Source of the DNA: a virus
Lineage: Duplodnaviria > Heunggongvirae > Uroviricota > Caudoviricetes
IMG/VR virus record: IMGVR_UViG_3300026966_000012
DNA: 64,000 nucleotides
Direction: 5' to 3' (one strand)
Under the pieces are notes generated by a model. That model ran no database searches. It saw only the letters and a list, made by a program, of their open reading frames with translations, and had not been told where the DNA came from. Positions 1 to 64,000 of the stretch are shown here, piece after piece. How positions within the stretch are numbered: the stretch's first letter is position 1; each line of letters opens with the position of its first letter. Made by a program: the position numbers and the translations under genes.

Positions 1-422
1 CGGGCTGCTGTAGCCCAGCGCCCTTTCCGCTTTCGCGCGCCGCCCCGCGCCCGCCCTGTCTGGTCCGTCAACTCCGCGAGGTGATAGTAGAGGATCTGAT
101 TAAATGCAGGAATCGTGATGTGAATACAACCCATCTACCCCCACCGCCGTGGGCCCTACTCGGCGACGCCTTCTGACGGCCGTAGCCCCTACCCTCCAGG
201 GTTGGCTCACGGCCCCCCACGCCCCGTGTACCGGGATTCATGCGCCTGTCTACGCCTGTCTCATTTCATACTCTCCGATGATACGACCCCCTCTGTTTCA
301 TCTCCGCGACCCGTCGCGTCAAACCGGCGGTGTATCAGATAGTAGAAACATTTAATATCGTATCACTCCAAGGATAAGATAGGACACCGGTCAAAACCGG
401 TGGCCAACTGGAGTGACCAGAG

Positions 423-881
423 ATGGCAAACGAGACCCAGGCGACTGAGGCACAGCAGACGACCATCGCGGGCGACGTCGACGTCGTCGACCCAACGCAG
501 CACGTCGTGGGCTTCAACGCGAAGACGATGAAGCGCGCGAAGTGGGAGGAGTACGACTTCGTGGTGACGGAGTCCGGCAACGTCGAGGTGCGCAACGCGT
601 CCTACGGGGACGACGCGGACGAGCACACGTACCACGTGGTGACTGACGCCGCGGGCATCCCGAAGTGGTGCCTGCACGCGCTGAGCGACGCGCACGAGGA
701 CGACTGGAAGCCGTGCCCGGCGATGGCCTACCACGCGGCGAAGAAGAACAAGGCGACGGGCCTCGAGACCGACGAGCTCGTGGCGCGGGGCGAGTACAGA
801 GTGTGCAAGCACGCTCTCGCCTACGCGCGCAACGAGGCGATCGTTCAGGCGGTCCGCCGCGTCAAGCAGGGTGACAACTGA
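423..881 (+). CDS. hypothetical protein, first ORF of an early cassette
   Basis: 152-aa ORF with high GC3; preceded by the module hairpin ACCGGTCAAAACCGGT and CTGGAGTGACCAGAG immediately before the ATG. Confidence 0.6.
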   Translation: MANETQATEAQQTTIAGDVDVVDPTQHVVGFNAKTMKRAKWEEYDFVVTESGNVEVRNASYGDDADEHTYHVVTDAAGIPKWCLHALSDAHEDDWKPCPAMAYHAAKKNKATGLETDELVARGEYRVCKHALAYARNEAIVQAVRRVKQGDN

Positions 882-1072
882 TGTCGTGCCCGAATTGCGG
901 CGGGGAGACCGGGCCGAACCCGGTGCGCGACGACCCGCGGACGCCGGCGATGGGCGGGCACGATCCGGGACCGACCGTCGTGTTCTGCTCGGCGGAGTGT
1001 GTCGAAACGTATGACGGCGACCCCGTGCCGGCCACGTGGGGCATCGCTATCAGCAGCCCGGAGGGACAGTGA
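881..1072 (+). CDS. small zinc-ribbon protein
   Basis: 63 aa with CPNCG...CSAEC; ATGA overlap with the upstream gene. Confidence 0.5.
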   Translation: MSCPNCGGETGPNPVRDDPRTPAMGGHDPGPTVVFCSAECVETYDGDPVPATWGIAISSPEGQ

Positions 1073-1299
1073 TGTTCCTGTTGGATGTCTACGCGGACGC
1101 TCACGACGAGTACCCGGTGCGGACGCTCGAGGCGACTGGTGTGGGGACGGCGGTGCTGACGGCGGCCCGGACGGCCGAGTCCCTCGCGGACGAAGCGTGC
1201 CGGCTCCAGGTCGGCGCTGCTGGCGAGGATGAACTGTTCGAGATGTTCCCCGACCCGGGGCATGGGACCGTGGTGGTCCGGGAGGTCGGTCGCCGATGA
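1072..1299 (+). CDS. hypothetical protein
   Basis: Internal ATG of track ORF 1036..1299 (offset confirmed by protein index); GTGATG overlap with the upstream stop. Confidence 0.45.
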   Translation: MFLLDVYADAHDEYPVRTLEATGVGTAVLTAARTAESLADEACRLQVGAAGEDELFEMFPDPGHGTVVVREVGRR

Positions 1300-1490
1300 A
1301 CGACGTCGAGTACGCGCTCTCCTGTGTCGAGATCGTGCACGGCTACCGCGATTACGTTCCGGAGGAGGTGCTGATGGGCGAGCCCGAGGTCGAACGGTTC
1401 GACAGTGCAGTGGCGAAGCTCGAACGCGCGATCGAGATGATCGATCCCGACGACCTCGCAGCCTACCACCAGCAGCGGGAGGCCGAGTGA
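1296..1490 (+). CDS. hypothetical protein
   Basis: 64-aa ORF; ATGA overlap. Confidence 0.45.
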   Translation: MNDVEYALSCVEIVHGYRDYVPEEVLMGEPEVERFDSAVAKLERAIEMIDPDDLAAYHQQREAE

Positions 1491-1669
1491 TGGTGGCCCG
1501 GCCGCGGCGCTGGATGGTGGTGACCGACGCCTGGACTGACGCTGAGTCGCCCGTGTTCCGTCGCATCCGGTCGAAGTTGGAGGCGCACAAGCTGGCACAG
1601 TTAACCGTGCGAGCGTACGACGATGGACGCCCGGTCGATGTCGTGGAGGACCTGAGCGATGAGCGGTAA
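1490..1669 (+). CDS. hypothetical protein
   Basis: Internal ATG (index 87) of track ORF 1229..1669, overlapping the previous stop (TGATG). Confidence 0.4.
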   Translation: MVARPRRWMVVTDAWTDAESPVFRRIRSKLEAHKLAQLTVRAYDDGRPVDVVEDLSDER

Positions 1670-1781
1670 CGTGCGCTGGCGGGGCCAGGAGTTCGGCGAC
1701 GGCCAGTTCATCGTCTGGGAGGGTGACCCGAACACGTCGAAGGCGTACGTGGCCGGGACGCCAGTCCCGAACGAGCCCTGA
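1659..1781 (+). CDS. small hypothetical protein (40 aa)
   Basis: Untracked ORF MSGNVRWRGQEFGDGQFIVWEGDP...; ends exactly at the conserved terminator motif GCTGTTCCGCTTTTGCGCC. Confidence 0.3.
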   Translation: MSGNVRWRGQEFGDGQFIVWEGDPNTSKAYVAGTPVPNEP

Positions 1782-1812
1782 GCTGTTCCGCTTTTGCGCC
1801 GCGCCCCGCCGC
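1781..1812 (+). terminator. conserved cassette terminator motif (T-tract in a GC context)
   Basis: CCGCTTTTGCGCCGCGCCCCGCCG; one of at least 13 copies. Confidence 0.45.
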
Positions 1813-1993
1813 TCGCCGACCCTGTCGTGTTTTCCTGTCGCCCCCTCGCGCGGCGTGGTGCGGCAACCCGGTGCCCTTGCGATGTCTCGGGTTTACCAGC
1901 AGTATCAAGTTATTAACATATCTTTATACTCGCTCCTCTCTTAGGTTAGGATAGGCACTGGGGAAACCCGGTGGCCATCTGGAGTGAAATCGA

Positions 1994-3658
1994 ATGGCAA
2001 GCAGTGACAACGACGTGGAGTACAGCACGGGACAGATCGGCGTCGACGAGGAGCGTATCATCGACGAGCTGATCTTCAGCCAGGCGGAGGGCATCGTCGA
2101 CGGCATCCGCGAGCTGGCGCAAAACGGCGTCGACGCACCCGGCTCGACGAAGGTCGAGATCAACGTGACCCCGGAGCGGACGGTCGTGGTCGACGACGGA
2201 GACGGGATGGACCTGAGCGACGAGTCGGTCCGGGAGTTCCTGACGAACCTGGGCCAGTCGACGAAGATCGACGATGAGGAGACGATTGGCCAGTTCGGCA
2301 TCGGCTTCGGTCAGGCGCTGGCGGTCGGGAAAGTGATAGTGCACAGCCAGGACTCGAAGGTCGAGTTCGACGCGAAGAACTGGTTCCGCGACTACCGGCT
2401 GTACGAGGCCGAGGAGCACTTCGACGGCACGAAAGTGACGATCGAGCACTACGAGGACGAGGTGCCCGAGGCGGGCGCGAGTGAGTGGTCCGACCACCTC
2501 GCCGACATCCGCACCCGGTTCCAGTACATGGAGCTGGTCAAGGGCGTTGAGGTGTGGCTGAACGACGAGCAAGTATCCGGATACGACCCGGCTGAGGACG
2601 ATGAGAACGCCACCGTCTACGACTCGGAACTGGCGTACATGGTCCTGAAGCACGAGAGTTACGACTGGATAACGGTGTACTCGGCGGGCCTGAAAGTCAC
2701 GGACGTCCGCGGCCACGGCATCGGGGGCACCGTGATCACGAAGCGCAACCTCGAGCTGAACACGGCGCGGAACAGCATCCGGTCTGGGTGCGAGGTCTGG
2801 CCCGAGGTCGAGGCCGAGATCGAGGAGGCACGTGTCGAGCTCCTGGACGCCGTCTCTGATTCGAAGCTGACGAACAGTGGTCGCGCGGCCGTGGGCCGCC
2901 TGGCCGCCCAGGGACACGAGGGGTTCGAGGACCGCGAAGTGTTCAAGCTGGCGAACGGTGAGATGACCACCCTCGAGACGATCCAGAGCCGAGACAGCAT
3001 CATGTTCGCTGACCAGACGGACAAGGCCGGGGGCAAGCTGGCTGACCACGGGAAGACCGTCCTGATGCGCAGCGATGGCGCGGTTCAGGCGATTCGGGAA
3101 GCGGTGAACCTCGGTCAGCTGAGCATCCCGGAGACGAAAGACGTCCAGGCGTCGGCGGCCGCGATGGGCATCGCGAACGGCTACGAGATCCTCGAGCCCG
3201 AGGAGTTCCACAGCAAGCCCCTGGCGATGGCCCGCATCCTGCGGGAGAAGATGGAGCAGTACAGCCCCTACGCGCTGGACCGGGAGATCGTGGCCGGAGC
3301 GGATAGCGGGGCCAACGCGTGGACGAAGCCGGACCCGTCGACCCTGAACCCGGTGGAGACGGCGGCGATCGCCGACTCTGAGTTCGAGTCGTTCGTCGCG
3401 ATCACGGACACCGCCTACAGCCAGTTGGCGAGCGAGGTCCTCGTGCTCGAGCTGTGGCGCATCCTGGCTCACGAGTTCGCCCACACGGAGGATTCGACGG
3501 GTGAGCCGTCCCACGGGTCGGGCTTCGCGATGCGCTTCCGCAAGATCCTCGACAAGACCCAGCCGGCGGCCGTCGAGCTCCTGAACGAGATTCGCCAGGA
3601 TGGTGTCACGGCAACGTTCGAGCGATACGACCACGGCGTCCCACACGCCCGCGCCTAA
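1994..3658 (+). CDS. GHKL-family ATPase (HATPase_c) with a C-terminal HExxH motif
   Basis: N-box ELAQNGVDA, G1 VDDGDGM, G2 GQFGIGFGQA; C-terminal ILAHEFAH; hairpin and CTGGAGTGAAATCGA leader before the ATG. Confidence 0.7.
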   Translation: MASSDNDVEYSTGQIGVDEERIIDELIFSQAEGIVDGIRELAQNGVDAPGSTKVEINVTPERTVVVDDGDGMDLSDESVREFLTNLGQSTKIDDEETIGQFGIGFGQALAVGKVIVHSQDSKVEFDAKNWFRDYRLYEAEEHFDGTKVTIEHYEDEVPEAGASEWSDHLADIRTRFQYMELVKGVEVWLNDEQVSGYDPAEDDENATVYDSELAYMVLKHESYDWITVYSAGLKVTDVRGHGIGGTVITKRNLELNTARNSIRSGCEVWPEVEAEIEEARVELLDAVSDSKLTNSGRAAVGRLAAQGHEGFEDREVFKLANGEMTTLETIQSRDSIMFADQTDKAGGKLADHGKTVLMRSDGAVQAIREAVNLGQLSIPETKDVQASAAAMGIANGYEILEPEEFHSKPLAMARILREKMEQYSPYALDREIVAGADSGANAWTKPDPSTLNPVETAAIADSEFESFVAITDTAYSQLASEVLVLELWRILAHEFAHTEDSTGEPSHGSGFAMRFRKILDKTQPAAVELLNEIRQDGVTATFERYDHGVPHARA

Positions 3659-3940
3659 GCGGGCCGTGGCGCGGCAACCCGGCGTCGGACCGGCGTGATG
3701 CTGCGGATCGAATCCGCCCGACGTCCTGGCGGCCTTCGCTACTGTCAAGTGAAGTGACCGCCTACACCCGCCTGGATGGGTCGGAGCCGTTTGTGGTAGG
3801 CTCATAGGCGGTGCGCCCGACCCGTCCCACTCCAGGTGGCCACGGCGTTTGCGATCGGGCTGGCTCCCTCGGGAGCTAAGTGGTCGCGACCGCGGGGTAT
3901 CGCTCCCCGTGTCACCTTTCGTACTGATTGCTCTGATACC

Positions 3941-3977
3941 GTGTACGTACGTACAGACGCGTGTGTACGTACATACA
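3941..3977. repeat. alternating purine/pyrimidine (GTACGTACA) palindromic element
   Basis: gtgtacgtacgtacagacgcgtgtgtacgtacataca; family of 6 copies. Confidence 0.5.
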
Positions 3978-4076
3978 GCCTTTCGGAATCCTGACTTGTC
4001 AGAACCCTTTATTACCGTATCCTGAGAAGGATTACATGGACCTCGAGAAAGCCGAGGCCAGCTGGAGTGACCAGAG

Positions 4077-4388
4077 ATGACAGATACAGCACGACTTGTC
4101 GTGAATGGCTATGTGGAACCGAGCGAGCGAGATACCCGAATTGTGTCGATCCTGGGGAGTCTGGCCGGCGTCCCGGACGGCCACCAGTTCGACTATCGCG
4201 GGATGACGATCGAAAAGCGCGTGACGACCGAGCGAGCGCGGCGCGAACCCGAGATCGCTGTCTACGACCCTGACGGCGAGTACGTCGACCAGTTCCAACC
4301 GCTCCTGTTCTCGTCGTACGAGATCGTGGAGATGCTCGACGAGATGCGAGCCTACTGGGTCGAGGAGAGTCGCGCCACGGCACTGTGA
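4077..4388 (+). CDS. hypothetical protein
   Basis: 103 aa; module leader CCTCGAGAAAGCCGAGG + CCAGCTGGAGTGACCAGAG before the ATG. Confidence 0.55.
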   Translation: MTDTARLVVNGYVEPSERDTRIVSILGSLAGVPDGHQFDYRGMTIEKRVTTERARREPEIAVYDPDGEYVDQFQPLLFSSYEIVEMLDEMRAYWVEESRATAL

Positions 4389-4468
4389 TCGTGGCCGCGA
4401 CAGCGGTCGCAGTCGTGGTCGTCGGCCTGTGGCTGTTCTACGCCCTGGTCGTCTACCTCGAGTTGTGA
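4385..4468 (+). CDS. tiny hydrophobic peptide (27 aa, predicted single TM)
   Basis: GTG start overlapping the upstream stop (GTGA); VIVAATAVAVVVVGLWLFYALVVYLEL. Confidence 0.3.
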   Translation: MIVAATAVAVVVVGLWLFYALVVYLEL

Positions 4469-4486
4469 CCGAAAACTGGTATTTAC
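4469..4486 (+). promoter_or_regulatory. CGAAAACTGGTATWTA promoter motif, copy 1
   Basis: Same motif found upstream of the protease, sheath and TMP genes. Confidence 0.4.
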
Positions 4487-4520
4487 CGCGTGGGGCCTAC
4501 CGTGACATGGAGTACCAGAG

Positions 4521-4841
4521 ATGCCCCGACCGATCGAACGGATGGGTTGTGTTGCCGACCGACTGAGCGACGAGTGGGAGCTCGATGACATCGTGATCGA
4601 GCCGTCGGCGACCGTGACAGCAATCTACCGTCACGTATCCGGGGCGTACGTCATGTGGTCGGCCGACCCGGGACACACGGTACAGTTGTGGGAGGCCGAC
4701 GGATCGGTCGAGACGTGGCTCGATGACGACGAGTTCGCTGACCTGGATTCGGCGACCGAAACTGTCCAGACCTGCGTGGAAGTCATCGAACATGCGACCA
4801 ACCGCGCCCTACCACCAGCAGCGTCGACCCCGCGCCCGTAA
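4521..4841 (+). CDS. hypothetical protein
   Basis: 106-aa ORF, high GC3. Confidence 0.5.
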   Translation: MPRPIERMGCVADRLSDEWELDDIVIEPSATVTAIYRHVSGAYVMWSADPGHTVQLWEADGSVETWLDDDEFADLDSATETVQTCVEVIEHATNRALPPAASTPRP

Positions 4842-5016
4842 CGTTCCGCTTTTCCGCACCGCCTGCGCCAACCTGTCGACTTCCCGATTCAGTCTGACCT
4901 TGCTACGTTGTGTGATTACGGGCAAACACCTCAGATATACATATATTAATATTCACTCCACCCTTAGGTAGAAGTAGGCCAGGAAAACTGGCCCACCCGA
5001 ACGGAGATAGAGAAAG

Positions 5017-5166
5017 ATGCGATACAGAGTCTACGGTACGCACAGTGGCAACGAGTTTCAGGCACCTGTCGACGCAGTCGATGCGAGTGACGCGGTCGAC
5101 GAGTTCCTCGAGTCGGTCGAGGACCCGACCGAGTTCAGCGACGTCGAGGCCGAGGTCTGGGGGTAG
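5017..5166 (+). CDS. small acidic protein (49 aa)
   Basis: Untracked ORF after the module hairpin GGCCAGGAAAACTGGCC + CACCCGAACGGAG. Confidence 0.4.
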   Translation: MRYRVYGTHSGNEFQAPVDAVDASDAVDEFLESVEDPTEFSDVEAEVWG

Positions 5167-5169
5167 CCG

Positions 5170-5340
5170 ATGTCTGGCGAACCCCACACGGGCCCGATCG
5201 ACGCACACGTGTGCGAGCTCGAACCGCTCGATGGCGACGAGTTCGCGACCGTCCACAGCAAGGGCCAGTGCACGATCTGCGGGACCGTGACGACGCCGGC
5301 CCGGGGCGTGAAGAACGCGAAGCGACAGCGGATGTGGTAG
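5170..5340 (+). CDS. small zinc-ribbon-like protein (56 aa)
   Basis: Untracked ORF MSGEPHTGPIDAHVCELEPLDGDEFATVHSKGQCTICG... Confidence 0.35.
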   Translation: MSGEPHTGPIDAHVCELEPLDGDEFATVHSKGQCTICGTVTTPARGVKNAKRQRMW

Positions 5341-5342
5341 CG

Positions 5343-5651
5343 ATGGAGACAGAGAACGTCGCGATCGTCTCGCTGGAGGCGGCTGAAGTTGCCCGACGCG
5401 AGTTGGACATCCTGATTGAACAGACTGGCGGCCCGAACGCCGGGATCGATGAGTCGTGCTCGCCGATGGCCCTCGCGCGCCAACGCATCGAGCGCCTGGA
5501 AGGCGAAGGGATAGACCCGTTCACCGTGGCGACTGTGCTGCAAGTCATGTACGGCGTCGCGGAGGAGCGTGGTGTCGAGATCAGTAGCGCCGACCCGTTG
5601 CAGGACGACGTCTTCCGGGCACGAAGCGAGTTCGAGTCGGATCTCGAGTAG
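5343..5651 (+). CDS. hypothetical protein
   Basis: Internal ATG (METENVAIV) of track ORF 5211..5651, directly after the upstream stop. Confidence 0.45.
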   Translation: METENVAIVSLEAAEVARRELDILIEQTGGPNAGIDESCSPMALARQRIERLEGEGIDPFTVATVLQVMYGVAEERGVEISSADPLQDDVFRARSEFESDLE

Positions 5652-6059
5652 TCTCGACCCTGCTGCGGTTTGCATCGTTCCTGGTGGTAGTGAGCGGTTC
5701 GATTCCGTGACGATGCCTGGCCCCCGAGCCCTCAGACGATACGTTGATAGGTTCGCGGGGCCTATGCTCACGCGGCATCCGTTAGTGATGCCGTTCCGTT
5801 CGGGTGGGATAGCACGCGTCGGGCTGTCTCGGCAAGGGCAACCACGTCAGTCGAGATCAGAGGCTCGTGCAAACCCGTTGCCCGGGGCATTTGTCCCCGG
5901 GCGCCCTTTGGTACCGCCTCGAGCGAGAGCTCTTGTTCTCTGACATCGCGTATCCGCGCCCGAGCGCGCAAACCCGGTGTGATCATGCTACGATCCTGTT
6001 CTATCAGCAATATTATCTGACAAAGATATTATTATATCAGCTCCAGCCTAAGGTAAAGT

Positions 6060-6200
6060 ATGGCACGAAAAAGCCACTCGAGCGGAGATAGCGTGAACAA
6101 GCAGCGGTACCGCGGCAACGAGTCGACCGCCGACTTCGACCTGGGCGACGCACTGAGCCAGATCTCGGAGAGCCGCGAGGAGGACGAGGACGATGAGTGA
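6060..6200 (+). CDS. small acidic protein (46 aa), N-terminus MARKSHSSGD
   Basis: ATG inside the module hairpin TGGCACGAAAAAGCCA + CTCGAGCGGAG; untracked. Confidence 0.45.
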   Translation: MARKSHSSGDSVNKQRYRGNESTADFDLGDALSQISESREEDEDDE

Positions 6201-6402
6201 GCGCATGCACCGGGAGCCGAGCAAGTTCTCGGCTGACGAACTGTCAATCGGCGACGAGATCGTGGTCGCTGGCCTCGTCCACGAGGTCATGTCGGTGGGA
6301 GAGCCCGGGAAGCAGTGCCTCGTGCGGACGGACCGGGGCGCGTTCTCGAAAGACGGCCTGAGTAGCGGGATCGACGACGGCTCCGTGGAGGTGCGCGACT
6401 GA
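6193..6402 (+). CDS. hypothetical protein
   Basis: 69 aa; ATGAGTGA overlap. Confidence 0.45.
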   Translation: MSERMHREPSKFSADELSIGDEIVVAGLVHEVMSVGEPGKQCLVRTDRGAFSKDGLSSGIDDGSVEVRD

Positions 6403-6602
6403 TGCCGATGGCATGGGGCCTCGACGAGTCGTGCCCAGACTGTGGCGAGGACGAACTGATCTGGTGGACGAAAGACGAGACTGAACGTGTCGACGAGGTG
6501 AAGGTGGACTGCACCGCCTGCGGGATGGCGTTCCCGAAGGAGATCGTCGAGAAGACTGACGACACTCCTCGCGAGGAGATTGCACGGGGGATCGTCGCAT
6601 GA
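6402..6602 (+). CDS. zinc-ribbon protein
   Basis: CPDCG...CTACG. Confidence 0.5.
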   Translation: MPMAWGLDESCPDCGEDELIWWTKDETERVDEVKVDCTACGMAFPKEIVEKTDDTPREEIARGIVA

Positions 6603-7225
6603 GCTTCGAGTTCGACGAGGACTACGAGCTCGATGCGATGTTCGAGGGCGCGACCGAGTTCGACCCCGAGTACCAGCGCGAGCGGATGCGCGAACAGCTG
6701 GAGATCGCGGCCTGGGACATCCGTGAGGGACACGTCGAGGACGGCGAGACTTGGACGATCGAGGAGCCCAGCGTGCTGACGCCGGACCCGCTCGACGACA
6801 CCGACTTCGAATGGACGCTGCGCTTCGACGACATCGACGTGCTCGGTGACGAGAGTGTTCCCGGTGTGTTCGAAGTGATGGACCCGGAGGGAGAGTACGC
6901 CGGTCAGTTCGGTGCGTACGAGGATGGCGAGGAGCTGTTGAACGCGCTGGGCCACATCGCCCAGACGTTCCACCGCGACCGGGAGATCGCGAAGTTCCAC
7001 GCCCGCGTCGACGAGATGGAGCCCGGCGACAGTCACCTGCTCCCGAGTGGGAAGATCGAGCTGCGCGATGCCGAGAAGGCCGCGATCTTCGGCCCGGGTT
7101 ACGAGGAGCGGGTCGTGACCAACGCCGACAAAGTGACGCCGAAACTCGTCAAGCGCGTCGAGGGCGACTGGCGGGCTGAGATGCGCGAGAAGTACCGCGG
7201 GACCCCGATGGAGGAGGAGTTCTGA
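6599..7225 (+). CDS. hypothetical acidic protein
   Basis: 208 aa, high GC3. Confidence 0.55.
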   Translation: MSFEFDEDYELDAMFEGATEFDPEYQRERMREQLEIAAWDIREGHVEDGETWTIEEPSVLTPDPLDDTDFEWTLRFDDIDVLGDESVPGVFEVMDPEGEYAGQFGAYEDGEELLNALGHIAQTFHRDREIAKFHARVDEMEPGDSHLLPSGKIELRDAEKAAIFGPGYEERVVTNADKVTPKLVKRVEGDWRAEMREKYRGTPMEEEF

Positions 7226-7399
7226 ATGACCTACGAGATTCCGGCCAACGCAAGTGACAGAGACGAACGTATCGCCGAGCGGATGAACGAGATGCTGTTC
7301 AACGAGTTCGACATCCCGCTCGATGATTTCGAGATCCTGAGTGAAGAAGCAGGCTCGTTCGAGATCACGATCGAACCAGGTGTCGGGACGGTGGACTGA
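7226..7399 (+). CDS. small hypothetical protein (57 aa)
   Basis: Untracked; starts 1 nt after the upstream stop. Confidence 0.35.
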   Translation: MTYEIPANASDRDERIAERMNEMLFNEFDIPLDDFEILSEEAGSFEITIEPGVGTVD

Positions 7400-7539
7400 T
7401 GGGCGTCCCCGTGGGTGAGGCTGATGGTGAGTTCGCTGTGGAGCTGACGTGCGTCGCCTGTGAGGGCACGTTCGAGACCGATGAGACGATGCCCAACGAT
7501 TGCCCCGAGTGTGGGCGGCTGAGCTACACCGCGGCCTGA
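7399..7539 (+). CDS. small zinc-ribbon protein (46 aa)
   Basis: CVACEG...CPECG; followed by terminator motif CCGCTTTTGCGCACCGCCCCGTCG. Confidence 0.4.
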   Translation: MGVPVGEADGEFAVELTCVACEGTFETDETMPNDCPECGRLSYTAA

Positions 7540-7607
7540 CCGCGCTCCGCTTTTGCGCACCGCCCCGTCGAATGAGTTATCAGTTTTGCGGTAGTATCGC
7601 CGAATAG

Positions 7608-8120
7608 ATGAGTGACGATCGCAAGCCGTGGGAGAACCCCGTGACGCTGGCGCGGGCCTACGCCGAGTACGGCTCGGCTGAAGGCGTCGCTGACGCCTGG
7701 GGCTGTTCCGAACGGACGATCCGAACGTGGCTGCACGAGCACGACGAGATCCGCGTCAAGCGACAGGGTCGACGGCCGAGCTGGGAAGACACCGAGCCCC
7801 CGAACCACGTCCTCGAAGACGACGAGGGCTACGAGATCGTCGAGGCGTTCGTTCCCGTCCGCGACGACCGTGGCGAGCTCGTGAAGATCGAACGCAAAGC
7901 CGTCCGCATGCACCGGCTGATGTGTGTCCTCGAGTGGGGGTTCGACGCCGTCTGCGACATGGAAGTGCATCACCAGGATGGAATGAAGTTGCATAACTTG
8001 CCGCGGAACCTGGTGCCGCTCGATCACCTGACGCACGCGAACATGCAGACGCATCGGCGCTGGCGGATGCCCTGGGTCGGTGACTACGAACAGGGCGACC
8101 CCGGCCCAGTGGACGCGTAG
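7608..8120 (+). CDS. HNH endonuclease with an N-terminal HTH
   Basis: HTH segment GCSERTIRTWL; HNH core EVHHQDG...NLVPLDHLTHANM. Confidence 0.65.
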   Translation: MSDDRKPWENPVTLARAYAEYGSAEGVADAWGCSERTIRTWLHEHDEIRVKRQGRRPSWEDTEPPNHVLEDDEGYEIVEAFVPVRDDRGELVKIERKAVRMHRLMCVLEWGFDAVCDMEVHHQDGMKLHNLPRNLVPLDHLTHANMQTHRRWRMPWVGDYEQGDPGPVDA

Positions 8121-8135
8121 TGGGTTACGTCTGGT

Positions 8136-8282
8136 GCGTATCCCACGTGTCGCGCGCGTTTCACGGGTCGCGTATCCCGCGCGCGTTATCCCAGGTGCGT
8201 ATCCCGGGCCCTCGTTCTCGTGTACAGCGTATCCCTTGTGAGAGCACGCGAGAGCCCTCTCCCCCAGTAGAGATACGCACCC
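8136..8282. repeat. iteron-like cluster: 5 direct GCGTATCCC repeats plus 1 inverted copy
   Basis: Copies near 8136, 8170, 8183 (GCGTTATCCC), 8197 and 8227; inverted GGGTGCGTATC near 8272. Confidence 0.55.
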
Positions 8283-8391
8283 TTCGCATATCAATCGAGT
8301 TACGTAAGCAGCTATTGCCGATTCGGCGCCCCAGCGCGGCAACCCGGTGATTGCCAACCCCTAATCTATGACTCATGTTGATAAAGAAACA

Positions 8392-8399
8392 CTTAATAT
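8392..8399 (+). promoter_or_regulatory. TATA box of a cassette promoter
   Basis: acttaatatc lies about 26 nt upstream of the ATG at 8422. Confidence 0.45.
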
Positions 8400-8421
8400 C
8401 CCTCCACTCTTAGGTTAAGAT

Positions 8422-8583
8422 ATGGGACAAAAATCCCAACTCGGGCGGAACGAGGTACAGAGCGTCAAAATTGAAACGCAGGGCTCCCATGCTACGCTCT
8501 CACACATCGAGGGCGTGTGGATCGAGGATGGAGAGCTGGTCATCCGCACCCTCGAGGACTTGCCAATTCACGGAGAAATCTGA
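8422..8583 (+). CDS. small protein (53 aa), N-terminus MGQKSQLGRNE
   Basis: ATG embedded in hairpin TGGGACAAAAATCCCA; untracked frame (track ORF 8471..8809 is a different frame). Confidence 0.4.
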   Translation: MGQKSQLGRNEVQSVKIETQGSHATLSHIEGVWIEDGELVIRTLEDLPIHGEI

Positions 8584-8734
8584 GGCACGTCCTCCCACGG
8601 GACGCGCCCCCATGTCAAGCCTTCGTCCACGCGCAGCGGAGAGTGGCGGCGCCGACGGCTCGCCCTCGCGGGCCCGAGCGCGGCAAACCGGCACCATGCG
8701 ACGCCCGCGGAATCCCCGCAGTATCAGCCGTCTT

Positions 8735-8748
8735 ACATATATTAAATA
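8735..8748 (+). promoter_or_regulatory. TATA box of a cassette promoter
   Basis: acatatattaaata, about 27 nt before the ATG at 8772. Confidence 0.45.
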
Positions 8749-8771
8749 CCCTACCCTGAGTAGGAAGAAGT

Positions 8772-9107
8772 ATGGGACAAAAATCCCACCCCCGACCGGA
8801 GCAGTGTGAAGTGCCAGGGTACTACTGGACCGCCCCCGAAGTCGTCGAGTGCTGGCGCGACCCCGAGGACGTGCTGATCGCGTGGGACGACGGTGTGTAC
8901 GTGCTGTGTGTCGGCGAGCCGGCCGAGCATGCGAGTGAGTCAGGGCGACCGCTGTGGTACGCGCCCGAAGTGCGAGTGCACGACGTGTTCGTCGACGGCG
9001 AGCGATTCGAGCTGATCGAGCGCGACGACGAGCGCCTGCGCAACGTGCGGGAAGTGAGAGTGACGCACGGGACTGCAAGCGCCGTCGCCGAGCTCGAGTC
9101 AGCGTGA
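8772..9107 (+). CDS. hypothetical protein, N-terminus MGQKSHPRPE
   Basis: ATG inside hairpin TGGGACAAAAATCCCA followed by CCCCGACCGGAG. Confidence 0.55.
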   Translation: MGQKSHPRPEQCEVPGYYWTAPEVVECWRDPEDVLIAWDDGVYVLCVGEPAEHASESGRPLWYAPEVRVHDVFVDGERFELIERDDERLRNVREVRVTHGTASAVAELESA

Positions 9108-9187
9108 TCGTCGCCGTCGTCGCGCTGCTGGTGGTGCTGATAGGGCTCGCCGTGTTCTGGGCTGTCGTGCGGGCGATGGCGTCGTAG
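9104..9187 (+). CDS. tiny hydrophobic peptide (27 aa)
   Basis: GTGA overlap; VIVAVVALLVVLIGLAVFWAVVRAMAS. Confidence 0.3.
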   Translation: MIVAVVALLVVLIGLAVFWAVVRAMAS

Positions 9188-9336
9188 GGCCCTGTCGCGT
9201 GCCGCTTTCCCGCCGCGCCCCGTCGACCGCCGTCTGTCGTTTCCCCTCCGTCCACTCCGTCACCTCCGCGCGCCGCGTCACTGAAACCCGGTGTCCATGC
9301 CACGATCCGTACCCGACGACAATATCAGCCGATTAA

Positions 9337-9349
9337 CATATCTATATAC
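9337..9349 (+). promoter_or_regulatory. TATA box of a cassette promoter
   Basis: catatctatatac. Confidence 0.45.
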
Positions 9350-9371
9350 TTGCCCCAGACGAAGGTTAAGT

Positions 9372-9575
9372 ATGGCACGAAAATGCCTCCCGGACGGGTA
9401 CAGCTGGACAGTCGACGGTGAAGACGCGCAGACGACCGAGATCTACGTCGAGAACGCAGAGGGTGAGCTGATCGGCAAAGACCACGTGGCGTCGCAGTTC
9501 GTGCGAACCGACGCCGAGCGCGAGGAAGTTGCGGCGCAGATCGCCGCGGGTGAGCGGGGGCGTCAGTTCCAGTAG
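9372..9575 (+). CDS. hypothetical protein, N-terminus MARKCLPDG
   Basis: ATG inside hairpin TGGCACGAAAATGCC; internal ATG (index 27) of track ORF 9291..9575. Confidence 0.5.
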   Translation: MARKCLPDGYSWTVDGEDAQTTEIYVENAEGELIGKDHVASQFVRTDAEREEVAAQIAAGERGRQFQ

Positions 9576-9689
9576 AGCGGCGCCGACTGTCGGTTTTACG
9601 CCGTGCCCCGTCGACCATGCGACGTTCAGCGGAAGTCGACAATATCAGCTGTCATACATATATTCATATTCGCTCCCGACCAAGATAAG

Positions 9690-9806
9690 ATGGGGAGAAA
9701 AGCCCCACCCGACGGAACCATGAGCTACGCGACCCACGTCCAGATCCGGAAGTTGCAGAGAGCGAGAGACAAGAGCCGCTGGCCGAGCGACGAGGACGAC
9801 GAGTAG
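9690..9806 (+). CDS. small protein (38 aa), N-terminus MGRKAPPDG
   Basis: ATG inside hairpin TGGGGAGAAAAGCCCCA + CCCGACGGAAC. Confidence 0.4.
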   Translation: MGRKAPPDGTMSYATHVQIRKLQRARDKSRWPSDEDDE

Positions 9807-9833
9807 CGGGGCCGCCGCGGCCCCCTCGCCGAC

Positions 9834-9872
9834 GCGTGTGTACGTACATACGCGCCCATATGTACGTACGCC
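9834..9872. repeat. GTACGTACA alternating purine/pyrimidine palindrome
   Basis: gcgtgtgtacgtacatacgcgcccatatgtacgtacgc. Confidence 0.5.
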
Positions 9873-9990
9873 CATCTCGAACCCTCACGTGCCCGAGCGC
9901 GGCAAACCGGCACCCTGCGACGTCCGTCACAAGTCGACACATATCAGCCGCTTTACGTGTCTTTAATACCCTACCAGCCCAAGGTATAGT

Positions 9991-10353
9991 ATGGAAGCCA
10001 AAAACTTCCCACCGCGAACGGTGCAGAGCGCAGAGCCAACCGACGTCGTCGAAGAAGACGGCTACCGAGTCCTGACGTACGAGGACGTCGACGTCGACAT
10101 TCGGATCTCGCGGACGATCAGCCCCGAGACGCCGAAAATCTGGGTCGCCGGCGACCGACTCGACACGCAAGTGGAGACGGTGACCGACGTCGAGTTCCTC
10201 GGCTTCGAGCTCTGGCGATACACCTACCTCGAGGGTAAGCCGACCCATGCCGGTGAGGGTCGACACCGAGGCCGATTCGCCGAGGTCGAGATCGAGGAGA
10301 ATCACTACGGCGAAGACGAAGTCCACGAGTTCAGCCTCAGGGTCAAGCGGTAG
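9991..10353 (+). CDS. hypothetical protein, N-terminus MEAKNFPPRT
   Basis: ATG in hairpin TGGAAGCCAAAAACTTCCCA. Confidence 0.55.
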   Translation: MEAKNFPPRTVQSAEPTDVVEEDGYRVLTYEDVDVDIRISRTISPETPKIWVAGDRLDTQVETVTDVEFLGFELWRYTYLEGKPTHAGEGRHRGRFAEVEIEENHYGEDEVHEFSLRVKR

Positions 10354-10394
10354 ACGGGGCTGACGCCCGGTTTCGCGCGCCGCCCCGCCGCCCG

Positions 10395-10700
10395 ACGACC
10401 CCTGTTTCCACTCCGTCTGGTCCAACGCGGAATAGTAGAGGAAATTATTATTTGCAGAGATCGAGCCCTGAATACAACCCGCCTCAGCGAGGTTCATGGG
10501 CGCTACACGTCGGCGAGTTTTGTGAGGCATGGCTCCTACCCCTTCGAGTTGGCTCACGGCATTCCGAGCGTCGTGTGGACGGTGTCTCCGCGAGGTTCGT
10601 GGGCATCTCAGGAAATGCCCCCTGATGATACGAGAACCCCTGTTTCCCTTCCGCGTGCCGCGTCACGCGAATCCGGCACGCGCCATGCGACGTCGACGTC
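10395..10700. ncRNA. copy B of a conserved roughly 250-300 nt non-coding element (candidate ncRNA or regulatory repeat)
   Basis: Aligns with 1..335 and 14085..14335; core CTCCTACCC..GCTCACGGC, GCRTCTCAGG, CCCCTGTTTCC. Confidence 0.35.
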
Positions 10701-10724
10701 CATCCAGCAGTAACAGCCGTCTTA

Positions 10725-10737
10725 CATATCTATATAC
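10725..10737 (+). promoter_or_regulatory. TATA box of a cassette promoter
   Basis: catatctatatac. Confidence 0.45.
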
Positions 10738-10760
10738 CTGCACCACTCTTAGGATAAGAT

Positions 10761-11138
10761 ATGGGAACCAAAAACCCATCCGAAGCGGAACAGAGCGACG
10801 AGATCCTCCCGGCCCTCGACCACCGCGGACTGACGGGCCACGGCAAGGCCCGACTCGAGGAGAGCGAGCTCGTGACCCCGTACCTCGTGCGGACCCTCCA
10901 GGAGGCGGACCCGGCCATCCTCCGGGCCCTCTCGCAAGTGGCTGACGCCGCCGCCTCGGCCCGGTACGGCCCCATCCAGGCCCAGCTGGCCAAGGACGAA
11001 AGCGCGAGCCGCGAGATCCAGCAGCAGTACTGGAACCAGCTGGACGACGTGAAGGGCCTGTCCCTCCTCTGCACGGAAATCCTGCGCGACGAGCGTGACG
11101 GCGTGCCCAGCGAGGACGACCCGAGACTCGGCTTCTAA
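10761..11138 (+). CDS. hypothetical protein, N-terminus MGTKNPSEAE
   Basis: ATG in hairpin TGGGAACCAAAAACCCA. Confidence 0.55.
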   Translation: MGTKNPSEAEQSDEILPALDHRGLTGHGKARLEESELVTPYLVRTLQEADPAILRALSQVADAAASARYGPIQAQLAKDESASREIQQQYWNQLDDVKGLSLLCTEILRDERDGVPSEDDPRLGF

Positions 11139-11504
11139 CGCCGACCAGCGCACTACCACCAGCAGCGGCTGGCCTGCGCACCGGTTTTCCGCCGTGCCCC
11201 GTCGCCCACGTGACCCTCGTTTCCGCTCCGCCCGCGACTGTCTCGTGCGATCGTCGCGCCCTGCTTGCGTACGTGTCCCCCCACTGTTACGCTCGTCACG
11301 CCTGCGTTCGCGGCCTGTGCTATCCGCGTCCGACCCCTGTTTCATCTCCGCGTGCCAAGGCGCGGCAACCCGGTGGCGTCCCCGTCAGCAAACGGGCCCT
11401 TTCTGCAAGCAATCCGACACTGAAATCTATAAAACGCTGTCTCAAGCCCTCTACACGAGGATTTAGACCAGAACCTTTATATCAAATCAAGTTCAAGAAG
11501 AAGT

Positions 11505-11744
11505 ATGGAATCAAAAATTCCATCCCGGACGGAGAGTGGCGAGAGTGTCGAAATCGCAGTCGGTCACCGAGCGGAGAGCGACGTCATCGCGCGGGCGCTC
11601 AACGAGAAGGCGCGGGAAGCCGAGCTCGAAGCGGAGCGGGCCGGGCCGAAAACGCAGCCCGTGCACGAGCTCGACGCCGCCGTGCTGCGAAGCGCCGCCG
11701 CCGAGTTCGAGCGCGAGTACGCCGAGTGGCGCGAGGAGCGATAG
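11505..11744 (+). CDS. hypothetical protein, N-terminus MESKIPSRTE
   Basis: ATG in hairpin TGGAATCAAAAATTCCA + TCCCGGACGGAG. Confidence 0.5.
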   Translation: MESKIPSRTESGESVEIAVGHRAESDVIARALNEKAREAELEAERAGPKTQPVHELDAAVLRSAAAEFEREYAEWREER

Positions 11745-11746
11745 AG

Positions 11747-11908
11747 ATGCGCCCCGACGTGATCGAGTGGACGGGCGAGGCGCACCTGGTGACGACGGGC
11801 TGTGACGAGTGCGGGCGATCGTTCTCGATCGACGAGGACAGCGTGCGGTGGGCGGACGAGCGCGGACGACCCGTGTTCTGCGACTCGTGCGGGTCGGGAG
11901 GGCTGTGA
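11747..11908 (+). CDS. zinc-ribbon protein (53 aa)
   Basis: CDECG...CDSCG; in frame with track ORF 11210..11908. Confidence 0.45.
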   Translation: MRPDVIEWTGEAHLVTTGCDECGRSFSIDEDSVRWADERGRPVFCDSCGSGGL

Positions 11909-11909
11909 G

Positions 11910-12017
11910 ATGCGGCGGCTGCGGACGGCGCTGCTGGCGGCGAGCGTCGTGACGCGGATCGTCGCGTTCCCGGCGGTGTTGGCTGTCGCGCGGGCCCGAG
12001 CGAGGGTCGTGCGGTGA
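11910..12017 (+). CDS. small hydrophobic peptide (35 aa)
   Basis: MRRLRTALLAASVVTRIVAFPAVLAVA... Confidence 0.3.
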   Translation: MRRLRTALLAASVVTRIVAFPAVLAVARARARVVR

Positions 12018-12229
12018 GTTCCGTGCAGCGGCGGTTGTTCGAGGAGTCGGCGGTCGGGGCGGTCTGGGTCGAAGACAGTGACGGGGGTCGCGCGCTGGTG
12101 ACCGTCGAGCGGCACCCGACGGTGTCGATGGGACGTCTGCTCGAGGCGCTCCGGGGACGTGACGACGTCGAGACGGTGCGCCAGACGACAGCGACGCACG
12201 TCGAGGCGATCGTGCGAGGTGACGCCTGA
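12014..12229 (+). CDS. hypothetical protein
   Basis: GTG start overlapping the upstream stop. Confidence 0.4.
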   Translation: MSSVQRRLFEESAVGAVWVEDSDGGRALVTVERHPTVSMGRLLEALRGRDDVETVRQTTATHVEAIVRGDA

Positions 12230-12309
12230 TGCTGGTGGTACTGCTCGTTGCCCTGCTCGTGGTGCTGTTCGGCGTCTGGCTCGTGCTGGCCGCGGCTACC
12301 GCGTTCTAA
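12229..12309 (+). CDS. tiny hydrophobic peptide (26 aa)
   Basis: MLVVLLVALLVVLFGVWLVLAAATAF; ATGA overlap. Confidence 0.3.
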   Translation: MLVVLLVALLVVLFGVWLVLAAATAF

Positions 12310-12406
12310 CCTCGCGCGACGCGCCGCGGCAACCCGGTGAATCGGTCTAAGGGCTGTTACTACCGCATCACTGATATTTAATACCTCATGCGTCGAAGAT
12401 GAAGAT

Positions 12407-12868
12407 ATGGGACCAAAATCCCACCCAACGGGCGATGAAGCGAGCGATGAAGCGAGCGACGACGTCGTTGTCGTCGATGAGTGTGCGACGTGGGTCGGGC
12501 GACGCGAAGACGTGAGTGAAGACGAAGCCGTCGCCGCGATGAGCGATGTCGAGCGGGCCGTGAAGCGGGTCGCAGACGAGCGATGGGTCGACGTCGTGCG
12601 GGTCGCGATGTGCGACGACGAAGTGCGGGCCGTCGTGAAGATGAAGCAGTGTGAAGGGCCGGGTGCGGGCGCGACGACGTGGGCGAGCGCGTTGTGCGAC
12701 GTCGAGTTGGGCGACGGGCGCGAGCGCGAAGTCGATGTGAGCGTGACGTTGCCGGGCCGTGAAGGGATGTCGGGCGATGTGATGGGCGAAGTCGAAGTCG
12801 ACGGGCGCGAGTGGGAAGTGCGACGTGAAGTGTGGGTCGACGAAGACGGGCGCGAAGTCGGGCCGTAG
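12407..12868 (+). CDS. hypothetical acidic protein, N-terminus MGPKSHPTGD
   Basis: ATG in hairpin TGGGACCAAAATCCCA. Confidence 0.5.
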   Translation: MGPKSHPTGDEASDEASDDVVVVDECATWVGRREDVSEDEAVAAMSDVERAVKRVADERWVDVVRVAMCDDEVRAVVKMKQCEGPGAGATTWASALCDVELGDGREREVDVSVTLPGREGMSGDVMGEVEVDGREWEVRREVWVDEDGREVGP

Positions 12869-12995
12869 CGCGAGCGTGGGCGACGTCGCCGCCGGGCGAT
12901 GTCGTCGCGTGTCGGTTTCGCGCCGCGCCACCGCCCAACCAGCAGTTACAGCCGGAACACGTGCCTATATATCAGTATCATGAGAAGTAAGAAGT

Positions 12996-13334
12996 ATGGA
13001 ACCGAAAAGTTCCCACCGAGCGGAGTACAGTGAGCCGCCCATCGAGCTGGCGAATGCCGTGCGACGCGGCGAGCACTACCTGCTGGGCGACGTTGGAGAG
13101 TTCGTGGTCGACGAGATCGCTGTTGGGTACCCAGTCGAGGAGCGAGACGGCGTGGTCGCCCCGAACCGCGAGGCGTTCGTCACGCGTATCGAGTTTGTGG
13201 CGCCGGGCGAGTGTATCGTGATGGGTCTTGCCGAGCTCGAGGACCGCATCGATCGAACCGATGTGTTGCCCCTGACCGTGCGCGAACGCGATGAGGAGCT
13301 GCACGCGGAGTGGGAGAGCCACGGGCTGCTGTAG
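12996..13334 (+). CDS. hypothetical protein, N-terminus MEPKSSHRAE
   Basis: ATG in hairpin TGGAACCGAAAAGTTCCCA + CCGAGCGGAG. Confidence 0.55.
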   Translation: MEPKSSHRAEYSEPPIELANAVRRGEHYLLGDVGEFVVDEIAVGYPVEERDGVVAPNREAFVTRIEFVAPGECIVMGLAELEDRIDRTDVLPLTVRERDEELHAEWESHGLL

Positions 13335-13344
13335 TCGAGGCGCA

Positions 13345-13378
13345 CCGCTGCGGTCCGCTTTTGCGCCGTGCCCCGCCG
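13345..13378 (+). terminator. conserved cassette terminator motif
   Basis: GGTCCGCTTTTGCGCCGTGCCCCGCCGCTCG. Confidence 0.45.
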
Positions 13379-13438
13379 CTCGTCGCTGCTATTACCGGTA
13401 CGCTGACACTTATACTTGCACGAGTGGTAGGTAGAAGT

Positions 13439-13630
13439 ATGGTCAGAAACGACCACCCGAACGGAGAGCTGAGCGAGTACCAGAAGGCGAACGAGCTGAG
13501 CGACGACGAGTTGCGACAGCGCGTGATCGAGCTGCGGAGCGAGCCCGCGCCGCTGGTGGGAGTGGACAGCGAGTTGGAAGCCGCCGAGGAGGTCGCGCGA
13601 GACCGCGGGCTCGGGCTGGGGATGAGCTGA
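13439..13630 (+). CDS. hypothetical protein (63 aa), N-terminus MVRNDHPNGE
   Basis: ATG in hairpin TGGTCAGAAACGACCA + CCCGAACGGAG; internal ATG (index 43) of track ORF 13310..13630. Confidence 0.45.
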   Translation: MVRNDHPNGELSEYQKANELSDDELRQRVIELRSEPAPLVGVDSELEAAEEVARDRGLGLGMS

Positions 13631-13776
13631 TGCTGGGCCACAGCGGGCCGTTCTGTCCGGACTGCGGTGCAGAGGGACTGAGCGATGAGTGGGTCGAGGG
13701 CGGGCGACGGATGGTGGCGCGACAGTGCCCAGAGCCGAGATGTAGCTCGTACTGGGAGTACGAGGTGGGCTGCTGA
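13630..13776 (+). CDS. zinc-ribbon protein (48 aa)
   Basis: CPDCG...CPEPRC. Confidence 0.4.
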   Translation: MLGHSGPFCPDCGAEGLSDEWVEGGRRMVARQCPEPRCSSYWEYEVGC

Positions 13777-14006
13777 TGCAGCGACGGATCGACGCGACCG
13801 TGGTGATCGGGAGCGACCGAAAGACGGTGTCGGTGTGGGTCGACGAAGACGCGTCCGATGCGACCCGCGAGGCCGCGGTCGAGGAGATTGTCGGCGACGT
13901 CCGGTCGTGGGAGAGTGAGCCGGTCGAGCTCGAGGGATGGGGCGAGACGGGCTGGGTCCAGGGCGATGGCCGGGACGCGATGCCCCGCCGCGAGCCCGGC
14001 TGGTAG
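13776..14006 (+). CDS. hypothetical protein
   Basis: 76 aa; ATGA overlap. Confidence 0.45.
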   Translation: MQRRIDATVVIGSDRKTVSVWVDEDASDATREAAVEEIVGDVRSWESEPVELEGWGETGWVQGDGRDAMPRREPGW

Positions 14007-14084
14007 CCCCGCCTCGCGATTGTGGCCAGTGTCGGTTTTGCGCCGTGCCCCGCCGACCCCTGCTTCCGGTCCAACGACGCTGTC

Positions 14085-14335
14085 CAGCGGATTGAGCCGA
14101 CTGTGCGCCCGCATCTGACTGTCTCCGGAGGGTCCAAGGGCGTCTCACGTCGGCGTGTTTCTGACGCTGTGACTCCTACCCTGTAGGGCCTGCTCACGGC
14201 GTTTTGACGCCTGTGCGGACACTGTCTCCCGGCGTTCTGTGAGCGTCTCAGGCTGTCGCTTGCCGTGATGTCGTACGCATGTCATGACCCCTGTTTCCAC
14301 TCCGCGCCACGTCGCGTCAAACCAGCAGTATCAGC
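14085..14335. ncRNA. copy C of the conserved non-coding element
   Basis: cacgtcggcgtgtttctgacg..ctcctaccctgtagggcctgctcacggc..gcgtctcagg..cccctgtttccactccgcg. Confidence 0.35.
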
Positions 14336-14342
14336 CGCCAAA

Positions 14343-14355
14343 CATATCTATATAC
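14343..14355 (+). promoter_or_regulatory. TATA box of a cassette promoter
   Basis: catatctatatac. Confidence 0.45.
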
Positions 14356-14378
14356 TTGTACCCTGAGAAGCATAAGAT

Positions 14379-14621
14379 ATGGGAAAGAAAAGTCCCACCC
14401 GAGCAGAACTGGCACAGAAACGCCGCGGCATCGTCAGCGCGCTCCCGTTCACGTGCCCGACCGAGCGAGGCGACCAGATCGTGGTGCACGTGCAAGACCG
14501 CAAGCTGGAGAAGTTCGAGCGCGTCGCGAAGCAGCTCGAGCTCGAAATCGTCGACCGCGAAGACGGCGGGAGTTCGCAGCAGGGCCGGCGCCTGCGCATG
14601 ACGCTGGAGACGGCCTCGTGA
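14379..14621 (+). CDS. hypothetical protein, N-terminus MGKKSPTRAE
   Basis: ATG in hairpin TGGGAAAGAAAAGTCCCA. Confidence 0.5.
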   Translation: MGKKSPTRAELAQKRRGIVSALPFTCPTERGDQIVVHVQDRKLEKFERVAKQLELEIVDREDGGSSQQGRRLRMTLETAS

Positions 14622-14761
14622 GCCGCGTCGTCCGGGTCCCGCGTCTCGGCGACCGCCGTAACCCGTGCACCGTCATGCACGAGACGCACACGGGTCGCCT
14701 GAAAGTGCGCGACCGCTACGGCTACGCCCTGCGGGTCGACCCCGAGGAGGTCGTCGAGTAG
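14618..14761 (+). CDS. small hypothetical protein (GTG start)
   Basis: GTGA overlap; same frame as track ORF 14453..14761. Confidence 0.3.
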   Translation: MSRVVRVPRLGDRRNPCTVMHETHTGRLKVRDRYGYALRVDPEEVVE

Positions 14762-14771
14762 CGCAACCGCC

Positions 14772-15293
14772 ATGTATCGCGACTACGAGATTCGATTCGA
14801 GCCGATGGACTGGCCGACGCCCGTGTACGTCAGCGAGGACGAACCCAGCCCCGACGCGGTCGACCCGATCGAGAACTGGAACGTGAAGCCGGTCGGTGGG
14901 CTGTGGACAGCACCGCTGCTCGATGACAGCGACGGCCTCGCGACCGCCTGGACAGAGTGGATGAACGCCGAGCAGTACGTCCCGTATGGCGAGAACGCTC
15001 GCCTGTACGCCCTCGAACCGCGTGACGACGTCGACCTGTTCGTGGTCGACAGCCTCGATGCCGCGAAGGAGCTGTACGCGTTCGGCGACAGCGGACCGGC
15101 CGAGGTGCTCTCGAGCGCGGTCGACTACGAGGCGATCGTCGACGAGTACGACGGCGTCCGCCTGACGCATGAGGGCCAGATCGACACGCGCCTGTCGTGG
15201 GAGGCGAATCTGAACGGCTGGGATTGTGCGTCGACGGTGTGGTTCGACTGGTGCTTCGAGTCGGTCGAAGACCTGGGCCCGCTGGAGTTGTAG
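14772..15293 (+). CDS. hypothetical protein
   Basis: 173 aa, high GC3. Confidence 0.55.
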   Translation: MYRDYEIRFEPMDWPTPVYVSEDEPSPDAVDPIENWNVKPVGGLWTAPLLDDSDGLATAWTEWMNAEQYVPYGENARLYALEPRDDVDLFVVDSLDAAKELYAFGDSGPAEVLSSAVDYEAIVDEYDGVRLTHEGQIDTRLSWEANLNGWDCASTVWFDWCFESVEDLGPLEL

Positions 15294-15295
15294 CC

Positions 15296-15330
15296 GGGCC
15301 CGCTTTTGCGCCGTGCCCCGCCGTCAGCCG
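15296..15330 (+). terminator. conserved cassette terminator motif
   Basis: CCCGCTTTTGCGCCGTGCCCCGCCG. Confidence 0.45.
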
Positions 15331-15421
15331 ACAGCAAACGGGCCTGTTCTGTGGACCGTTCCGTCCTGTTTTCGCGGATTCGGGCGTCTCAGGCCGTCTA
15401 CGCGCGGAATGGTGTGGGAAA

Positions 15422-15430
15422 ACTATATAC
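15422..15430 (+). promoter_or_regulatory. TATA box of a cassette promoter
   Basis: actatatac. Confidence 0.4.
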
Positions 15431-15453
15431 CTGTAAGTGTCCAAGTATAAGAT

Positions 15454-15651
15454 ATGGGACAAAAAATCCCAACCCGACGGAGAGCGACGCCGGCGAACCT
15501 CGAGCAGAGACTCGCCGAGATCGAGCGAGAGCTGCGGGCGATGAGCCGGGGCGACGTCGACGCAGGGACGTGCCGCTGGCTGCTGGAGGAGAAAGCCGAG
15601 CTGCGAGCCGAGCGCAACCGCCTGTTCGCGGCGACGGGGCGGTGGTCGTGA
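15454..15651 (+). CDS. hypothetical coiled-coil protein, N-terminus MGQKIPTRRR
   Basis: ATG in hairpin TGGGACAAAAAATCCCA. Confidence 0.5.
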   Translation: MGQKIPTRRRATPANLEQRLAEIERELRAMSRGDVDAGTCRWLLEEKAELRAERNRLFAATGRWS

Positions 15652-15800
15652 TGAGCGACGACGAGTTCCCGGGACCCGCGCCGATGGGCGCACGACCGCC
15701 GGACGTCGTCGAGCGGGCGAAGGAGATCGCGTACGGCGAGGTGTCGGCGACGTCCGAAGAAGTCGCCTGGGCGCTGGAGGTGATCGCGGATGAGCGATGA
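15651..15800 (+). CDS. small hypothetical protein
   Basis: Internal ATG of track ORF 15306..15800; TGATG overlap. Confidence 0.4.
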   Translation: MSDDEFPGPAPMGARPPDVVERAKEIAYGEVSATSEEVAWALEVIADER

Positions 15801-16029
15801 GTTGCTGGGCGTGATCGAGGTCGAGAGCAGCAAGCCGTACGTGAAAGACGTGTACGACGTGGTCCGCGTCGATGGGCCCGATCTCGAGACGGTCTGCGTC
15901 GAAGCTGGCGAGCGCCACGAGCTGGGCGACCGCGTCCGCTGGCCGAACGAGCTCGTGACGGTGATGTCCCGGGCGACGCTGTACGACCCCGACGGCAACG
16001 AGATCGAGATGGCTGAGCTCGGCCGATAG
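15790..16029 (+). CDS. hypothetical protein
   Basis: 79 aa. Confidence 0.45.
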   Translation: MSDELLGVIEVESSKPYVKDVYDVVRVDGPDLETVCVEAGERHELGDRVRWPNELVTVMSRATLYDPDGNEIEMAELGR

Positions 16030-16082
16030 GGCCCCGGCTCCCGCCTCGGCCTACGCGCGCCAAGGCGCCGCAACCCGGCAAC

Positions 16083-16120
16083 GCGTGTGGGTACGTACCG
16101 ACGTGTGTGTATGTACAGAC
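16083..16120. repeat. GTACGTACA alternating purine/pyrimidine element (degenerate copy)
   Basis: gcgtgtgggtacgtaccgacgtgtgtgtatgtacagacg. Confidence 0.4.
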
Positions 16121-16305
16121 GCCGACCCCGAACCCCGATTCGCCCGACCGGCTGCACTACCACCAGCAGCGACCGGCTCAGCCGACAAAAAACGGGCCCA
16201 CATCACGACGGTTTTCACGCGCGGAATCCAAAACGAACGCCTCAGGGCTCCTACGCGCGGAATGTGACCAGAAACTATATACCTGTCAAAGTACAAGTAT
16301 GTAAT

Positions 16306-16542
16306 ATGGAATCAAAAATTCCATCCCGACGGAGCAGCGAAGCGTGCGAGAACGGTGTCGAGAACGCGATCAGTGAGCGAGAACGTCGCCTCGTGCGGGA
16401 CGTGACGGCCATCGTCAACGAGCTCGAGACGATCTCGCAGCACGACGAGATGCTGAGCGGGCGAATGACGAAGCAGTGGGCCGAGGGGCTGTGCGACGCA
16501 GTCGACGAGTTCGCCGAGTCGGACCCGCACGCGCAGGAGTAG
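16306..16542 (+). CDS. hypothetical protein, N-terminus MESKIPSRRS
   Basis: ATG in hairpin TGGAATCAAAAATTCCA. Confidence 0.5.
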   Translation: MESKIPSRRSSEACENGVENAISERERRLVRDVTAIVNELETISQHDEMLSGRMTKQWAEGLCDAVDEFAESDPHAQE

Positions 16543-16544
16543 GG

Positions 16545-16610
16545 CGGGCGAGCGGGCTTTTTTGTGGGCGCTGATGTCGCGTGCCGATTTTCCGCCGTGC
16601 CCCGCGCCGC
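16545..16610 (+). terminator. T6 tract plus conserved terminator motif closing the cassette array
   Basis: gggcttttttgtggg, then GTGCCGATTTTCCGCCGTGCCCCGCGCCGCG. Confidence 0.5.
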
Positions 16611-17133
16611 GTCGTCCAGCCGAACGGTGGGTGTCGTTCCCGTGGGCGCTCGAGCTGACGCCGTGTCGTACGGTGACGCTCTGACCCGTGCAGTCGGTCG
16701 CGTCGTACGGCGGGCCCCCTGAACGGCGCCCCACTAAAGTCAAATTTTAGATATATCCTCGTTTCGACCTACTTTTCAGGGCACACCGCTGTGAGAGGTG
16801 CGTATCGACAATAATCTATCATAACCCCTCCCGAATAGCTCCCCATAACCCTGTCTTCAACGATGTCGCCCGTCCACGTCCCCATTTGTCGGGCACACCG
16901 ATTTTCAGGCACTCGCCTCTGGTGGTAGTGAGTTTCGGTGACATGAACCATATCGATTGACCTGTATGTACCCATATTTCGAATCATAACGAAAATTATA
17001 TATCCGCTTACTGACTATCTTAGAATGTCCCTCCCGTGGAACGGAGTGACGCATTGCATGAAGCGAACGCACGACCGGCCTGGAGACCCGGTCACGTACC
17101 CGAGTAGCACCGCACTCACTACCACCAGGGACG

Positions 17134-17448
17134 GTGATTCTGGTGAGTGAAGCTGACCAGTTCACGCCTGAGATGGTGGAACGTATCGAGGAGTTGCAAG
17201 ATGATGAGTCGGTCGACTCGCGTAACACGAACCGCCACGAGGATGGTTGGGTTCGATTCTACGTCGAGTGCCCTGACTGTCACGTCCCGATGGCCCGAAC
17301 GACGGTCGAAGCCAAAGACGTCGACGAGACCCACTCGCGATCGACGCACCGATGCATTTGTCCCGAGTGTCACGCAGTCCAGACGAACCTGACTGTCTAC
17401 CGCGAGACCTACAACTTCGACGAGAAGCACCGGAGGAGTGATGAGTAA
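17134..17448 (+). CDS. zinc-finger protein
   Basis: CPDCH...CICPECH. Confidence 0.55.
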   Translation: MILVSEADQFTPEMVERIEELQDDESVDSRNTNRHEDGWVRFYVECPDCHVPMARTTVEAKDVDETHSRSTHRCICPECHAVQTNLTVYRETYNFDEKHRRSDE

Positions 17449-17743
17449 CACGTACTTCGTGAACGACGTCTCTCGACAGCAGGCCGGTGACCTGTGGCAC
17501 GTTGCCGAACAGAGTACCGACCCGTACTCGAACTGGGTTGCCCGAGCGGCCCGGAGTTTGTACGAGGAACTGGACATCGATGATCGTGGGCGGATTCGAC
17601 TCGATGGCAACCAGACGTACCATCGAGCGCGCAAGTTGGTCGAAGCCCATGCCTCCGGAATAGGTTATGTCAACCGTCCTGAATTAGCCCAGTCGTGGGA
17701 AGACATGCTCGACCGCGTCTTGAACGCACAGGTGGTGCCCTGA
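17438..17743 (+). CDS. hypothetical protein
   Basis: 101 aa. Confidence 0.5.
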   Translation: MMSNTYFVNDVSRQQAGDLWHVAEQSTDPYSNWVARAARSLYEELDIDDRGRIRLDGNQTYHRARKLVEAHASGIGYVNRPELAQSWEDMLDRVLNAQVVP

Positions 17744-17991
17744 TGTCGAGTGATCCGCGGATGCTCCAACTGCTCCAGAGTCAGAACGAACTGCTTCGTC
17801 AGCAGAACGCGTTTGTCGCCGATCTCGCGAAGACGCAGAACGACCTGCTGCGATTCCAGTACCTGGAGCGTCTTGGTCGGATGCCAGAGGTCGAGATGGC
17901 CGAGGAGTACGTCCACTCGGACAAGGTCGAGCGACTCCGCATCACTGTAGTCAAAGGCTCTGATGGGGACACCCCAAAACTTCACGATTAA
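17743..17991 (+). CDS. hypothetical coiled-coil protein
   Basis: Internal ATG (index 16) of track ORF 17695..17991; TGATG overlap. Confidence 0.45.
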   Translation: MSSDPRMLQLLQSQNELLRQQNAFVADLAKTQNDLLRFQYLERLGRMPEVEMAEEYVHSDKVERLRITVVKGSDGDTPKLHD

Positions 17992-17993
17992 AG

Positions 17994-18422
17994 ATGACAT
18001 TAGCAAGTGGAGCGGAAGACTTGCCGAAACGACTCGGAGAACTGTTCGACGACCCACGTCTCGGGCTGGTCAGTGTCCGGCATGGGTCGGGGCGCGACGG
18101 CGTCCTCCCGTACAAGTCGGTTTCTCAACTCCCGAACGAGAAGCCGGCCATCGAGATCGCACACGAAGATCCGTATCTCACAGAGACGACGCTCACGTTC
18201 GACGCACTACTGGCTGAGTACGGTTGCACGTACACGACGGTTGGCGAGAACACCTACGTCTACGAGGTGACCAGTCTCGGCGAGGACGCGATGAAGGACA
18301 TGGACGTCGTCCGCGGCCTTGCAGACGCTGGGTTGTCGGCACTGGCCGCTGGTGACATAGACGGTGTGGAGGACGTGCTCAGGGAGATAGAGGACATCGC
18401 TGTTCAGTGGGAGGACCCGTGA
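17994..18422 (+). CDS. hypothetical protein
   Basis: 142 aa. Confidence 0.5.
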   Translation: MTLASGAEDLPKRLGELFDDPRLGLVSVRHGSGRDGVLPYKSVSQLPNEKPAIEIAHEDPYLTETTLTFDALLAEYGCTYTTVGENTYVYEVTSLGEDAMKDMDVVRGLADAGLSALAAGDIDGVEDVLREIEDIAVQWEDP

Positions 18423-18673
18423 CGGGCGACGACGGATACGTACCACCAGGAGCGATGCCCCGAAACGCGAATCGGATGAAAGAGGCTGTCAGACAGTGGA
18501 ACGCTGCGGTCGAAGGGCTCCAGGAGCTCGTCGACGATCTCGATGATCTCGACATCCCCGACCGACACGACATGCGGGAAGCTGAGGAGACCATCATGCA
18601 CGACCTTCCGGACGCGGAGCTGTTCCTGCGCGATGCGTGGGATGACCTAACAACGGTATTCGATGATGAGTGA
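18407..18673 (+). CDS. hypothetical protein (start uncertain: GTG at 18407 or 18419)
   Basis: Track ORF; acidic. Confidence 0.45.
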   Translation: MGGPVTGDDGYVPPGAMPRNANRMKEAVRQWNAAVEGLQELVDDLDDLDIPDRHDMREAEETIMHDLPDAELFLRDAWDDLTTVFDDE

Positions 18674-18869
18674 CGACGAAACAATCACGGTAGAAACGGA
18701 CGGAGAAACGTACGCAGACATCCGCGTCGACGGCGAGGTGGCTGCATCGGTCGATGTTGTCGACAAGGACCAGGTGAAAGCAAAGCTCTACGAGCTGACG
18801 AACGCGGCTGACCGAGACGCGATAGACGTCTGGTTCCTGGACCGGCCGACGGAGGGCGACGATGAGTGA
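18663..18869 (+). CDS. hypothetical acidic protein
   Basis: 68 aa. Confidence 0.45.
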   Translation: MMSDDETITVETDGETYADIRVDGEVAASVDVVDKDQVKAKLYELTNAADRDAIDVWFLDRPTEGDDE

Positions 18870-19305
18870 GCAGGAGGAACCGATCACGTTGGCCGAGCTC
18901 CTGGGAGACGAGGAGGTCGAGTTCGTCGTGTTCAAAGACGGCGACGAGGTGACCACATTCGAGGACTTCGGTGCAGCTGTCGACCGTGTGCTCGAGACTG
19001 TGGGCCTCGATGTTGGCGTGGTCCAGAACGTCGGTGGCCCGCGGCGCCCGGTGTACCTCTCGATGGCGGGTGTCGTTGAGACACTGCTCGCCGACGTGCC
19101 CGACGATGTCCACTTACAGCTGCGAGAAAAGTACAGCGAGTTGATCGACCGACATGGTAAGCTCAAGGACGCTGCTCGTGAGGCCGACGTGACCGACGAC
19201 CCGATGCACGCACCCGGTGAGATCCGGGCCGAGGCGGATGGTGTGCTCTACGGCATCCAGGCTATCGAGGAGGTTCTGAACGACATCGAGGGAAACGATG
19301 AGTGA
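18862..19305 (+). CDS. hypothetical protein
   Basis: 147 aa. Confidence 0.5.
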   Translation: MSEQEEPITLAELLGDEEVEFVVFKDGDEVTTFEDFGAAVDRVLETVGLDVGVVQNVGGPRRPVYLSMAGVVETLLADVPDDVHLQLREKYSELIDRHGKLKDAAREADVTDDPMHAPGEIRAEADGVLYGIQAIEEVLNDIEGNDE

Positions 19306-19720
19306 ACACGTCGCGACGTACGCACTGGAGCTCAAGCGCGACGTTGGGGGGATGACAGTCTGGTATCAGGTCGAGGCCGAGGGCGATGTCGATCTCGACG
19401 AGGACGAGCTACGTGAGATGGGTGTCGACGCTGTCGAGGCGAACCTCCCTGACGCCCCTGTCGGCGACCTGGTCCTCGCGTTTGCCGAGATGACCGAGCT
19501 GGAGACGTCGGCGTACACGTTCGAGTTCTCTGAGACGGTAAACTACCACGCAGATGGCACCGACTGTCAGGGCCTCGCTGCTGGTGGTAGTCTCGACGAG
19601 GATGGTGAGCTACGTCTCACGGTCTACCGGACGGAGATGGACGGCGTAGACGTGAGCAAACCGACGAAGGTGGACCGGGTGGCCATCGACGACGTGAAGG
19701 CGGTAGTGGACGATGAGTAG
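19298..19720 (+). CDS. hypothetical protein
   Basis: 140 aa. Confidence 0.5.
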   Translation: MSEHVATYALELKRDVGGMTVWYQVEAEGDVDLDEDELREMGVDAVEANLPDAPVGDLVLAFAEMTELETSAYTFEFSETVNYHADGTDCQGLAAGGSLDEDGELRLTVYRTEMDGVDVSKPTKVDRVAIDDVKAVVDDE

Positions 19721-20054
19721 CACCGTCCAGGGACAGGTGTCGAAAGCCTCCTCGTCGTTTTCGAGCTGGTGGGAGATCGAGCTCGAGATACCGTTCGAGA
19801 TGGCGATGGATGCGTACTTCGTCTACCGCGAGTCGAGCCACAAGTGCTCTGACCGTATGGCGAACGCCCTGTACTACGGCATGAAGCTCGCTAACCACGA
19901 GCGGTCGGATATGGTCGAGGTCGAAGTCACTTACTACGACCAGGGGTGGCGGACCTGGTTGCTGAAGACCGTCAACATGCGCCCGTACTTTGCGTCCGAC
20001 CCGGAGCAGGTGAAGCATCTGGAGGAGTTGGCCGACCTGTTGGAAAACATCTGA
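19713..20054 (+). CDS. hypothetical protein
   Basis: 113 aa. Confidence 0.5.
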   Translation: MSSTVQGQVSKASSSFSSWWEIELEIPFEMAMDAYFVYRESSHKCSDRMANALYYGMKLANHERSDMVEVEVTYYDQGWRTWLLKTVNMRPYFASDPEQVKHLEELADLLENI

Positions 20055-20245
20055 TGTCAGTCGAGGAGACCGGCGTGTGCCCCCACTGTGAGATCAACCT
20101 CAAGCAGACGGGGACAGCCTTCGGGAAGTACGACAGCGCACTCCTGTTCACGTACGAGGGTCACCTGGTGTTCGAGTGCCCTGATGTCCCCCCACAGACA
20201 CGAGCGCACCTCAATGAGGGAAAGGGTCATACTTCCCTGAAGTGA
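20054..20245 (+). CDS. small zinc-binding protein
   Basis: CPHC...ECPD; internal ATG of track ORF 19946..20245; TGATG overlap. Confidence 0.4.
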   Translation: MSVEETGVCPHCEINLKQTGTAFGKYDSALLFTYEGHLVFECPDVPPQTRAHLNEGKGHTSLK

Positions 20246-20246
20246 A

Positions 20247-20633
20247 ATGTCAGGTATGAGTTTCGAAAAGTACCAGGGGTCGAGCCGTGGTCGGAAAACG
20301 ATCAGTCACCCATGTGTTAAAATCTGGTCGTCCGGTAAGATCGCCTTCAACGACGTGGCTGTCGAGGAGTGGCTGGATAATGCAGAGTACGTCGGGATCT
20401 GGACGCACAGTGAGATTCCACAGGTGGCCATCGCTCCGTCGACGAAGTCAAACTCGGGTCTCCCACACGTCTATGCGCTCCATACGCAGGGGACGTACAA
20501 CGGCAAGCTCCTCCAGGTACGCAAGTTGCTCCGCGATTTCGGATGTTCCCGACCGGACGAATCTCTCGAGCTCGACGCCTGGTACGACGACGATCGGGAG
20601 ATGATGGTTGTCGACCTGGACCCACTGACGTGA
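20247..20633 (+). CDS. hypothetical protein
   Basis: 128 aa. Confidence 0.5.
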   Translation: MSGMSFEKYQGSSRGRKTISHPCVKIWSSGKIAFNDVAVEEWLDNAEYVGIWTHSEIPQVAIAPSTKSNSGLPHVYALHTQGTYNGKLLQVRKLLRDFGCSRPDESLELDAWYDDDREMMVVDLDPLT

Positions 20634-20685
20634 CCCCCACCCCCGGGACACCGATATAGCCTGTCCGAGCGGTGAGCCCTATTGG

Positions 20686-20717
20686 TACGGCGAGTCGGTT
20701 CGATTCCGACCAGGGCC
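20686..20717 (+). other. tRNA 3'-half-like fragment (T-arm GTCGG-TTCGATT-CCGAC plus acceptor 3' strand CAGGGCC); possible att-site remnant
   Basis: Canonical T-loop GGTTCGATTCC; no matching 5' acceptor strand or anticodon arm upstream. Confidence 0.4.
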
Positions 20718-20751
20718 GTGTGCGCCCACACGCTGGCGCCCAAGAAGTAGC

Positions 20752-21180
20752 GTGGAACGGAACCATGACGCAGATAACCCAGGAGGTGGCGCAACGATGG
20801 AGGTAATCGTTACGCCGTACGGCAACGAACCGAAGTTAGTGACGAAGGCGGAAAGTCTGGTGCGCGACGGCTACGCTGCTGATGTGTGGGTACTATGCGA
20901 ACGCATCCTCGCCTCGAATGGGGCTGATATGCTGGTCCAGTTGCGAAACGAGGATGGGGACAACTGGCTCATCGAGGAGAAGGGGCTCGGGACAGCTGTG
21001 CTCCAGCAGGACTGCATCGCGATCGAGGCCGAACACCAGACGGAGAACGCGGTCCTCGTTGGTCGATACGCGACACCTGGCGGTCAGGGGACGGAGTCCG
21101 GGCTCCACCTCCGTGATACGCTCGGAGACATATGGCTTCCGAAAAGCCAGATCACCTCGTTTGAACTGAAGTCTGACTGA
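20752..21180 (+). CDS. hypothetical protein (start may be the ATG at 20797, MEVIV)
   Basis: Track ORF. Confidence 0.45.
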   Translation: MERNHDADNPGGGATMEVIVTPYGNEPKLVTKAESLVRDGYAADVWVLCERILASNGADMLVQLRNEDGDNWLIEEKGLGTAVLQQDCIAIEAEHQTENAVLVGRYATPGGQGTESGLHLRDTLGDIWLPKSQITSFELKSD

Positions 21181-21200
21181 CACCACCCCAACGATAGACC

Positions 21201-21734
21201 ATGCGACAAGATACCACAACGGAAGACGTGAACACACTGGAGCTGACGGTGAACGATGGCCACCCGCTCGACGCGGTCGCTGCGGCGCTTGATGCGCTGG
21301 ACGTGACTGAGGACCGTATCCAGACAGCACAGATCGCAGTCACCTACGAACCCGACCACTCGGTACCACCAGAACCGGCTGTCGAAGATGAGCCAGTGCA
21401 GGACGAGGAAGAAACCGTCGAGCTCGACATCAACGTGGTCGATACCTGCTCCGTTTCGTACGGGAGTCAAGCGCACGCGATCCTCAAACACCTCGAGGAG
21501 ATCACGGACGAGAACGAGTGGGCAACCCCACTTGGGGTCGCAGAGCGACTCGGTGATGAAAGCAAAGCGACGACCGTGAGCGCGCAGATCTCGAAGTACC
21601 ACGATCGTGAGTTGGTAGAGAGAGCGCCACGAGACGACATCCCGCAAACGGCATACAAGTACAAGATCACGCTTCTTGGGCGGGAGGCGTTGCGTCGGTG
21701 CGAGTTCGAGGAGGACCAGAGCATCCCTGCATGA
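21201..21734 (+). CDS. putative winged-helix DNA-binding protein
   Basis: C-terminal region AHAILKHLEEITDENEWATPLGVAERLGDESKATTVSAQISKYHDRELVER resembles ArsR/MarR-type wHTH. Confidence 0.45.
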   Translation: MRQDTTTEDVNTLELTVNDGHPLDAVAAALDALDVTEDRIQTAQIAVTYEPDHSVPPEPAVEDEPVQDEEETVELDINVVDTCSVSYGSQAHAILKHLEEITDENEWATPLGVAERLGDESKATTVSAQISKYHDRELVERAPRDDIPQTAYKYKITLLGREALRRCEFEEDQSIPA

Positions 21735-22012
21735 GTCGAAAACGGGCGGGACTCTCGCCGCGACAACTCGGTGCGTTGACTCGCGGTGGGTTGGTCGAGG
21801 TAGACGATGGGACGCGACGCTCCGTCGAGCTGTACTGTGTACAGGACGATGCAGAGGTGTGGACGAGAATCGCGACGACAGACGATGGGGAGGAGTTGAC
21901 CGTACTTTCGTTCCCCGAGAGTACGTGGGAGGACGTCCTCGATGTCCTCGGTATCGACGATGGACGCGATAAGGTCAAGGTCGGCTCGATGGTGTGGGTG
22001 TGTCGAGACTGA
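21731..22012 (+). CDS. hypothetical protein
   Basis: Internal ATG of track ORF 21698..22012; ATGA overlap. Confidence 0.4.
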   Translation: MSRKRAGLSPRQLGALTRGGLVEVDDGTRRSVELYCVQDDAEVWTRIATTDDGEELTVLSFPESTWEDVLDVLGIDDGRDKVKVGSMVWVCRD

Positions 22013-22696
22013 CGCTGCTGGTGGTAGTGGTGACAGGTCGATATTAAATATTCTTATACTTGCCACTGTATCGGGATGAGTGATCGGCGTAGATCAGGGT
22101 TAAAACTGTCTGATGGGCTTATCTGTGGGACAACCCGAAAGTTATAATGAGTTGGGGAGCAGAGTGTATGATACCGGATATGGATAGCCACATCGGGGTG
22201 GTAGACACGATGTTGATCACCCCAGACCCACACGAGCTGCACACGCACTACGAACTACTGGAGCTTGGGCGCGAGGAGTTCCACGGGACAGTCACTGTCG
22301 TTGGACTGGCATCGTAGCCTGACGAGACGATCTTCGAGATATGACCCCCACACTCGGGACGCGGTTTACTGGTGTCCACCGTGAGTCCGATGTGTTGGTT
22401 CCATTGGTCAAAAACTCGGCCGTATGGCCCGTTAGGGCGGGATTATCGTACTATGTAGGGTCTGTATCTAAATACTTGCACGCCGTAGTGTATGCTACGG
22501 GAAAGTGCCCTGTCCTCTCAACAGTGCAGAGCACAGACCCGTTCAACTGGGTAGCTGCGAGCGACCCCCTTTCGGAACGTGAGCGATCCACCTGGGGAGG
22601 TGTCGCCTCACGTCGCTCTCAGTTTTACGTACTCACGCCCGTGAGACTGGTGTCTCTCATTCCGTTCGATTCGGGACACGGGAATCACCCATCTGG

Positions 22697-23119
22697 GTGA
22701 GGTTTCAAACGATGGAAGAACTACCGCCGACAGCTGAGCCGGCGCACGAACAGGAGTATAATGTGACGATGCCGCGCGAGATGGTCGTCTACTACGACAC
22801 GGTGCTGGACCAGACGATCACGGTCCGTGACGTCGACGACTCGGACGACGGGTTCGTCACGTACCACCCTGACGGTGACCCGGAGGGGATGCAGAGCGAT
22901 CCCATGAATCGCTTCTTGGCGTGGTTGGCCGCTGGCCGCTTCGTCAAGCTGGGCGACCGAATGGAAGCACATGGGCTCGACGCGAGTGACAAGGAGGTAG
23001 CCCGAGTCTTCGCCGAGGCGTACGGATACGACCCGCGCGAGTTCCGACCGATGGAGCTCGCTCGGTTCCTCCTATCCGAGCGGCTCGACGAAACGTTGAT
23101 CATGGAGGAAGATGGATAG
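22697..23119 (+). CDS. hypothetical protein
   Basis: 140 aa. Confidence 0.45.
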   Translation: MRFQTMEELPPTAEPAHEQEYNVTMPREMVVYYDTVLDQTITVRDVDDSDDGFVTYHPDGDPEGMQSDPMNRFLAWLAAGRFVKLGDRMEAHGLDASDKEVARVFAEAYGYDPREFRPMELARFLLSERLDETLIMEEDG

Positions 23120-23294
23120 CGCGCTGCAAGACTTCGACGAAATAGAGGTGTCGGACGACGACTGGCACCACCTGGAGGTCACGATGTGCGGCGCGGAGGT
23201 CGAGGGGATCGTCTTCGACGGCGACATCGTCTTCGCCACGGAGCAGTACATGTCGGGGCGAACCGACCTGGACGACGTCGACGTGGGTCGCTAA
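23112..23294 (+). CDS. hypothetical acidic protein
   Basis: 60 aa. Confidence 0.35.
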   Translation: MDSALQDFDEIEVSDDDWHHLEVTMCGAEVEGIVFDGDIVFATEQYMSGRTDLDDVDVGR

Positions 23295-23382
23295 CTGGGT
23301 ACGACCCATGTATCTTCCCCATTACCGGTCTATTCACTCCTGCTGACTATTCGATATAGATTGTACGGCATCAACCCCGAAA

Positions 23383-23400
23383 CGGGTATTTGTATATAAA
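23383..23400 (+). promoter_or_regulatory. strong TATA box ahead of the packaging module
   Basis: tttgtatataaaatc in an AT-rich intergenic region. Confidence 0.45.
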
Positions 23401-23445
23401 ATCACCGCAACACTTTTCTGATACTAAAGACCAACTATCACATAG

Positions 23446-24120
23446 ATGAGTGGTGGACGCCGCCCGGACATTGACAGGTCCCCGTTCCGGGACGAGATCC
23501 GTATGCTCCTCAAGAGCAAGGGTCGTGCGCATAGCCCGACCTACGAGGAGCTGCAAGAGACGATCGAAGAACGGTACGGAGAGGAACTCACTGTCCGACA
23601 ACTCCGCGACTACATGAACAAGGAGTTGCTCCCCGAGGAGCTCATGCCCGCCAAGGAGGCGCAGGAGGAGTTAGAGCGCCGGAAGGAAACGGTCGATATC
23701 GCCGCCAAGCGACAGGAACTGGTCGAGCTACAAGAGTCGCGACTGGGGAAAGCAGTCGACACGGAGGAGCAGATGGGTGGGATGCTCCTCGACCAGGTGA
23801 ATGAACAGATCGAGCTGAAAGACAAACTGCTCGAATCCCTGTCGAAAGACTACGAACGGCTTGGTGTCCTCCAGTCCACGTCGGACATCGATATCGACGT
23901 CAACCAGATTCAGGCCGACCCGTTCAGTCAGATGCTCGCCGAGTCCCTCCAGATCGAGCTCGAGGAAGATACTGACGACGAGCATGCTGACTACCGCGAC
24001 CCGGAGGACATCCGCAACGAAGCTGAGTCTGACGAGGAGTTCGAGGAAGGTGAGTCCGAGGACGCCTGGATGGACAAAGACCCCGACGAGATCAGCCTCG
24101 ACGACCTCCCCGACGAGTAG
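23446..24120 (+). CDS. putative terminase small subunit (positional call; acidic, HTH-like N-terminus)
   Basis: Sits immediately upstream of the large terminase; N-terminus TYEELQETIEERYGEELTVRQLRDYMNKE. Confidence 0.4.
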   Translation: MSGGRRPDIDRSPFRDEIRMLLKSKGRAHSPTYEELQETIEERYGEELTVRQLRDYMNKELLPEELMPAKEAQEELERRKETVDIAAKRQELVELQESRLGKAVDTEEQMGGMLLDQVNEQIELKDKLLESLSKDYERLGVLQSTSDIDIDVNQIQADPFSQMLAESLQIELEEDTDDEHADYRDPEDIRNEAESDEEFEEGESEDAWMDKDPDEISLDDLPDE

Positions 24121-24134
24121 CCACTACCACCAGA

Positions 24135-24172
24135 AGCGTGTGTACGTACATACGCGCCCATACGTACATACA
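24135..24172. repeat. GTACGTACA alternating purine/pyrimidine palindrome
   Basis: gcgtgtgtacgtacatacgcgcccatacgtacataca; adjacent to dispersed motif CCACTACCACCAGAAGCG. Confidence 0.5.
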
Positions 24173-24192
24173 CCCCCTGAAGCCCTCCCCAA

Positions 24193-25836
24193 ATGCCCAC
24201 AGCGAACCTCCTGAACACGAAGGCCGGCAAGTTCGGCCAGGTCCCCGGCGCCGCCTCTCGCGCTCGCATGTCCGAGCTCGTCGAGGGGAAAGGTGCGATC
24301 GACCTTCGCGACTACCAGTCCCACTTCGAGCAAGCGTTCGACGATCCCGTCGAAGCACAGATCAAGTTCGAGAACTGGTGTTGCCGAGTCAAAGACACGC
24401 TGATCTCGTCGTCGGGTATCGATCTCCGACCATACCAGAAGGAGTTCTCCGATCGCATCATCAAGTCCGTCGTTCGGAATGATGGACAGACGTTCTTCGC
24501 CGAATGGGCTCGTCAGAGTGGAAAAACGGAGACACTGGCCTCGACGGCCTACGCGGTGTCTGTCCTGTTTGCCCCGATCCGCATCGGTATTTTCGGTCCG
24601 AAGCAGCGACAGGCGCAGATCATGTGGGACCGCGTGAAAGAGCGGTACAACCAGGAGGTTCTCGACGGACTTGGGCTCGAGATCGAGAAGTATGGGGGAA
24701 ACACGTTCAAGCTCTCCTCTGGGTCCGTGGTTCAGGCGATCACGGCTGGCTCGGGGAACATTGAGGGGGAGACATTCGACCTGATCCTCATCGACGAGAC
24801 GCAGAAGATCAGCCGCCGGATGCTCCTTGCGGAGATCTGGCCGATGGGGGCGGAGACCAACGCGACGAAGTGTTGTATCGGAACGCCGCACTTCCAGGAC
24901 TGCTGGTTCCGAGAGCAGCTGGAGCGGCTGAAGGGCACGCCGTTCTGTATGATATACGACTGGCGGACGCCGGCGAAATACTCGAAGAACTACCGGAAAT
25001 CGATCGCCCGCCAGCTGGAGCAGATGAGTCCGGAGTCCGAGGAGTTCCGCACACAGTACGAGCTCGAGTGGATTCTGGAGTCGGGGATGTTCATCACGAT
25101 AGAGGACTGGCGCCGGATGAACCCGCCGCCGCTCATGACCCCGGTCGTGACGAAAGAGGAGCTGTACGACAGCGAGATCAACTCGAAGTGGCAAGTGAGA
25201 GCGGGCGTCGACCTCGCGAAAGAACACGACTCGACTGTTCTGACGGTCACTGGCAAATACTTCGGGTCGTGGGAGCCATACTGGGATGGCTTCTCGGAGG
25301 AGACGATCGTACTCCTCGACGTGGTCGAATTGGAGGGCCTCGAGTACCCGGACCAGATAGACATCATTCAGGAGGAACTGGACCGATGGCACGCCGACGT
25401 GCTTGGAGTGGACTCGACTGGTGTCGGCGACCCGGTGACAGATATCCTGAAGCGAGAGCTGAACCAGCACGTCGAGGGCATCAAGTTCACGTCATCGAGC
25501 AAGCACGACCTGTACAAACACGTCGAGCGGAAGGTGAAGGTCGAGGAGGAATGGGACTACTGCAACTTCGTGATCCCAAAGAAGGTCCGCTCCTACCCAC
25601 ACCTGGAGGTGTCGATGCGGAAGATGGAAGAACAGTGGTTGGAGCTGACGAAAGAGTACAAAGGGTCACGCATGAGTGTTGAGGGACCGGATAGCGGGCA
25701 CGACGACTACCCGGACAGTGCAGCCCTCTCCATGTGGGTGCAGGACGCCGACTACAACATCGACGAGAAGCACATGACCTCGCCAACCCCAGTCCTGGGG
25801 ACGATGAACGGCATCGGGGCGAAGATCGGGTACTGA
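24193..25836 (+). CDS. terminase large subunit
   Basis: Walker A ARQSGKTE, Walker B LILIDETQ, C-terminal nuclease region GVDSTGVGD; 547 aa. Confidence 0.9.
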   Translation: MPTANLLNTKAGKFGQVPGAASRARMSELVEGKGAIDLRDYQSHFEQAFDDPVEAQIKFENWCCRVKDTLISSSGIDLRPYQKEFSDRIIKSVVRNDGQTFFAEWARQSGKTETLASTAYAVSVLFAPIRIGIFGPKQRQAQIMWDRVKERYNQEVLDGLGLEIEKYGGNTFKLSSGSVVQAITAGSGNIEGETFDLILIDETQKISRRMLLAEIWPMGAETNATKCCIGTPHFQDCWFREQLERLKGTPFCMIYDWRTPAKYSKNYRKSIARQLEQMSPESEEFRTQYELEWILESGMFITIEDWRRMNPPPLMTPVVTKEELYDSEINSKWQVRAGVDLAKEHDSTVLTVTGKYFGSWEPYWDGFSEETIVLLDVVELEGLEYPDQIDIIQEELDRWHADVLGVDSTGVGDPVTDILKRELNQHVEGIKFTSSSKHDLYKHVERKVKVEEEWDYCNFVIPKKVRSYPHLEVSMRKMEEQWLELTKEYKGSRMSVEGPDSGHDDYPDSAALSMWVQDADYNIDEKHMTSPTPVLGTMNGIGAKIGY

Positions 25837-25916
25837 ACCCCTCTGACAACCTAACATTTTTCTGGTAATACCACATTAGCAATACACTTAAGCGTAGGTA
25901 GTACCAGATTTGTGAT

Positions 25917-26057
25917 ATGGGAAGAACAGTCGAGACGGGCGCCGTGAACGAGCGTCCTGAAGATATTCGGGAAGAAGGACAGTGTCCGTGCTGCGGGACC
26001 GAAGTATCCGCAGAAGACCACGACCACGAGTGCAGCTGCTCGGACGAGAGCGAGTAA
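25917..26057 (+). CDS. small Cys-rich protein (46 aa)
   Basis: CPCCG...ECSCS; untracked. Confidence 0.3.
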   Translation: MGRTVETGAVNERPEDIREEGQCPCCGTEVSAEDHDHECSCSDESE

Positions 26058-26073
26058 CCTGGAGTCGCCCTGA

Positions 26074-27807
26074 ATGAGTGACGCAGAAACACCGACAGAC
26101 GACGCGAACGATCCAGTCGAGATCACCGCCGAGGTCGAGTCGGCTGACGGCACAACGGCAACGGTCACCCGATCGGCATCGCTGGCCGAAGTTGTCTCTG
26201 AGCCCCGCGAGATCCTCGAGAAAGATCAGTTCGAGACTGACTTCGACCTGTATGAACGGCTCATAGAGATCGACCCCGAACTGGCTGGGACGATCCGCGC
26301 ACAGGCACAGCTGGCCTCTGGCTTCGAACTAATCCACCCCACTACAGAAGGAGACAGTGAGGAGCCGACGGACGCAGATGTGACCGCACATAACGACTGC
26401 ATGGAGCTGGTCCAGGCCCTGGACCTCGACCTGTCCCAGCCGTCGATGTTCAAGCACATGATCGGGATGGGTAACGACATCTCGAAGATCATCTATTCGG
26501 ATGGCGTTGGCGTGACTGGTCTCCAGTCGCTCCCCCTCCGGTCGGTGACGATCATCGACGAGGACACACAGCCGGGTGTGCAGAACGCAATTGCTGAAGC
26601 GAAAAAGCAGGCGCAGGACGACGAGGAGATCGAGCTCACGACGTACACCGATAACCTCCCGGACGCAGTCGTACAGGATGCCGACTTCTACGTCCTGAAC
26701 GAGGGCAAGAAGGACATGAAGATGATCGAGTCGTGGAAGATCCTTCACCTCGCTGTCGAGCGCCGTGGCAACTGGTTCACCGACAAGTTCGACCGCAAGA
26801 CCTACGGGGTGTGGGGTGCCCCGCGAATCGAGCCGACAAAGTTCGCCCTCCAGGCCAAGCACAACACGCTCACGAACAAGGTGTCGATGGATGACTCACT
26901 GATCGCCCGTGAGATCTACCACATCGACGTCGCCACGCTATTCGGCCACATCAATAACGACGACAAACGAGAGAAGAAAGCGAAAAAGTACGCCTCCGAC
27001 CTCAAGGAGACACTCGAGGGACTGGGTCCCGACGAGAAGCCGATCCTCCCGGACGAAGTGAGCGTCGACGTTCAGGGACCCGAGGGGAAGGCCAAAGAGC
27101 ACGGTGACTTCCTCGACCTGATGAACGATTCCATCATGCACGCACTGACGTTCAACGTCTCTGGCGTCGGGCGTGACGCTGGTGGACCGTACATTGGGAA
27201 CCGGCCGGCGAAGGATACGTCGCTGAACAACGTCCGGCACCTTCGCGAGACGATGGGTCGACAACTCCGGAAGCTGTTCAAGATCCACCTGCTCCTCAAG
27301 CACCCCGAGTGGCGCGAGGATATGGCCGACCCCGAGGACGTCTCGACATGGAAGCTCCGCGATGACATCACGCTCCCCAAAGTCGAGTGGGCGCAGATGG
27401 AAGACGGAGACCTCGAGCGCATCGTCAACGCGGCGACGAAAGCGTACGGGTCGAAGCTGATCACGCGTAACGAGGCCCGAGAGATGTTCGGCCTCGACCC
27501 GATCCCCGACGACGAGATCGACCGCCTGTTCCAGGACCAGTTCATGAACATGGAGATTCAGGACGAGTTCAACCGACGCCAGCAAGAGCGTCAACAGGAG
27601 GATGCCCCCGAACGGGATCAGGATACTGAGGAAGAAGACGAGGAGGATGCAAGTGTTGCTCAGACCGCCTCCACCTCACTACCACCAGAAGCGCAAGAAA
27701 CAGTCGCGAATGAATCGTTCCGATCGGCGCTGGCCACAGGGTTCGATGACGCTGTGTCGAACATGAACGTCGCGCTGAGTCAGGGGGATGCTGATGACAC
27801 TGAGTGA
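26074..27807 (+). CDS. portal protein
   Basis: 577 aa directly after the terminase; acidic C-terminus; size and position typical of a portal. Confidence 0.75.
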   Translation: MSDAETPTDDANDPVEITAEVESADGTTATVTRSASLAEVVSEPREILEKDQFETDFDLYERLIEIDPELAGTIRAQAQLASGFELIHPTTEGDSEEPTDADVTAHNDCMELVQALDLDLSQPSMFKHMIGMGNDISKIIYSDGVGVTGLQSLPLRSVTIIDEDTQPGVQNAIAEAKKQAQDDEEIELTTYTDNLPDAVVQDADFYVLNEGKKDMKMIESWKILHLAVERRGNWFTDKFDRKTYGVWGAPRIEPTKFALQAKHNTLTNKVSMDDSLIAREIYHIDVATLFGHINNDDKREKKAKKYASDLKETLEGLGPDEKPILPDEVSVDVQGPEGKAKEHGDFLDLMNDSIMHALTFNVSGVGRDAGGPYIGNRPAKDTSLNNVRHLRETMGRQLRKLFKIHLLLKHPEWREDMADPEDVSTWKLRDDITLPKVEWAQMEDGDLERIVNAATKAYGSKLITRNEAREMFGLDPIPDDEIDRLFQDQFMNMEIQDEFNRRQQERQQEDAPERDQDTEEEDEEDASVAQTASTSLPPEAQETVANESFRSALATGFDDAVSNMNVALSQGDADDTE

Positions 27808-28654
27808 CCAACTCATGGAGCACGTAGACACACTCCGTTCGGAGCACGAAGAAGCGACCGAGACACACATGCGCGACGCATACGATGATGGGGCGTACCA
27901 GGAAGCAAAGTGGCTTCGTAACCTGGGCGTCCAGGTCACTACCCCCGACCCTGAGCCGGGGGACGAGCTCGATGAAATCCGAGAGCGAGCTGCGTCTCGC
28001 ACCCGGTGGTACGACGATGCGCTGGAAAATGCCGTATTCTCAAGTCTCGAAGAATCGAAGGGTAGCGTCTATGAGACGCTTGCTCGCGTGTTCGACGATG
28101 GGTTCACGATCACTCCCGGAGAAGCGCCGGTCAAGTGGGTCAGTCCCGATGGTTCGGCGTCGTTTGACGACCGCACGGTCGCCTCGATAACGCTCGATCC
28201 TGAGACCTACTTCGAATGGGTGACGGCGGTGGCTATTGTCGAAGCACGGAGTGCCGGCCGCGTATCCGTTCAGCTCGAACTGGGCGAAGTCATGGGTCAC
28301 GTGTGGGTCGACCCGCTCGACGAACAGACGACCCCCATGGCCGCTCGCCTCCACGGTGAAACGTACGGCCGAGACGGCTTCCCGTTTTACCCACCTGTCG
28401 CATACGGCGGGCGGTCGCGTGTGTGGCCGGTGTTCGAAGCATCGTCGACGCCGGCGGCACGGCTCCCGTCGGTAGATACGCTCGTGGGCCAGCGAGAACG
28501 CTGGTTCATCAACTACTCGCGGATGCAGAACGGGGAGCTCCCGGAAGACGACTGGGCGAGCGAGCCTGTGGTCGAGGGAGAATACAACCTGGCGTTCATC
28601 TACACGCAGTTACTCCCGCGAGACCCTGCACAGTACCTCCCCACCAACGAATAA
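27788..28654 (+). CDS. putative head morphogenesis / minor head protein (Mu F or SPP1 gp7-like)
   Basis: Position immediately after the portal; 288 aa. Confidence 0.4.
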   Translation: MLMTLSDQLMEHVDTLRSEHEEATETHMRDAYDDGAYQEAKWLRNLGVQVTTPDPEPGDELDEIRERAASRTRWYDDALENAVFSSLEESKGSVYETLARVFDDGFTITPGEAPVKWVSPDGSASFDDRTVASITLDPETYFEWVTAVAIVEARSAGRVSVQLELGEVMGHVWVDPLDEQTTPMAARLHGETYGRDGFPFYPPVAYGGRSRVWPVFEASSTPAARLPSVDTLVGQRERWFINYSRMQNGELPEDDWASEPVVEGEYNLAFIYTQLLPRDPAQYLPTNE

Positions 28655-28920
28655 TGTCCCCCAACAAACCACTCGCAGACTGGCAAAAGCTGACGATCAT
28701 GGCCCAGGCCCCGTTCCGGGGCAACCGGACTATCGCAAAGCGCGCGGAATGCTCTGTCTGGGCTGTTAGGAAGTACCGCTCGATGATGAAGGAGAACGGC
28801 CACGCCCTCGACGTCGGAGTGACCGAGGAGTACGATGAAGCCCTCGTCTCAGAGGAAGCGATGGAGATTTTCGACACGATCGTCGACGAAGGGCTGAACC
28901 AGGAGCGCGGGAGGATATGA
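28654..28920 (+). CDS. small HTH-like protein
   Basis: Internal ATG (index 77) of track ORF 28423..28920; TIAKRAECSVWAVRKY. Confidence 0.4.
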   Translation: MSPNKPLADWQKLTIMAQAPFRGNRTIAKRAECSVWAVRKYRSMMKENGHALDVGVTEEYDEALVSEEAMEIFDTIVDEGLNQERGRI

Positions 28921-29147
28921 TGCCCCGGGCGAAGGACGTGGTGAGCGTCCTCCTGGTCGGCGCTGTCACGAGCGTGTGGCTCTACCAGACGCTCGACCCG
29001 GCGCTGGCTGAGGACTTCGCTATTAAAGCCCTCGCACTCACGTTCGCGGCTGCTGGTGGTATCACACTGTTCGGTCGTGGGACGATGAGAGCTGCAAAGA
29101 GGGTGGCTGAATCGACACTCCGCCCGCGAGAAAAGACCGAGGAATGA
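28917..29147 (+). CDS. small membrane protein
   Basis: Two predicted TM segments. Confidence 0.45.
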   Translation: MMPRAKDVVSVLLVGAVTSVWLYQTLDPALAEDFAIKALALTFAAAGGITLFGRGTMRAAKRVAESTLRPREKTEE

Positions 29148-29545
29148 GACTCGTCAAACAGGAGAACTGGAACGATTGTGCGCCAGCATGTTTGGCCATG
29201 GTCACTGGCGTACCGATTACCGAAGTCAAAGGGTTCGTTCACGTCCCGACGACACACGCGGAGATGTATGCGTTTCTGTATCATCGGGTCGACGAAGTGA
29301 ATCTGATCCCGATTCTCGACGAGATGAAATTTCGCGACGTGAGAAGGAGAGATGAGCTGTTCCGCGACAATCGCCCGTTCGATGAGCGGACGGTGATCCT
29401 GACCGTGTCTGCGCCGTATCCAGAAGTCTCCTGGCACGCCCTCGTCATCCACGACGGAGAGGTACTGGACCCGAAGCAGGAGTGGAACGACGTTGACGGA
29501 CTCACAGACGTAAGTTGCGTATGGGGATTCGACATCAAGCCCTGA
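29144..29545 (+). CDS. putative papain-like/C39-type cysteine peptidase
   Basis: QENWNDCAPACLAMV (Gln, Cys) and a later WHALVIHDG His. Confidence 0.4.
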   Translation: MRLVKQENWNDCAPACLAMVTGVPITEVKGFVHVPTTHAEMYAFLYHRVDEVNLIPILDEMKFRDVRRRDELFRDNRPFDERTVILTVSAPYPEVSWHALVIHDGEVLDPKQEWNDVDGLTDVSCVWGFDIKP

Positions 29546-29634
29546 GCCTGTCGACTTCCCAGACAGGTGGGAGATAGAAGGGTCGAATCACCAGACAAGT
29601 AAGCTTTTTATCAATGTAACGTATTTGGTAATAT

Positions 29635-30654
29635 ATGCAAGCTGTTGTAGATGCAACTGGAAACGCACCCAGCCTCGCACCCCTGAACGCGCGCCGCTCT
29701 CGATTCAGCCTCCCAGTCGCTGGAGAGACGATCATCGAGCGCGTCGTAAGCGGGCTCGTCGATATCGGTGTTGAACGGATCGCGATTGTCACGGACGAAG
29801 ACTCCATCCGGACGATCTTCGGCGCTGAGCGCGGTGTCGATCGGCTCGGCATGGAGGACGTCGAACTGTGTTTCATCCCGCACTACTACGGCGACACAGC
29901 GTCGAAGACACGCGGTCTGGCGGAAGACACTGGCTTCCTGTGGGTCCGTGGCGATACACTCTACGACTGGGAGACGATTGCCCAACTCGCCGAGCACGAT
30001 GCGGCACTCGGATACGTCCCTCACCCGCACGAGGCGGCCCACGGGAAGCTCCAGATCAACGGTGACGACCTGCGCGCATCGCCCGGCGAATACACACACT
30101 CTGGGGCACACCTGGCCTACGCGTACAAGTTCCCACCCCGAGCTCACGAGTGGGACTACGGAATCGATCCGATGACAGAGGAACTCGCCACGGAGCCCGG
30201 CACAGAGGAGGTCTCGATTCGCTGGACGCCGATCACGAACCCGAGAGACTATCTGCAAGCGAACCTCGAGCGGGCCGGTGCTGGTGGTAGTGAGATGTCG
30301 GTCGATGGAACACTGGTCGGACCCTGCGTGATCGGAGAGGACGTGACCGTCGGACCGGGTGCTGTGGTCGAATCGTCTGTGCTCCTGGACGGTGCGACTA
30401 TCGGTGCCGGATCGTACGTTGGATACTCAGTGGTCGACGAGGGCGTCACTATCGAACAGAACGTGACGACGAATACGCGAGCAGCCAGTGGGGAAACGGT
30501 CGTCGCAGAGTTCGGCGGCGAACGGGTAGACACTGGGATGACGGAGTTCGGGACAGTCTTCGGCCCAGGGGTGACGGTTCAGGCCGGGGCGACGGTCATG
30601 CGCGGGACCACGATCGACACGGGACTGACTGTTGATCCTGGGGAAGTTCGCTGA
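29635..30654 (+). CDS. sugar-nucleotidyltransferase-like protein with a C-terminal hexapeptide-repeat (left-handed beta-helix) domain
   Basis: N-terminal NTP-transferase-like fold; hexapeptide repeats GPCVIGEDVTVGPGAVVESSVLLDGATIGAGSYVG. Confidence 0.65.
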   Translation: MQAVVDATGNAPSLAPLNARRSRFSLPVAGETIIERVVSGLVDIGVERIAIVTDEDSIRTIFGAERGVDRLGMEDVELCFIPHYYGDTASKTRGLAEDTGFLWVRGDTLYDWETIAQLAEHDAALGYVPHPHEAAHGKLQINGDDLRASPGEYTHSGAHLAYAYKFPPRAHEWDYGIDPMTEELATEPGTEEVSIRWTPITNPRDYLQANLERAGAGGSEMSVDGTLVGPCVIGEDVTVGPGAVVESSVLLDGATIGAGSYVGYSVVDEGVTIEQNVTTNTRAASGETVVAEFGGERVDTGMTEFGTVFGPGVTVQAGATVMRGTTIDTGLTVDPGEVR

Positions 30655-30698
30655 GTGCGTGAAAACCCGTATCAGAGCCTGATAGCGTAGGAGATTCA

Positions 30699-31025
30699 GT
30701 GTACGTCGAAGACCTCTCATCCGGCTACCTGCTGACGAAGCTCAGCGTCGAACTGTGGGACGAGGACTACGGGGCGATGGACTACGCAGACCACGGAATC
30801 CTGTCTGACGTCGTCTACGACGGTGGCCGCCATCCGTTGTTGATCAAAGGACAGCGACATCGGTCGATGTACATCCCCGTCTACCCCGAATCGTCGGTCC
30901 CACGAGATACGGTATTCGTCCCTGGTGAGGGTCGAGCACCGCAGCCGGAACAGGAACGCATACTTGTCGCAAAACGTGCACATGCCCTCAAGCTACTCAG
31001 GCTGATGAGCCACGACCCCCTCTGA
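30699..31025 (+). CDS. hypothetical protein
   Basis: 108 aa. Confidence 0.4.
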   Translation: MYVEDLSSGYLLTKLSVELWDEDYGAMDYADHGILSDVVYDGGRHPLLIKGQRHRSMYIPVYPESSVPRDTVFVPGEGRAPQPEQERILVAKRAHALKLLRLMSHDPL

Positions 31026-31030
31026 ACCCC

Positions 31031-31066
31031 CGCACGTACATATACACACGCACATATGTACGTGCA
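31031..31066. repeat. perfect 34-36 nt alternating purine/pyrimidine palindrome (Z-DNA-prone)
   Basis: cgcacgtacatatacacacgcacatatgtacgtgca; identical copy at 51791. Confidence 0.6.
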
Positions 31067-31562
31067 AAAGGGTAGAGAGTCTGAAAGGGATTAGGTAGGA
31101 AAGTTTTCATTCCGACGTGTGCCGACCCTGTTTCCAGACCGTAACCCCCCACCTCTCGGGCCTGTAAACCACTCTCCACGCAATCCGGCCGAAAAGGCCC
31201 TCTAAACCGCACTCTCAGAGCTTCTATCCTTTGAATATGCCATGTCTGAGCGACATTCTGGGTATCCAGACTGGTTTCCCCTCACCAACCACTCATGTCC
31301 GATACCGCAGGATAACCACCCTGACACTCGTACCACCAGGAACGAAGGCCCGTATTCCTTCAAGATATACAGAGACAAGCAGAGTGGAATCGATAGACTG
31401 CACTGACCTCCACGCATATACGAAAAACGACAGAACAGAAATCTTTAATATCACATCCCACATATTTCTATTCACCCACAGCTACCCAGTGGGACGTGCT
31501 CCCCGAGTGCGTAGAACGGAGATATACATGAAGGAATGGCGACAGAAGTGGAGGAATAGTCT

Positions 31563-32444
31563 ATGAACGAACGTGCGCAGTCAGCGGCTGGGCCGATTGC
31601 GGTCGTGGTCCTGGTCGGTGCCGTTATCCTTGTCGGAGTTGGTCTCGCGTCGATGCAGACAGTCGACGAGGGACACGTCAAAGTGGTCACCTACAAAGGC
31701 AACGCCGAAGGGACGTTCTACCCCGGCAACTGGTATTTCATCAACCCGATCACGCAGGGGACCGTGTCGGTCGACGTTCGGCCACAGGTGATGCAGATGG
31801 TTGCTGCACAGGGAGAAGGCGAGCGTTCCGAGTTCGACGACTCGATCAAAGTAGTGACTAACGACAACATGCGAGTGCCAGTTGACGTTGCGATCACCTA
31901 CCAGGTCGACGACCCGGTCACCTTCTATGAGGAGTGGAAGACTCACGACCAGGCCCGACAGCGGGCGATCCGACCTGGGTCCCGGGCCGCCATCTACACC
32001 GTTGGTGGTGGGATGTCCGGTACCGAGATCACCAACGACGAGGCACGAGAGCGGATGCGCCTCGCTGTTGCTGAAGAACTGGAAGACCGGTTCGACGGGA
32101 CGGGGCTCGCTCTGATCGCTGTCGACATCCGTGGCGTGTACCCACCCGACTCGTTCCTGGATGCGGCCGAGAACGCCCAGGCCGAGCGTCAGGAGATCAT
32201 CGCTGAACAGCACCGACAGGAAGTTGCCAGAGAGCACGCAGAAACGCTCCGTATCGAAGCCGAAGGTGAGCGAGACGCCCGCCTGATCCGCGCCGAAGCG
32301 TACGAGAACGACGCTGTCCTCGAAGCGATGTACATCGACGAGCTCAGCGAGTCCAACGTGATCTACGTACCGGTCGGTAACGATGGCGTGCCACTGTTCA
32401 TGGACGTCAGCGACGACGAGAACAGTACAAGCGGGAGTCCGTAA
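31563..32444 (+). CDS. SPFH/band-7 (prohibitin/stomatin-like) membrane protein
   Basis: N-terminal TM segment; SPFH domain with a coiled-coil EA-rich tail. Confidence 0.85.
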   Translation: MNERAQSAAGPIAVVVLVGAVILVGVGLASMQTVDEGHVKVVTYKGNAEGTFYPGNWYFINPITQGTVSVDVRPQVMQMVAAQGEGERSEFDDSIKVVTNDNMRVPVDVAITYQVDDPVTFYEEWKTHDQARQRAIRPGSRAAIYTVGGGMSGTEITNDEARERMRLAVAEELEDRFDGTGLALIAVDIRGVYPPDSFLDAAENAQAERQEIIAEQHRQEVAREHAETLRIEAEGERDARLIRAEAYENDAVLEAMYIDELSESNVIYVPVGNDGVPLFMDVSDDENSTSGSP

Positions 32445-32447
32445 GTC

Positions 32448-32627
32448 ATGGCTCTCGCGGTCGTGGGCCTCCTGCTCGTGTGGGTGTCTCTGTGCATCGT
32501 TACGTTCGTCGCCTATCGGATGTACATGCGCCACCGCGACCGGAAGCACGAGGAGCGTATCAAACAGCTGGAGACGCAGCAAACGCTGTTCGAGAACGAC
32601 GAGCTGTTCGACGACGAGGACCTGTAA
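32448..32627 (+). CDS. small membrane protein partner of the SPFH protein (59 aa)
   Basis: MALAVVGLLLVWVSLCIVTFVAY, then a charged tail. Confidence 0.4.
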   Translation: MALAVVGLLLVWVSLCIVTFVAYRMYMRHRDRKHEERIKQLETQQTLFENDELFDDEDL

Positions 32628-32628
32628 G

Positions 32629-32724
32629 ATGATCCCGCCCGAATCGTACTGGATGGCGGCGGGAGCGGTACTGGGCGTCGCGGGGACGCTCCTGGGACTG
32701 TACCTCGACGGGTACATCCCGTAG
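32629..32724 (+). CDS. tiny membrane peptide (31 aa)
   Basis: MIPPESYWMAAGAVLGVAGTLLGLYLDGYIP. Confidence 0.3.
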   Translation: MIPPESYWMAAGAVLGVAGTLLGLYLDGYIP

Positions 32725-32731
32725 CGGCGAC

Positions 32732-32776
32732 TGTCGGCCCGGCTGGGTCATTCGGGGTTCGAATCCCCGACCGACA
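32732..32776 (+). other. tRNA-like minihelix (acceptor-like stem TGTCGG/CCGACA plus T-arm CGGGG-TTCGAAT-CCCCG); candidate attP core or tRNA-like element
   Basis: Canonical T-loop GGTTCGAATCC; no D arm or anticodon arm. Confidence 0.4.
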
Positions 32777-32788
32777 CTGGGGTGACCA

Positions 32789-33601
32789 ATGCAAATCAAA
32801 CAAATCGCAGGCACGCCGCACCCCGAGCGACTGGTGAGTCTGTGTGCACGAAACGACTATCGAGCTGATGGCGTCATCGACCACTCATTCGCCGAGATCA
32901 TGGCGGGTGTGAAAGTGGACGACGACGTCGTCGACGATCTCCGTGAGGAGTGGTTTGACGACGACGATGTTGCACGGGACGACCCGTGGGATGCGATGCC
33001 AGCCGAGTTCAGAACAGAAGCAGAACAACGATCGCTCCTCAAGCATACCATGAACGAGGGCCACTGGGGCGTGTTCGAGCACCCACAGGCGACGCTCGCG
33101 CTCGAGGGTATCACCCGGACATCGATGGCGCAGATCACGCGCCACCGACACTTCACGTTCGACATCATGTCCCTCCGATACGTCACACTCGACTTCGACT
33201 CGGTCGAGGAGATGAAGGAGCGATTCGCCGAGCCTGATGAGATCACGGCCGAGGAGGTCGTGAGTCGGAACGGCGTCGAGACCATCGACATGGACCCCGA
33301 CGAGCGCGAGGAGATCTGGTGGGAGACGATCGCCCACACCGCCCACACCTACAACACACTCGTGGACGCTGGCGTCCCTCAGGAAGAAGCGCGCAAAGTC
33401 CTCGGTATGGGAACGAAGGTCAACATCATGATGTCTGGGAACGCCCGGGCCTGGATGCACCTTCTGAACATCAGAGGGAAAGCGAACGTCCAGGGAGAGG
33501 CCCGAAACATCGCTGACGGCGTGATGGGCGAGATGAAGGAGTGGATGCCGTACACGTTCGAGCGGTACGACGACATGCTCCCACTGAGACTGAACCCATG
33601 A
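32789..33601 (+). CDS. thyX: FAD-dependent thymidylate synthase ThyX
   Basis: ThyX signature RHRHFTFDIMSLRY (RHRxxSxxxxSxRY-like). Confidence 0.85.
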   Translation: MQIKQIAGTPHPERLVSLCARNDYRADGVIDHSFAEIMAGVKVDDDVVDDLREEWFDDDDVARDDPWDAMPAEFRTEAEQRSLLKHTMNEGHWGVFEHPQATLALEGITRTSMAQITRHRHFTFDIMSLRYVTLDFDSVEEMKERFAEPDEITAEEVVSRNGVETIDMDPDEREEIWWETIAHTAHTYNTLVDAGVPQEEARKVLGMGTKVNIMMSGNARAWMHLLNIRGKANVQGEARNIADGVMGEMKEWMPYTFERYDDMLPLRLNP

Positions 33602-34044
33602 GTCAGAAGAAGCTTCCACGATACCAACGGCTGACACCACCGAGAGTACACAACGATGATTACGCCACATACAGAGGCGAATCGATCGGATGGGTTGGAC
33701 GAGCGGAGAACCGTCGTGGGAATGTATTCGTCCAGTATCGACCGAAGGGGGTGAAAGAGCTCCGTAAAGAGGACGGTCGTCGAACAGTCTCGTTCACGAC
33801 GGGAATCCTCGACTACGTACGCGAGCAGCTTGGTGCCAAATGGTTGCTCTCGATCATGTACACAGGGCGCGTCCTGGAGTACGACCTTGCGCAGTTCGAT
33901 GATGGATGGGTCGGTGGTAAGCACCCGGAGACGACGGAGGCGATCGTCAACCTGTACTTTGAGGACGCGCTGTACGAGTGGGAGTACGGCCAGATCAAAC
34001 TGACTGAGCCGATAAACGAGCTCGAGAAGGAGTATGAACAGTGA
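33598..34044 (+). CDS. hypothetical protein
   Basis: Internal ATG (index 19) of track ORF 33541..34044; ATGA overlap. Confidence 0.5.
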   Translation: MSQKKLPRYQRLTPPRVHNDDYATYRGESIGWVGRAENRRGNVFVQYRPKGVKELRKEDGRRTVSFTTGILDYVREQLGAKWLLSIMYTGRVLEYDLAQFDDGWVGGKHPETTEAIVNLYFEDALYEWEYGQIKLTEPINELEKEYEQ

Positions 34045-34217
34045 ACCCAACGGAAGCGCGACAGCGCGTGAAGGACGAGTTCGCACTGGCGGCCGACCTG
34101 ATGGCGACTGGTGACGTCGAACCAGAAGTGATGCGAGAAATGGTTGACAACGTGATCGGTCGATACAACGCCTATCTCGGCGACGAGATCGAAAACATCT
34201 ACGAAGACAATGAGTAA
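34041..34217 (+). CDS. small hypothetical protein (58 aa, GTG start)
   Basis: GTGA overlap; untracked. Confidence 0.35.
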   Translation: MNPTEARQRVKDEFALAADLMATGDVEPEVMREMVDNVIGRYNAYLGDEIENIYEDNE

Positions 34218-34668
34218 CGCAAACACTACAGACGCAGACGCAACGATTCAGAGCAGAGACGACATCCCGGACCGCGACGAGCTCGTCGAGCTTCGACGCG
34301 ACCGTGGCCTCACGAACGGTGAGATCGCAGAGAATCACATCACCGAGTTCAGCTCTCGACAGATAGGGATCTTCGCCTCGATGTACGGCATCGAGAAGGG
34401 CTGGAAGGACGCTGAGTACGTGCAGGAACAAATCGATAGAGGGGTGACCCCCGAAGAACTGGCCGAGCAGTGGCCGATCACGGCCGGCACCGTTCGCGGC
34501 TGGATGGCCGAACACGGTATCGAGGAGAACCCGATCCCTGACGCTTACGCCGACGCGGTCGAGGCGCTGGAACACCTCGCCGAGGTCGTCGACGACGACG
34601 ATCTCGCGACCGAGTACGAGGAGTTCGCGAACGAGCTCGTCGACGACGAGGGTAGCCTGTTCAACTAA
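34210..34668 (+). CDS. HTH-containing protein
   Basis: PEELAEQWPITAGTVRGWMAEHGI; paralog of the 34671 ORF. Confidence 0.5.
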   Translation: MSNANTTDADATIQSRDDIPDRDELVELRRDRGLTNGEIAENHITEFSSRQIGIFASMYGIEKGWKDAEYVQEQIDRGVTPEELAEQWPITAGTVRGWMAEHGIEENPIPDAYADAVEALEHLAEVVDDDDLATEYEEFANELVDDEGSLFN

Positions 34669-34670
34669 CC

Positions 34671-35411
34671 ATGGCCTCGGTAAAGGAACTGTTCAGGTGG
34701 CACATGGGCCTCAAAGCAGATATCGCGGAGATGGCGGAGAGTCTGGAGGTTGAGAACCCTGACGAACTGGTGAGACAGCTGCGCGACGACGGATACCCGA
34801 TTAGAGACGACGACCCAGACTACGGAACAATGGCAACCACGCAAGACACAGAAACTGACGGACAGAACGATGAACACCCCCTCGCGACGGAGAAAAACAG
34901 TCTCAAATCTGTTGACAACCTGAACGAGATCTACGCGGACCTGGAGACGAGGGACGATTACCCATACGACGAAGTTCCATCGAAAGAGCTGTTGAAGCGA
35001 CTCCTGCACTACTGGGGGTTGAAAAAGATCCATGCGGCTGGTATCCTGGAGGAGAAGTCGTCAGCAATCAGCACGTACACGGAAGCGTACGGCTTAAAGA
35101 GAGCGTGGAACGATCCTGACGCGATCCAGCGTGCGATCGACAACGGAGATACGGTTCATGAGCTCGCCGAGCGATGGGTTATCAGTGAGTCCACGTTGAG
35201 AAAAGCCATCGACAAGTACGACATCCGCACGATGTCGCTCATGGTCGCCTACTCGGAAATCATCGAAGCAGGAGACGTGATACTCGAGCAGACGGACAAC
35301 CCCGAGTTGGAAGAACAGCTTCGACAGGTGATCACGACTGTGAAAGCGGAGAGAGGGATGGAAAGTAGTGAGATCGGACAAAAGACAGTTGTAGAGGCTG
35401 AGGCCGAATGA
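34671..35411 (+). CDS. HTH-containing protein (paralog)
   Basis: DTVHELAERWVISESTLRKAIDKYDI. Confidence 0.5.
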   Translation: MASVKELFRWHMGLKADIAEMAESLEVENPDELVRQLRDDGYPIRDDDPDYGTMATTQDTETDGQNDEHPLATEKNSLKSVDNLNEIYADLETRDDYPYDEVPSKELLKRLLHYWGLKKIHAAGILEEKSSAISTYTEAYGLKRAWNDPDAIQRAIDNGDTVHELAERWVISESTLRKAIDKYDIRTMSLMVAYSEIIEAGDVILEQTDNPELEEQLRQVITTVKAERGMESSEIGQKTVVEAEAE

Positions 35412-35725
35412 GTACCGAGCGGTATGAGGAGTCTTCGGTCGGTGAGCCGAACATCCTCGAAGAAGCCAACGACACGGTCGGTCAGCGGGCCGAGGAGTAC
35501 GGGCCGCCGACTGAGAACTTCCGGTGCATCGCCGACATGTGGTCTGGATACCTCGGCATCGAGGTGACGCCGTACGACTACGCGATGCTCATGCAGCTCG
35601 CGAAGATCGGGCGCACCAAGACCGGTGGACCTGACCGGGACACGCACGTCGACATCCCGGGATATGCGCTCACGGCCGATCTCGTCAATCAGGACGGGTC
35701 GGAGCCAGGGCCGTACCTCGGCTGA
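35408..35725 (+). CDS. hypothetical protein
   Basis: 105 aa. Confidence 0.5.
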   Translation: MSTERYEESSVGEPNILEEANDTVGQRAEEYGPPTENFRCIADMWSGYLGIEVTPYDYAMLMQLAKIGRTKTGGPDRDTHVDIPGYALTADLVNQDGSEPGPYLG

Positions 35726-35726
35726 T

Positions 35727-35785
35727 GTCCTAACTAATCTCACCCACACGAGCCGTTCGAATCTTAGTTAGGACAGCGAAACGCT
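35727..35785. repeat. 11-bp inverted repeat (GTCCTAACTAA / TTAGTTAGGAC) with a 37-bp spacer
   Basis: Intergenic, immediately after the stop at 35725. Confidence 0.4.
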
Positions 35786-35914
35786 CAGTTCCCAAACTCG
35801 TGTTTCGAGACGACGATGGAGCTACAGTAATGCGTTTGACCGATAGTAAGAAAATAGACCTATCAGTATTAGAAAACTATATACTCGCACACTGACTACT
35901 CTTAGCAAACAAGC

Positions 35915-36877
35915 ATGCCCACCCAGTTAGCAGTTGAAGCGGACAGCAAGAACCACTGGGCGCTCCTGTGCCTCGCGCTCTACCAGGAGGAGCACGCGGC
36001 GGGAGCTACCACACGTGAGTTGTACGAAACGGCCGATGGCGTCTTCGACAACGCACAGCGCCTCTCCGGCGCGTTCCACTCCCTGTACAACAAGCGCCGC
36101 CTCCTCGAGCGTGAAGACGACCTGAGTCATCCGAGGGCGTACCGCTACTATCTGAACGAAAGCGGATGGTCGATGCTCAAGCACATCGGAAGCCCGACGC
36201 GAACGCCCGGCGGTGATCGTGTTCGGAGTATCGACATCCCTGACAAACCACCGGCTGTCAAAGCGCCAAGTGAGTACAAGCAGGTCGAGATCACCGACGA
36301 TGCTGACGAAGCAGGTCAGGACCCTGGCCCGTTCGAGTCCGCCAAGTCACGGCGCCGGTACTTTGCCCAACAGGACGAGAGTGAGTATCTCGACTGGCTG
36401 GAGAACAAGTGGGCGCCGAACCACCGCCTGACTGACGAGCAGTCTGGGATGACGGGGGAGGAGGTCGACGAGATGATCGAGCTGAACCGTCGAGCGGAGG
36501 CGAACGGCGAGGTTCGGTTCGAAGGCCACGATGAGATGATGGAGCAGGTGTTCGGCGATGATGACGACGAGGAGGAGTCGGTGGAGACGATCGATCTCTC
36601 ACCCGACTGGGACTGGCTTGGGACGCAACTCGTCAAGCTCGGATTCGTCGGTCTCGCACGGGATGCGTTCGAGGCGAAGCTCTCGCCGCGCATCGTCTAC
36701 AACGACGTTCTCGACACGATTCAGGAACACGCTGGTGATCCAGATGCCGACCTGGACCTGGAGACCGGCGCAGGTGGTGCGACCATGGTTGAGGCACCGG
36801 CCGACCCGGAGCAGGTGTCCCGGTTCAAGCAGGCACTCGGCATCGACAACACGGACTCCGACACAGCCACCGCCTAA
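35915..36877 (+). CDS. protein with N-terminal winged-helix (MarR/PadR-like) fold
   Basis: N-terminal 90 aa HTH-like; TATA aaaactatatactc upstream. Confidence 0.5.
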   Translation: MPTQLAVEADSKNHWALLCLALYQEEHAAGATTRELYETADGVFDNAQRLSGAFHSLYNKRRLLEREDDLSHPRAYRYYLNESGWSMLKHIGSPTRTPGGDRVRSIDIPDKPPAVKAPSEYKQVEITDDADEAGQDPGPFESAKSRRRYFAQQDESEYLDWLENKWAPNHRLTDEQSGMTGEEVDEMIELNRRAEANGEVRFEGHDEMMEQVFGDDDDEEESVETIDLSPDWDWLGTQLVKLGFVGLARDAFEAKLSPRIVYNDVLDTIQEHAGDPDADLDLETGAGGATMVEAPADPEQVSRFKQALGIDNTDSDTATA

Positions 36878-36986
36878 AAAACACCTACCACCAGCAACGC
36901 CCGTTTGGAGCACGGCGGTTCAACTCCGCCGGCGGGCCTGCGCTCCCCACCAGCGCGTTAGAAAACCGTGGGACGGAGTACAAGAA

Positions 36987-37238
36987 ATGACCGCAGATAC
37001 CCAGTCTACCAGCACCGGGTCTACCGAGAACCGGGAGCTGATGAGAGTGGACGTGCTCGCTGAGGACGGGCACCTCCACGAGTTTCGCAATGTCGTCGAT
37101 GCGCACGAGCGTGGCGACGGCGTCCAAGTAACGTATCTCGACGACGGTGAGGAAATCGTCGAAACCGTGGGCGAGATGGGTGGGCGCATCGTGTGCGCAC
37201 TCATACCGGCCAGGTACGGGGGACAGAGCGATGATTGA
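36987..37238 (+). CDS. hypothetical protein
   Basis: Internal ATG (index 143) of track ORF 36558..37238; GGACGGAG box before the ATG. Confidence 0.45.
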   Translation: MTADTQSTSTGSTENRELMRVDVLAEDGHLHEFRNVVDAHERGDGVQVTYLDDGEEIVETVGEMGGRIVCALIPARYGGQSDD

Positions 37239-37488
37239 CCCGGTCCACCTGGTGGTCCTCGACGGTGAGTGTGACGTGTTCGAGGACGGCTACGGGATTC
37301 AGCCGGCGCACCGCGTCGCCGTGACCGACTATTACGGTGACTTCGAGTTCCCTGGCTCGGAGGTGTATTCAACGGCCATCAAAGCGCACGGCGCCAACGG
37401 GATCGTCTACATCCGAGAGTCTGATATCAACTACATCGTCGACCTGTCTGACGACGAGTTCCGACCCGTCGGCGAGGAGAGTGCGTGA
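37231..37488 (+). CDS. hypothetical protein
   Basis: Internal ATG of track ORF 37147..37488. Confidence 0.45.
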   Translation: MIDPVHLVVLDGECDVFEDGYGIQPAHRVAVTDYYGDFEFPGSEVYSTAIKAHGANGIVYIRESDINYIVDLSDDEFRPVGEESA

Positions 37489-38009
37489 CCATGACTGATG
37501 ACTTTGTCCCTGTCCGCCGCGAGGTCGCCGAGCTTGCCGCCCAGGAGCTGTTCGAACAGGCGGAGTACACAGACGTCCCAGAACAATCGGACCGCCGTGA
37601 GCGGCTGCTGGAGGCCGCAGAATCGATCACAGTATCAGTCAATGGCGACCACGATGGGAAGCTCAGTCACCCGGACAGAGAGACGTGCGTCCGAGAGGAG
37701 GTGTTTCTCGAGGAAGACCCAACTGACGAGTACCTGGACGAGGCCGGGTGGAACGTCGTCTACAACTGTCCGATGTGTGGCCGGCGTTACGAATACTTCT
37801 ACGGGTTCGAGGGCATCTACGACACGGAGACGAAGCGGTACATTACGTCAGAGTCGTTCGACCCCTCGTGGGAGTGGGACGAAGAAGACGGGTACCACGA
37901 TGGACAGTGTTTCTCAATCCCCGCCACCGACGACGCCCGGTACGAACGGGTGTACATCATGGATGGGCTGTACGACCCACTCGATCACGAACAGATCTGG
38001 AGTGCCTGA
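37485..38009 (+). CDS. zinc-finger protein
   Basis: CPMCGRRYEY. Confidence 0.5.
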   Translation: MTMTDDFVPVRREVAELAAQELFEQAEYTDVPEQSDRRERLLEAAESITVSVNGDHDGKLSHPDRETCVREEVFLEEDPTDEYLDEAGWNVVYNCPMCGRRYEYFYGFEGIYDTETKRYITSESFDPSWEWDEEDGYHDGQCFSIPATDDARYERVYIMDGLYDPLDHEQIWSA

Positions 38010-38695
38010 TGGCGGTTACGACACAGGTCCCGACAACACTCGCCGACTGGTACCACCAGCACGACTACGGCGCCGTGCAGGACCGGCTCGCCACTGTCCG
38101 AGACGTCACGCTCGACGGTGAGATCGAGCAGGCGGCCGAGAACATCCGGCGAGCTTACCACTTCGCCGTCCTCTCGATTCGGACGGTCAAAGACATCCAC
38201 GAGCATGCGTTCGACCTATGGATGGACGGCACTGCGCTTGAGGACGCAGTACGCATCGCCGGCGTCAACTTTTACCGGAACAAAGTCGGTTGGATTCGAC
38301 AGACTGAGGAGTCGGTTCACTGGAAGGGGCTTGTTCGGAGTGTTCGAGAACACGTCGCCCGTGACGAGCTCGGCTCACTCATGGACCTGAACGAACGACT
38401 GTCCGGTGTCCACTACGCGAAGTGGGGCTTCACACTCGCACTGTCCGGTGTGTGGGAAGTGATCTGTATCGATAGCAACGTCAAGAATCACTACGGGATC
38501 GACGGGCGACTCGATCTTCGGTCGAACGATGGGATCGACACCTACCGTGAGATGATCGACCGTGTGGTGCGCGACGTGCCCGGCGACGTCCCGCCGTTTG
38601 TCGCGCAGTGGGTGGTGTACGATTACCAGCGCGGTGAACACGCCACGCACGACCCGTACTTCGAATCGGCCTACCCGTTCGCGGAGGGTGTCTGA
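38009..38695 (+). CDS. hypothetical protein
   Basis: Internal ATG (index 87) of track ORF 37748..38695. Confidence 0.5.
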   Translation: MAVTTQVPTTLADWYHQHDYGAVQDRLATVRDVTLDGEIEQAAENIRRAYHFAVLSIRTVKDIHEHAFDLWMDGTALEDAVRIAGVNFYRNKVGWIRQTEESVHWKGLVRSVREHVARDELGSLMDLNERLSGVHYAKWGFTLALSGVWEVICIDSNVKNHYGIDGRLDLRSNDGIDTYREMIDRVVRDVPGDVPPFVAQWVVYDYQRGEHATHDPYFESAYPFAEGV

Positions 38696-39696
38696 TGGAC
38701 ATCGACGAGATCTACGAGCAAGAGATTGACGCTCGCGAAGACATCGTCGAGGCGTGTCCCATCGACATCTACGTCGCGTCGATCAACCCCTACTGGGCAT
38801 ACCCGAACAAGCTGATGTCGTACTACGAGACGCGGCCCGGCGTTCGTGATTCGTGTCGCCAGGTGATCGTCGACTCTGGGAAGACGCGTATCGGTAACAT
38901 GAGCGAGATCATCCAGGCGGCTATCGACATGGATGCTGACCAGGTGATACCGCCGGACCCGACGCCATACACAGACGGGTACGACGAGCTCACGCCCCAC
39001 GGCCACGCCGAGGAACAGGCACAGCACTACTGGGAGTGGTATCGAGAAGACGTCGACGGGACGATTTTGCTCCCGATCCACCCGCCGTATCAGCGGTTTA
39101 TTGAGGAGCTCGGTCGGTGGGACCCTGGGCACATACTCGGGTACGAGGACGACCCGTACTTCGACTACCCGAGTACGCCTGAAGCTGAAGAACGCTACCT
39201 CGCCGGTGTCGAGCACTACTCGCTCACGTACGACCTGATCGGTGCCGCCGATGGCGTTGCGGTCGGGAGCCTCCTGGGCCTCGACGTCTTCGAGCAGATC
39301 ACGGCACTCAAGCAAGTACGAGAGGCGGTCGGGCCGTACAAACACGTCCACGCACTTTCGCCGACCCCTCGGCCCGAGATGCTGCTGTTTCTCCGGCGAA
39401 ACCCTGGGATTATCGACTCACTCGACCTGTCGACGCCCGAGACGGCGCCGGCTGGGAACAAGCTTCCCGACCTGCGGTTCTATCCGCAGATGAAGTACCT
39501 GTTCCCACCAGCCCATGCGAACATCAGCCCCGTCAGAGGTGCAGCGTCGACGATGATCGCGCTCATGCTCAACTTCTGGCTGAGTGAGTGGGTCAAAGAG
39601 GAGGAGTTGATGGAGATGCTCGAGGAGCACTACGACTGGGTCGAGCGTGAGCAGACCGCCCAGACCGGCCTGGAGGCGTTCGGACATGGCGACTAA
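38695..39696 (+). CDS. TGT/DpdA-like protein, degenerate paralog
   Basis: VIVDSGKTRIG (degenerate DSGG box); C-terminal half aligns with the 39686 ORF. Confidence 0.4.
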   Translation: MDIDEIYEQEIDAREDIVEACPIDIYVASINPYWAYPNKLMSYYETRPGVRDSCRQVIVDSGKTRIGNMSEIIQAAIDMDADQVIPPDPTPYTDGYDELTPHGHAEEQAQHYWEWYREDVDGTILLPIHPPYQRFIEELGRWDPGHILGYEDDPYFDYPSTPEAEERYLAGVEHYSLTYDLIGAADGVAVGSLLGLDVFEQITALKQVREAVGPYKHVHALSPTPRPEMLLFLRRNPGIIDSLDLSTPETAPAGNKLPDLRFYPQMKYLFPPAHANISPVRGAASTMIALMLNFWLSEWVKEEELMEMLEEHYDWVEREQTAQTGLEAFGHGD

Positions 39697-40915
39697 CCTC
39701 GTCGACGACGGTCATCGTCCCACGCCGGAACGAGACACGTTCCGTCACGTCTGGGCGAGAGAACGCGGGCCCTGGGTCGTCCTTGAGCGCATCAAAGGGA
39801 CGCGAATGGAGAGCGGTGAGATCGTCGCTGAGTGCGATGACTACCTGGAGGCACTCGCGTTCGCTGTCGATTCCGAGACAGAGGACTGGGTTATCACGGA
39901 GATCGCTGGTCAGTGCTGCAACTGTGGACAGCTGGTTGTCGTCGACGAGCTCGCTGAGGAGCCGACGTGTCCACACTGCAACGACGTCCTCTGGCTGGCC
40001 GCCGAGCAGCGACGGTTGGCCGAGTTTGCCCGCGACCGGCTGGCGTTCGATATGTACTGGGGTGTTGCCTCTGGCGCACAGCGGAAAGCGATCCGTGTCC
40101 TTGCGCACGGATTCGACCATCGCGAGCCAGACAATCTCAACATCATGCTGAACTACGCGACGCAGAATAATCAGCTCCTGACCGAGAAGGGACTGGAGCT
40201 CATGACGAACGTCGAGACCCTGTTTATCGACTCTGGCGGCTACTCGTTCTTCGAGCGAGAGGGTGGATACGACACTTCAGACTGCGAGTACCTGCGATAC
40301 ATCGCCCGCGTGCAACCTGATTACTTCGCACTCAGGGATTACCCGTGTGAGCCTGACATCCTGGATGCACGCGACACGACCGTCCAATACCACCAGCAAC
40401 GGACGACAGAGAAAGCCCAGATCCTGCTCGATATGCTTGATGACTTTGCGATCACGGCCACACCAGTTGCGGTCGTGCAGGGGTGGTCGCCCGATGATTA
40501 TCGGTCACACCTCCGGCAACTCTATCGCGCTGGTGTCCTCGACGAGGTGGAGCACATCGGCATTGGGACCCTCTGTGGTCGCGAAGACGTTGCCCAGATC
40601 GCGACCATCGTCGAGGCCGTCAGAAAGAGTGTTGGACCGGACTTCAAAATACACGGGTTCGGTGTCAAGCGAGAGGCGTTAGAACGCCCGGACGTCGTCG
40701 AGTCACTCGACTCGGCCGACACACTCGCGTACAGCATGAAGCCGATGTACGATTCAATCGCTACTGGTGGTATGGTCGCGAACACGTGGAAACACGAAGC
40801 GCGAGGGTTCCTGGATTACTATGCCACGATCCACGAGTCGCTCAGACGAATCGAGCACGGGGAAGCCGACGAAGATATAGTCGCCCAACAGACGCTTGCA
40901 TCATATGGTGACTGA
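39686..40915 (+). CDS. tRNA-guanine transglycosylase (TGT)/DpdA-like protein with an N-terminal zinc ribbon
   Basis: FIDSGGYSFFE matches the TGT substrate-binding box DSGG[FY]Q; CCNCGQ...CPHC. Confidence 0.5.
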   Translation: MATNLVDDGHRPTPERDTFRHVWARERGPWVVLERIKGTRMESGEIVAECDDYLEALAFAVDSETEDWVITEIAGQCCNCGQLVVVDELAEEPTCPHCNDVLWLAAEQRRLAEFARDRLAFDMYWGVASGAQRKAIRVLAHGFDHREPDNLNIMLNYATQNNQLLTEKGLELMTNVETLFIDSGGYSFFEREGGYDTSDCEYLRYIARVQPDYFALRDYPCEPDILDARDTTVQYHQQRTTEKAQILLDMLDDFAITATPVAVVQGWSPDDYRSHLRQLYRAGVLDEVEHIGIGTLCGREDVAQIATIVEAVRKSVGPDFKIHGFGVKREALERPDVVESLDSADTLAYSMKPMYDSIATGGMVANTWKHEARGFLDYYATIHESLRRIEHGEADEDIVAQQTLASYGD

Positions 40916-41046
40916 AAGAAAGAGTTCTATTGGCACACAGTCTTGCGATTAGAACAGGTAAGAAAACAGAAACATATTTTACCTCCTACTGCATACATAG
41001 ATTACCCACCGGGCACAGGGCCTGGTGGCGTGGAACGGAGTTACTG

Positions 41047-42099
41047 ATGGAAGACGGACCAGATACGCATGACGTCCCCGGGCACGACCGGGCGACAGGC
41101 ATCGACGACCCCGTACCGGACCGCGAGTATGGGGACCAGGACCACCGGCCTGAGGACGAGGTCGATCCCGCCGAAGACGACCGCTACACGATGGAGGACG
41201 AGTACGCGGTGGATGAGGTCGGCGGATATGGTTCCAGCAAACACTACGGCACGTACTGTGCGTTCGACTTCGCACAGGCGGCGGAACAGGCTCAGGATGA
41301 GCACCCCGCTCTCGACCTGGGCCTCGTCCATGTGACTCACCTGGAAACGGGAGAGACGCAGCATGTAGAGCTCGAGCCCACGGGACAGGACCCAGACGGA
41401 ACGGTCGACGTGGCCACGGACACGGTTGAGCTCGAAGGCGAGATCGGAACGCTCGAGCCCGACGTTGACGAGGAGGAGATGGAGAGAGTCAACGACTCAC
41501 TCGAGGACTGGATAACGACACTGGAGCTGAACGCGTTCCTCGAGACCTACGACTACCTGTGGGCCGAGTATCCGGTCGACGATGGGGAGGACGTTGTCTA
41601 CGTCGTTCCGGATGCAGAACGGTCGTTCACGAACAAGGAGGAGCTCGCATACTTCATCCACCAGCTCGAACAGTACCCGAAGCAGGTGAGCGTCAGGGCA
41701 CAGGTGCAGTGTCGCTTTGACCTGATGCTGGCGTCGCCGGATAGCGACCCGGAAACAGCCGCGAATGATCAGGTCGCATCGGCAATCGAATCAGTGGGCG
41801 TCACAGTTGACGGCGTGAACGTGATCGACGTCGAAGATGTCCCCAAGTATCCTGAGAGTGAGCAGGCCGACGTGGAAGACCCGATCCCAGACATCGGCGA
41901 CACTATTCGATTCATCCTCCCCGGAGATGGTGTCGAACGCGATGGTGTTGTCAAAACGGTTCGCGGGTTCGACGGCGATATCGAGATCGAGGTGGAAACC
42001 GCGGACAAGAACAATCAGACGTACGTCTCTCCAGAGCACATCACGAGTGTCCAGCCAGCTGATGATGCTGACACGCCCGATCACGAGGTGTTCAACTGA
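41047..42099 (+). CDS. hypothetical highly acidic protein
   Basis: ATG after a hairpin + CGTGGAACGGAG box; upstream part of the track ORF looks non-coding. Confidence 0.45.
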   Translation: MEDGPDTHDVPGHDRATGIDDPVPDREYGDQDHRPEDEVDPAEDDRYTMEDEYAVDEVGGYGSSKHYGTYCAFDFAQAAEQAQDEHPALDLGLVHVTHLETGETQHVELEPTGQDPDGTVDVATDTVELEGEIGTLEPDVDEEEMERVNDSLEDWITTLELNAFLETYDYLWAEYPVDDGEDVVYVVPDAERSFTNKEELAYFIHQLEQYPKQVSVRAQVQCRFDLMLASPDSDPETAANDQVASAIESVGVTVDGVNVIDVEDVPKYPESEQADVEDPIPDIGDTIRFILPGDGVERDGVVKTVRGFDGDIEIEVETADKNNQTYVSPEHITSVQPADDADTPDHEVFN

Positions 42100-42470
42100 T
42101 GTTCAACCCAGTTTCATGGGTTCGACGGTTGGTGTCGGGGTCTCCAGACCCTGACCCCTCCCCTGTGGAGGCCGACATCGAGCCTCCGGAGACTGTGGCG
42201 CGCGATGTAGCACTCTACCCGGACATCGACGACATGATCGAGTTCGCTGAACGCCGCGGTCGGGTGCTCCGATACGATGATGCAGAGACGGTGGTTGTCA
42301 AGCTCGACGAGACACAGTCGATGACGCCGGTTGCTGTCGAACAGATCGACTGCATCGTTGCTGGTGGTAGTCCGCACCTCCCCGACCATGATGTGTTCGG
42401 GACGGAGACGCCTGACCACCCAGTGTTCGAAGCCGACGAGGACCTTCCGGACCACGAGGTGTTCGCCTGA
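42099..42470 (+). CDS. hypothetical protein
   Basis: 123 aa; PDHEVF repeats. Confidence 0.45.
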   Translation: MFNPVSWVRRLVSGSPDPDPSPVEADIEPPETVARDVALYPDIDDMIEFAERRGRVLRYDDAETVVVKLDETQSMTPVAVEQIDCIVAGGSPHLPDHDVFGTETPDHPVFEADEDLPDHEVFA

Positions 42471-42652
42471 TGGCCGACAGAGGGCCGTGGGCGATCGTAG
42501 AACTGTCTGTCGGGGATCGAGCTGACCAGTTCTACAACGATGAGGGGGAGTTGCTGACGGTATCTCTCCCTGTCTACGGTGTGTTCGACGACGAGGAACT
42601 GGCGGAGGACAATGTCGAGGAGAACCAGACGGTGATCGAGGTGTTCCCGTGA
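42470..42652 (+). CDS. hypothetical protein
   Basis: 60 aa. Confidence 0.4.
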   Translation: MADRGPWAIVELSVGDRADQFYNDEGELLTVSLPVYGVFDDEELAEDNVEENQTVIEVFP

Positions 42653-42966
42653 TCCTCGATGACAGGTTCCTGGAGGGGCTGTACTACGACGCCCAATACG
42701 GCGACATCGTTCGTCTCGACAGGGACGAGAAAGCAGGCGTTGTTATCATCCTCAGTCCGGACAGAGAGGAGCTCGACCGTGTCGACCCAGTCGACTTCGA
42801 CGAGGGAGACATGTACCCAGTCCCGGAACTGGCTGTCGACGACCCAGCGACGTTCATGGCCAACGTCTACGAAGACGCGCTCGAGGTCGACGCACTCGAT
42901 GTTCGAGAGTGGGCCGGGTACATGTACGCCAGCGATCGCACAACACTCGTCGAGGTTGAGCCATGA
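42649..42966 (+). CDS. hypothetical protein
   Basis: 105 aa. Confidence 0.45.
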   Translation: MILDDRFLEGLYYDAQYGDIVRLDRDEKAGVVIILSPDREELDRVDPVDFDEGDMYPVPELAVDDPATFMANVYEDALEVDALDVREWAGYMYASDRTTLVEVEP

Positions 42967-43226
42967 CGGTCGTCGATGTCGTCATCTCGTTCGCAACCTC
43001 GGCGAAAGTCGAGATAGGCGATTACGACAGGGAGACCGCCTTCGGCGATGACTTCCCATGGAAGGAGTTCGACGAGGCACTGGTCGAGTATCTCGACTCA
43101 CTCTCCGAGGACGAGCTTCGTGAGCTCTATCGAGAGCCAGAGGCGATCGCCATGGACGATCCGATCTTCGGCGGCTTCGGTGACGCAGCGGCGGACGTCG
43201 AGATGGAGGTGAACGATGGCGCCTGA
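42963..43226 (+). CDS. hypothetical protein
   Basis: 87 aa. Confidence 0.45.
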   Translation: MTVVDVVISFATSAKVEIGDYDRETAFGDDFPWKEFDEALVEYLDSLSEDELRELYREPEAIAMDDPIFGGFGDAAADVEMEVNDGA

Positions 43227-43365
43227 ACGGTACGCCTCGTACATCGAGTTCGAGGATGATGTCGACCAGGCGTTCAAGGACCTGGTACAGGAGACGCTGG
43301 AGCAGTCAGCGTTTATCGAGACGCACTGGGTCGGTGAGCATCTCGCAGTTGAGGAGGTTGAGTGA
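43216..43365 (+). CDS. small hypothetical protein (49 aa)
   Basis: Untracked. Confidence 0.3.
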   Translation: MAPERYASYIEFEDDVDQAFKDLVQETLEQSAFIETHWVGEHLAVEEVE

Positions 43366-43682
43366 TGTCGGGTGTCGAGTTCAGTGGAGAGACCGCTCGC
43401 ATCGACGACACGGCTGACCACGACGAGACGGTCGATCACGTTCCAGACAACATGGCCGCTCACTTCGCGGGTGCCTATGAAAAGGGCGCGCTCGCGAGGC
43501 GACGCGGCGAAGACCAGTCAGCGAACCCGTACATCGCACGGTACAACCCAGACTCGGCGATGGGGGGTGAGTGGGGTCATGTCTGGTCGAACGCCTGGCG
43601 ACTCGGCTGGGAGAACGAACGCCGTGAACAAGAGGGAGAATCGATCCTGAGCTACCGGAAAGCCTGGAAGATGGGGCGATAA
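43365..43682 (+). CDS. hypothetical protein
   Basis: Track ORF 43362..43682 with the ATG at 43365. Confidence 0.45.
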   Translation: MSGVEFSGETARIDDTADHDETVDHVPDNMAAHFAGAYEKGALARRRGEDQSANPYIARYNPDSAMGGEWGHVWSNAWRLGWENERREQEGESILSYRKAWKMGR

Positions 43683-43882
43683 TGGCGACCGCTGACGAGA
43701 CGACACAGGAGACCCTCTCACCCATACCACCAGCAGCCCGGTGTGTGAACTACGCCGACTGTGGCAACGAGACGCCTGGTGGCGAGGATGCTGGGAACAT
43801 GATGTGCGATGCGTGTCTCGACGCTGCACGTGCTGGTGGGACAGGACACGACCTGGCGACGCCCGACGAAGACGACGCATAG
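43682..43882 (+). CDS. zinc-binding protein
   Basis: CVNYADCG...CDAC. Confidence 0.45.
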   Translation: MATADETTQETLSPIPPAARCVNYADCGNETPGGEDAGNMMCDACLDAARAGGTGHDLATPDEDDA

Positions 43883-43980
43883 TACGTAGACTATCTGAAT
43901 CGAATCGAATTGAAGGAATCAACCATGCCATAACTGAACGGCAAACTGAACCGAAGTGACGTAGCAAGAGACTGAGATAG

Positions 43981-44418
43981 ATGGCACAACACACACGGCC
44001 ATACCCGTACGCAGAATCGCTCAAGAACACCCAGCTGATGGCGTTGTACGACCGAGGACCGTTGTTCTCGGATGAGCTCCCCAACGGAGCCCGTTTTACA
44101 CCGCGCTCTCGCCCGTATGTCGGGTCGGTACAACCGACGTGGGGGAGTGGCAAGTCAGTCTGGTATCTCTGGGGAGACGAACGGCAAGCGATCCGCCGAT
44201 TCGTTAAGACGTACGAGGATGAAGTACGGGACGCTATGGTTAGCAAGAACAGCGCACTCTGTGCTCGACTGGACGACGCTCTCTGGCGGATGCTTTGCGA
44301 GGAGTTCTACTGGGGCGTTGCCACAGACGAGGAACAGAAAGAAATTGGTGCACGACAGCGGCGGGTCCGATCGCAAGCCACACAGAACGAGATCGACGCG
44401 GAGGCACAGGATGTCTGA
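43981..44418 (+). CDS. hypothetical protein
   Basis: 145 aa. Confidence 0.5.
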   Translation: MAQHTRPYPYAESLKNTQLMALYDRGPLFSDELPNGARFTPRSRPYVGSVQPTWGSGKSVWYLWGDERQAIRRFVKTYEDEVRDAMVSKNSALCARLDDALWRMLCEEFYWGVATDEEQKEIGARQRRVRSQATQNEIDAEAQDV

Positions 44419-44854
44419 AGACGACGGCTCTACTGACGCCGATACTGACGTCGACGAAATGGGGCTGGACCCTGACAACGAAATCGTGTACTTCGAGCGA
44501 CGACAGGAGGACGAAAGCGAGTTCCCTGATACGTATCGCGACGCGCAGATACGAGAACTCGCAAACTCTCGGGAGACGCTGGCGATCGAGTTGACGCTTC
44601 GCCAACTTCAGGGGTGGGCGGATACACTCGGAGCGAAACTCTCCGAACAGCGGCGTCGGGTTGGAGAAGATCTCGCGGCCGTCGACGAGGTGTACATCCT
44701 CTACCGGACGAGAGATGGAATCAAAGTCGACGCGAAGGGTGTCGCGTTCACACTCAGAGCGGCGAAAGAGGCACAAATGGAGCTGAGATCTGATCTCGAC
44801 GAACCGTGGTGTGAGGAAATAGAGCTCGAAACACTCCCGTTTTTCACGGGCTAA
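44411..44854 (+). CDS. hypothetical protein
   Basis: Internal ATG (index 113) of track ORF 44072..44854. Confidence 0.45.
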   Translation: MSEDDGSTDADTDVDEMGLDPDNEIVYFERRQEDESEFPDTYRDAQIRELANSRETLAIELTLRQLQGWADTLGAKLSEQRRRVGEDLAAVDEVYILYRTRDGIKVDAKGVAFTLRAAKEAQMELRSDLDEPWCEEIELETLPFFTG

Positions 44855-45012
44855 CTACGCGCCCTCACACGCACTCTAACGGAATCCGATGCCCGGCCCA
44901 TACTGGTCCTTACTATACGGATACAACAGATACAACGCCTATACAGCACCTTCTGAGCGATCATTATGTTTAGATAATAGGGTTTTTATCCCATACCGCC
45001 ATACTAACGGAG

Positions 45013-45669
45013 ATGACACTGGTGGCCGAGTTCAGTGTGACGACGCCGATTCTGGAAGATACTCGCTTGTCGTTCCCACATATATCACTCGAGATGGTGA
45101 GTCTCTATCTCACAGAGGACGGTCAGGTAAAGTTAGTGCTATGGGTTGAAGGAGATGGTGAGGAGGAGTTTTTTATGGAAATGCAGCACGATATGACAGT
45201 GGATGACGTGGAGGTGTTGGCACACCTCGATGATGACTCCCGAATCCTGTGCTCGGTGGTACTGACTGAAGAAGCGTCAAAGATGACGTCATACTCACAG
45301 GTAGTCGAATCGGATGTCGTTTGGATCAGTGTGGTCATGCAGGGAGACAGGGGCCGATGGTTGGTTCGGATACACGACAGAGACCGTCTGAGCCGATTCG
45401 TTCGAGGGATACGAGACGAGAATAATGAATCGATTCAACTGGTGAGTCTGTACGACGATGCCGAGATGAAACGTGGTGAGCGAGGACGGGTAGAGGTTTC
45501 TGTGCCCCAGTTAGATGCGCTGTCTACCGCGTACGAGATGGGGTACTTCGACAATCCACGACGAGCATCACTCGATCAGGTGGGTGATCAGCTGGGGATC
45601 TCGTCTGGAGCTGTGAGTGGACGGATCAGACGGGCTGTGAGAACATTGGTTCGAGAGACCGTAGAGTAG
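45013..45669 (+). CDS. HTH_10 (Bat/bacterio-opsin-activator type) transcriptional regulator
   Basis: C-terminal QLDALSTAYEMGYFDNPRRASLDQVGDQLGISSGAVSGRIRRAVRTLV is the haloarchaeal HTH_10 signature; lower GC3 than neighbours. Confidence 0.65.
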   Translation: MTLVAEFSVTTPILEDTRLSFPHISLEMVSLYLTEDGQVKLVLWVEGDGEEEFFMEMQHDMTVDDVEVLAHLDDDSRILCSVVLTEEASKMTSYSQVVESDVVWISVVMQGDRGRWLVRIHDRDRLSRFVRGIRDENNESIQLVSLYDDAEMKRGERGRVEVSVPQLDALSTAYEMGYFDNPRRASLDQVGDQLGISSGAVSGRIRRAVRTLVRETVE

Positions 45670-45990
45670 ATTGTGGGCGTGAGTAACAGATGGTTATACA
45701 TAAAGTATTGATAGCGACACGGTACGTGTTATAGCCATATGCGGCGATTGATCGGTAGAGAGGAGTCTGGCCAAAACCACCGCCTAAACAGGTAGTATTT
45801 TATTTTTATGTAATGGTTTAATGTCCAACTCTAAATAGCTATTTCAGGCTCTCTAAGAACTGTTTATAGTAATTCTGTCTATTTAAGAAGACTGATACAA
45901 CGTAACACTTATCTCCTAATCGCGACAAGGTACGAGTACCCCTCGGCGAAGGGGGTCGTCCCACGACGGGACGCGGCTACCCACACCTCC
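45670..45990. other. AT-rich non-coding region (lowest GC in the window); candidate origin or regulatory region
   Basis: A/T runs such as tattttatttttatgtaatggtttaatg; no ORFs. Confidence 0.35.
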
Positions 45991-45994
45991 CCAG

Positions 45995-46372
45995 ATGTCG
46001 ACAGCCACACGAAACCAATCGGTAGAGATTGGTACAGAAACGACGACGCTCGTCCGGGTCGCTATAGAAGATGGCGACCATGGATACGTTATCGTCCAGT
46101 TCGAAACGGACTACGAGCCCGCAACGCACTCAGAAGTACAGGAGCGAGTGCGGGCAATGTGGAACAATCTCCCCGTCCGCGAGTATCGGACACTTGCCGG
46201 CCGAGTAGTTACACAGTGGCCCGGTGCTGTCGCTGGTGTCTGTGGTGGAGTTCTTCAACACGATCCGTCCCAAGAGACATGGCATTGCGAACATTGCGAT
46301 GTCCGACTTCCCCCAGGAGTCTGGGCGGCTCATGTTGAAGGCTGCTTTCGCTCACAGTGGAGAGATCAATGA
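45995..46372 (+). CDS. hypothetical protein
   Basis: C-terminal HCEHCD. Confidence 0.5.
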   Translation: MSTATRNQSVEIGTETTTLVRVAIEDGDHGYVIVQFETDYEPATHSEVQERVRAMWNNLPVREYRTLAGRVVTQWPGAVAGVCGGVLQHDPSQETWHCEHCDVRLPPGVWAAHVEGCFRSQWRDQ

Positions 46373-46812
46373 CGACAGAACCAACTGACGTACTGGAAGA
46401 ACAGAAAGCAACATTCGAAGCGAAGAATGAGGACTACTCGGACACGTGGATCGTGTCGGGTATCGCCCTCTCCTCGCTTCACGACGAGCCCGTGGTGCTC
46501 GATTCAGACATCGACCACATCGTGAACGGAAACGTTCACCGTCTCCTCGACAAGGTGCTGCGCGGCTACAGCGCAACGATCATCAACGACGACGTCAACT
46601 TCGAAGCGGCGGTTGACTCGTTCAGAGATGCAGCAACCTACGCGGCGATGCTCGCGTCGGTGCTCGAGGGAGAACCAACGGAACGGCTTCACACGGCGTA
46701 CGATAACGCCCTCGCAGGCGGTATCGACGAAGGCGATCTCGATGTGCTGATCAACGCCCACGAGAGTAGTACACCGACCAGCATCGGCTACAGCCCGGAG
46801 GACCCGCGATGA
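46357..46812 (+). CDS. putative all-alpha NTP pyrophosphohydrolase (MazG-like), weak
   Basis: Adjacent to a clear MazG-like gene; EDYSDTW. Confidence 0.3.
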   Translation: MERSMTTEPTDVLEEQKATFEAKNEDYSDTWIVSGIALSSLHDEPVVLDSDIDHIVNGNVHRLLDKVLRGYSATIINDDVNFEAAVDSFRDAATYAAMLASVLEGEPTERLHTAYDNALAGGIDEGDLDVLINAHESSTPTSIGYSPEDPR

Positions 46813-47150
46813 GCTGGGACACCGAGTTCGACGACCGCTACCAGGAGATGGCCTGGGTCGTCGCAGATGGCTGGGAGATGCGTCCGGAGTACAGTAGCGA
46901 CCGAGACTACGTCGCGCAACTCGAAGCTGTCCGCGAGGAAGTGCTCGAGCTCTCGCACGCGATCCGTGGCGAGGGACGTGACGACCCGTCGATTGTCGGT
47001 GAGGAACTCGCCGACTGTCTGATCACGCTCCACCTGCTGGCTGTGCAGTTAGATGTCAACCCCTGGCCATACTACCACGCCAAGCAAGAGTACAACATGA
47101 ACAAGACGGGCACACGGACGGAGTCGGGCAAAGTCATAGACGACGCGTAA
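46809..47150 (+). CDS. MazG-like nucleotide pyrophosphohydrolase
   Basis: REEVLELSHAI...EELADCLITLHLLAVQL matches the MazG EE..E / EELGDLL pattern. Confidence 0.55.
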   Translation: MSWDTEFDDRYQEMAWVVADGWEMRPEYSSDRDYVAQLEAVREEVLELSHAIRGEGRDDPSIVGEELADCLITLHLLAVQLDVNPWPYYHAKQEYNMNKTGTRTESGKVIDDA

Positions 47151-47245
47151 ACCGCCATACGGCGGCAACGTACACACTTATTATCCCCCAGCGACTACAA
47201 GATAAGCACCCACTCCTGGAGCGGAGTGTATCAGAATAGAGTAAT

Positions 47246-50236
47246 ATGAGCCAACCAGACAGTAGTGTGCGCCTCCCGAAGAAGCAAACAACGGGAGCCA
47301 CGCTCGAAGACCGACTGACAGAGAACGCGTACCAGCGGATTATTCCACAGCGATACCTCAAGAAGGACGAGAACGGTGTGCCAACGGAGGAGCCAGAAGA
47401 CCTGTTCGAACGCGTGGCGAAGAACATCGCCATCGCTGAGGCGATCCACACGGACGAGACGGTGTGGATAGAACCCAGGCACATCAAGCCCGACCACCCG
47501 CGACGCGAGGACCTGATCCGCGAGGTATTCGACGACTACGGCATCGCTGATGCCGAGGGCATGGAGCCGACCACGGAACTGGACGAGGAGAACGCCAAGT
47601 GGGTCTCCTACGATACAATCATCGACGACCTCGACACTACCACCAGAAGCGTCGTCGAGGACACGAAAGAGCGGTTCCAGGATCGTATGGAGCGTCTGGA
47701 TTTCATCCCGAACAGCCCCACCCTCGCCAACGCCGGCGACGAGCTCCAGCAACTCAGCGCATGTTTCGTGATGTCCCCGGAAGACGACATCGCTGACATC
47801 CACGACACGCTTCGTGATGCTGCGCTGACGTTCCAGTCGGGAGGCGGCGTTGGGTATGCGTTCAGCTACCTTCGACCCTACGGTGACCGTGTCGGCTCGA
47901 CTGGTGGTATCGCATCGGGCCCGCTCACGTTCATGCGGACCTACGACCAGATGTGCCGGACGATCGCCCAGGGCGGGATGCGCCGCGGCGCGCAGATGGG
48001 TGTGATGCGAGTCACGCACCCTGACGTGATCTTCTTCATCCACTCGAAGAACAAGGACGTCTCACTCGCGCAGGCCCTCCGTCTGAACGACCCGAAGGAC
48101 TACGTAAACTCGTCGTACGGGGAAGCCCTCGAAGAAGCCCGCGACACACTCGAGCGGTTCACTGACGACGAAGGACGTCTCGAACCACACCTCCGAAACG
48201 CTGTCGAGGCACAGCTCGCCAACTTCAACATCAGCGTGACGGTCACCGACGACTTCATGCTGGCCGTGGAGAACGACGAGCTCCACACGTTCATCAACCC
48301 GCGCACTGGACAGCCCCACATCGCGACCGAGGAGACCAAAGAGATGTACGAGTGGTTCGACCTGGGTCACCACGTCACTGTGGGAGAGCCACTACGTGTC
48401 CCGGCTCGCGAGATCTGGGATGACATCATCGAAGGTGCGCACGAGAACGGCGAACCAGGGGTGCTGTTCATCGACAGTGCGAACGCGGACCACTCGTTCC
48501 CGACGGAATCGACGCCGACATGGCGCGACGACGATCAGTTCGAGATGTCGACGACCAACCCCTGTGGCGAGCAATGGCTCATGGAGAACGAGGCGTGCAA
48601 TCTGGGCCACATAAACCTCTCGACGCTTGTGGCCGAGGATGCACCCGACTGGCGAACGTACCTCGACACATACGGCGCCCCGAGTGGGTACGAACCCGAC
48701 CGGTCTGAGATGGCATACGTCGTTGGTGATTTCCTCGAGAAAGCCATCGACTGGGAGGAGCTCGACGCCCGCGTCGACGACGGCGTTCGGTTCCTCGACA
48801 ACGTCGTCACCATGTCGTCATTCCCCACCCCGGAGATCGAACAGACAGTACGGGATAACAGGAAGATAGGACTCGGGATCATGGGACTGGCCCAGATGTT
48901 CGTGCAGATCGGGACCAAGTACGGGAGCGATGTCTCGAACGAAGTGACCAGACAGGTGATGCGCCACATCAACCAGCGGTCGAAAGACGCATCGCTACGT
49001 CTGGCTGACCAGCGTGGGTCGTTCGAAAACTGGGAGCACTCGAAGTACGCCGACCCGACCGCCCACACAGACTGGTTCGAGCGCCAGACTGGAGAGGCGG
49101 CCGACGTCTGGGAAGATGGCTACCCGATACGGAACCACAACACGACCACAGTGGCGCCGACTGGGACAACTGGAATGATCGGAAACACGAGCGGTGGATG
49201 TGAACCGATCTTCGGTGTTGCACACTTCAAAAACGTCTCTCAGGACATCCAGGGAGACGAGCAGCTCGTTGAGTTCGACGACTATTTCCTCCGTGTCCTG
49301 GAGGCTAACGACGTCGACGTCGAAGCGGCGAAGACAGAGTGTCTCGAGCAGATGCAAGCCAACGAGTTCGAGGGTGTGAAGGGGCTCGAAACGGTCCCGG
49401 ACGAGATCGGCGAGCTATTCGTCACCACGGACATGCTCAGTGGCCTCGAGCACGCGTCTGTCCAGTGTGCCGCCCAGGAGGGCGTGGACAGTGCGATCAG
49501 CAAGACCGTCAACTTCCCCAACAGCGCGACCAAACAGGACGTGCAGGAAGTGTACGCGTACCTGTGGAGCCACGGAGCCAAGGGAGGAACGATCTACCGC
49601 GATGGGTCCCGTTCGAAGCAAGTGATCTCAACCAGAGCTGATCACGGAGACGTGGCCGGCGGAGAGCCCATGTCGCGAGAGGACGCTGAGGCTCGAATCG
49701 ACGAGCTCGCAGAGGAACACGGTATCCCACTGGCCGCCGCTGAGCAACCCGCTACTGGTGGTATCGAGCTGGCTGAGCCGGGCAAGGTTCTGTCTGCTCG
49801 ACGCGAGCGCATCAAGACGGGATACGGGAACATGTACGTCAACATCGGGTTCGACGACGAGGGTCGCCCCATCGAGACGATCTGCAACATCGGGAAGTCG
49901 GGCGGGTTCACCAACTCGATGGTCGAGGCCATCGGCAAACTGTCGTCGCTGGCACTCCAGGCTGGCGTTCCAGCCGAGGAAGTAGTCGAGAAACTCGACG
50001 GCATCTCCTCGCCGGACATCGGGTTCGACGATGGTGAGCAGATAGCCTCACTCCCGGACGGTATCGCCACCGCACTTCGTCGTGCGGTCGAGGCCGAGAG
50101 TGAAGCGACACTCGAGATCAAAGCCCACAACGATCACAACCCGAACGAGGAGTCCTGTCCGGACTGTGGCGGCGACGTCGTTTACGACGGTGGGTGCCCG
50201 AAGTGCGCCCTCGAGTGTGGTTGGTCGAAGTGCTGA
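47246..50236 (+). CDS. nrdJ: class II (adenosylcobalamin-dependent) ribonucleotide reductase
   Basis: 996 aa; active-site TTNPCGEQ; C-terminal zinc ribbon CPDCGG...CPKCALECGWSKC. Confidence 0.85.
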   Translation: MSQPDSSVRLPKKQTTGATLEDRLTENAYQRIIPQRYLKKDENGVPTEEPEDLFERVAKNIAIAEAIHTDETVWIEPRHIKPDHPRREDLIREVFDDYGIADAEGMEPTTELDEENAKWVSYDTIIDDLDTTTRSVVEDTKERFQDRMERLDFIPNSPTLANAGDELQQLSACFVMSPEDDIADIHDTLRDAALTFQSGGGVGYAFSYLRPYGDRVGSTGGIASGPLTFMRTYDQMCRTIAQGGMRRGAQMGVMRVTHPDVIFFIHSKNKDVSLAQALRLNDPKDYVNSSYGEALEEARDTLERFTDDEGRLEPHLRNAVEAQLANFNISVTVTDDFMLAVENDELHTFINPRTGQPHIATEETKEMYEWFDLGHHVTVGEPLRVPAREIWDDIIEGAHENGEPGVLFIDSANADHSFPTESTPTWRDDDQFEMSTTNPCGEQWLMENEACNLGHINLSTLVAEDAPDWRTYLDTYGAPSGYEPDRSEMAYVVGDFLEKAIDWEELDARVDDGVRFLDNVVTMSSFPTPEIEQTVRDNRKIGLGIMGLAQMFVQIGTKYGSDVSNEVTRQVMRHINQRSKDASLRLADQRGSFENWEHSKYADPTAHTDWFERQTGEAADVWEDGYPIRNHNTTTVAPTGTTGMIGNTSGGCEPIFGVAHFKNVSQDIQGDEQLVEFDDYFLRVLEANDVDVEAAKTECLEQMQANEFEGVKGLETVPDEIGELFVTTDMLSGLEHASVQCAAQEGVDSAISKTVNFPNSATKQDVQEVYAYLWSHGAKGGTIYRDGSRSKQVISTRADHGDVAGGEPMSREDAEARIDELAEEHGIPLAAAEQPATGGIELAEPGKVLSARRERIKTGYGNMYVNIGFDDEGRPIETICNIGKSGGFTNSMVEAIGKLSSLALQAGVPAEEVVEKLDGISSPDIGFDDGEQIASLPDGIATALRRAVEAESEATLEIKAHNDHNPNEESCPDCGGDVVYDGGCPKCALECGWSKC

Positions 50237-50355
50237 TCGCGTAGACTCACCGTTTTTCGGATAGCTTGAAACCAAACGAGTGGAAGCCACTCGTGTATGA
50301 AAACACTCTTAATCTGATAGTACCAAGAATGTGATAACGCCTCCCCAGGTGTCAC

Positions 50356-51165
50356 ATGGACAAAGAAACAACGGAAGTGTCGGCCCACACCAACTGGGTC
50401 CACCCGCAGCTGCGAAACGCGGGCTTCGATATCTTCGACGTGGAGGGGTACAGTCTGGACGAGGACGCGGATTCGGTCGAGCTGTTCATCGACCGCCGGA
50501 GAGTCCGCGACGTCCGAGGGTACAACGCTGGCCGAGTCTGGCGCGAACTACAGCAGACAGTCGACGATACAGAACTGGAGGCGAAGGAGCGGCTCGCCAC
50601 GCGCGCAGGCTGTGACTACGTCGTCGCGGTCTATGACGACAAACGCGTCCGAGTGTACCGAGTAGACAGCCAGGGTGTCGAAACGATCACCGAGGAACTG
50701 TCCTTCCCCGAGTTCGGTGTCTGGGTGTTCAGCCACAACTCGACGACCGAGCTCGGTAAGGAGTTCATCCACGACGACGACTTCCCGACGCTGGACGCGG
50801 CCCTGAGACAGAACGGGACGCCGTGGCCGCCGAACCTCGATGGGTTCTGGTACGACGATGATGGGGTGCAGTGTCTCATCGAGTATCAGACCACGAACGT
50901 CACGTCCCCGGCGAATCACTCGAACAACCGCTATTTCTCACAGGACCACGGCCGCTGGAAACACCTCTGGGGGCTGGCACAGGCGCTCGACCTCCCGCTC
51001 GTGATCGTCGTCTGGTCGCCCAACGAGAAGTACCAGAACGAAGTGAAGGTAAAGATCGTCCACGAGGTCAACTTCAGCGGTCGTGACCGCGGCCTGTCTT
51101 ACTCCAGTGTGCAGCTGCTGGAGCCAGCGCAGGTGAGTGACGAGATCCGGATGGTGGCCCAATGA
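50356..51165 (+). CDS. hypothetical protein
   Basis: 269 aa. Confidence 0.5.
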   Translation: MDKETTEVSAHTNWVHPQLRNAGFDIFDVEGYSLDEDADSVELFIDRRRVRDVRGYNAGRVWRELQQTVDDTELEAKERLATRAGCDYVVAVYDDKRVRVYRVDSQGVETITEELSFPEFGVWVFSHNSTTELGKEFIHDDDFPTLDAALRQNGTPWPPNLDGFWYDDDGVQCLIEYQTTNVTSPANHSNNRYFSQDHGRWKHLWGLAQALDLPLVIVVWSPNEKYQNEVKVKIVHEVNFSGRDRGLSYSSVQLLEPAQVSDEIRMVAQ

Positions 51166-51530
51166 CGTTCGAGTACCAGCACGCCCGGGCCGACCGGGTC
51201 GTCGACGGTGACACGATCTGGATGACAGTGGATGTTGGGTTCTACCAGTACGTGAAGATCCCGTTCCGACTCATCGACGTCGATACGCACGAGATCCACT
51301 TCGTTAGCCACGATAGCGAGGAGTACAAGCAGGGAATGGTGGAGAAACAGTTCGTCATCGATTGGCTCACTGAAGCTGAGCTCGGTCGTGGCGACTGGCC
51401 GCTGGAGCTGATCACATACGGCACCGGAAAGTACGGTCGGTGGTTGGCCTACGTCAAGCGCAAGAGTGACGGCGCGATCCTGAACGAGGACCTGCTCGAC
51501 GCGTTCGACGACATTCGGTACGGTGAGTGA
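51162..51530 (+). CDS. SNase-like (thermonuclease) nuclease
   Basis: RVVDGDTIWM and a staphylococcal-nuclease-like layout. Confidence 0.55.
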   Translation: MTFEYQHARADRVVDGDTIWMTVDVGFYQYVKIPFRLIDVDTHEIHFVSHDSEEYKQGMVEKQFVIDWLTEAELGRGDWPLELITYGTGKYGRWLAYVKRKSDGAILNEDLLDAFDDIRYGE

Positions 51531-51789
51531 GATGGGGCGTGAGAGCGTACCGGTCAGTCGTCGCGACCTGCTGATCGCCCTGGGCGCCGGGTCCGTAACA
51601 CTGGCTGGCGACTTCGTCAGAACGAGAACGACAGTCGTTGGGGACGAGTGTGAGCCAGTGACGGTGTGTACACCCACCGGATACGGTGACTGTGGCTACG
51701 GTGAGGGTCCCTTTGGCGGAACCGACCCGAGCGCCGACTTGCTCGGCTACAGTGAGGGTGGGTACGGGACCGGAGGATACGGCGGATAG
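51523..51789 (+). CDS. small Tat-signal secreted Gly-rich protein
   Basis: Twin-arginine SRRDLLIALGAGS; GYG repeats. Confidence 0.5.
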   Translation: MSEMGRESVPVSRRDLLIALGAGSVTLAGDFVRTRTTVVGDECEPVTVCTPTGYGDCGYGEGPFGGTDPSADLLGYSEGGYGTGGYGG

Positions 51790-51790
51790 G

Positions 51791-51826
51791 CGCACGTACA
51801 TATACACACGCACATATGTACGTGCA
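51791..51826. repeat. perfect alternating purine/pyrimidine palindrome (identical to 31031 copy), followed by a T-run
   Basis: cgcacgtacatatacacacgcacatatgtacgtgca + gggtttta. Confidence 0.6.
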
Positions 51827-51831
51827 GGGTT

Positions 51832-52431
51832 TTAGAGCAGGTTGTCGACGACAGTTAGTGTTCGGGTGGTGAGTTCGTCGAGCCCACGATTGTTTTGTAC
51901 GACGGCGTCTGCACGCTGGAAGTAGTCCCTGACCCCCGCATCGTGCTCGCGATCGGTCCGTTCGCGCAAATATCGAGCACTGTCGATGGGGTCCTCGCCC
52001 CCTTTCCCCCTACCCTCACGGGTTGCAAACCACCTAACACGGTCGCCGAAGGTCGCGTCGACCCACACAACGTGTGCCTCAATGTCTAACTCGGCCGCGA
52101 GGTAGTCAACTTCGGCGGGATTCCGGGTCCCTTCCAGGACAACGACATCGGACTCGTCGAGATGCTCGCGGATGGGGCCGGTGCAGGGAACGGCCACTCC
52201 ATACTCACCATGCTCCTCTCTGAGAGCTTCGGCGTAGGCCCACACTTCATCCTCGTCGCTCGACTCCATGGCTTCTCTGAGCGTCTCACCCATGCTCACG
52301 ACTGGAAACCCCTGTTCTCCCAGGAGTTGAGCGGCTGTGCTTTTCCCACTTGCCGGATATCCCGCGAGTGCTATGATAGTCATCATGATATGTAATATAT
52401 CCCGAAACAAGAACATTGCGCTCACTACCAC
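51832..52431 (-). CDS. P-loop nucleotide kinase (adenylate/dNMP kinase-like); only minus-strand gene
   Basis: Walker A AGYPASGKST; start probably at MMTII (52386). Confidence 0.6.
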   Translation of the reverse strand: MVVSAMFLFRDILHIMMTIIALAGYPASGKSTAAQLLGEQGFPVVSMGETLREAMESSDEDEVWAYAEALREEHGEYGVAVPCTGPIREHLDESDVVVLEGTRNPAEVDYLAAELDIEAHVVWVDATFGDRVRWFATREGRGKGGEDPIDSARYLRERTDREHDAGVRDYFQRADAVVQNNRGLDELTTRTLTVVDNLL

Positions 52432-52522
52432 CAGAAGCGTTTGATTGTGCCCCGTCTATCCGGGTGAGGTGACCCGAGTATAACAAATATATTCTCGATT
52501 GTATCTGTTCAAAGAGTAGTTA

Positions 52523-52539
52523 CGAAAACTGGTATATAT
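52523..52539 (+). promoter_or_regulatory. late promoter motif CGAAAACTGGTATATAT
   Basis: TATA about 28 nt before the ATG at 52563. Confidence 0.5.
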
Positions 52540-52562
52540 GTTCGTGCGTGTTTGACAACTTG

Positions 52563-53366
52563 ATGGGTGACCCACAGACCGCCGAAATCCTTCTCGACAC
52601 CCCCGAGGTAGTCGTCGAGACGGCTGCGGACGGAGATACCGTCGAGAGCGTCAAGCTCGTCGGTACCATGTTCGCAGACGGACTCAACGCCAACGCCTGG
52701 GGCCTTACAGAGAAGGGTGCGAAGGCGATCGCGTCCTCGCTTGAGGGCGAAGATCTAACGGCTGGTCATCCTCCCGTCGTAGGGTACGGCTTCACACGAA
52801 GCATCCACGACGGGCCGGGCAAACCCATCGGTTCAGTCACAGACACCGGCGTTCAGTTTTTCCAAGCTGCGATGATGGCCGACGTCGGCGGTGGGTACAC
52901 CGCTGAGTACGAGGCCGAGGTAACGTCCCCGGCGTATGCCGAGGACTTCCAGCAGGGACTGATGATCGGTGGTGACTACGGCGTCTCGATCGGGATCACC
53001 GCTCGGGACGAGGATGCCATCTGTTCAATTGATGGCGAAGTCTTCGCGGAGTGCAAGCACTTCCGTGGAGAGGAAGTCGACGGCAAGATCGCTGGCCCAC
53101 TCTACGATGCTGGGGAAGCTGACCACCTCGCGGTGGTCTATGTCCCTGCATGGGAGGAGGCCGACTCCGAAGTAACTGACGCGAACGCAGCGATGCTCGC
53201 GTCAACTGCGGACGAGTTCTTCGGTCAGCCGTTCGACGCCACCAGCAACCAGCAAGCAGACGCGACCGCCGACACCGGCACCGCAGATTCCACCGAGGAG
53301 ACCTGCACCGATGATCGGTATCGTGTCCAGGTCACACCTGACCCAACGTTCACACTTCAACTATAA
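52563..53366 (+). CDS. putative prohead protease / head maturation protein (positional call)
   Basis: First gene of the head block, upstream of scaffold and capsid; ATG inside the track ORF that starts with GTG at 52548. Confidence 0.35.
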   Translation: MGDPQTAEILLDTPEVVVETAADGDTVESVKLVGTMFADGLNANAWGLTEKGAKAIASSLEGEDLTAGHPPVVGYGFTRSIHDGPGKPIGSVTDTGVQFFQAAMMADVGGGYTAEYEAEVTSPAYAEDFQQGLMIGGDYGVSIGITARDEDAICSIDGEVFAECKHFRGEEVDGKIAGPLYDAGEADHLAVVYVPAWEEADSEVTDANAAMLASTADEFFGQPFDATSNQQADATADTGTADSTEETCTDDRYRVQVTPDPTFTLQL

Positions 53367-53368
53367 CC

Positions 53369-54022
53369 ATGAGCGACGACGACACCCCGAACCAGCACAC
53401 GGTCGCGCTCGCCGACCTCTCCGTTCCCAAGATCCGGTCTGAGAACGAGCAGGTCGCCGAGGAGATCGACCGACTGGAGGGCCGCGTCGAGGAACTTCAG
53501 GCTGTGAAGGCCGAGGCGGAAGCCCGTGCCGACCAGCTCGAGGAGGAAGCAGAGAGCTTCGAAGCAGAGAAGCAGGATGCCCTCGACGACACAGCGGCCG
53601 AGTACGAGGAACAGATCGCAGAGCTCGAGACGGAGCTCGAGGCGAAAGACGAAATCATCGAGGAGATCCGCGAGGCCGAGCGCCAGCAGGCTCTCGACCG
53701 CTTCAGCGAAGCGTTCTCCGCCGCAACCGGTGCGGACGAGGAGGCCGTCGAGGCCAAGCTCGCAGAGTTCGACGACGCGCCCAAGGCGACGGTGGAAGCC
53801 GCCGCAGAGGGCTACGAAGTCGCAGCCGAGCGCGCCGAATCCGCAGCCAACGTCGAGTCCACCGAGGAGAACCTCGGCGGCACCGGAGACGCCCCGGGAG
53901 CAGACGCGACCGAGGACCGGAAGCAGGAGATCGCCCGCGAGATGGGCGTCCTCGACCAGCTCGAAGCAGCTGACGACCTGAAGCCCCAGGGCTTCGAGGT
54001 CAACACAGAGGGGGGAGCGTAG
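53369..54022 (+). CDS. scaffolding protein (acidic coiled-coil)
   Basis: EAEA-rich coiled-coil immediately upstream of the capsid gene. Confidence 0.55.
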   Translation: MSDDDTPNQHTVALADLSVPKIRSENEQVAEEIDRLEGRVEELQAVKAEAEARADQLEEEAESFEAEKQDALDDTAAEYEEQIAELETELEAKDEIIEEIREAERQQALDRFSEAFSAATGADEEAVEAKLAEFDDAPKATVEAAAEGYEVAAERAESAANVESTEENLGGTGDAPGADATEDRKQEIAREMGVLDQLEAADDLKPQGFEVNTEGGA

Positions 54023-54469
54023 ATGAGCCGAGCAGCAGAGGTCGGCGACAACCTGAACTTCACCTCGGACGACGCCGCTGACGGCGGCTTCGACTCCGAG
54101 GGCTACGTCCTCGAACCCGGAGACGACAACGGGCGAACGGTCAAGAAAGCCGGCGCTGGCTCCAACACGAACGCCTTCATGGGCGTCAACCACAAGAGCA
54201 CCTACAACTACGACGAGTCTGTCGTCCAGCAGGGTGTCCCCGTCGGGGTCATCCAGGACGGCGTCGCGATGGTGCTCTGCATGGGCGGAGCCAACTACCA
54301 GCTCGGCGAGCACGTGTACTTCCCCGACACTGGGGAGGATGCGGGCGTCGCCTCCAAGTCGAACAACAGCAACACGGAAGTCGGCAAGGTCGTCGAAGAC
54401 CACGATGACTCCGCAGGCTCGGCGAGCGACCCGGTGCTCGTCAAGGTCCGCGTCGACGGGAGGGTCTAA
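54023..54469 (+). CDS. hypothetical head protein
   Basis: 148 aa. Confidence 0.45.
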   Translation: MSRAAEVGDNLNFTSDDAADGGFDSEGYVLEPGDDNGRTVKKAGAGSNTNAFMGVNHKSTYNYDESVVQQGVPVGVIQDGVAMVLCMGGANYQLGEHVYFPDTGEDAGVASKSNNSNTEVGKVVEDHDDSAGSASDPVLVKVRVDGRV

Positions 54470-54471
54470 AC

Positions 54472-55419
54472 ATGGCAAAGCAGACAATCACTGAGATCGC
54501 CGCAGACGGCGAAGCGACAGAAGACGACGTACTCCGTCGCCAGGTCGTGCGCGAGCTGCTCTACAAGCAGGCCGGGAACCTCTCGGTCGGCACGCAGATC
54601 GTCGACACGACCTCGTTCGACGTGCTCGACGTCAAGTTCGAGTACCCCGGCGAGATGTCGGCGGAGTACCCGGTGGCACAAGACACCACCGTGGACCGAC
54701 AGAAGATCACCTGGAACGAGTTCGACATGTCCCTCCAGCAGGGAGAGGGTCGGTACTTCATCGCCGACTCCGCCAAGCTCCGGGGCATGGGCGACCTCCA
54801 GCAGCGGTTCACCCAGCAGCGCCAGGGAGAGGCCCTCGCGCGCCGGAAAGACGAGAACATCCTCTCGGCTCTCCTGAACGGCTCCCCATCCGCCAACGAC
54901 GACACCGCGTCGGCCGGCGACGAGTGGGACCAGCCCGACGTGGACATGGTCAACAAGCTCCACGGCATGTGGACGGACATCCTCACGAACGCGCCGATCA
55001 ACAACGCGAACATCGGCAACTTCAGTGTCGTCCTCCCCATCGAGATCTGGGCGGAGATCAACCAGGTCGAGCTGATCAACAACGTGCAGCAGCAGATCCG
55101 GGACTACCTCGGAACCACGTTCGGGTTCAGCATCTACCCGACCAAGCTCGGGCTCCACGACGACGACAACGTGGACCTCCAGGACGAGGCCATCATGCTC
55201 ATCCCCGGCGACGAGACCGCCATCCACGGCGTGCTCTCGGACAACGCGGCCGCCTCCGCAGGCGTGCCGCTCGTCGAGGAAGAACGCATCGCGGGCCGCG
55301 GCGACGAGTACATCGTCAGCCAGTGGTTCAACACCGCGATCGTCGAGCACGAGGGTGCCGGCGCTGGCGAGAGCCCGCGCATCGCCACCCGGAAGAACGT
55401 CAACAGCAACCGGAGCTAA
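54472..55419 (+). CDS. major capsid protein (putative, HK97-fold size class)
   Basis: 315 aa following the protease and scaffold. Confidence 0.55.
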   Translation: MAKQTITEIAADGEATEDDVLRRQVVRELLYKQAGNLSVGTQIVDTTSFDVLDVKFEYPGEMSAEYPVAQDTTVDRQKITWNEFDMSLQQGEGRYFIADSAKLRGMGDLQQRFTQQRQGEALARRKDENILSALLNGSPSANDDTASAGDEWDQPDVDMVNKLHGMWTDILTNAPINNANIGNFSVVLPIEIWAEINQVELINNVQQQIRDYLGTTFGFSIYPTKLGLHDDDNVDLQDEAIMLIPGDETAIHGVLSDNAAASAGVPLVEEERIAGRGDEYIVSQWFNTAIVEHEGAGAGESPRIATRKNVNSNRS

Positions 55420-55449
55420 ACGCTCCGGTAACGAGTAGGTGAAGACATC

Positions 55450-55824
55450 ATGATCGACATCGGTGAAACGTTCGCCGCCCGGCGATTCGGTACGCTCTCG
55501 TACGTGCTTCACGGGGCCCTCGCAGCCCAGGACTACCTGGGCGACACGGCCGGGGACAGCGGTGTGTCCATGCCGGCCTGCACGCTCAACCACGTGCACT
55601 ACCACCTGGGTTCCGCTGACGACGGAAACACGGACGTCGTGTTCCACAACGAGACGCAAGGCACGAGCGACACCGTGACGCTCAGCACCAACACGGAAGA
55701 CGACGCTGCTCTCGATCTCGACTTCGACGAGGGAGATGAGCTCGCTGTCGAGGTGGGTGCGGTCACCACACCCGGTAGCGACCTGTCCCTCCTGGTCGAG
55801 TACGAGCAGCAGGAGATCGCCTAA
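55450..55824 (+). CDS. hypothetical structural protein
   Basis: 124 aa. Confidence 0.45.
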   Translation: MIDIGETFAARRFGTLSYVLHGALAAQDYLGDTAGDSGVSMPACTLNHVHYHLGSADDGNTDVVFHNETQGTSDTVTLSTNTEDDAALDLDFDEGDELAVEVGAVTTPGSDLSLLVEYEQQEIA

Positions 55825-55854
55825 CTGGGGTTCGTTCCCCCACCCTGACGCCCA

Positions 55855-56361
55855 ATGGTTGACTTTATCGACGATTACGACGCGCTGACAGTGGACGAAA
55901 TAGTCGAGCGGCTCGAAGACAGGCCCGCCGAAGATCTCGTTGCGCTGAAAGCACATGAAGCAGACCACAAAGCCCGGGTGACACTACTCGATGAAATCGA
56001 CACACGACTCGATCGACACGAAGGCGGAGATAGTACAGGCGATCGAGCGGAAGCAGAAGATAGCCCCCGGGACGTCGGTGAGTCCGACGATACAGACGGC
56101 CCTCAAGACAATGAGTCGGTTCAGGGAGCTGGACTCCCAGATGAGTCGGGCACAGCGTCGGACGAAAGAACTGACGACGGTGATGCCGTGGGAGTAAACA
56201 CGCCTGACTCTGGCGACGAAGTGCTGGTCAGGTACATGGGCCACGGCCGCGGGTACGCCGCTGGCCACTGGTTCGATGCCGCCTACGAAGAACGCACCGT
56301 CACATACGACAAGCGAATCGCGGACGCGGTCGATGAGGGGACACTGAGACTCCTCGACTGA
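55855..56361 (+). CDS. hypothetical acidic protein
   Basis: 168 aa. Confidence 0.45.
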   Translation: MVDFIDDYDALTVDEIVERLEDRPAEDLVALKAHEADHKARVTLLDEIDTRLDRHEGGDSTGDRAEAEDSPRDVGESDDTDGPQDNESVQGAGLPDESGTASDERTDDGDAVGVNTPDSGDEVLVRYMGHGRGYAAGHWFDAAYEERTVTYDKRIADAVDEGTLRLLD

Positions 56362-56393
56362 CCGCTCACTACCACCAGCAACGGGATTAACAC

Positions 56394-57032
56394 ATGGAAG
56401 ACTGTCCAATCGATAACTACGACCAGATGACCGTCAGCGAGGTTGGGTCAGCTGTCGGGCCGTATACCAACGGCCTCGAACAGCTATCTGACTCCGACCT
56501 CGTCGAACGGCTCGAGCTGGTCACGGCGGTACTGGAATACGAACGTGCCCACAAAGACCGGAAGACAGCGAAGTCTTCCATCACTGAAGTTCGAGACGCC
56601 CTCGTCGCCGAGGCGCGCCCACGCGGACTGCTCACCCCGGATGAGGAAGCCGAGACTGAAAGCGACGACGCTGACGACGTGCAGACAGACGAAGAAGACG
56701 ACGCAGACGCTGGCGATGCTGACGATGCTGACGGCGAAGATACTGGGGATGGCGATGATCCTGAGCCTGACGCTGCTGAGGACGAGAGCGAGGAGGGTGC
56801 TGAAGACGTAGCCCCGACATCCGGTCCGATGCAGCAGCGCGACAACGAAACGAGAGAGGCCGCGTTTACTGGCGCTGACCGGCGCTCACGTGTCCTCGTT
56901 CGGAACCACCTGAAGGAAGCACGACGCGTTGCGGGACATGCGTTCGATGGTGGAGAAGTCAAAGAGATCGTCCTCGACGACAAACTCCGAGCGGCGATCC
57001 GACGTAACCAGCTCCAGGTGGTGAAGGGGTAG
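56394..57032 (+). CDS. hypothetical protein with a poly-acidic (D/E/A) tract
   Basis: 212 aa. Confidence 0.45.
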   Translation: MEDCPIDNYDQMTVSEVGSAVGPYTNGLEQLSDSDLVERLELVTAVLEYERAHKDRKTAKSSITEVRDALVAEARPRGLLTPDEEAETESDDADDVQTDEEDDADAGDADDADGEDTGDGDDPEPDAAEDESEEGAEDVAPTSGPMQQRDNETREAAFTGADRRSRVLVRNHLKEARRVAGHAFDGGEVKEIVLDDKLRAAIRRNQLQVVKG

Positions 57033-57425
57033 ATGCCAAACAAAGAAGCGGCCTTCGCCTGTGAAATCCGCGACACACAGGCCCACAACAGCGACGACGA
57101 TCCTGACGGTGACGCGGAGTTTACTGTCGTCACGGACACGCTCCACCCTGGAGACACGTTCCGGCACTACGATGCGATCACCGTCCACGTTGAGAACACG
57201 CACGATCAGGCGTTCGACGTGACGGTCCAGTCCGATCATCACGAGGGCGACTTTACGAACCCCGTCGACGAGACAACGCTCTCTCCTGGGTCGGGCGGCG
57301 CTGCGAACACCACGTTCGTCACACCGCGCGGGAAACTCCGGTTCAGTTTCGCGGCGCCCGCGTCGTCCCCCGGCTCCGGTCAGTACAAGTGCTACGTGTA
57401 CGCGAGTGGCCCGCCGAAGCGGTGA
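57033..57425 (+). CDS. hypothetical structural protein
   Basis: 130 aa. Confidence 0.45.
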   Translation: MPNKEAAFACEIRDTQAHNSDDDPDGDAEFTVVTDTLHPGDTFRHYDAITVHVENTHDQAFDVTVQSDHHEGDFTNPVDETTLSPGSGGAANTTFVTPRGKLRFSFAAPASSPGSGQYKCYVYASGPPKR

Positions 57426-57431
57426 TCTTCG

Positions 57432-57830
57432 ATGGTCGTTGAAGCCCGCGACGTGAGAACGGCGCTGAACGAGATCGACGAAGATGCCATCTCGAACGGG
57501 GTTATCACCCAGAAGATCGGACAAGCGAAGGTGATCGTCACTGACCGTGGTGTCAAAGAGTCTGACGATCAGTACGAGTACGCAGTGATCCAGACGGCCG
57601 CGTTCCTGGCGTTCATGGCCAGCCCACCGATGGAGCAAAAGCGTGCCCTCGATGCCGAGGCGCACTGGAACGTCAAGGACTACATCGAGAACCTCAAGTG
57701 GCAAATGAATCTCGCCCTGGAATCCGCTGGCGGCGCTTCTGGTGGTAGGTCGGCTGCGTTCGTCGACAACACAGATGGTGTCTACGACGACGTTACGAGC
57801 GACACTGACGACACGCAGTTTTCGCGATGA
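57432..57830 (+). CDS. hypothetical structural protein
   Basis: 132 aa. Confidence 0.45.
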   Translation: MVVEARDVRTALNEIDEDAISNGVITQKIGQAKVIVTDRGVKESDDQYEYAVIQTAAFLAFMASPPMEQKRALDAEAHWNVKDYIENLKWQMNLALESAGGASGGRSAAFVDNTDGVYDDVTSDTDDTQFSR

Positions 57831-57919
57831 TCTGTGAGACGGCACTCACGGTTGGCATCTGGGCCATCGTCCTGTGCGTTGTTATCCTGTTCGTTTGGAC
57901 GGTGCTCGCGGACAGATAG
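57827..57919 (+). CDS. tiny membrane peptide (30 aa)
   Basis: ATGA overlap; MICETALTVGIWAIVLCVVILFVWTVLADR. Confidence 0.3.
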   Translation: MICETALTVGIWAIVLCVVILFVWTVLADR

Positions 57920-57960
57920 CACCAAACCTGATATCAAGTGCGTGAGACGTATCGCTATCC

Positions 57961-58395
57961 ATGGCGAGTAAAGTCGTCGACATCAACCGAATCCCGCAGC
58001 TCATTCTGGCGCTCGACGAGGCGCAGGAGGAGTATCTCGAGCATATGGGGAAAGCCATCCTCGAGCAGATCGACATGGGATTCGACAAGGGTGCCGACCC
58101 CCTCGGCCGGCCATGGGAGCCACTCGATCCCGAGACAGTCGCTCGGAAAGGACACGACGATATTCTCATCGAATCCGGCGACCTCCGGGACTCGTTTGTC
58201 TACCACGTCGACAAGGGTGAGAACGCCGTTGCTATCGGGTCGAACAGCCCCCTCATCGAGTTCCACGAGTACGGGACGGAAGACATCCCACAGCGTCCAA
58301 TCCTCCAGCCGGCGTCCATCTGGGCGGAAGAACGGCTTATCGTCCCCATGGGACGAGAAGTGCTTGGAAGCCACATAGACCAGGTGACCTTCTGA
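57961..58395 (+). CDS. putative virion morphogenesis protein (Mu gpG / P2 gpS-like)
   Basis: EDIPQRPILQPA resembles the Phage_tail_S PxRPFL box. Confidence 0.35.
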   Translation: MASKVVDINRIPQLILALDEAQEEYLEHMGKAILEQIDMGFDKGADPLGRPWEPLDPETVARKGHDDILIESGDLRDSFVYHVDKGENAVAIGSNSPLIEFHEYGTEDIPQRPILQPASIWAEERLIVPMGREVLGSHIDQVTF

Positions 58396-58742
58396 TGCCG
58401 GACTTTACGGCAACGGATGCGATCATGAACGATGGTCGGTGGAGAGCTGTCGTACCGGTCACACCACAGGGGACGATCACGAACACGAGCGGCTACGCAA
58501 CCCACACACCTGGCGACCCTGTCGACGTCGAGGCGGTCATCAGACCGGCTGCTGCGACGCGCTACTCGGTAATCGCCGAGGGACTGTCGGACGGAGCTGA
58601 GTACGTCATGTTTGTCCGCCACGGAGCACCTGTCTCGTCGGGCGACCAGCTCGACTACGAGGGTTCGACCTACGAGGTGCGGGGGTTGGAGGCTGACCCA
58701 TATGACGGGCTCAAGATCTTCGAGCTCGTCGAGGAGGTCTAA
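58395..58742 (+). CDS. hypothetical structural protein
   Basis: 115 aa. Confidence 0.45.
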   Translation: MPDFTATDAIMNDGRWRAVVPVTPQGTITNTSGYATHTPGDPVDVEAVIRPAAATRYSVIAEGLSDGAEYVMFVRHGAPVSSGDQLDYEGSTYEVRGLEADPYDGLKIFELVEEV

Positions 58743-59360
58743 ATGCTCAGTCACGCAGAACAGCAGCGAATCTACGACTCCGTGCCGACCTCATACTCGG
58801 TGAGTTGGGACGGGTCAACGTACACGTACAGCAACCTCCCTGTCTGGTGGGCTGACCAAGATCACGACATCGACCTCCCTGAGATCGTCCTGGGCTGGAC
58901 CGTCCAGGGTGTCGAGAAAAGCGGCCAGCAACCGATGAATCAGGTGCTCGACTACGACTACAAGCCGAACCAACAGGGGATGGACATCACCCGTGGGACC
59001 CGGGTGTACGACGAGATGCAGGTCACGTTCGCCGTCGAAGCAGACCAGAACGCTGACGGCGTCCCCGCGCCGGTTCGGTCGAACGCGTTTGGCGAGGTGT
59101 TACTCGACCACTTCCGGTACGCGTTCTCCCAGAACAGTGAGGGCTCGAATGGGGAACGAGCAGTGGTGGCCCGCGTGGTCGAGGAGCCATCTATCGTCCC
59201 GGCCGAGATCGACGGCGATCGTGGGCTGCGAGCACGGTTCCCCGTCAGATTCCACTACACGGACACGCACGTCGACGACGAGCCCACAGTCGAGCGGGTC
59301 GAGGGCGACGTGGACCTGGACGACGACCCCAACACCGTCGATTCGTTCTCGTACGACTAA
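58743..59360 (+). CDS. hypothetical structural protein
   Basis: 205 aa. Confidence 0.45.
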   Translation: MLSHAEQQRIYDSVPTSYSVSWDGSTYTYSNLPVWWADQDHDIDLPEIVLGWTVQGVEKSGQQPMNQVLDYDYKPNQQGMDITRGTRVYDEMQVTFAVEADQNADGVPAPVRSNAFGEVLLDHFRYAFSQNSEGSNGERAVVARVVEEPSIVPAEIDGDRGLRARFPVRFHYTDTHVDDEPTVERVEGDVDLDDDPNTVDSFSYD

Positions 59361-59512
59361 TAGACGCCCGCCGACCCACTTATCGGGCCACAACCCCCAC
59401 CTCTCGGGCCTGCAAACCCTCCTCCGGGAGCGTACGAATGGCCATGTATTCTCACTCTCTACTTTTGAGAGGTCTTCGAAGAATACGTGGACGTTGGCGA
59501 CCCAGAACATTA

Positions 59513-59530
59513 GCGAAAACTGGTATATAC
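59513..59530 (+). promoter_or_regulatory. late promoter motif GCGAAAACTGGTATATAC
   Basis: TATA about 31-37 nt before the ATG at 59561. Confidence 0.5.
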
Positions 59531-59560
59531 GCCAGATTGTGTCTGTTCTGATGAAACGAT

Positions 59561-60916
59561 ATGCCAACCAGTGTAGTCGACCTGAGCCTGTCGTCGAGCA
59601 CTGGTGCCACGGTCCAAGAGACGTACAACGACATCTGCGTCATCGGCCATGCCACCAGCGCACCCACGGCTGGGTTCAACACCGTGAAGTCCTACACGTC
59701 CGCCTCGGACGTGGAATCGGACTTCGGGGCCAACTCTGACGTTCACACCGCCTCACAAGCCCTCGCGGAGATGGGCGTCGAGAGTTGGTCGGTCATCGTA
59801 GCAGAAGAAAAGACAGTCACTGACGAAGTGGTCGGAAGCTCCGACTCGTCCGCAGTCACGAACGGGACAGTCGCGAACACACCGATGCACGACGACGACT
59901 CGGTCATCGACGTCACCGTCGACGGCGGGAGTTCGCTGACGAAGAACTTCACGACGGACGACCCGAGCTCGAAGTCGCCGGCCGCTGGTGAGTGCTACAT
60001 CAACACCGACACCGGAGAAGTAGAGTCCGGTGACGCATCGTCCGGGTCGGGCAACGGGATCGAGGTGGACTACCACTACCTCGACTGGTCCCCGGTCAAG
60101 ACGGAGATCGAGCCTCAGGGCTTCGACCTGGTGTTCCTCGCAGACACGTACTTCGACGTTCCCGGGTACGGGAACCTCGACGAGGTCGTGACCTGGGCCA
60201 GCTCGAACGACGCCGGTGTCGTCGGTGCCTCGGTGAACGGCGACAACGAGTCGACCGAGCAGGACGCGATGGACATTGCCCACGAAGTCGGCGGTGCCGT
60301 CTCCTCGGGTTACTACATGCAGGTGGCCCACAAGTCGACCGACGACGTCGCGGCCTACATCGTCGGCCAACTCGGCGTGAACGAAGCCTGGTTCGACCCA
60401 TTCTGGGACGGCGACGGCTACCCGTTCGCGACGAACTACTACAGCCGCGCCAACGTCGGCGACCCCGCCTCGGCGGGAACGTTCGAGGGTGGCGATGCCA
60501 GTAACCAGGAAGGCGCGACCAACGTCGTGATCAGTGTCGACGGGACGAAAGTCCTCTCGAACTCGCTGACCACAGCCGGCTCGTCGTCGAACTACCAGTT
60601 CTTCGACGTCGCCCGGACAGAATCGTTCGTCGCCAGCGAGATCGAAAACGCACTCACGTCGCTGCGTCTGTCGAGTGACCAGATCCCGTACACGTCCCAG
60701 GGTCGCTCGGCCATCATCGGCGCGATCCAGGGCCAGCTCCAGGAGTACGTCTCCGGACAGGGAGCCCCGCTCTCGGAACTGGACATCACGGCACCCACGA
60801 TCGACCAGATCTCGGACTCTGACAAGGCGAACCGCGTGTTCCCCAACATCAGCGTCACCGGCACGCTGGCCGGGAACGTGCACGAGTTCGGCGTCGATCT
60901 GAACGTGAAGGTCTAA
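59561..60916 (+). CDS. putative tail sheath protein
   Basis: 451 aa directly upstream of a roughly 130-aa tube-like protein. Confidence 0.45.
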   Translation: MPTSVVDLSLSSSTGATVQETYNDICVIGHATSAPTAGFNTVKSYTSASDVESDFGANSDVHTASQALAEMGVESWSVIVAEEKTVTDEVVGSSDSSAVTNGTVANTPMHDDDSVIDVTVDGGSSLTKNFTTDDPSSKSPAAGECYINTDTGEVESGDASSGSGNGIEVDYHYLDWSPVKTEIEPQGFDLVFLADTYFDVPGYGNLDEVVTWASSNDAGVVGASVNGDNESTEQDAMDIAHEVGGAVSSGYYMQVAHKSTDDVAAYIVGQLGVNEAWFDPFWDGDGYPFATNYYSRANVGDPASAGTFEGGDASNQEGATNVVISVDGTKVLSNSLTTAGSSSNYQFFDVARTESFVASEIENALTSLRLSSDQIPYTSQGRSAIIGAIQGQLQEYVSGQGAPLSELDITAPTIDQISDSDKANRVFPNISVTGTLAGNVHEFGVDLNVKV

Positions 60917-60931
60917 AGGAGGTGAGATAAG

Positions 60932-61321
60932 ATGCCAAAATCAGAGTACGACGCCCGCGAAGTCTCGATCATGGTCGATGGGGTCGCAATCGCCGACCTC
61001 GACTCGTTCGGATACGACCAGAGTAAAGCCCACGAGCTCGAACGCACCCTCGACGAGGGAAGCGTTTGGGTGAAGGGAACCGGGGAGTTCACCGGGACAG
61101 TGGTCATGAAGGCCACGTCCGACAACATCCCGGACGTCGAAGACCTGTTCCAGAACGACGAGATCTTCGACATCACGATCCAGTACGCAAGCACGGAGCC
61201 ACGCGATCAGAGCGTGTTCACCCGAGTCATGCTCCAGGACTGGGGCCCATCGGACTACGAGCTCGATGGACTCCCGACGTTCGAAGGGTCCTGGGAAGCC
61301 GACGAGGTCGCCCACAGCTAA
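60932..61321 (+). CDS. putative tail tube protein
   Basis: 129 aa after the sheath. Confidence 0.4.
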   Translation: MPKSEYDAREVSIMVDGVAIADLDSFGYDQSKAHELERTLDEGSVWVKGTGEFTGTVVMKATSDNIPDVEDLFQNDEIFDITIQYASTEPRDQSVFTRVMLQDWGPSDYELDGLPTFEGSWEADEVAHS

Positions 61322-61367
61322 CCTCGACGGCAAAACTGTTATAGCGACGGAATCAGTAATCTGATAT

Positions 61368-61976
61368 ATGTCGGGTAACGACAAGTCTGACCCAGAAGTC
61401 ACTGAGCGTCGCGACGTTACTGACCTCTCGACAAACGATGAGGTAGAAGAAGCTGTCGACGACATGCTCGGTATCCCGGAAGAAGAACGGCCGGAACGCA
61501 ATCTGTCCGTCCCAGAGGGCGAAGAAGACCTGGAAGCAGAAGCCGACGAACCAGAGCTTCGCCCCGAGGTCGAAGCGCACATGGAAGCCGCGCGTGAGCA
61601 ACAAGAGGCCCAGGAAAGTGAGTCCTCGACAGAGGTGACCGTCAGCTCGCTCGATGAGCCAGACGAGTGGGAAAGCTTCGACTTCGAAGACCAGGAGTGG
61701 ACGCTCGACGACGCCAAAGAGCCCGAGATCCGCGAGATCCGCGGGATGGTGTTCAAACTCGCCGAGCCAGAAGACGACGACGAGATCCTCAACCAGCTGG
61801 AAGTCGCGAGCGACGGCGACCGCTGGGACCAGATGTTCGCTCTGGTCAGCCTCGTGGTGGAGGGCCCGGAGGTCACAGAGGAGCGGTGGGACAACATGAG
61901 CTTCGCCTCCAAGCTCGCACTCGGGTCGGCCGCAGCTGACTACCTGGGGCTGGACGAGGGTTTTCTCGACGAATAA
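61368..61976 (+). CDS. acidic protein, possible tail assembly chaperone
   Basis: Position between the tube and TMP; very acidic. Confidence 0.35.
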   Translation: MSGNDKSDPEVTERRDVTDLSTNDEVEEAVDDMLGIPEEERPERNLSVPEGEEDLEAEADEPELRPEVEAHMEAAREQQEAQESESSTEVTVSSLDEPDEWESFDFEDQEWTLDDAKEPEIREIRGMVFKLAEPEDDDEILNQLEVASDGDRWDQMFALVSLVVEGPEVTEERWDNMSFASKLALGSAAADYLGLDEGFLDE

Positions 61977-62352
61977 GGGGCTGGGCACAGTCCCCTGCTG
62001 GCCAGATCACGGTCAGCATCGCCCTGAGATTCAACAAAGAGATCGAAGAAGTCGATGCATGGCCCTGGCGCCGCCGATTCGCTTACGCCCTGGCGATCGG
62101 CGCAGTCGAAAACCAGGAGAACGCACAGTCCGAGCTCCCGAATGTAAATACAAGCCAACTCCCCGCTGGCGCGAACGTGAATACGCACATGCCCTCCGGC
62201 AAAGAAGTCCACCCATCCGTCGCGAAGCACGACCACGTATTCCACGTCGAGAACGGCAACTGACCGCTCACTACCACCAGGAGCGTCTGTGGCATACACT
62301 TATTACCGCATACTGTCAATATCTATATATGGAACTAACTGAAAGAAGCACC

Positions 62353-62778
62353 ATGGGACTGACTGAAGAAACCGCGGCTGACTGGATCGGGCGATCGAAA
62401 GAGGAGATGCCCGATGACCTTACCAGTATGTTCGACGCGTTTGACTCACCGTGCCCAGAGTGTAACGAGAACATGGTCGCGTTCGCGCCAGAAGGTATCG
62501 ATAGCGAGTGTGTCTGCTTTGGCTGTGGGGCTGAGCTCCGCTCACACGACGTCGACAATATGTTCGAGGTGGCCAAAGAGAAAGTCGACAACCACATCGA
62601 GACTCGGGGAGAAAGAAAGGAAGCGATGTCGAAGGGTGAGTACAAGCGCGAGGGTAACAAGAACCTCGCGAAGATGCTCGGGATCATCGGTATACTGTTC
62701 TGTCTCACGATCATCGGCATCCCGATAGGTGCTGTCCTGATATACCTCGCCGCTCGCATCGCTCCTGACGAGGAGTGA
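62353..62778 (+). CDS. zinc-ribbon membrane protein
   Basis: CPECN...CFGCG and a C-terminal TM; TATA atctatatat about 25 nt upstream. Confidence 0.45.
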   Translation: MGLTEETAADWIGRSKEEMPDDLTSMFDAFDSPCPECNENMVAFAPEGIDSECVCFGCGAELRSHDVDNMFEVAKEKVDNHIETRGERKEAMSKGEYKREGNKNLAKMLGIIGILFCLTIIGIPIGAVLIYLAARIAPDEE

Positions 62779-62795
62779 CCTGATCTATTTCTGAC

Positions 62796-62814
62796 CCGAA
62801 AACTGGTATATAGG
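62796..62814 (+). promoter_or_regulatory. late promoter motif CCCGAAAACTGGTATATAG
   Basis: Fourth copy, upstream of the TMP. Confidence 0.45.
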
Positions 62815-62921
62815 CCAAATCGTCTTCGTTACAGTAGCAGGCGGTAGTCGTACCGCCGGCGCCGGCCATGAGAGTATCCGCGTCAGTCCCCCAAGAGCGT
62901 CTGTTCGAGGTGGTCGAATAG

Positions 62922-64000
62922 ATGGTTTTCCAGCAGATAAGACATCTTTTTATAACTCTCGACGCCACTGACAAGGCTACCAGAAAGCTCAAGCAGGTAG
63001 ACCGGACTGCGGATAACCTCACGAGGACACAGCGTGAGGCGGCTGAAGCGACACGGAAGTATCGACAGCGGCTCGTGGCGGCTGGGTTCGGTGCAGCGAT
63101 TCTCACCGGCGCACTCGCCCGCATGGTCCAGATGACCGCCGAGGTCGACCGCACGTTCGCCCGCATTGAGGGGACGAGTGGGGCGACGGCCGAGGAGATG
63201 GCACGTATCCGTGAGGAAGCAGAGCGGATCGGTGCGGAGATGCCTGTCCTCATGTCTGACGCTGCTCAATCGTTCGAACAGCTCAGCTATGCCGGCTTTA
63301 GTGTCGAAGAACAGATAGCGGCCGCGAGTGCTGTGACCGAGCTCGCCATCGCGGGTAACATGGAAATGGCCCAGTCGGCTCGTATCGCCTCGTCGGCCGT
63401 GAGAGCCTTCAGCCTCGAAGCCACCGAGGTGGAACAGATCACAGAGTCGATGGCGGCGACGTTTACGAACAGCGCCTTCGAGATGGCCGAGATGGCGCAG
63501 TCGCTCGAGTACGCAATGTCCACAGCGTCGCAGGCGAACCAGTCGTTTACTGAAGTCGTCGCGGCCCTGGGTGTTCTCGCCGACATCGGCCTCCGTGGGA
63601 CGAAAGCAGGGACGGCCCTGGAACGCATGTTCACCCGGCTCGCCAAGCAGAACGGCGAGACAGCGGACGCGATGCAGACGCTCGGGCTCACGATGGACGA
63701 CCTCGTCGACTCACAGGGCGATTTCCTCGACCTGAGTGCGATCGTCCAGATCATCAGCCAGAACATCGAGGAACTCGGCGTGGGTGGTGCCGAGACGCTT
63801 CGTATCCTCCAGGAGCTATTCGGCGCTCGTGGTGGTAGGGCTGCGGCGGCGCTCGTGAACAACACGGACAAGTTCCTCACGAAGATCGGCGACAACGCCC
63901 GTGCAGAGATCCACGCCACGATGGCCACGCTGAACGAACTGAATGAGGAAGAACTCGCCCAAACGAACGAGGTGCTGAACATGATGGTCGAGAACTTCGA
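62922..64000 (+). CDS. tail tape measure protein (3'-truncated at the window end)
   Basis: Untracked because no stop in the window; N-terminal TP901-like TMP domain ...MAQSARIASSAVRAFSLEATE...; Ala-rich and helical. Confidence 0.75.
   Translation, partial: MVFQQIRHLFITLDATDKATRKLKQVDRTADNLTRTQREAAEATRKYRQRLVAAGFGAAILTGALARMVQMTAEVDRTFARIEGTSGATAEEMARIREEAERIGAEMPVLMSDAAQSFEQLSYAGFSVEEQIAAASAVTELAIAGNMEMAQSARIASSAVRAFSLEATEVEQITESMAATFTNSAFEMAEMAQSLEYAMSTASQANQSFTEVVAALGVLADIGLRGTKAGTALERMFTRLAKQNGETADAMQTLGLTMDDLVDSQGDFLDLSAIVQIISQNIEELGVGGAETLRILQELFGARGGRAAAALVNNTDKFLTKIGDNARAEIHATMATLNELNEEELAQTNEVLNMMVENF

What the first reader, a model, noticed from the sequence alone, without database searches (positions are those of the whole stretch)
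1461..63840. Highly over-represented dispersed 17-20 bp motif GCTCACTACCACCAGMAGCG (core TACCACCAG / CTGGTGGTA), about 28 copies on both strands, inside and between genes
Forward copies are near 1470, 4806, 11152, 16148, 17111, 18441, 24121, 27676, 31323, 36885, 38048, 40386, 43724, 47638, 52423, 56361 and 62266. Reverse copies are near 5681, 16918, 19575, 22015, 30281, 40762, 42361, 47898, 49752 and 57738, with a variant at 63826. A 9-mer is expected less than once in 64 kb, and the flanks (CAC before, MAGCG after) are also conserved. Copies inside genes are read in different frames (YHQQ, TTTR, TGG, LPPEA...). So the DNA sequence itself is being maintained, not a peptide. Nine or so copies sit immediately 3' of stop codons. 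The reverse orientation contains GCTGGTGG, identical to the E. coli Chi octamer. This is probably coincidental because archaea lack RecBCD, but it fits a recombination or repair hot-spot-like role. Other possibilities are a recognition site for a virus- or host-encoded DNA-binding or modification enzyme (two TGT/DpdA-like genes are present), a packaging or condensation signal, or a self-versus-non-self tag.
Basis: seen in the sequence. Interest (0 to 1): 0.85.

Follow-up and report, generated by a model that had tools for sequence, protein, structure and literature searches.

The report
Lineage-specific dispersed binding-site motif, archaeal virus
A 17-base asymmetric DNA word is kept about once every 2 kb, in genes and between them, in a new ~150-kb virus/plasmid family of salt-loving archaea, and each related virus carries its own version at the same positions; this points to a co-evolving, sequence-specific DNA-binding factor, most likely a genome-wide transcription regulator.

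Summary
TACCACCAG occurs 30 times (18 +, 12 -) against 0.3-1 expected. The full element is about 17 bp and asymmetric: (ct)CAC-TACCACCAG-N-AGCG. Codon usage does not explain it: a synonymous-codon shuffle expects 1.9 genic copies against 17 observed, and shuffling expects 0.05 intergenic copies against 13 observed.

The window is part of a novel haloarchaeal myovirus. Its closest complete relative is a 148.9-kb circular "plasmid" of Halobaculum halophilum.

Each relative carries its own variant at orthologous positions:
- relB: cGA-TGCCACCAG-NAGCG
- Halobaculum element: aTGCCACCA[C/G]-NRRCG, 52 copies
- TGCCAACAG in another lineage
- TGACAGCAG in another lineage

Inside genes, amino acids change to fit the local variant. 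Other replicons of the Halobaculum strain lack the motif, and no sequenced genome is enriched for it. It is therefore a property of the element, not of the host.

Half the sites are intergenic. These mostly point the same way as transcription (30:10). Many start 1-16 nt after a stop codon or lie just upstream of promoter-like boxes.

Best reading (about 0.45): operator-like, "stoperator-like" sites for an element-encoded DNA-binding regulator whose specificity co-evolves with the sites. The binding protein is not identified. Rivals are a target for a DpdA-type modifier or an HNH nickase, partition or condensation sites, and a host factor. A Chi-like recombination role is not supported.

The parts
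1461..1477 (+). motif copy GCCTACCACCAGCAGCG
   Evidence: Exact 9-mer. Lies 18 nt before the stop of the 64-aa ORF 1296-1490. Flanks 5/7.
4807..4823 (+). motif copy CCCTACCACCAGCAGCG
   Evidence: Lies 23 nt before the stop of ORF 4521-4841. Flanks 6/7. The Halobaculum element has CATGCCACCACAGGCG at the aligned position.
5676..5692 (-). motif copy CACTACCACCAGGAACG
   Evidence: Intergenic, 29 nt after a stop. Flanks 6/7. Lies inside a tRNA-like hairpin region.
11151..11167 (+). motif copy, perfect 17-mer
   Evidence: Intergenic, 15 nt after the stop of 10761-11138. Flanks 7/7.
12227..12243 (-). weak motif copy CAGTACCACCAGCATCA
   Evidence: 2 nt after the stop of 12014-12229. Flanks 4/7.
16155..16171 (+). 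motif copy, perfect 17-mer
   Evidence: Intergenic by the public gene calls on L116, which place genes at window 15790-16029 and 16306-16542. Flanks 7/7.
16914..16930 (-). motif copy CACTACCACCAGAGGCG
   Evidence: In the 590-bp intergenic region, upstream of AT-rich TATA-like boxes. relB has GGATGCCACCAGAGGCG at the orthologous position.
17117..17133 (+). motif copy CACTACCACCAGGGACG
   Evidence: 5 nt before the start of gene 17134. Forms an inverted pair with 16914-16930, 200 bp apart. relB ortholog is GGATGCCACCAGGAACG.
18438..18454 (+). motif copy ACGTACCACCAGGAGCG
   Evidence: 18 nt after the stop at 18422. Flanks 4/7.
19576..19592 (-). motif copy GACTACCACCAGCAGCG
   Evidence: Genic, read as Gly-Gly. 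Flanks 6/7. The relB ortholog is degenerate, GGTGCCACCAACAGCG.
21361..21377 (+). doubtful copy CGGTACCACCAGAACCG
   Evidence: Genic. Flanks 4/7. Absent at the aligned relB position.
22013..22029 (-). motif copy, perfect 17-mer
   Evidence: 5 nt after a stop and 13 nt upstream of the AT-rich box GATATTAAATATTC. Orthologs carry the local variant in relB and in the Halobaculum element.
24122..24138 (+). motif copy, perfect 17-mer, between the TerS-like gene and the large terminase gene
   Evidence: 4 nt after the stop of 23446-24120 and 59 nt before TerL. Orthologs are TGCCACCAG in relB and TGCCACCAC in the Halobaculum element.
27677..27693 (+). motif copy, perfect 17-mer
   Evidence: Genic, 119 nt before the stop of the 577-aa gene. 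Flanks 7/7.
29048..29064 (-). motif copy (weak flanks)
   Evidence: Genic, read as Gly-Gly. relB ortholog is GTGATGCCACCAGCAGCGG.
30276..30292 (-). motif copy CACTACCACCAGCACCG
   Evidence: Inside the hexapeptide-transferase gene. relB ortholog is TCGATGCCACCAGCAGCG, and the peptide changes from GGSEM to GGIDV.
31328..31344 (+). motif copy TCGTACCACCAGGAACG
   Evidence: Intergenic, about 25 nt upstream of the AT-rich box AAGATATACA. relB ortholog is TCGATGCCACCAGCAGCG.
36883..36899 (+). motif copy ACCTACCACCAGCAACG
   Evidence: 8 nt after the stop of the 320-aa gene. Orthologs in relB and in the Halobaculum element both read TGCCACCAGCAAC.
38048..38064 (+). probable coding coincidence (TGGTACCACCAGCACGA)
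   Evidence: Flanks 1/7. Identical in relB as W-Y-H-Q codons.
40385..40401 (+). motif copy CAATACCACCAGCAACG inside the DpdA-like gene
   Evidence: relB ortholog is TCGATGCCACCAGCAGCG.
40759..40775 (-). motif copy CCATACCACCAGTAGCG inside the DpdA-like gene
   Evidence: relB and the Halobaculum element both have GATGCCACCAGT at this position.
42356..42372 (-). motif copy GACTACCACCAGCAACG
   Evidence: Genic. The relB ortholog is degenerate, CTTCCACCAG.
43722..43738 (+). motif copy CCATACCACCAGCAGCC
   Evidence: 42 nt after a stop. The relB ortholog is degenerate, ATTCCACCAGAAGCG.
47635..47651 (+). motif copy, perfect 17-mer, inside the ribonucleotide reductase gene
   Evidence: relB has GGATGCCACCAGGAACG and the Halobaculum element has GGATGCCACCACAAAG. 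The encoded peptide reads DTTTRS, PDATRN and PDATTK respectively.
47896..47912 (-). weak copy in the conserved RNR peptide GSTGGIASGP
   Evidence: Flanks 3/7. A motif-less relative (L145) still has TACCACCGG here, so this copy is largely coding-driven.
49750..49766 (-). motif copy CGATACCACCAGTAGCG inside RNR
   Evidence: relB ortholog is CGATGCCACCAGCAGCG. Absent in the Halobaculum element.
52423..52439 (+). motif copy, perfect 20-mer GCTCACTACCACCAGAAGCG
   Evidence: Intergenic, 89 nt upstream of the promoter-like GAAAACTGGTATATA. relB keeps the window-type word here, next to a 98.7%-identical gene.
56367..56383 (+). motif copy CACTACCACCAGCAACG
   Evidence: Fills a 32-nt spacer: 8 nt after a stop and 15 nt before the next start. 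The Halobaculum ortholog is TGCCACCAC.
57734..57750 (-). motif copy ACCTACCACCAGAAGCG
   Evidence: Genic, read as Gly-Gly. The Halobaculum ortholog is GGTGCCACCAGTCGCG.
62269..62285 (+). motif copy, perfect 17-mer
   Evidence: 8 nt after a TGA. An AT-rich box lies about 45 nt downstream. The Halobaculum element has a site 7 nt after the stop of the syntenic small gene.
63824..63840 (-). variant copy CCCTACCACCACGAGCG (G to C at core position 9)
   Evidence: Same position-9 change as the main Halobaculum variant.
34210..34668 (+). candidate binding protein only (weak): 152-aa protein with two predicted helix-turn-helix-like bundles
   Evidence: The start of the second recognition helix (WP[IV]xxxTV[R/E]xW) is hypervariable among 8 otherwise conserved homologs. 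The AlphaFold model shows two 3-helix bundles at pLDDT 69. Against: homologs also occur in relatives where no motif was found, and the fold search was not significant.
52524..52538 (+). promoter-like box GAAAACTGGTATATA, associated with upstream motif copies
   Evidence: 5 copies in the window plus its extension and 12 in the Halobaculum element, all on +. 7 of the 12 have a motif copy 23-92 nt upstream.

Best explanation
The motif is a cis-acting recognition site about 17 bp long and asymmetric, (ct)CAC-TACCACCAG-N-AGCG. Selection on the DNA itself keeps it about once per 2 kb throughout a novel ~150-kb haloarchaeal myovirus/plasmid-prophage genome.

Most likely it is bound by one element-encoded, sequence-specific DNA-binding protein that acts on transcription. 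Copies next to TATA-like boxes would act as operators or upstream sites. Copies placed a few bases after stop codons, mostly co-oriented with transcription, would act as boundary or roadblock sites, working like the 'stoperators' of Cluster A mycobacteriophages. Copies inside genes would be tolerated wherever the coding sequence allows (Gly-Gly, Leu-Pro-Pro, Thr-Thr).

The specificity of the protein and the sites co-evolve, so each related element has its own word. This would give each lineage a private regulatory or immunity specificity.

Shown: over-representation, DNA-level selection, element specificity, concerted lineage-specific change at orthologous sites, and positional and orientation biases.

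Inferred: protein binding, an effect on transcription, and the identity of the protein.
For: 1. Enrichment far beyond composition and codon usage.

2. The element is asymmetric and long. The extra flank information is 8.5 bits in the window and 5-12 bits in the relatives.

3. Variants at orthologous positions.
- Of 19 alignable window sites, 12 carry the relB word (TA to TG, flank CAC to GA) at the same position. Four are near-variants, one is absent and two are identical.
- The complete Halobaculum halophilum element has 52 copies of TGCCACCA[C/G].
- Two further lineages use TGCCAACAG and TGACAGCAG.
- Amino acids change to fit the local word.

4. Not a host signature.
- There is 1 copy or fewer in 100 kb of two other replicons of the same Halobaculum strain, against 37 in the element.
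- A scan of 185,579 species genomes for the 19-mer gave 12 single chance hits, none in a haloarchaeon.

5. Link to transcription.
- All genes are on +.
- About half the sites are intergenic although my + strand gene calls leave only about 19% of the window uncalled.
- Intergenic sites are 30:10 co-oriented with transcription, binomial p = 0.002. This pools the window and the Halobaculum element, which share orthologous sites.
- 17 of 37 intergenic sites start within 16 nt of the upstream stop, and their position in the spacer is skewed towards the stop (KS p = 7e-4).
- 7 of 12 promoter-like GAAAACTGGTATATA boxes in the Halobaculum element have a site 23-92 nt upstream. The chance rate is about 3% per box.
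- Intergenic sites in - orientation lie 9-15 nt upstream of AT-rich boxes.

6. Precedent. L5-type repressors bind as monomers, through two DNA-binding domains, to more than 20 asymmetric 13-bp sites in promoters and short intergenic spaces. The motifs differ between related phages in step with the repressor (PMC9283540, PMC6550527).

7. A close relative persists as a circular 148.9-kb replicon with a ParA gene in a cultured strain. That is a lifestyle in which genome-wide silencing is needed.
Against: - No binding protein is identified.
- The HTH_10/BAT regulator (45013-45669) has an almost invariant recognition helix across lineages with different words.
- The tandem-HTH candidate (34210-34668) also occurs in relatives where I found no motif (L145/146, L150), and its fold search was not significant.
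- Overall orientation is only 18:12. Genic sites are about 1:1, including conserved co-oriented sites deep inside RNR. True stoperators are almost all in one orientation and intergenic.
- Temperate or plasmid-prophage biology is inferred from one relative only. No repressor/immunity module lies in the window.
- All functional claims rest on sequence statistics.
Confidence: 0.45

Rival explanations
1. The motif is the address of an element-encoded enzyme that acts on DNA rather than a regulator. One option is a DpdA-family transglycosylase that inserts a 7-deazaguanine at the site, giving an epigenetic or self mark. The other is an HNH endonuclease that makes site-specific single-strand nicks, as in T5-, phiKMV- and tf-type phages and the GCCCA-associated discontinuities of haloarchaeal pleolipoviruses.
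For: - The window encodes a DpdA-family protein (Pfam PF23859, 71.6 bits) and an HNH endonuclease (7608-8120).
- The only site mapped for bacterial DpdA/B lies in CAG/CTG, with CxGCxG as a partial motif (PMC10164549). The window word contains CAG-N-AG-CG and reads CAGCAGCG in half of the copies.
- The one relative with enough sequence that lacks the motif (L145) also lacks DpdA-like genes between the tandem-HTH gene and RNR.
- Enzyme and site would co-evolve just as a regulator and its sites would.
- From my own knowledge, not a tool result: nick-associated consensus sequences in phages are long and asymmetric.
Against: - Known phage DpdA motifs are 2-3 nt (GA, GGC; abstracts of PMC10484667 and PMC7544227), not 17 nt.
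- A self mark gives no reason for positional conservation, for placement after stop codons or upstream of promoter boxes, or for an orientation bias relative to transcription.
- The G of CAG is replaced by C in most Halobaculum copies.
- The L145 correlation is a single case on a partial contig.
Confidence: 0.2
2. The sites serve genome maintenance. They would load a ParB/KorB-like, SMC-like or virion-condensing protein that needs entry points spread along the whole replicon, for partition, compaction or packaging.
For: - Sites cover the whole 148.9-kb Halobaculum element.
- Spacing is somewhat more even than random: CV 0.72 in both genomes, p = 0.04 and 0.008.
- Function in both orientations fits a structural role.
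- The Halobaculum element encodes ParA and a ParB-N-terminal-domain protein, and a site lies on each side of that gene (26456+, 28128-).
- From my own knowledge: KorB of IncP plasmids binds about a dozen dispersed sites and also regulates transcription.
Against: - From my own knowledge: known parS/OB sites are palindromic and few or clustered. This word is asymmetric and occurs at roughly 50-70 copies per genome (52 counted in the Halobaculum element; about 70 extrapolated for the window virus).
- A purely structural role does not explain the bias for stop-codon-proximal, co-oriented intergenic positions or the association with promoter boxes.
- No ParB-like gene lies in the window.
Confidence: 0.12
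3. The sites bind a host protein, for example a host transcription factor, a TFB/TBP variant or a nucleoid protein. The motif variants would track different host species rather than a viral protein.
For: - The motif differs between elements that probably have different hosts. Only the Halobaculum host is known.
- The positional link to promoters is equally compatible with a hijacked host factor.
- No viral binding protein could be pinned down.
Against: - No host-side enrichment: 100 kb of host replicons have 1 copy or fewer, and no genome in the species collection carries multiple copies.
- Two elements about 82% identical in aligned DNA (relB and the window) differ cleanly in the word. That is easier to explain by a private viral factor.
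- relB keeps one window-type site inside a recently exchanged segment. This suggests that both types circulate in the same gene pool.
Confidence: 0.1
4. Chi-like recombination or repair hot spot, or a DNA-uptake-type tag.
For: - The reverse complement contains GCTGGTGG in the 15 copies where N is C.
- The Halobaculum element encodes PD-(D/E)XK and ERCC4 nucleases and a helicase.
Against: - Identity and homology breakpoints are not enriched at sites. The mean change in identity across a site is 0.116, against 0.246 at motif-less gene ends and 0.126 at random positions versus relB; the result versus the Halobaculum element is similar.
- Sites show no polarity along the genome.
- There is no host-genome over-representation.
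- The Pfam survey of the window proteins listed no RecBCD/AddAB family.
- The word changes between close relatives.
Confidence: 0.05
5. Artefact of codon, amino-acid or oligonucleotide usage, or a small mobile repeat (MITE/REP-like).
For: A few copies do sit in conserved peptides: 47901 in GSTGGIASGP and 38051 in WYHQ.
Against: - The synonymous-codon shuffle expects 1.9 genic copies against 17 observed, and shuffling expects 0.05 intergenic copies against 13 observed.
- No inverted-repeat structure was seen in the aligned flanks, and the flanks of orthologous sites remain aligned.
- Sites lie at orthologous positions in relatives with the word swapped, so they were not inserted.
Confidence: 0.02

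Closest known systems
Operator/stoperator sites of the Cluster A mycobacteriophage immunity repressor (L5 gp71, Bxb1, TipsytheTRex)
   Same: Both have many (more than 20) copies of a short asymmetric word dispersed over the whole phage genome. Both lie in promoters and in short intergenic spaces near stop codons. Both show an orientation bias relative to transcription. In both, related phages carry similar but distinct words (PMC9283540, PMC6550527).
   Different: - This word is 17 bp rather than 13 bp.
- About half of the copies lie inside genes.
- Orientation is only about 3:1 for intergenic copies and 1:1 for genic copies.
- The host is an archaeon with a TBP/TFB/RNAP machinery.
- No homolog of the repressor is known here and binding is untested.
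- The element is a ~150-kb myovirus-like replicon, not a 50-kb siphovirus.
Dispersed asymmetric C1 operators of phage P1, and KorB OB sites of IncP plasmids (global regulators of plasmid-borne elements)
   Same: In both, a plasmid-type replicon carries more than ten operator copies scattered around the genome, which coordinate silencing. This comparison is from my own knowledge and was not tested here.
   Different: - KorB sites are palindromic.
- P1 has about 15-20 operators, nearly all at promoters.
- No homolog of C1 or KorB was found in the window.
DpdA/Dpd 7-deazaguanine DNA modification sites
   Same: A DpdA-family gene is present in the window. The only mapped bacterial site lies in CAG/CTG with partial motif CxGCxG (PMC10164549), which resembles the CAG-N-AG-CG half of the word.
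   Different: - Known DpdA motifs are 2-6 nt and are not positionally conserved.
- Here the conserved word is 17 nt, and the CAG G is not conserved in the Halobaculum variant.
Intergenic repeats of halovirus HF2 that carry promoters
   Same: Both are repeated intergenic elements in a haloarchaeal myovirus that are linked to transcription (PMC8707807 abstract).
   Different: - HF2 repeats are 29 and 58 bp, contain the AT-rich promoter itself, and are intergenic.
- The present word is GC-rich, 17 bp, lies next to rather than within promoter-like boxes, and also occurs inside genes.
E. coli Chi (GCTGGTGG)
   Same: The octamer is contained in the reverse complement of the 15 copies where N is C.
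   Different: - There is no host-wide enrichment, no polarity and no association with recombination breakpoints.
- The Pfam survey listed no RecBCD family.
- The specificity-determining bases lie outside the octamer and change between close relatives.

Membership tests
Cluster A mycobacteriophage-type operator/stoperator network | Many (more than 20) copies of one short asymmetric word dispersed over the whole genome | tested here: met
   30 copies in 64 kb and 52 in the complete 148.9-kb relative. The word is not palindromic.
Cluster A mycobacteriophage-type operator/stoperator network | Sites lie in promoters and in short intergenic spaces | tested here: inconclusive
   About half the sites are intergenic, against about 19% of the window left uncalled by my gene calls. 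17 of 37 intergenic sites start within 16 nt of a stop. Sites are associated with promoter-like boxes. The other half lie inside genes, including conserved sites in RNR and DpdA.
Cluster A mycobacteriophage-type operator/stoperator network | Sites predominantly in one orientation relative to transcription | tested here: inconclusive
   Intergenic sites are 30:10 co-oriented (p = 0.002). Genic sites are about 1:1, and the window overall is 18:12.
Cluster A mycobacteriophage-type operator/stoperator network | Word differs between related phages in step with the cognate repressor | tested here: inconclusive
   Lineage-specific words at orthologous sites are shown. No cognate protein is identified, so co-variation with a protein could not be tested properly.
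Cluster A mycobacteriophage-type operator/stoperator network | Bound by a monomeric two-domain (HTH plus stoperator domain) immunity repressor that blocks initiation and elongation | not testable with these tools
   This needs binding and transcription assays. The window covers only about 40% of the genome. A Pfam survey of 104 window proteins listed only HTH_10 and HTH_23-like domains among its 25 reported families.
Chi sites | Over-represented in the host chromosome and recognised by the host RecBCD/AddAB | tested here: not met
   Host replicons carry 1 copy or fewer per 50 kb. No genome is enriched. The Pfam survey listed no RecBCD/AddAB family.
Chi sites | Orientation polarity along the replicon, and association with recombination | tested here: not met
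   The two strands are interleaved along both genomes. There is no excess of homology breakpoints at sites.
DNA uptake sequences (DUS/USS) | Genome-wide over-representation in the recipient species | tested here: not met
DpdA (7-deazaguanine) modification motif | A guanine in the motif is replaced by a 7-deazaguanine derivative | not testable with these tools
   This needs LC-MS or long-read kinetics. Only the presence of a DpdA-family gene and a partial resemblance to CxGCxG are shown.
REP/MITE-type mobile short repeats | Palindromic or TIR-bounded, extragenic, inserted copies | tested here: not met
   The word is asymmetric and half of the copies are genic. Orthologous positions are kept while the word is swapped, and the flanks remain aligned.
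Phage-specific RNA-polymerase promoters (T7 type) | Intergenic, single orientation, with a cognate viral RNAP gene | tested here: not met
   12 of 30 copies are antisense to all genes and about half are genic. The Pfam and PHROGs surveys listed no RNAP family.
Origin iterons / ORB elements, parS centromeres | Clustered at an origin or partition locus; parS is palindromic | tested here: not met
   Sites are spread over the whole genome, with spacing slightly more even than random. The word is asymmetric.

The most novel reading that the evidence does not exclude
An archaeal virus/plasmid family runs a genome-wide, privately addressed DNA-marking system. A 17-bp address, rewritten in concert in each lineage, would direct either a roadblock-type transcription insulator/terminator protein or site-specific insertion of a 7-deazaguanine base by a DpdA-type enzyme as a regulatory epigenetic mark. 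The first would be a factor-dependent, sequence-specific way of ending or silencing archaeal transcription that has not been described. Either would be a mechanism not known in archaea or their viruses.
Probability: 0.15. Interest if true: 0.9.

Novelty: new variant of a known kind. Interest (0 to 1): 0.68.

Why it matters
Dispersed, co-evolving operator networks are known from a few bacteriophage and plasmid systems. My searches found none described for archaeal viruses, and I know of none. How large archaeal viruses silence, time or insulate about 200 co-directional genes is essentially unknown.

This family offers a clean natural experiment. Five lineages have five words at the same positions, and one lineage is carried by a cultured strain (Halobaculum halophilum Gai3-2). 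The binding factor, its specificity code and its effect on archaeal transcription are therefore directly testable.

If the sites turn out instead to be addresses for DpdA-type modification or for nicking, that would be new for those systems too.

The motif is also a practical marker. It can assign metagenomic contigs to a lineage and can reveal recent recombination between lineages, such as the window-type site retained in relB.

Tried and rejected
1. A scan of IMG/VR for the 17-mer gave 115 single hits. Loci with several copies of the 9-mer were low-GC phages with Gly-rich proteins, so they are chance hits.

2. There is no nucleotide match in INPHARED. No halovirus in INPHARED carries a homolog of the tandem-HTH protein. 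The only phage DpdA homologs are distant, mostly in mycobacteriophages.

3. The first 50 kb of HGTV-1, the nearest large haloarchaeal myovirus, has no comparable GC-rich dispersed word.

4. tRNA or Rfam origin of the word: ARAGORN and Rfam found nothing. The tRNA-like hairpins near two copies are not thermodynamically unusual.

5. Host-genome signature: rejected. The first genome-contig scan with TerL found nothing.

6. Recombination junctions: rejected.

7. Candidate proteins.
- The HTH_10/BAT regulator diverges fast (52% and 35% identity) but only outside its recognition helix.
- The TerS-like protein is conserved in its N-terminal region.
- The tandem-HTH protein has a hypervariable recognition-helix start. 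However, it is also found in the motif-less contigs L145/146 and L150, and its model has no significant structural neighbour.

8. The largest site-free gap in the Halobaculum element covers the ParA/HTH minus-strand module, but it is not longer than chance allows.

9. The more distant relatives L128, L145/146 and L150 show no recognisable variant. The system is therefore confined to a sub-clade, or has diverged beyond recognition.

Full report
**1. The observation**

TACCACCAG or its complement occurs 30 times in the 64-kb window, 18 on + and 12 on -. Dinucleotide shuffles expect 0.26 and an order-4 Markov model expects 0.96.

Aligning the copies shows a longer asymmetric element, (c)(t)C-A-C-TACCACCAG-N-A-G-C-G. 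C/A/C at -3..-1 is present in 21/17/19 of 30 copies. A, G, C, G at +2..+5 is present in 27/19/28/26 of 30. The 17-mer with up to 3 mismatches occurs 29 times against 0.51 expected.

Three copies were missed (12232-, 21364+, 29053-). The variant at 63824-63840 is real.

**2. Not codon usage**

All genes in this region are on the + strand. This follows from the public gene calls on an identical contig (L116) and from the annotated relative.

I called + strand genes by GC3 periodicity and shuffled synonymous codons across them, keeping every protein sequence and the global codon usage. The expected genic count is 1.9 (maximum 5 in 300 shuffles) against 17 observed. For the - orientation alone it is 0.09 against 8. 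In 12.4 kb of intergenic DNA the expectation is 0.05 against 13 observed.

Copies in + orientation are read in all three frames. All eight genic - copies are read as x-GGT-GGT-A, that is Gly-Gly. That is the frame with the least coding cost. The DNA word is what is maintained.

**3. What the window is**

It encodes a large terminase, a portal-like protein, a tail sheath, an RNR, ThyX, a DpdA-family protein and an HNH endonuclease. It has no nucleotide match among 50,697 phage records.

Identical or near-identical metagenome contigs exist (L116, L117, L007).

The closest complete relative (terminase 83% identical at the amino-acid level) is 'plasmid unnamed3' of Halobaculum halophilum Gai3-2, NZ_CP058532.1. 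It is 148,857 bp and circular. It is syntenic with the window over its positions 76-137 kb. It carries tail, baseplate, DNA polymerase, helicase and ParA genes.

The window therefore belongs to a novel ~150-kb haloarchaeal myovirus-like element that can persist as a plasmid. HGTV-1 is only distantly related (25% terminase identity).

**4. The key finding: each relative has its own word at the same places**

| Lineage | Word | Copies |
|---|---|---|
| Window | (ct)CAC-TACCACCAG-N-AGCG | 30 in 64 kb |
| relB (IMG/VR contig 3300027007_000012; about 82% nt identity in aligned DNA; 41.5 kb assembled from L118, L127, L132) | ctcGA-TGCCACCAG-cAgCG | 16 |
| Halobaculum element | a-TGCCACCA[C/G]-N-R-R-C-G | 52 (37 + 15) |
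| L120/L148/L149 | caA-TGCCAACAG-nAaCG | 10 distinct |
| L121 | gc-TGACAGCAG-g | 7 |

relB has only one window-type copy.

Site-by-site alignment covers 19 window sites that can be aligned to relB:
- 12 carry the relB word at exactly the orthologous position (TA to TG, flank CAC to GA).
- 4 carry one-base variants of it.
- 1 is absent.
- 2 are identical. One is a probable coding coincidence (38051). The other lies beside a 98.7%-identical gene, which suggests a recently exchanged segment (52426).

Inside genes the protein gives way to the word:
- At 47638 in RNR the peptide reads DTTTRS (window), PDATRN (relB) and PDATTK (Halobaculum).
- At 30281 in the hexapeptide transferase, GGSEM becomes GGIDV.

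The positions that never vary across the five words are T1, C4-A5 and C7-A8 of the 9-mer core.

More distant relatives (L128, L145/146, L150) show no recognisable word. The first 50 kb of HGTV-1 shows none either.

**5. A property of the element, not the host**

100 kb from two other replicons of the same Halobaculum strain contain 1 and 0 copies of TGCCACCAC, against 37 in the element. A scan of one genome for each of 185,579 bacterial and archaeal species for CTCACTACCACCAGNAGCG returned 12 single hits, all bacterial, as chance predicts. This excludes Chi-, DUS- or KOPS-type host signatures.

**6. Where the sites sit**

- About half are intergenic (13-15 of 30 in the window, 25 of 52 in the Halobaculum element). 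My + strand gene calls leave only about 19% of the sequence uncalled.
- Intergenic copies are mostly co-oriented with transcription: 11:4 and 19:6, pooled p = 0.002. The two genomes share orthologous sites, so the counts are not independent. Genic copies are about 1:1.
- 17 of 37 intergenic copies start within 16 nt of the preceding stop codon. Their position in the spacer is skewed towards the stop (KS p = 7e-4). In several tight junctions the word essentially is the spacer, as at 56367-56383.
- A + strand promoter-like box, GAAAACTGGTATATA (BRE/TATA-like), occurs 5 times in the window plus its extension and 12 times in the Halobaculum element. Seven of those 12 have a motif copy 23-92 nt upstream, where about 3% is expected.
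- Intergenic copies in - orientation lie 9-15 nt upstream of other AT-rich boxes, for example 22013-22029 and its orthologs.
- Spacing along both genomes is slightly more even than random (CV 0.72; p = 0.04 and 0.008).
- Homology and identity breakpoints between genomes are not concentrated at sites.

**7. Interpretation**

A long asymmetric word is held by selection at fixed positions. It is changed in concert between close relatives, is private to the element, and is biased towards gene ends, promoters and the direction of transcription. This is what is expected of the binding sites of one element-encoded, sequence-specific DNA-binding protein that acts on transcription.

The closest described system is the operator/stoperator network of Cluster A mycobacteriophages. 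There, a monomeric repressor with two DNA-binding domains recognises more than 20 asymmetric 13-bp sites in promoters and short intergenic spaces. It blocks both initiation and elongation in an orientation-dependent way. Related phages carry different words that track repressor divergence (PMC9283540, PMC6550527).

I therefore propose that the motif works like a stoperator/operator network, and I put this at about 0.45. I do not file it as a member of that family:
- the orientation rule is only partly met;
- half the sites are genic;
- the host machinery is archaeal;
- no repressor is identified.

**8. The reader of the motif is not identified**

- The HTH_10/BAT regulator (45013-45669) is the most divergent full-length ortholog in its neighbourhood (52% to relB, 35% to the Halobaculum element). 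Its recognition helix is nearly invariant.
- A 152-aa protein (34210-34668) is predicted to form two three-helix bundles (pLDDT 69). Across eight homologs it is conserved except at the first residues of the second putative recognition helix (WP[IV]xxxTV[R/E]xW). That pattern is attractive for an asymmetric bipartite site. However, homologs occur on contigs without a detectable motif, and Foldseek finds no significant neighbour.
- The window covers only about 40% of the genome. The region that in the Halobaculum element holds minus-strand HTH, ParA and ParB-domain genes lies outside it.

**9. Rivals**

(a) *Enzyme address.* A DpdA-family gene and an HNH endonuclease are present. The only mapped bacterial DpdA/B site lies in CAG/CTG with partial motif CxGCxG (PMC10164549), which resembles the CAG-N-AG-CG half. 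One motif-less relative also lacks the DpdA genes between the tandem-HTH gene and RNR. Against this, known phage DpdA motifs are 2-3 nt, and a mark does not explain the positional pattern. About 0.2.

(b) *Partition, condensation or packaging entry sites.* About 0.12.

(c) *Host-factor site.* About 0.1.

(d) *Chi-like recombination signal.* About 0.05, and not supported.

(e) *Compositional artefact or mobile repeat.* Refuted.

**10. Novelty and value**

My literature searches found no description of a dispersed, lineage-specific, co-evolving word of this kind in an archaeal virus. The nearest hits were HF2 intergenic promoter repeats and a paper on haloarchaeal pleolipovirus genome types (PMC3384331). 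From my own knowledge, that pleolipovirus work describes GCCCA-associated strand discontinuities.

I rate the finding a new variant of a known kind, with interest 0.68. One member of the family is carried by a cultured strain, so binding, transcript-end mapping and modification or nick mapping can decide between the explanations.

Noticed in passing
window 36900-36945 and 5662-5726; Halobaculum element (L124) about 12280-12320; L148 about 6615-6650; L150 about 5985-6020: tRNA-like T-arm plus acceptor mini-helices (GGCGGTTCAACTCCGCC, GGTTCGATTCC) follow the 320-aa gene in four lineages. One (5662-5726) has a motif copy embedded in it. ARAGORN and Rfam call nothing, and the folding energy is not unusual. 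They could be tRNA-gene remnants, att-like cores or 3'-end structures.
   Followed up: partly
window 4471, 52524, 59515, 62798; L007 about 7251; 12 copies in the Halobaculum element: A strongly conserved promoter-like box GAAAACTGGTATATA (BRE/TATA-like) occurs on the + strand only. It probably defines one temporal class of viral promoters.
   Followed up: partly
window 24140-24175, 31030-31060, 16090-16115; Halobaculum element: Alternating purine-pyrimidine elements (GTACGTACATAC, ACGTACGTAC) recur in intergenic regions. ACGTACGTAC occurs 25 times in the Halobaculum element. They could be a second promoter class or Z-DNA-prone elements.
   Followed up: no
window 11170-11400, 12310-12345, 16055-16085, 16575-16600: GC-rich intergenic repeats (GCGCGGCAACCCGGTG and CCGNTTTTCCGCCGTGCCCCG) lie next to small genes that start with the same codons (ATGGAATCAAAAATT at 11505 and 16306). 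This looks like a family of small paralogous early-type cassettes.
   Followed up: no
window 34671-35411: A window-specific 246-aa paralog of the adjacent tandem-HTH gene (29% identity, weak HTH_23 hit). It is absent from relB and from the Halobaculum element.
   Followed up: partly
relB (L118 about 8470-10000; relB 34774-37273); proteins P0004, P0006: In relatives the terminase and RNR genes are interrupted by inteins (Intein_splicing plus LAGLIDADG). The window copies are uninterrupted.
   Followed up: no
window 44860-45950: A low-GC island holds an HTH_10/BAT-type regulator (45013-45669), flanked by AT-rich non-coding DNA. Its sensory N-terminal part diverges much faster than neighbouring genes, while its recognition helix is conserved.
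   Followed up: partly
window 38695-42099: The DpdA-family gene (39647-40915) has an N-terminal zinc-ribbon-like segment. It is flanked by two conserved genes of similar size with no family assignment (38695-39696 and 41047-42099). No preQ0 synthesis genes were listed by the family surveys of the window.
   Followed up: partly
NZ_CP058532.1 (L122-L124): The record annotated as a 148.9-kb 'plasmid' of Halobaculum halophilum Gai3-2 is a complete myovirus-like genome. It carries terminase, portal, sheath, tape measure, baseplate, DNA polymerase and ParA genes, and a probable tRNA gene block. The tRNA block is inferred from locus-tag gaps at about 52.7-59 kb and from one tRNA-like sequence at about 58.6 kb.
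   Followed up: partly

What the first reader, a model, noticed from the sequence alone, without database searches (positions are those of the whole stretch)
1781..16610. Conserved terminator-like motif after each cassette (CCGCTTTTGCGCCGYGCCCCGCCG)
Thirteen or more copies are present. Approximate starts are 35, 1781, 4841, 7541, 9190, 9585, 10365, 11175, 12905, 13345, 14025, 15296 and 16575, each immediately after a stop codon. Archaeal termination uses oligo-T tracts; here a T3-5 tract sits in a fixed GC-rich context, suggesting a sequence-specific terminator or a factor-binding site rather than a generic T-run. The last copy is preceded by a strong T6 tract (16558-16563).
Basis: seen in the sequence. 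Interest (0 to 1): 0.55.

Follow-up and report, generated by a model that had tools for sequence, protein, structure and literature searches.

The report
Virus-specific terminator-like box after genes
A 20-base signal built around a short run of T's sits just after the last gene of 13 small gene cassettes in a large virus or plasmid of salt-loving archaea, is kept in two related elements, and most likely marks where transcription of each cassette stops, possibly through sequence-specific recognition not yet described in archaea.

Summary
There are 13 copies of (tt)CCG-n-TTT-y-s-CGC-nnn-GCCC(C). All are on the + strand, all lie in window 27-16607, and each starts 4-43 nt after a stop codon; shuffles give 0. 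"After each cassette" is too strong: 7 of about 20 cassette ends lack the motif.

The window is a new haloarchaeal myovirus-like element. Two relatives carry the same motif in the same region: an IMG/VR contig (11 copies) and the 149-kb "plasmid unnamed3" of Halobaculum halophilum Gai3-2 (14 copies). All 38 copies are co-oriented with the genes.

At orthologous sites the 20-nt core is an island of conservation: 80% three-way identity against 24-46% in the flanks. One relative shows a concerted change, GCCCC to GCCCG, in 10 of 11 copies. The motif has no RNA structure and no Rfam match. It is absent after late genes, which end in plain T5C runs. T-runs are avoided inside the cassette genes.

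Best reading: this is the terminator/insulator module of a modular intergenic system (terminator box, promoter, 5' hairpin leader) in a hyperplastic early region, comparable to T4 PeSLs and the HGTV-1 motif. Whether RNA polymerase or a dedicated factor reads the conserved flanks is unresolved. This is a new variant of a known kind, and it is testable in a cultured host.

The parts
27..50 (+). Motif copy 1: CCGCTTTCGCGCGCCGCCCCGCGC, 13 nt after the TAG at 11-13
   Evidence: (PWM 29.2). Orthologous copies are rel 8110 and plasmid 75917.
1788..1811 (+). Motif copy 2: exact consensus, 6 nt after the TGA at 1779-1781
   Evidence: (31.5). Orthologues are rel 9832 and plasmid 77525.
4846..4869 (+). 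Motif copy 3 (degenerate box): CCGCTTTTCCGCACCGCCTGCGCC, 4 nt after the TAA at 4839-4841
   Evidence: D12; 24.9. Orthologues are rel 12841 and plasmid 80538.
7547..7570 (+). Motif copy 4, 7 nt after the TGA at 7537-7539. It is followed after only 41 nt by the ATG of the HTH/HNH-like gene 7608-8120.
   Evidence: (29.9). Orthologues are rel 15466 and plasmid 83508.
9202..9225 (+). Motif copy 5 (TTTC form), 14 nt after the TAG at 9185-9187
   Evidence: (27.6)
9590..9613 (+). Motif copy 6: TCGGTTTTACGCCGTGCCCCGTCG, 14 nt after the TAG at 9573-9575
   Evidence: (24.3)
10367..10390 (+). Motif copy 7 (TTTC form), 13 nt after the TAG at 10351-10353
   Evidence: (29.6)
11181..11204 (+). Motif copy 8, 42 nt after the TAA at 11136-11138. 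The orthologous gene in the relative is also followed by a copy (rel 17859).
   Evidence: (27.8)
12912..12935 (+). Motif copy 9 (degenerate: GCCACC in place of GCCCC), 43 nt after the TAG at 12866-12868
   Evidence: D12; 23.9
13355..13378 (+). Motif copy 10: exact consensus, 20 nt after the TAG at 13332-13334
   Evidence: (30.8)
14032..14055 (+). Motif copy 11, 25 nt after the TAG at 14004-14006
   Evidence: (28.3)
15300..15323 (+). Motif copy 12: exact consensus, 6 nt after the TAG at 15291-15293. It lies inside an ~855-nt segment (two ORFs, this motif, a promoter and a leader; about window 14613-15481) that is missing from the relative.
   Evidence: (30.8)
16584..16607 (+). Motif copy 13, the last one, 41 nt after the TAG at 16540-16542
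   Evidence: (26.7)
16558..16563 (+). Plain T6 run between the last cassette's stop codon and motif copy 13. This is a generic oligo-T terminator-like tract.
10399..10415 (+). Second T-containing module, CCCCTGTTTCCnCTCCG. It lies 8-15 nt downstream of several motif copies and also bounds a ~230-nt repeat. Other copies: 290-306, 9243-9259 (weak), 10637-10653, 11214-11230, 11334-11350, 14057-14073, 14288-14304.
   Evidence: (10 hits against 0.86 expected)
11360..11375 (+). Module GCGCGGCAACCCGGYG, upstream of the promoters. Other copies: 314-329, 1858-1873, 3669-3684, 5964-5979, 8334-8349, 8678-8693, 9897-9912, 12324-12339, 16065-16080. In three cases it follows a stop codon directly, with no T motif.
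   Evidence: (12 hits against 2.9 expected)
10704..10791 (+). Representative promoter-leader module: CAGCAGTAaCAGCCG..ACATATCTATATAC (BRE/TATA-like), then about 25 nt, then a hairpin with an A-rich loop at the ATG, then CCGAAGCGGA. There are 18-19 such modules between 340 and 16335. Perfect hairpins: 385-402, 4977-4993, 8423-8438, 8773-8788, 9691-9707, 9993-10009, 10761-10779, 11505-11523, 12408-12423, 12998-13013, 13440-13455, 14380-14397, 15455-15471, 16306-16324. Imperfect hairpins: about 1956, 4039, 6061, 9364.
   Evidence: (families D4, D6, D7, D9, D11, D13), and sequence read

Best explanation
The motif is the transcription-unit boundary (terminator/insulator) module of a modular intergenic regulatory system in the early, hyperplastic region of a large haloarchaeal myovirus-like element.

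Proposed mechanism. RNA polymerase transcribing a short cassette of ORFan genes meets CCG-n-TTT(T/C)-s-CGC-nnn-GCCC(C) a few bases after the last stop codon. The short oligo-T tract on the non-template strand is the release signal, as in ordinary archaeal terminators. The conserved bases on both sides make this weak T3-4 tract effective. They may do so directly, through the RNA:DNA hybrid and the downstream duplex held by the polymerase, or through a factor that recognises them. Each cassette is thereby insulated from the next cassette's own TATA promoter and hairpin leader.

Shown here: the motif's existence, strand, position, conservation, distribution and lack of RNA structure, and the avoidance of T-runs inside the genes.

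Inferred: that transcripts end at the motif, and what reads the box.
For: 1. There are 13 copies against 0 expected, all on the + strand.

2. The motif is anchored to the upstream stop codon (4-43 nt). The distance to the next start codon varies from 41 to 530 nt (Irwin-Hall P = 2e-8). In the independently annotated Halobaculum plasmid, copies lie 3-43 nt after PGAP-annotated CDS ends for 9 of the 14 copies.

3. All 38 of 38 copies in three genomes are co-oriented with the genes.

4. Every copy in the window is followed by a promoter-like module. None lies between overlapping genes inside a cassette.

5. T-runs are counter-selected on the sense strand of the cassette genes. There are 3 T3 runs against 12.9 +/- 3.1 in codon-order shuffles. 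There are 0 T4 runs inside genes, compared with 17 A4 runs in the same 40 genes. All 16 T>=4 runs are intergenic, and 8 of them lie in the motif.

6. At four orthologous sites the 20-nt core is 80% identical across all three genomes, against 46% upstream and 24% downstream (P = 3e-13). This holds even where the flanking genes are not homologous.

7. The logo over 38 copies shows near-invariant blocks (CCG, TTT, CGC, GCCC) separated by freely varying positions. That is the signature of selection on specific bases rather than of recent duplication.

8. The T stretch followed by C or G matches the intergenic termination signal mapped in Haloferax volcanii (T stretch, termination at a C, T5C gives 95% termination; PMC7237163).
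Against: - No transcript 3'-end data exist.
- The T tract is short: T3-T4 here, and in two copies of the relative it is broken to CTTCTG. That is weaker than the T5C shown to terminate efficiently in Haloferax.
- Seven cassette ends have no copy and no T-run, so the cassettes do not strictly need it.
- Late operons in the same genome end in plain T5C runs without the box (after TerL at 25857 and after RNR at 50253). The box is therefore not needed for termination in general.
- A polymerase-intrinsic signal would not obviously require conserved bases 8-11 nt downstream of the T-run.
- The concerted GCCCC-to-GCCCG change in one lineage points to a co-evolving reader or to gene conversion.
Confidence: 0.55

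Rival explanations
1. Roadblock or 'stoperator'-like site. The 20-nt box is the asymmetric binding site of a virus-encoded DNA-binding protein, for example the repressor of the plasmid-prophage state. Bound downstream of the T tract, the protein stalls RNA polymerase on a weak U-rich hybrid and so silences or attenuates the early cassettes conditionally. Termination would then be regulated rather than constitutive.
For: - The site is asymmetric and multi-copy (11-14 per genome), always co-oriented with transcription and intergenic. Stoperators of Cluster A mycobacteriophages have the same properties (20-30 sites oriented with transcription, most not promoter-associated, motif variants tracking the repressor; PMC6550527, PMC9283540).
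- Conservation extends 15 nt downstream of the T-run, with variable spacer positions between conserved blocks.
- There is a lineage-specific concerted change at position 20, GCCCC to GCCCG, in 10 of 11 copies of one relative against 1 of 27 in the other two genomes (P = 2.5e-7).
- The motif is confined to one genome region and absent from late operons, which use plain T5C.
- The related element is maintained as a circular ParA/ParB-encoding 'plasmid', so a silencing system is expected.
- Exact motif variants gave no haloarchaeal hit in the genome collection, so no sign of a host-wide signal was seen.
Against: - No candidate binding protein was identified.
- No copy overlaps a promoter, whereas L5-type systems have operator copies in the early lytic promoter.
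- Stop-codon proximity and the invariant T-run are not required by a pure roadblock.
- Concerted change can also come from gene conversion among copies.
Confidence: 0.25
2. RNA-level 3'-UTR element. Transcription continues past the box, for example to the second T-containing module CCCCTGTTTCC or beyond. The unstructured C-rich RNA CCGnUUUysCGCnnnGCCCC is then a processing, stability or factor-loading site (for aCPSF1/FttA, Lsm or a viral RNA-binding protein) that defines the mature 3' end.
For: - Strand specificity and stop-codon proximity fit an RNA element equally well.
- A second T-containing module follows several copies 8-15 nt downstream, so the box could be transcribed.
- The region is not structured (z-scores from -1.0 to +2.4), which keeps it accessible.
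- U-tracts cooperate with aCPSF1 in archaeal termination (PMC8716108, PMC7515710).
Against: - No conserved structure, no covariation and no Rfam match.
- Only 7-8 of 13 copies have the second module.
- There is no direct evidence for processing.
- General factors would not explain why late operons lack the box.
Confidence: 0.12
3. Mainly an evolutionary joint. The motif persists because cassettes spread by duplication and by homologous recombination between repeated intergenic modules (PeSL-like shuffling). Gene conversion homogenises the copies, and any terminator activity is incidental to the T-run.
For: - The region is hyperplastic. The window and the relative are about 78% identical and syntenic, but between 8.1 and 16.5 kb whole cassettes are present or absent. 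Homology blocks start or end at module edges: at the 3' edge of the leader hairpin at 9698 and 15482, at the promoter edge at 14321, and at stop codons at 8107 and 11136.
- An ~855-nt indel comprises two ORFs, the motif, a promoter and a leader.
- At plasmid sites 75917 and 77525 the motif joins non-homologous flanks.
- The concerted change in one lineage is what gene conversion would produce.
- PeSLs have this role in T4-type phages (PMC2839356, PMC4122927).
Against: - A 20-nt identity is short for efficient homologous recombination.
- The pattern of invariant positions interrupted by freely varying ones across 38 copies indicates base-specific selection, not homogenisation of a block.
- The strict position after stop codons and the avoidance of T-runs in genes indicate a transcriptional role.
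- This explanation is compatible with, rather than exclusive of, the best one.
Confidence: 0.06
4. Upstream regulatory site of the next promoter, that is, an activator or repressor site acting on initiation of the downstream cassette.
For: Every copy in the window is followed by a promoter-like module.
Against: - The distance to the next TATA or ATG varies from 41 to 530 nt, while the distance to the upstream stop codon is 4-43 nt.
- Seven promoter modules have no motif upstream.
- In three intergenic regions a ~230-nt repeat is inserted between the motif and the promoter.
Confidence: 0.03

Closest known systems
Archaeal oligo-T terminators (for example the Haloferax volcanii intergenic T-stretch/T5C signal, PMC7237163, and the aCPSF1/FttA-assisted U-tract terminators, PMC7515710 and PMC8716108)
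   Same: A T-run on the non-template strand shortly after the stop codon, followed by C or G. No upstream hairpin is needed. T-runs are avoided inside genes.
   Different: The T-run here is only T3-T4. It is embedded in about 16 further conserved bases (CCG upstream; CGC-nnn-GCCC(C) downstream). The motif is specific to one virus family and to one genome region. Plain T5C runs end the late operons of the same genome.
PeSL (promoter-early stem-loop) composite terminator/promoter cassettes of T4-type phages (PMC2839356, PMC4122927)
   Same: Repeated regulatory sequences lie between small ORFan genes in hyperplastic early regions. They are associated with indels and replacements between close relatives, and they combine a terminator function with an early promoter, a ribosome-binding site and a start codon.
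   Different: The terminator part here is not a stem-loop. The terminator and promoter are separable modules at variable distance, not one fixed unit. The promoters are archaeal TATA/BRE promoters, and the hairpin sits at the 5' end or start codon of the downstream gene rather than upstream of the promoter.
HGTV-1 (Halogranum tailed virus 1) conserved intergenic motif, described as a TATA-box-like region plus inverted repeat and likened to PeSLs (PMC3950731, citing Sencilo et al. 2013)
   Same: A large (144 kb) haloarchaeal myovirus with an arm of small genes, each separated by a conserved repeat of about 100-130 nt. In the sequence, the repeat begins just after the stop codon with ..GGCGGAACCTTTTTATAG.., followed by an inverted repeat and TATA-like boxes.
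   Different: There is no sequence similarity to the motif here. In HGTV-1 the T-run, inverted repeat and TATA box form one rigid unit, and the T5 run may itself belong to a TATA-like box. TerL is only about 25% identical, so this is a different virus lineage.
Halovirus HF2 class I and class II intergenic repeats (PMC8707807)
   Same: Repeated intergenic sequences in a haloarchaeal myovirus. Their sequence and position are conserved among relatives, and they are proposed to be read by virus-encoded factors for temporal control.
   Different: The HF2 repeats are promoters (BRE/TATA, shown by reporter assays). The motif here has no AT-rich promoter element and sits at gene 3' ends. The HF2-like counterpart in this window is the separate TATA/hairpin module.
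Stoperators of Cluster A mycobacteriophages (L5, Bxb1; PMC6550527, PMC9283540)
   Same: An asymmetric, multi-copy site, always oriented with transcription, mostly intergenic and not in promoters. The consensus differs slightly between related genomes.
   Different: Stoperators are bacterial, 13 bp long, bound by a known monomeric repressor, spread over the whole genome, and include operator copies in promoters. Here no binder is known, the copies are confined to about 16 kb, none lies in a promoter, and a T-run is part of the site.
Eukaryotic Pol I terminators (a T-rich release element upstream of a Reb1/TTF-I-bound box). This comparison rests on my own knowledge and was not checked here.
   Same: A T-rich tract lies immediately upstream of a conserved, orientation-dependent box. 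The architecture suggests a pause or roadblock combined with release at a weak hybrid.
   Different: A different domain of life and a different polymerase. Factor binding is only hypothetical here.

Membership tests
Archaeal oligo-T (intrinsic or aCPSF1-assisted) terminator | A run of T's (typically 4-5 or more) on the non-template strand | tested here: inconclusive
   T4 in 9 copies and T3 in 4 copies of the window. In the relative the run is T5 in 4 copies and broken to CTTCTG in 2. This is at the weak end of known signals (PMC7237163).
Archaeal oligo-T (intrinsic or aCPSF1-assisted) terminator | Located downstream of the stop codon of the last gene of a transcription unit, on the sense strand | tested here: met
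   4-43 nt after stop codons. All 38 of 38 copies are co-oriented, and each copy in the window is followed by a promoter module.
Archaeal oligo-T (intrinsic or aCPSF1-assisted) terminator | Transcript 3' ends map at or within the T tract | not testable with these tools
   No RNA data are available. Term-seq or 3'-RACE is needed.
Archaeal oligo-T (intrinsic or aCPSF1-assisted) terminator | Generic signal: no specific flanking sequence is required | tested here: not met
   The flanks CCG, CGC and GCCC are near-invariant in 38 copies and conserved at orthologous sites. Late operons of the same genome use plain T5C.
Bacterial-type intrinsic terminator | A GC-rich hairpin immediately followed by a U-run | tested here: not met
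   The consensus scan found no + strand hairpin-plus-T site at any copy. Fold z-scores range from -1.0 to +2.4 with no common structure.
PeSL-type composite regulatory cassette (T4-type phages) | A stem-loop terminator directly upstream of an early promoter, forming one conserved unit | tested here: not met
   There is no stem-loop at the motif. The spacing between motif and promoter varies from about 54 to 362 nt, and repeats are inserted in between.
PeSL-type composite regulatory cassette (T4-type phages) | Many copies between small ORFan genes in a hyperplastic region, with indels and replacements between relatives bounded by the elements | tested here: met
   The ten cassette proteins tested have no significant Pfam family; one has a weak, sub-threshold hit. 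Cassette gain and loss against the relative have breakpoints at module edges. The motif joins non-homologous flanks in the plasmid.
Stoperator (Cluster A mycobacteriophage repressor sites) | An asymmetric, multi-copy site oriented with transcription, mostly outside promoters | tested here: met
   11-14 copies per genome, all 38 co-oriented, none in a promoter module.
Stoperator (Cluster A mycobacteriophage repressor sites) | Bound by the phage immunity repressor, with operator copies in the early lytic promoter | not testable with these tools
   No binder was identified. No copy was seen overlapping a TATA module in the window. The lysogeny/partition region lies outside the window.
HF2-type intergenic repeats | The repeat itself carries BRE/TATA promoter elements | tested here: not met
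   The motif is GC-rich apart from TTT(T) and has no TATA-like element. The promoter-like elements are a separate module.
Known structured RNA family (Rfam) | A match to a curated covariance model | tested here: not met
   0 matches at E <= 1 in window 1-17600.

The most novel reading that the evidence does not exclude
The box is read by a dedicated sequence-specific factor, most plausibly one encoded by the virus/plasmid itself. This factor would convert a weak T3-4 tract into an efficient, orientation-dependent and switchable terminator. It would be an archaeal counterpart of stoperators or of Reb1/TTF-I roadblock terminators, used to keep about a dozen early cassettes silent during plasmid-like carriage and to release them on induction. 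To my knowledge, sequence-specific factor-dependent termination has not been described in Archaea.
Probability: 0.25. Interest if true: 0.8.

Novelty: new variant of a known kind. Interest (0 to 1): 0.5.

Why it matters
Archaeal transcription termination is understood as generic oligo-T signals plus the general factor aCPSF1/FttA. To my knowledge, no sequence-specific terminator or terminator-binding protein is known.

This virus family places a short T-run in a 20-nt context. That context is conserved across genomes with only 66-83% protein identity and changes in a concerted way in one lineage. It is used only in the early cassette region, while plain T5C runs end the late operons. That contrast gives a natural experiment on what flanking sequence contributes to archaeal termination.

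A close relative sits as a 149-kb "plasmid" in a cultured strain, Halobaculum halophilum Gai3-2, so 3'-end mapping, reporter assays and pull-downs are feasible.

The whole modular system (terminator box, promoter, 5' hairpin leader, ORFan cassettes that come and go) extends the PeSL idea of mobile regulatory cassettes to another archaeal virus lineage. It could also supply compact insulators and promoters for haloarchaeal genetics.

Tried and rejected
1. Hairpin terminator. Folding 80-nt windows around 8 copies gave no common structure and z-scores from -1.0 to +2.4. The bacterial-type scan found nothing on the + strand at the copies. The small inverted repeat inside the motif (CGC-TTTT-GCG or CGG-TTTT-CCG) does not covary consistently across copies (my reading). 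Rejected.

2. Known RNA family. Rfam gave 0 hits at E <= 1.

3. Coding sequence. The variable positions are not spaced with 3-nt periodicity, and the copies lie after stop codons of high-GC3 ORFs. Rejected.

4. Host-wide or widespread element. Exact-variant scans of IMG/VR (0 hits), 185,579 species-representative genomes (62 single hits, all in bacteria) and JGI metagenomes (44 single hits) gave only chance-like singletons. The genome scan also failed to return the Halobaculum plasmid, and the metagenome scan failed to return the window's own contig. Absence in those collections is therefore weak evidence.

5. Distant HATPase homologues as a route to more family members. The Halalkaliarchaeum provirus and two metagenome contigs (L072-L074) are different integrative elements with no motif.

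6. Megablast of the window against INPHARED gave no match.

7. The ~230-nt repeat between motif and promoter as a structured sRNA. RNAalifold found essentially no consensus structure.

8. Complementarity between the motif tail (CCGTCG) and the leader (CGACGG), or between the motif and the GCGCGGCAACC module. Only 6-8 nt matches of GC-rich words were seen and they do not covary, so I treated them as chance. There was no formal test.

9. Homing-endonuclease target. An HNH-like gene follows copy 7547 in all three genomes. A site present 13 times in the element's own genome would be self-destructive, so this was not pursued.

Full report
1. THE OBSERVATION

The literal consensus CCGCTTTTGCGCCGYGCCCCGCCG has 3 exact copies and 7 copies at up to 3 mismatches, against 0 in 100 dinucleotide-preserving shuffles. 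Motif starts are 27, 1788, 4846, 7547, 9202, 9590, 10367, 11181, 12912, 13355, 14032, 15300 and 16584. All are on the + strand. Nothing comparable exists in the remaining 47 kb or on the minus strand.

Using ORFs with the high GC3 typical of coding sequence here, each copy starts 4-43 nt (median 13) after a stop codon. The T6 tract at 16558-16563 is real.

Three corrections apply:
- The T tract is T3 (4 copies) or T4 (9 copies), never T5.
- Seven cassette ends (3658, 5651, 8120, 8583, 9806, 12309, 16029) have neither the motif nor any T-run.
- The series begins at 27. The 8 kb upstream of the window, recovered as L006, adds no good copy.

2. WHAT THE WINDOW IS

The window has 58-65% GC and no tRNA genes. 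It encodes a T4-type large terminase, a class II ribonucleotide reductase and a DUF3383 (PF11863) protein. It has no nucleotide match in INPHARED, and its TerL is at most 31% identical to any deposited phage, with 25% to halovirus HGTV-1.

Two relatives were found:
- IMG/VR contig UViG_3300027007_000012 is syntenic, with about 78% nucleotide identity.
- "Plasmid unnamed3" (NZ_CP058532.1, 148,857 bp, circular) of Halobaculum halophilum Gai3-2 has TerL 83% and the HATPase protein 66% identical. That record encodes a tape measure protein, baseplate J, head-tail adaptor, family B DNA polymerase, RNR, ParA and ParB. It is therefore a complete myovirus-like genome kept as, or mis-filed as, a plasmid.

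The window is a member of a new family of large haloarchaeal virus/plasmid elements.

3. THE MOTIF IN THE RELATIVES

The same PWM finds 11 copies in the IMG/VR relative and 14 in the plasmid, all on the gene strand. In the fully sequenced plasmid, 11 of the 14 lie in the homologous cassette region (73.5-90.1 kb). The three outliers are at 26472, 51833 and 65524, and two of them again follow + strand gene ends. With the independent PGAP annotation, nine copies start 3-43 nt after a CDS end.

The logo over 38 copies is (tt)CCG-n-TTT-y-s-CGC-nnn-GCCC(C/G). Thirteen positions are conserved in at least 34 of 38 copies, and they are interrupted by positions that vary freely.

At four orthologous sites the 20-nt core is identical in all three genomes at 64 of 80 columns. 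The figures are 74 of 160 for the preceding 40 nt (mostly coding) and 38 of 160 for the following 40 nt (P = 3e-13). At two of these sites the plasmid's flanking genes are not even homologous, yet the motif is intact.

Position 20 of the motif is C in 12 of 13 window copies and 12 of 14 plasmid copies. It is G in 10 of 11 copies of the IMG/VR relative (P = 2.5e-7). This is a concerted, lineage-specific change across dispersed copies.

4. THE MOTIF IS ONE MODULE OF A LARGER ARCHITECTURE

Repeat analysis and reading of the sequence show that the intergenic regions of 1-16.6 kb are built from four modules:
- M1 is the T motif.
- M2 is CCCCTGTTTCCnCTCCG.
- M3 is GCGCGGCAACCCGGYG.
- M4 is a BRE/TATA-like box (..CAGCAGTATCAGCCG..ACATATCTATATAC), followed after about 25 nt by a hairpin with an A-rich loop that usually contains the ATG, and then CCCGAnCGGAG.

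There are 14 perfect and about 4 imperfect M4 hairpins. Their stems differ in sequence but stay complementary: TGGGA/TCCCA, GGCCAG/CTGGCC, CACCGGT/ACCGGTG, GGAAC/GTTCC, TGGTC/GACCA, ATGGAAT/ATTCCAT.

M1 is always the module nearest the upstream stop codon. Its distance to the next ATG ranges from 41 to 530 nt. In three places a ~230-nt repeat is inserted between M1 and M4. Under uniform placement within the intergenic regions, the observed 5' bias has P = 2e-8. The motif therefore belongs functionally to the upstream gene's 3' end, not to the downstream promoter.

5. EVIDENCE BEARING ON TERMINATION

- There is no hairpin. Eight 80-nt windows fold no better than shuffles (z from -1.0 to +2.4) and share no structure. 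The bacterial-type scan finds nothing at the copies, and Rfam finds nothing.
- T-runs are selected against in the sense strand of the cassette genes. In 40 genes (11.4 kb) there are 3 T3 runs against 12.9 +/- 3.1 after codon-order shuffling (P < 0.001), and no T4 run, compared with 17 A4 runs. All 16 T>=4 runs of the region are intergenic, and half of them are the motif. This is what is expected if even short T-runs affect transcription here.
- In Haloferax volcanii, mapped intergenic termination sites show a T stretch ending at a C, and T5C terminates 95% of transcripts in vivo. The same study also found a downstream DNA motif (AGATC) acting at coding-region sites (PMC7237163). A U-tract cooperating with aCPSF1 is the general archaeal mechanism (PMC7515710, PMC8716108).
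- Elsewhere in the same window, major late genes end in plain T5C runs without the box: after TerL at 25857 and after RNR at 50253.

Taken together, the motif looks like a terminator, but one in which a weak T3-4 tract depends on a specific context. That context is used only in the early cassette region.

6. HYPERPLASTICITY

The ten cassette proteins tested have no significant Pfam family; one has a weak sub-threshold hit. Between 8.1 and 16.5 kb the window and its 78%-identical relative share only some cassettes. Homology blocks begin or end at module edges: at the 3' edge of the leader hairpin (9698, 15482), at the promoter edge (14321) and at stop codons (8107, 11136).

One ~855-nt indel consists of two ORFs, motif copy 15300, a promoter and a leader. 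This is the behaviour described for PeSL composite terminator/promoter elements of T4-type phages (PMC2839356, PMC4122927). It has also been proposed for a TATA-plus-inverted-repeat motif in halovirus HGTV-1 (PMC3950731).

I looked at HGTV-1. Its right arm has a 100-130-nt repeat starting just after stop codons with ..GGCGGAACCTTTTTATAG.., then an inverted repeat and TATA-like boxes. The concept is the same, but the sequence is unrelated and the unit is rigid. HF2's intergenic repeats are promoters (PMC8707807) and correspond to M4, not to M1.

7. MECHANISM AND RIVALS

Best explanation (confidence 0.55): M1 is the terminator/insulator of each early cassette. The T tract is the release signal, and the conserved flanks are needed to make it work.

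What reads the flanks is open. A polymerase-intrinsic effect is possible, through the hybrid upstream and the duplex downstream. Four observations point toward a dedicated reader:
- conservation extends out to +11 after the T-run;
- conserved blocks are separated by variable spacers;
- the motif is restricted to one region;
- the box changed in a concerted way in one lineage.

That leads to the main rival, a roadblock site analogous to mycobacteriophage stoperators (PMC6550527, PMC9283540), at confidence 0.25. An RNA-level 3'-UTR element (0.12), a mere recombination joint (0.06) and an upstream site for the next promoter (0.03) are less likely. The reasons are given under each rival.

8. DISTRIBUTION

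Exact-variant scans of IMG/VR, of one genome per prokaryotic species, and of JGI metagenomes returned only single, chance-like hits, all in bacteria where the organism is named. These scans also missed records known to contain the pattern, so they only weakly argue that the motif is private to this virus family. Distant homologues of the HATPase gene lie in unrelated integrative elements without the motif.

9. VERDICT

It is a new variant of a known kind, namely repeated regulatory cassettes in large tailed viruses combined with archaeal oligo-T termination. The unexcluded reading of factor-dependent, sequence-specific termination would be new for Archaea, and it can be tested in Halobaculum halophilum Gai3-2.

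Noticed in passing
window 340-16335 (for example 10704-10791; hairpins listed in parts): There are 18-19 promoter-leader modules. Each has a TATA-like box followed after about 25 nt by a 5-7 bp hairpin with an A-rich loop that usually contains the start codon (ATGGGACAAAAATCCCA), then CCCGAnCGGAG. The stems covary between copies. In three copies (385, 1956, 4039) the hairpin lies in a 5' UTR about 20-30 nt before a GGAGTGA Shine-Dalgarno-like sequence and the ATG. This looks like a conserved 5'-end RNA or DNA element of unknown function and may be more unusual than the terminator motif.
   Followed up: partly
window 48-310, 10388-10660, 14053-14312; L002 8131-8420, 17126-17400, 19654-19900; plasmid NZ_CP058532.1 about 84745-85010: A ~230-nt repeated element is inserted between the T motif and the next promoter. 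It is bounded on both sides by CCCCTGTTTCCnCTCC and contains AATAGTAGAGGAT..ATTAAATGCAG..GAATACAACCC, which may be its own TATA box. Seven copies occur in three genomes. RNAalifold found no conserved structure. It could be a small gene, an sRNA or a MITE-like insertion.
   Followed up: partly
window 3692-3925 and 5789-5887: These non-coding stretches (low GC3, no plausible ORF) are more conserved with the relative than the flanking genes: 87-94% in translated comparison, against about 78% overall. They are candidate non-coding RNAs or regulatory regions. There is no Rfam hit.
   Followed up: no
window 8138-8240: Five closely spaced copies of GCGTATCCC (one is GCGTTATCCC) lie directly after the HTH/HNH-like gene 7608-8120. 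This looks like an array of binding sites.
   Followed up: no
window 3940-3975, 9838-9872, 16088-16120: Short GTACGTAC-type alternating repeats (gtgtacgtacgtacagacgcgtgtgtacgtacatac and similar) recur in three intergenic regions, near the GCGCGGCAACC module.
   Followed up: no
NZ_CP058532.1 (L007-L009), whole record: The 148,857-bp 'plasmid unnamed3' of Halobaculum halophilum Gai3-2 encodes terminase, tape measure, baseplate J, head-tail adaptor, family B DNA polymerase, RNR, thymidylate synthase, ParA and ParB. It is a complete myovirus-like genome, either a plasmid-prophage or a co-cultured virus, related to the window. PLSDB's predicted 'cmlA5' resistance gene on a 126-nt ORF at 90906-91031 is almost certainly a false positive.
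   Followed up: partly
window 1-13 and 13322-13334: The last 13 nt of the ORF running into the window start (CGGGCTGCTGTAG) are identical to the end of ORF 12996-13334. The cassette upstream of copy 27 and the cassette upstream of copy 13355 therefore probably encode paralogues.
   Followed up: no
window 25857 and 50253: Plain T5C runs follow the TerL and RNR genes 14-21 nt after their stop codons. This is the generic haloarchaeal terminator form, without the conserved box.
   Followed up: partly
L120 (HGTV-1 NC_021328.1, record 128-143.8 kb, minus strand): The HGTV-1 arm of small genes carries a 100-130-nt intergenic repeat..GGCGGAACCTTTTTATAGGGGTTTACTCCTCGTGGCACGAGGAGT..GGTATATAAA..GACTTAATAC. 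It starts right after stop codons. The T5 run at its 5' edge could be a terminator as well as part of the published 'TATA-like' region.
   Followed up: partly
protein P0001 (identical to window 1994-3658): The identical HATPase protein is recorded on contigs up to 320,643 bp, and that of the relative on contigs up to 154,791 bp. The window's element may therefore be larger than the 149-kb plasmid, or may have been assembled as a concatemer or inside a larger replicon.
   Followed up: no
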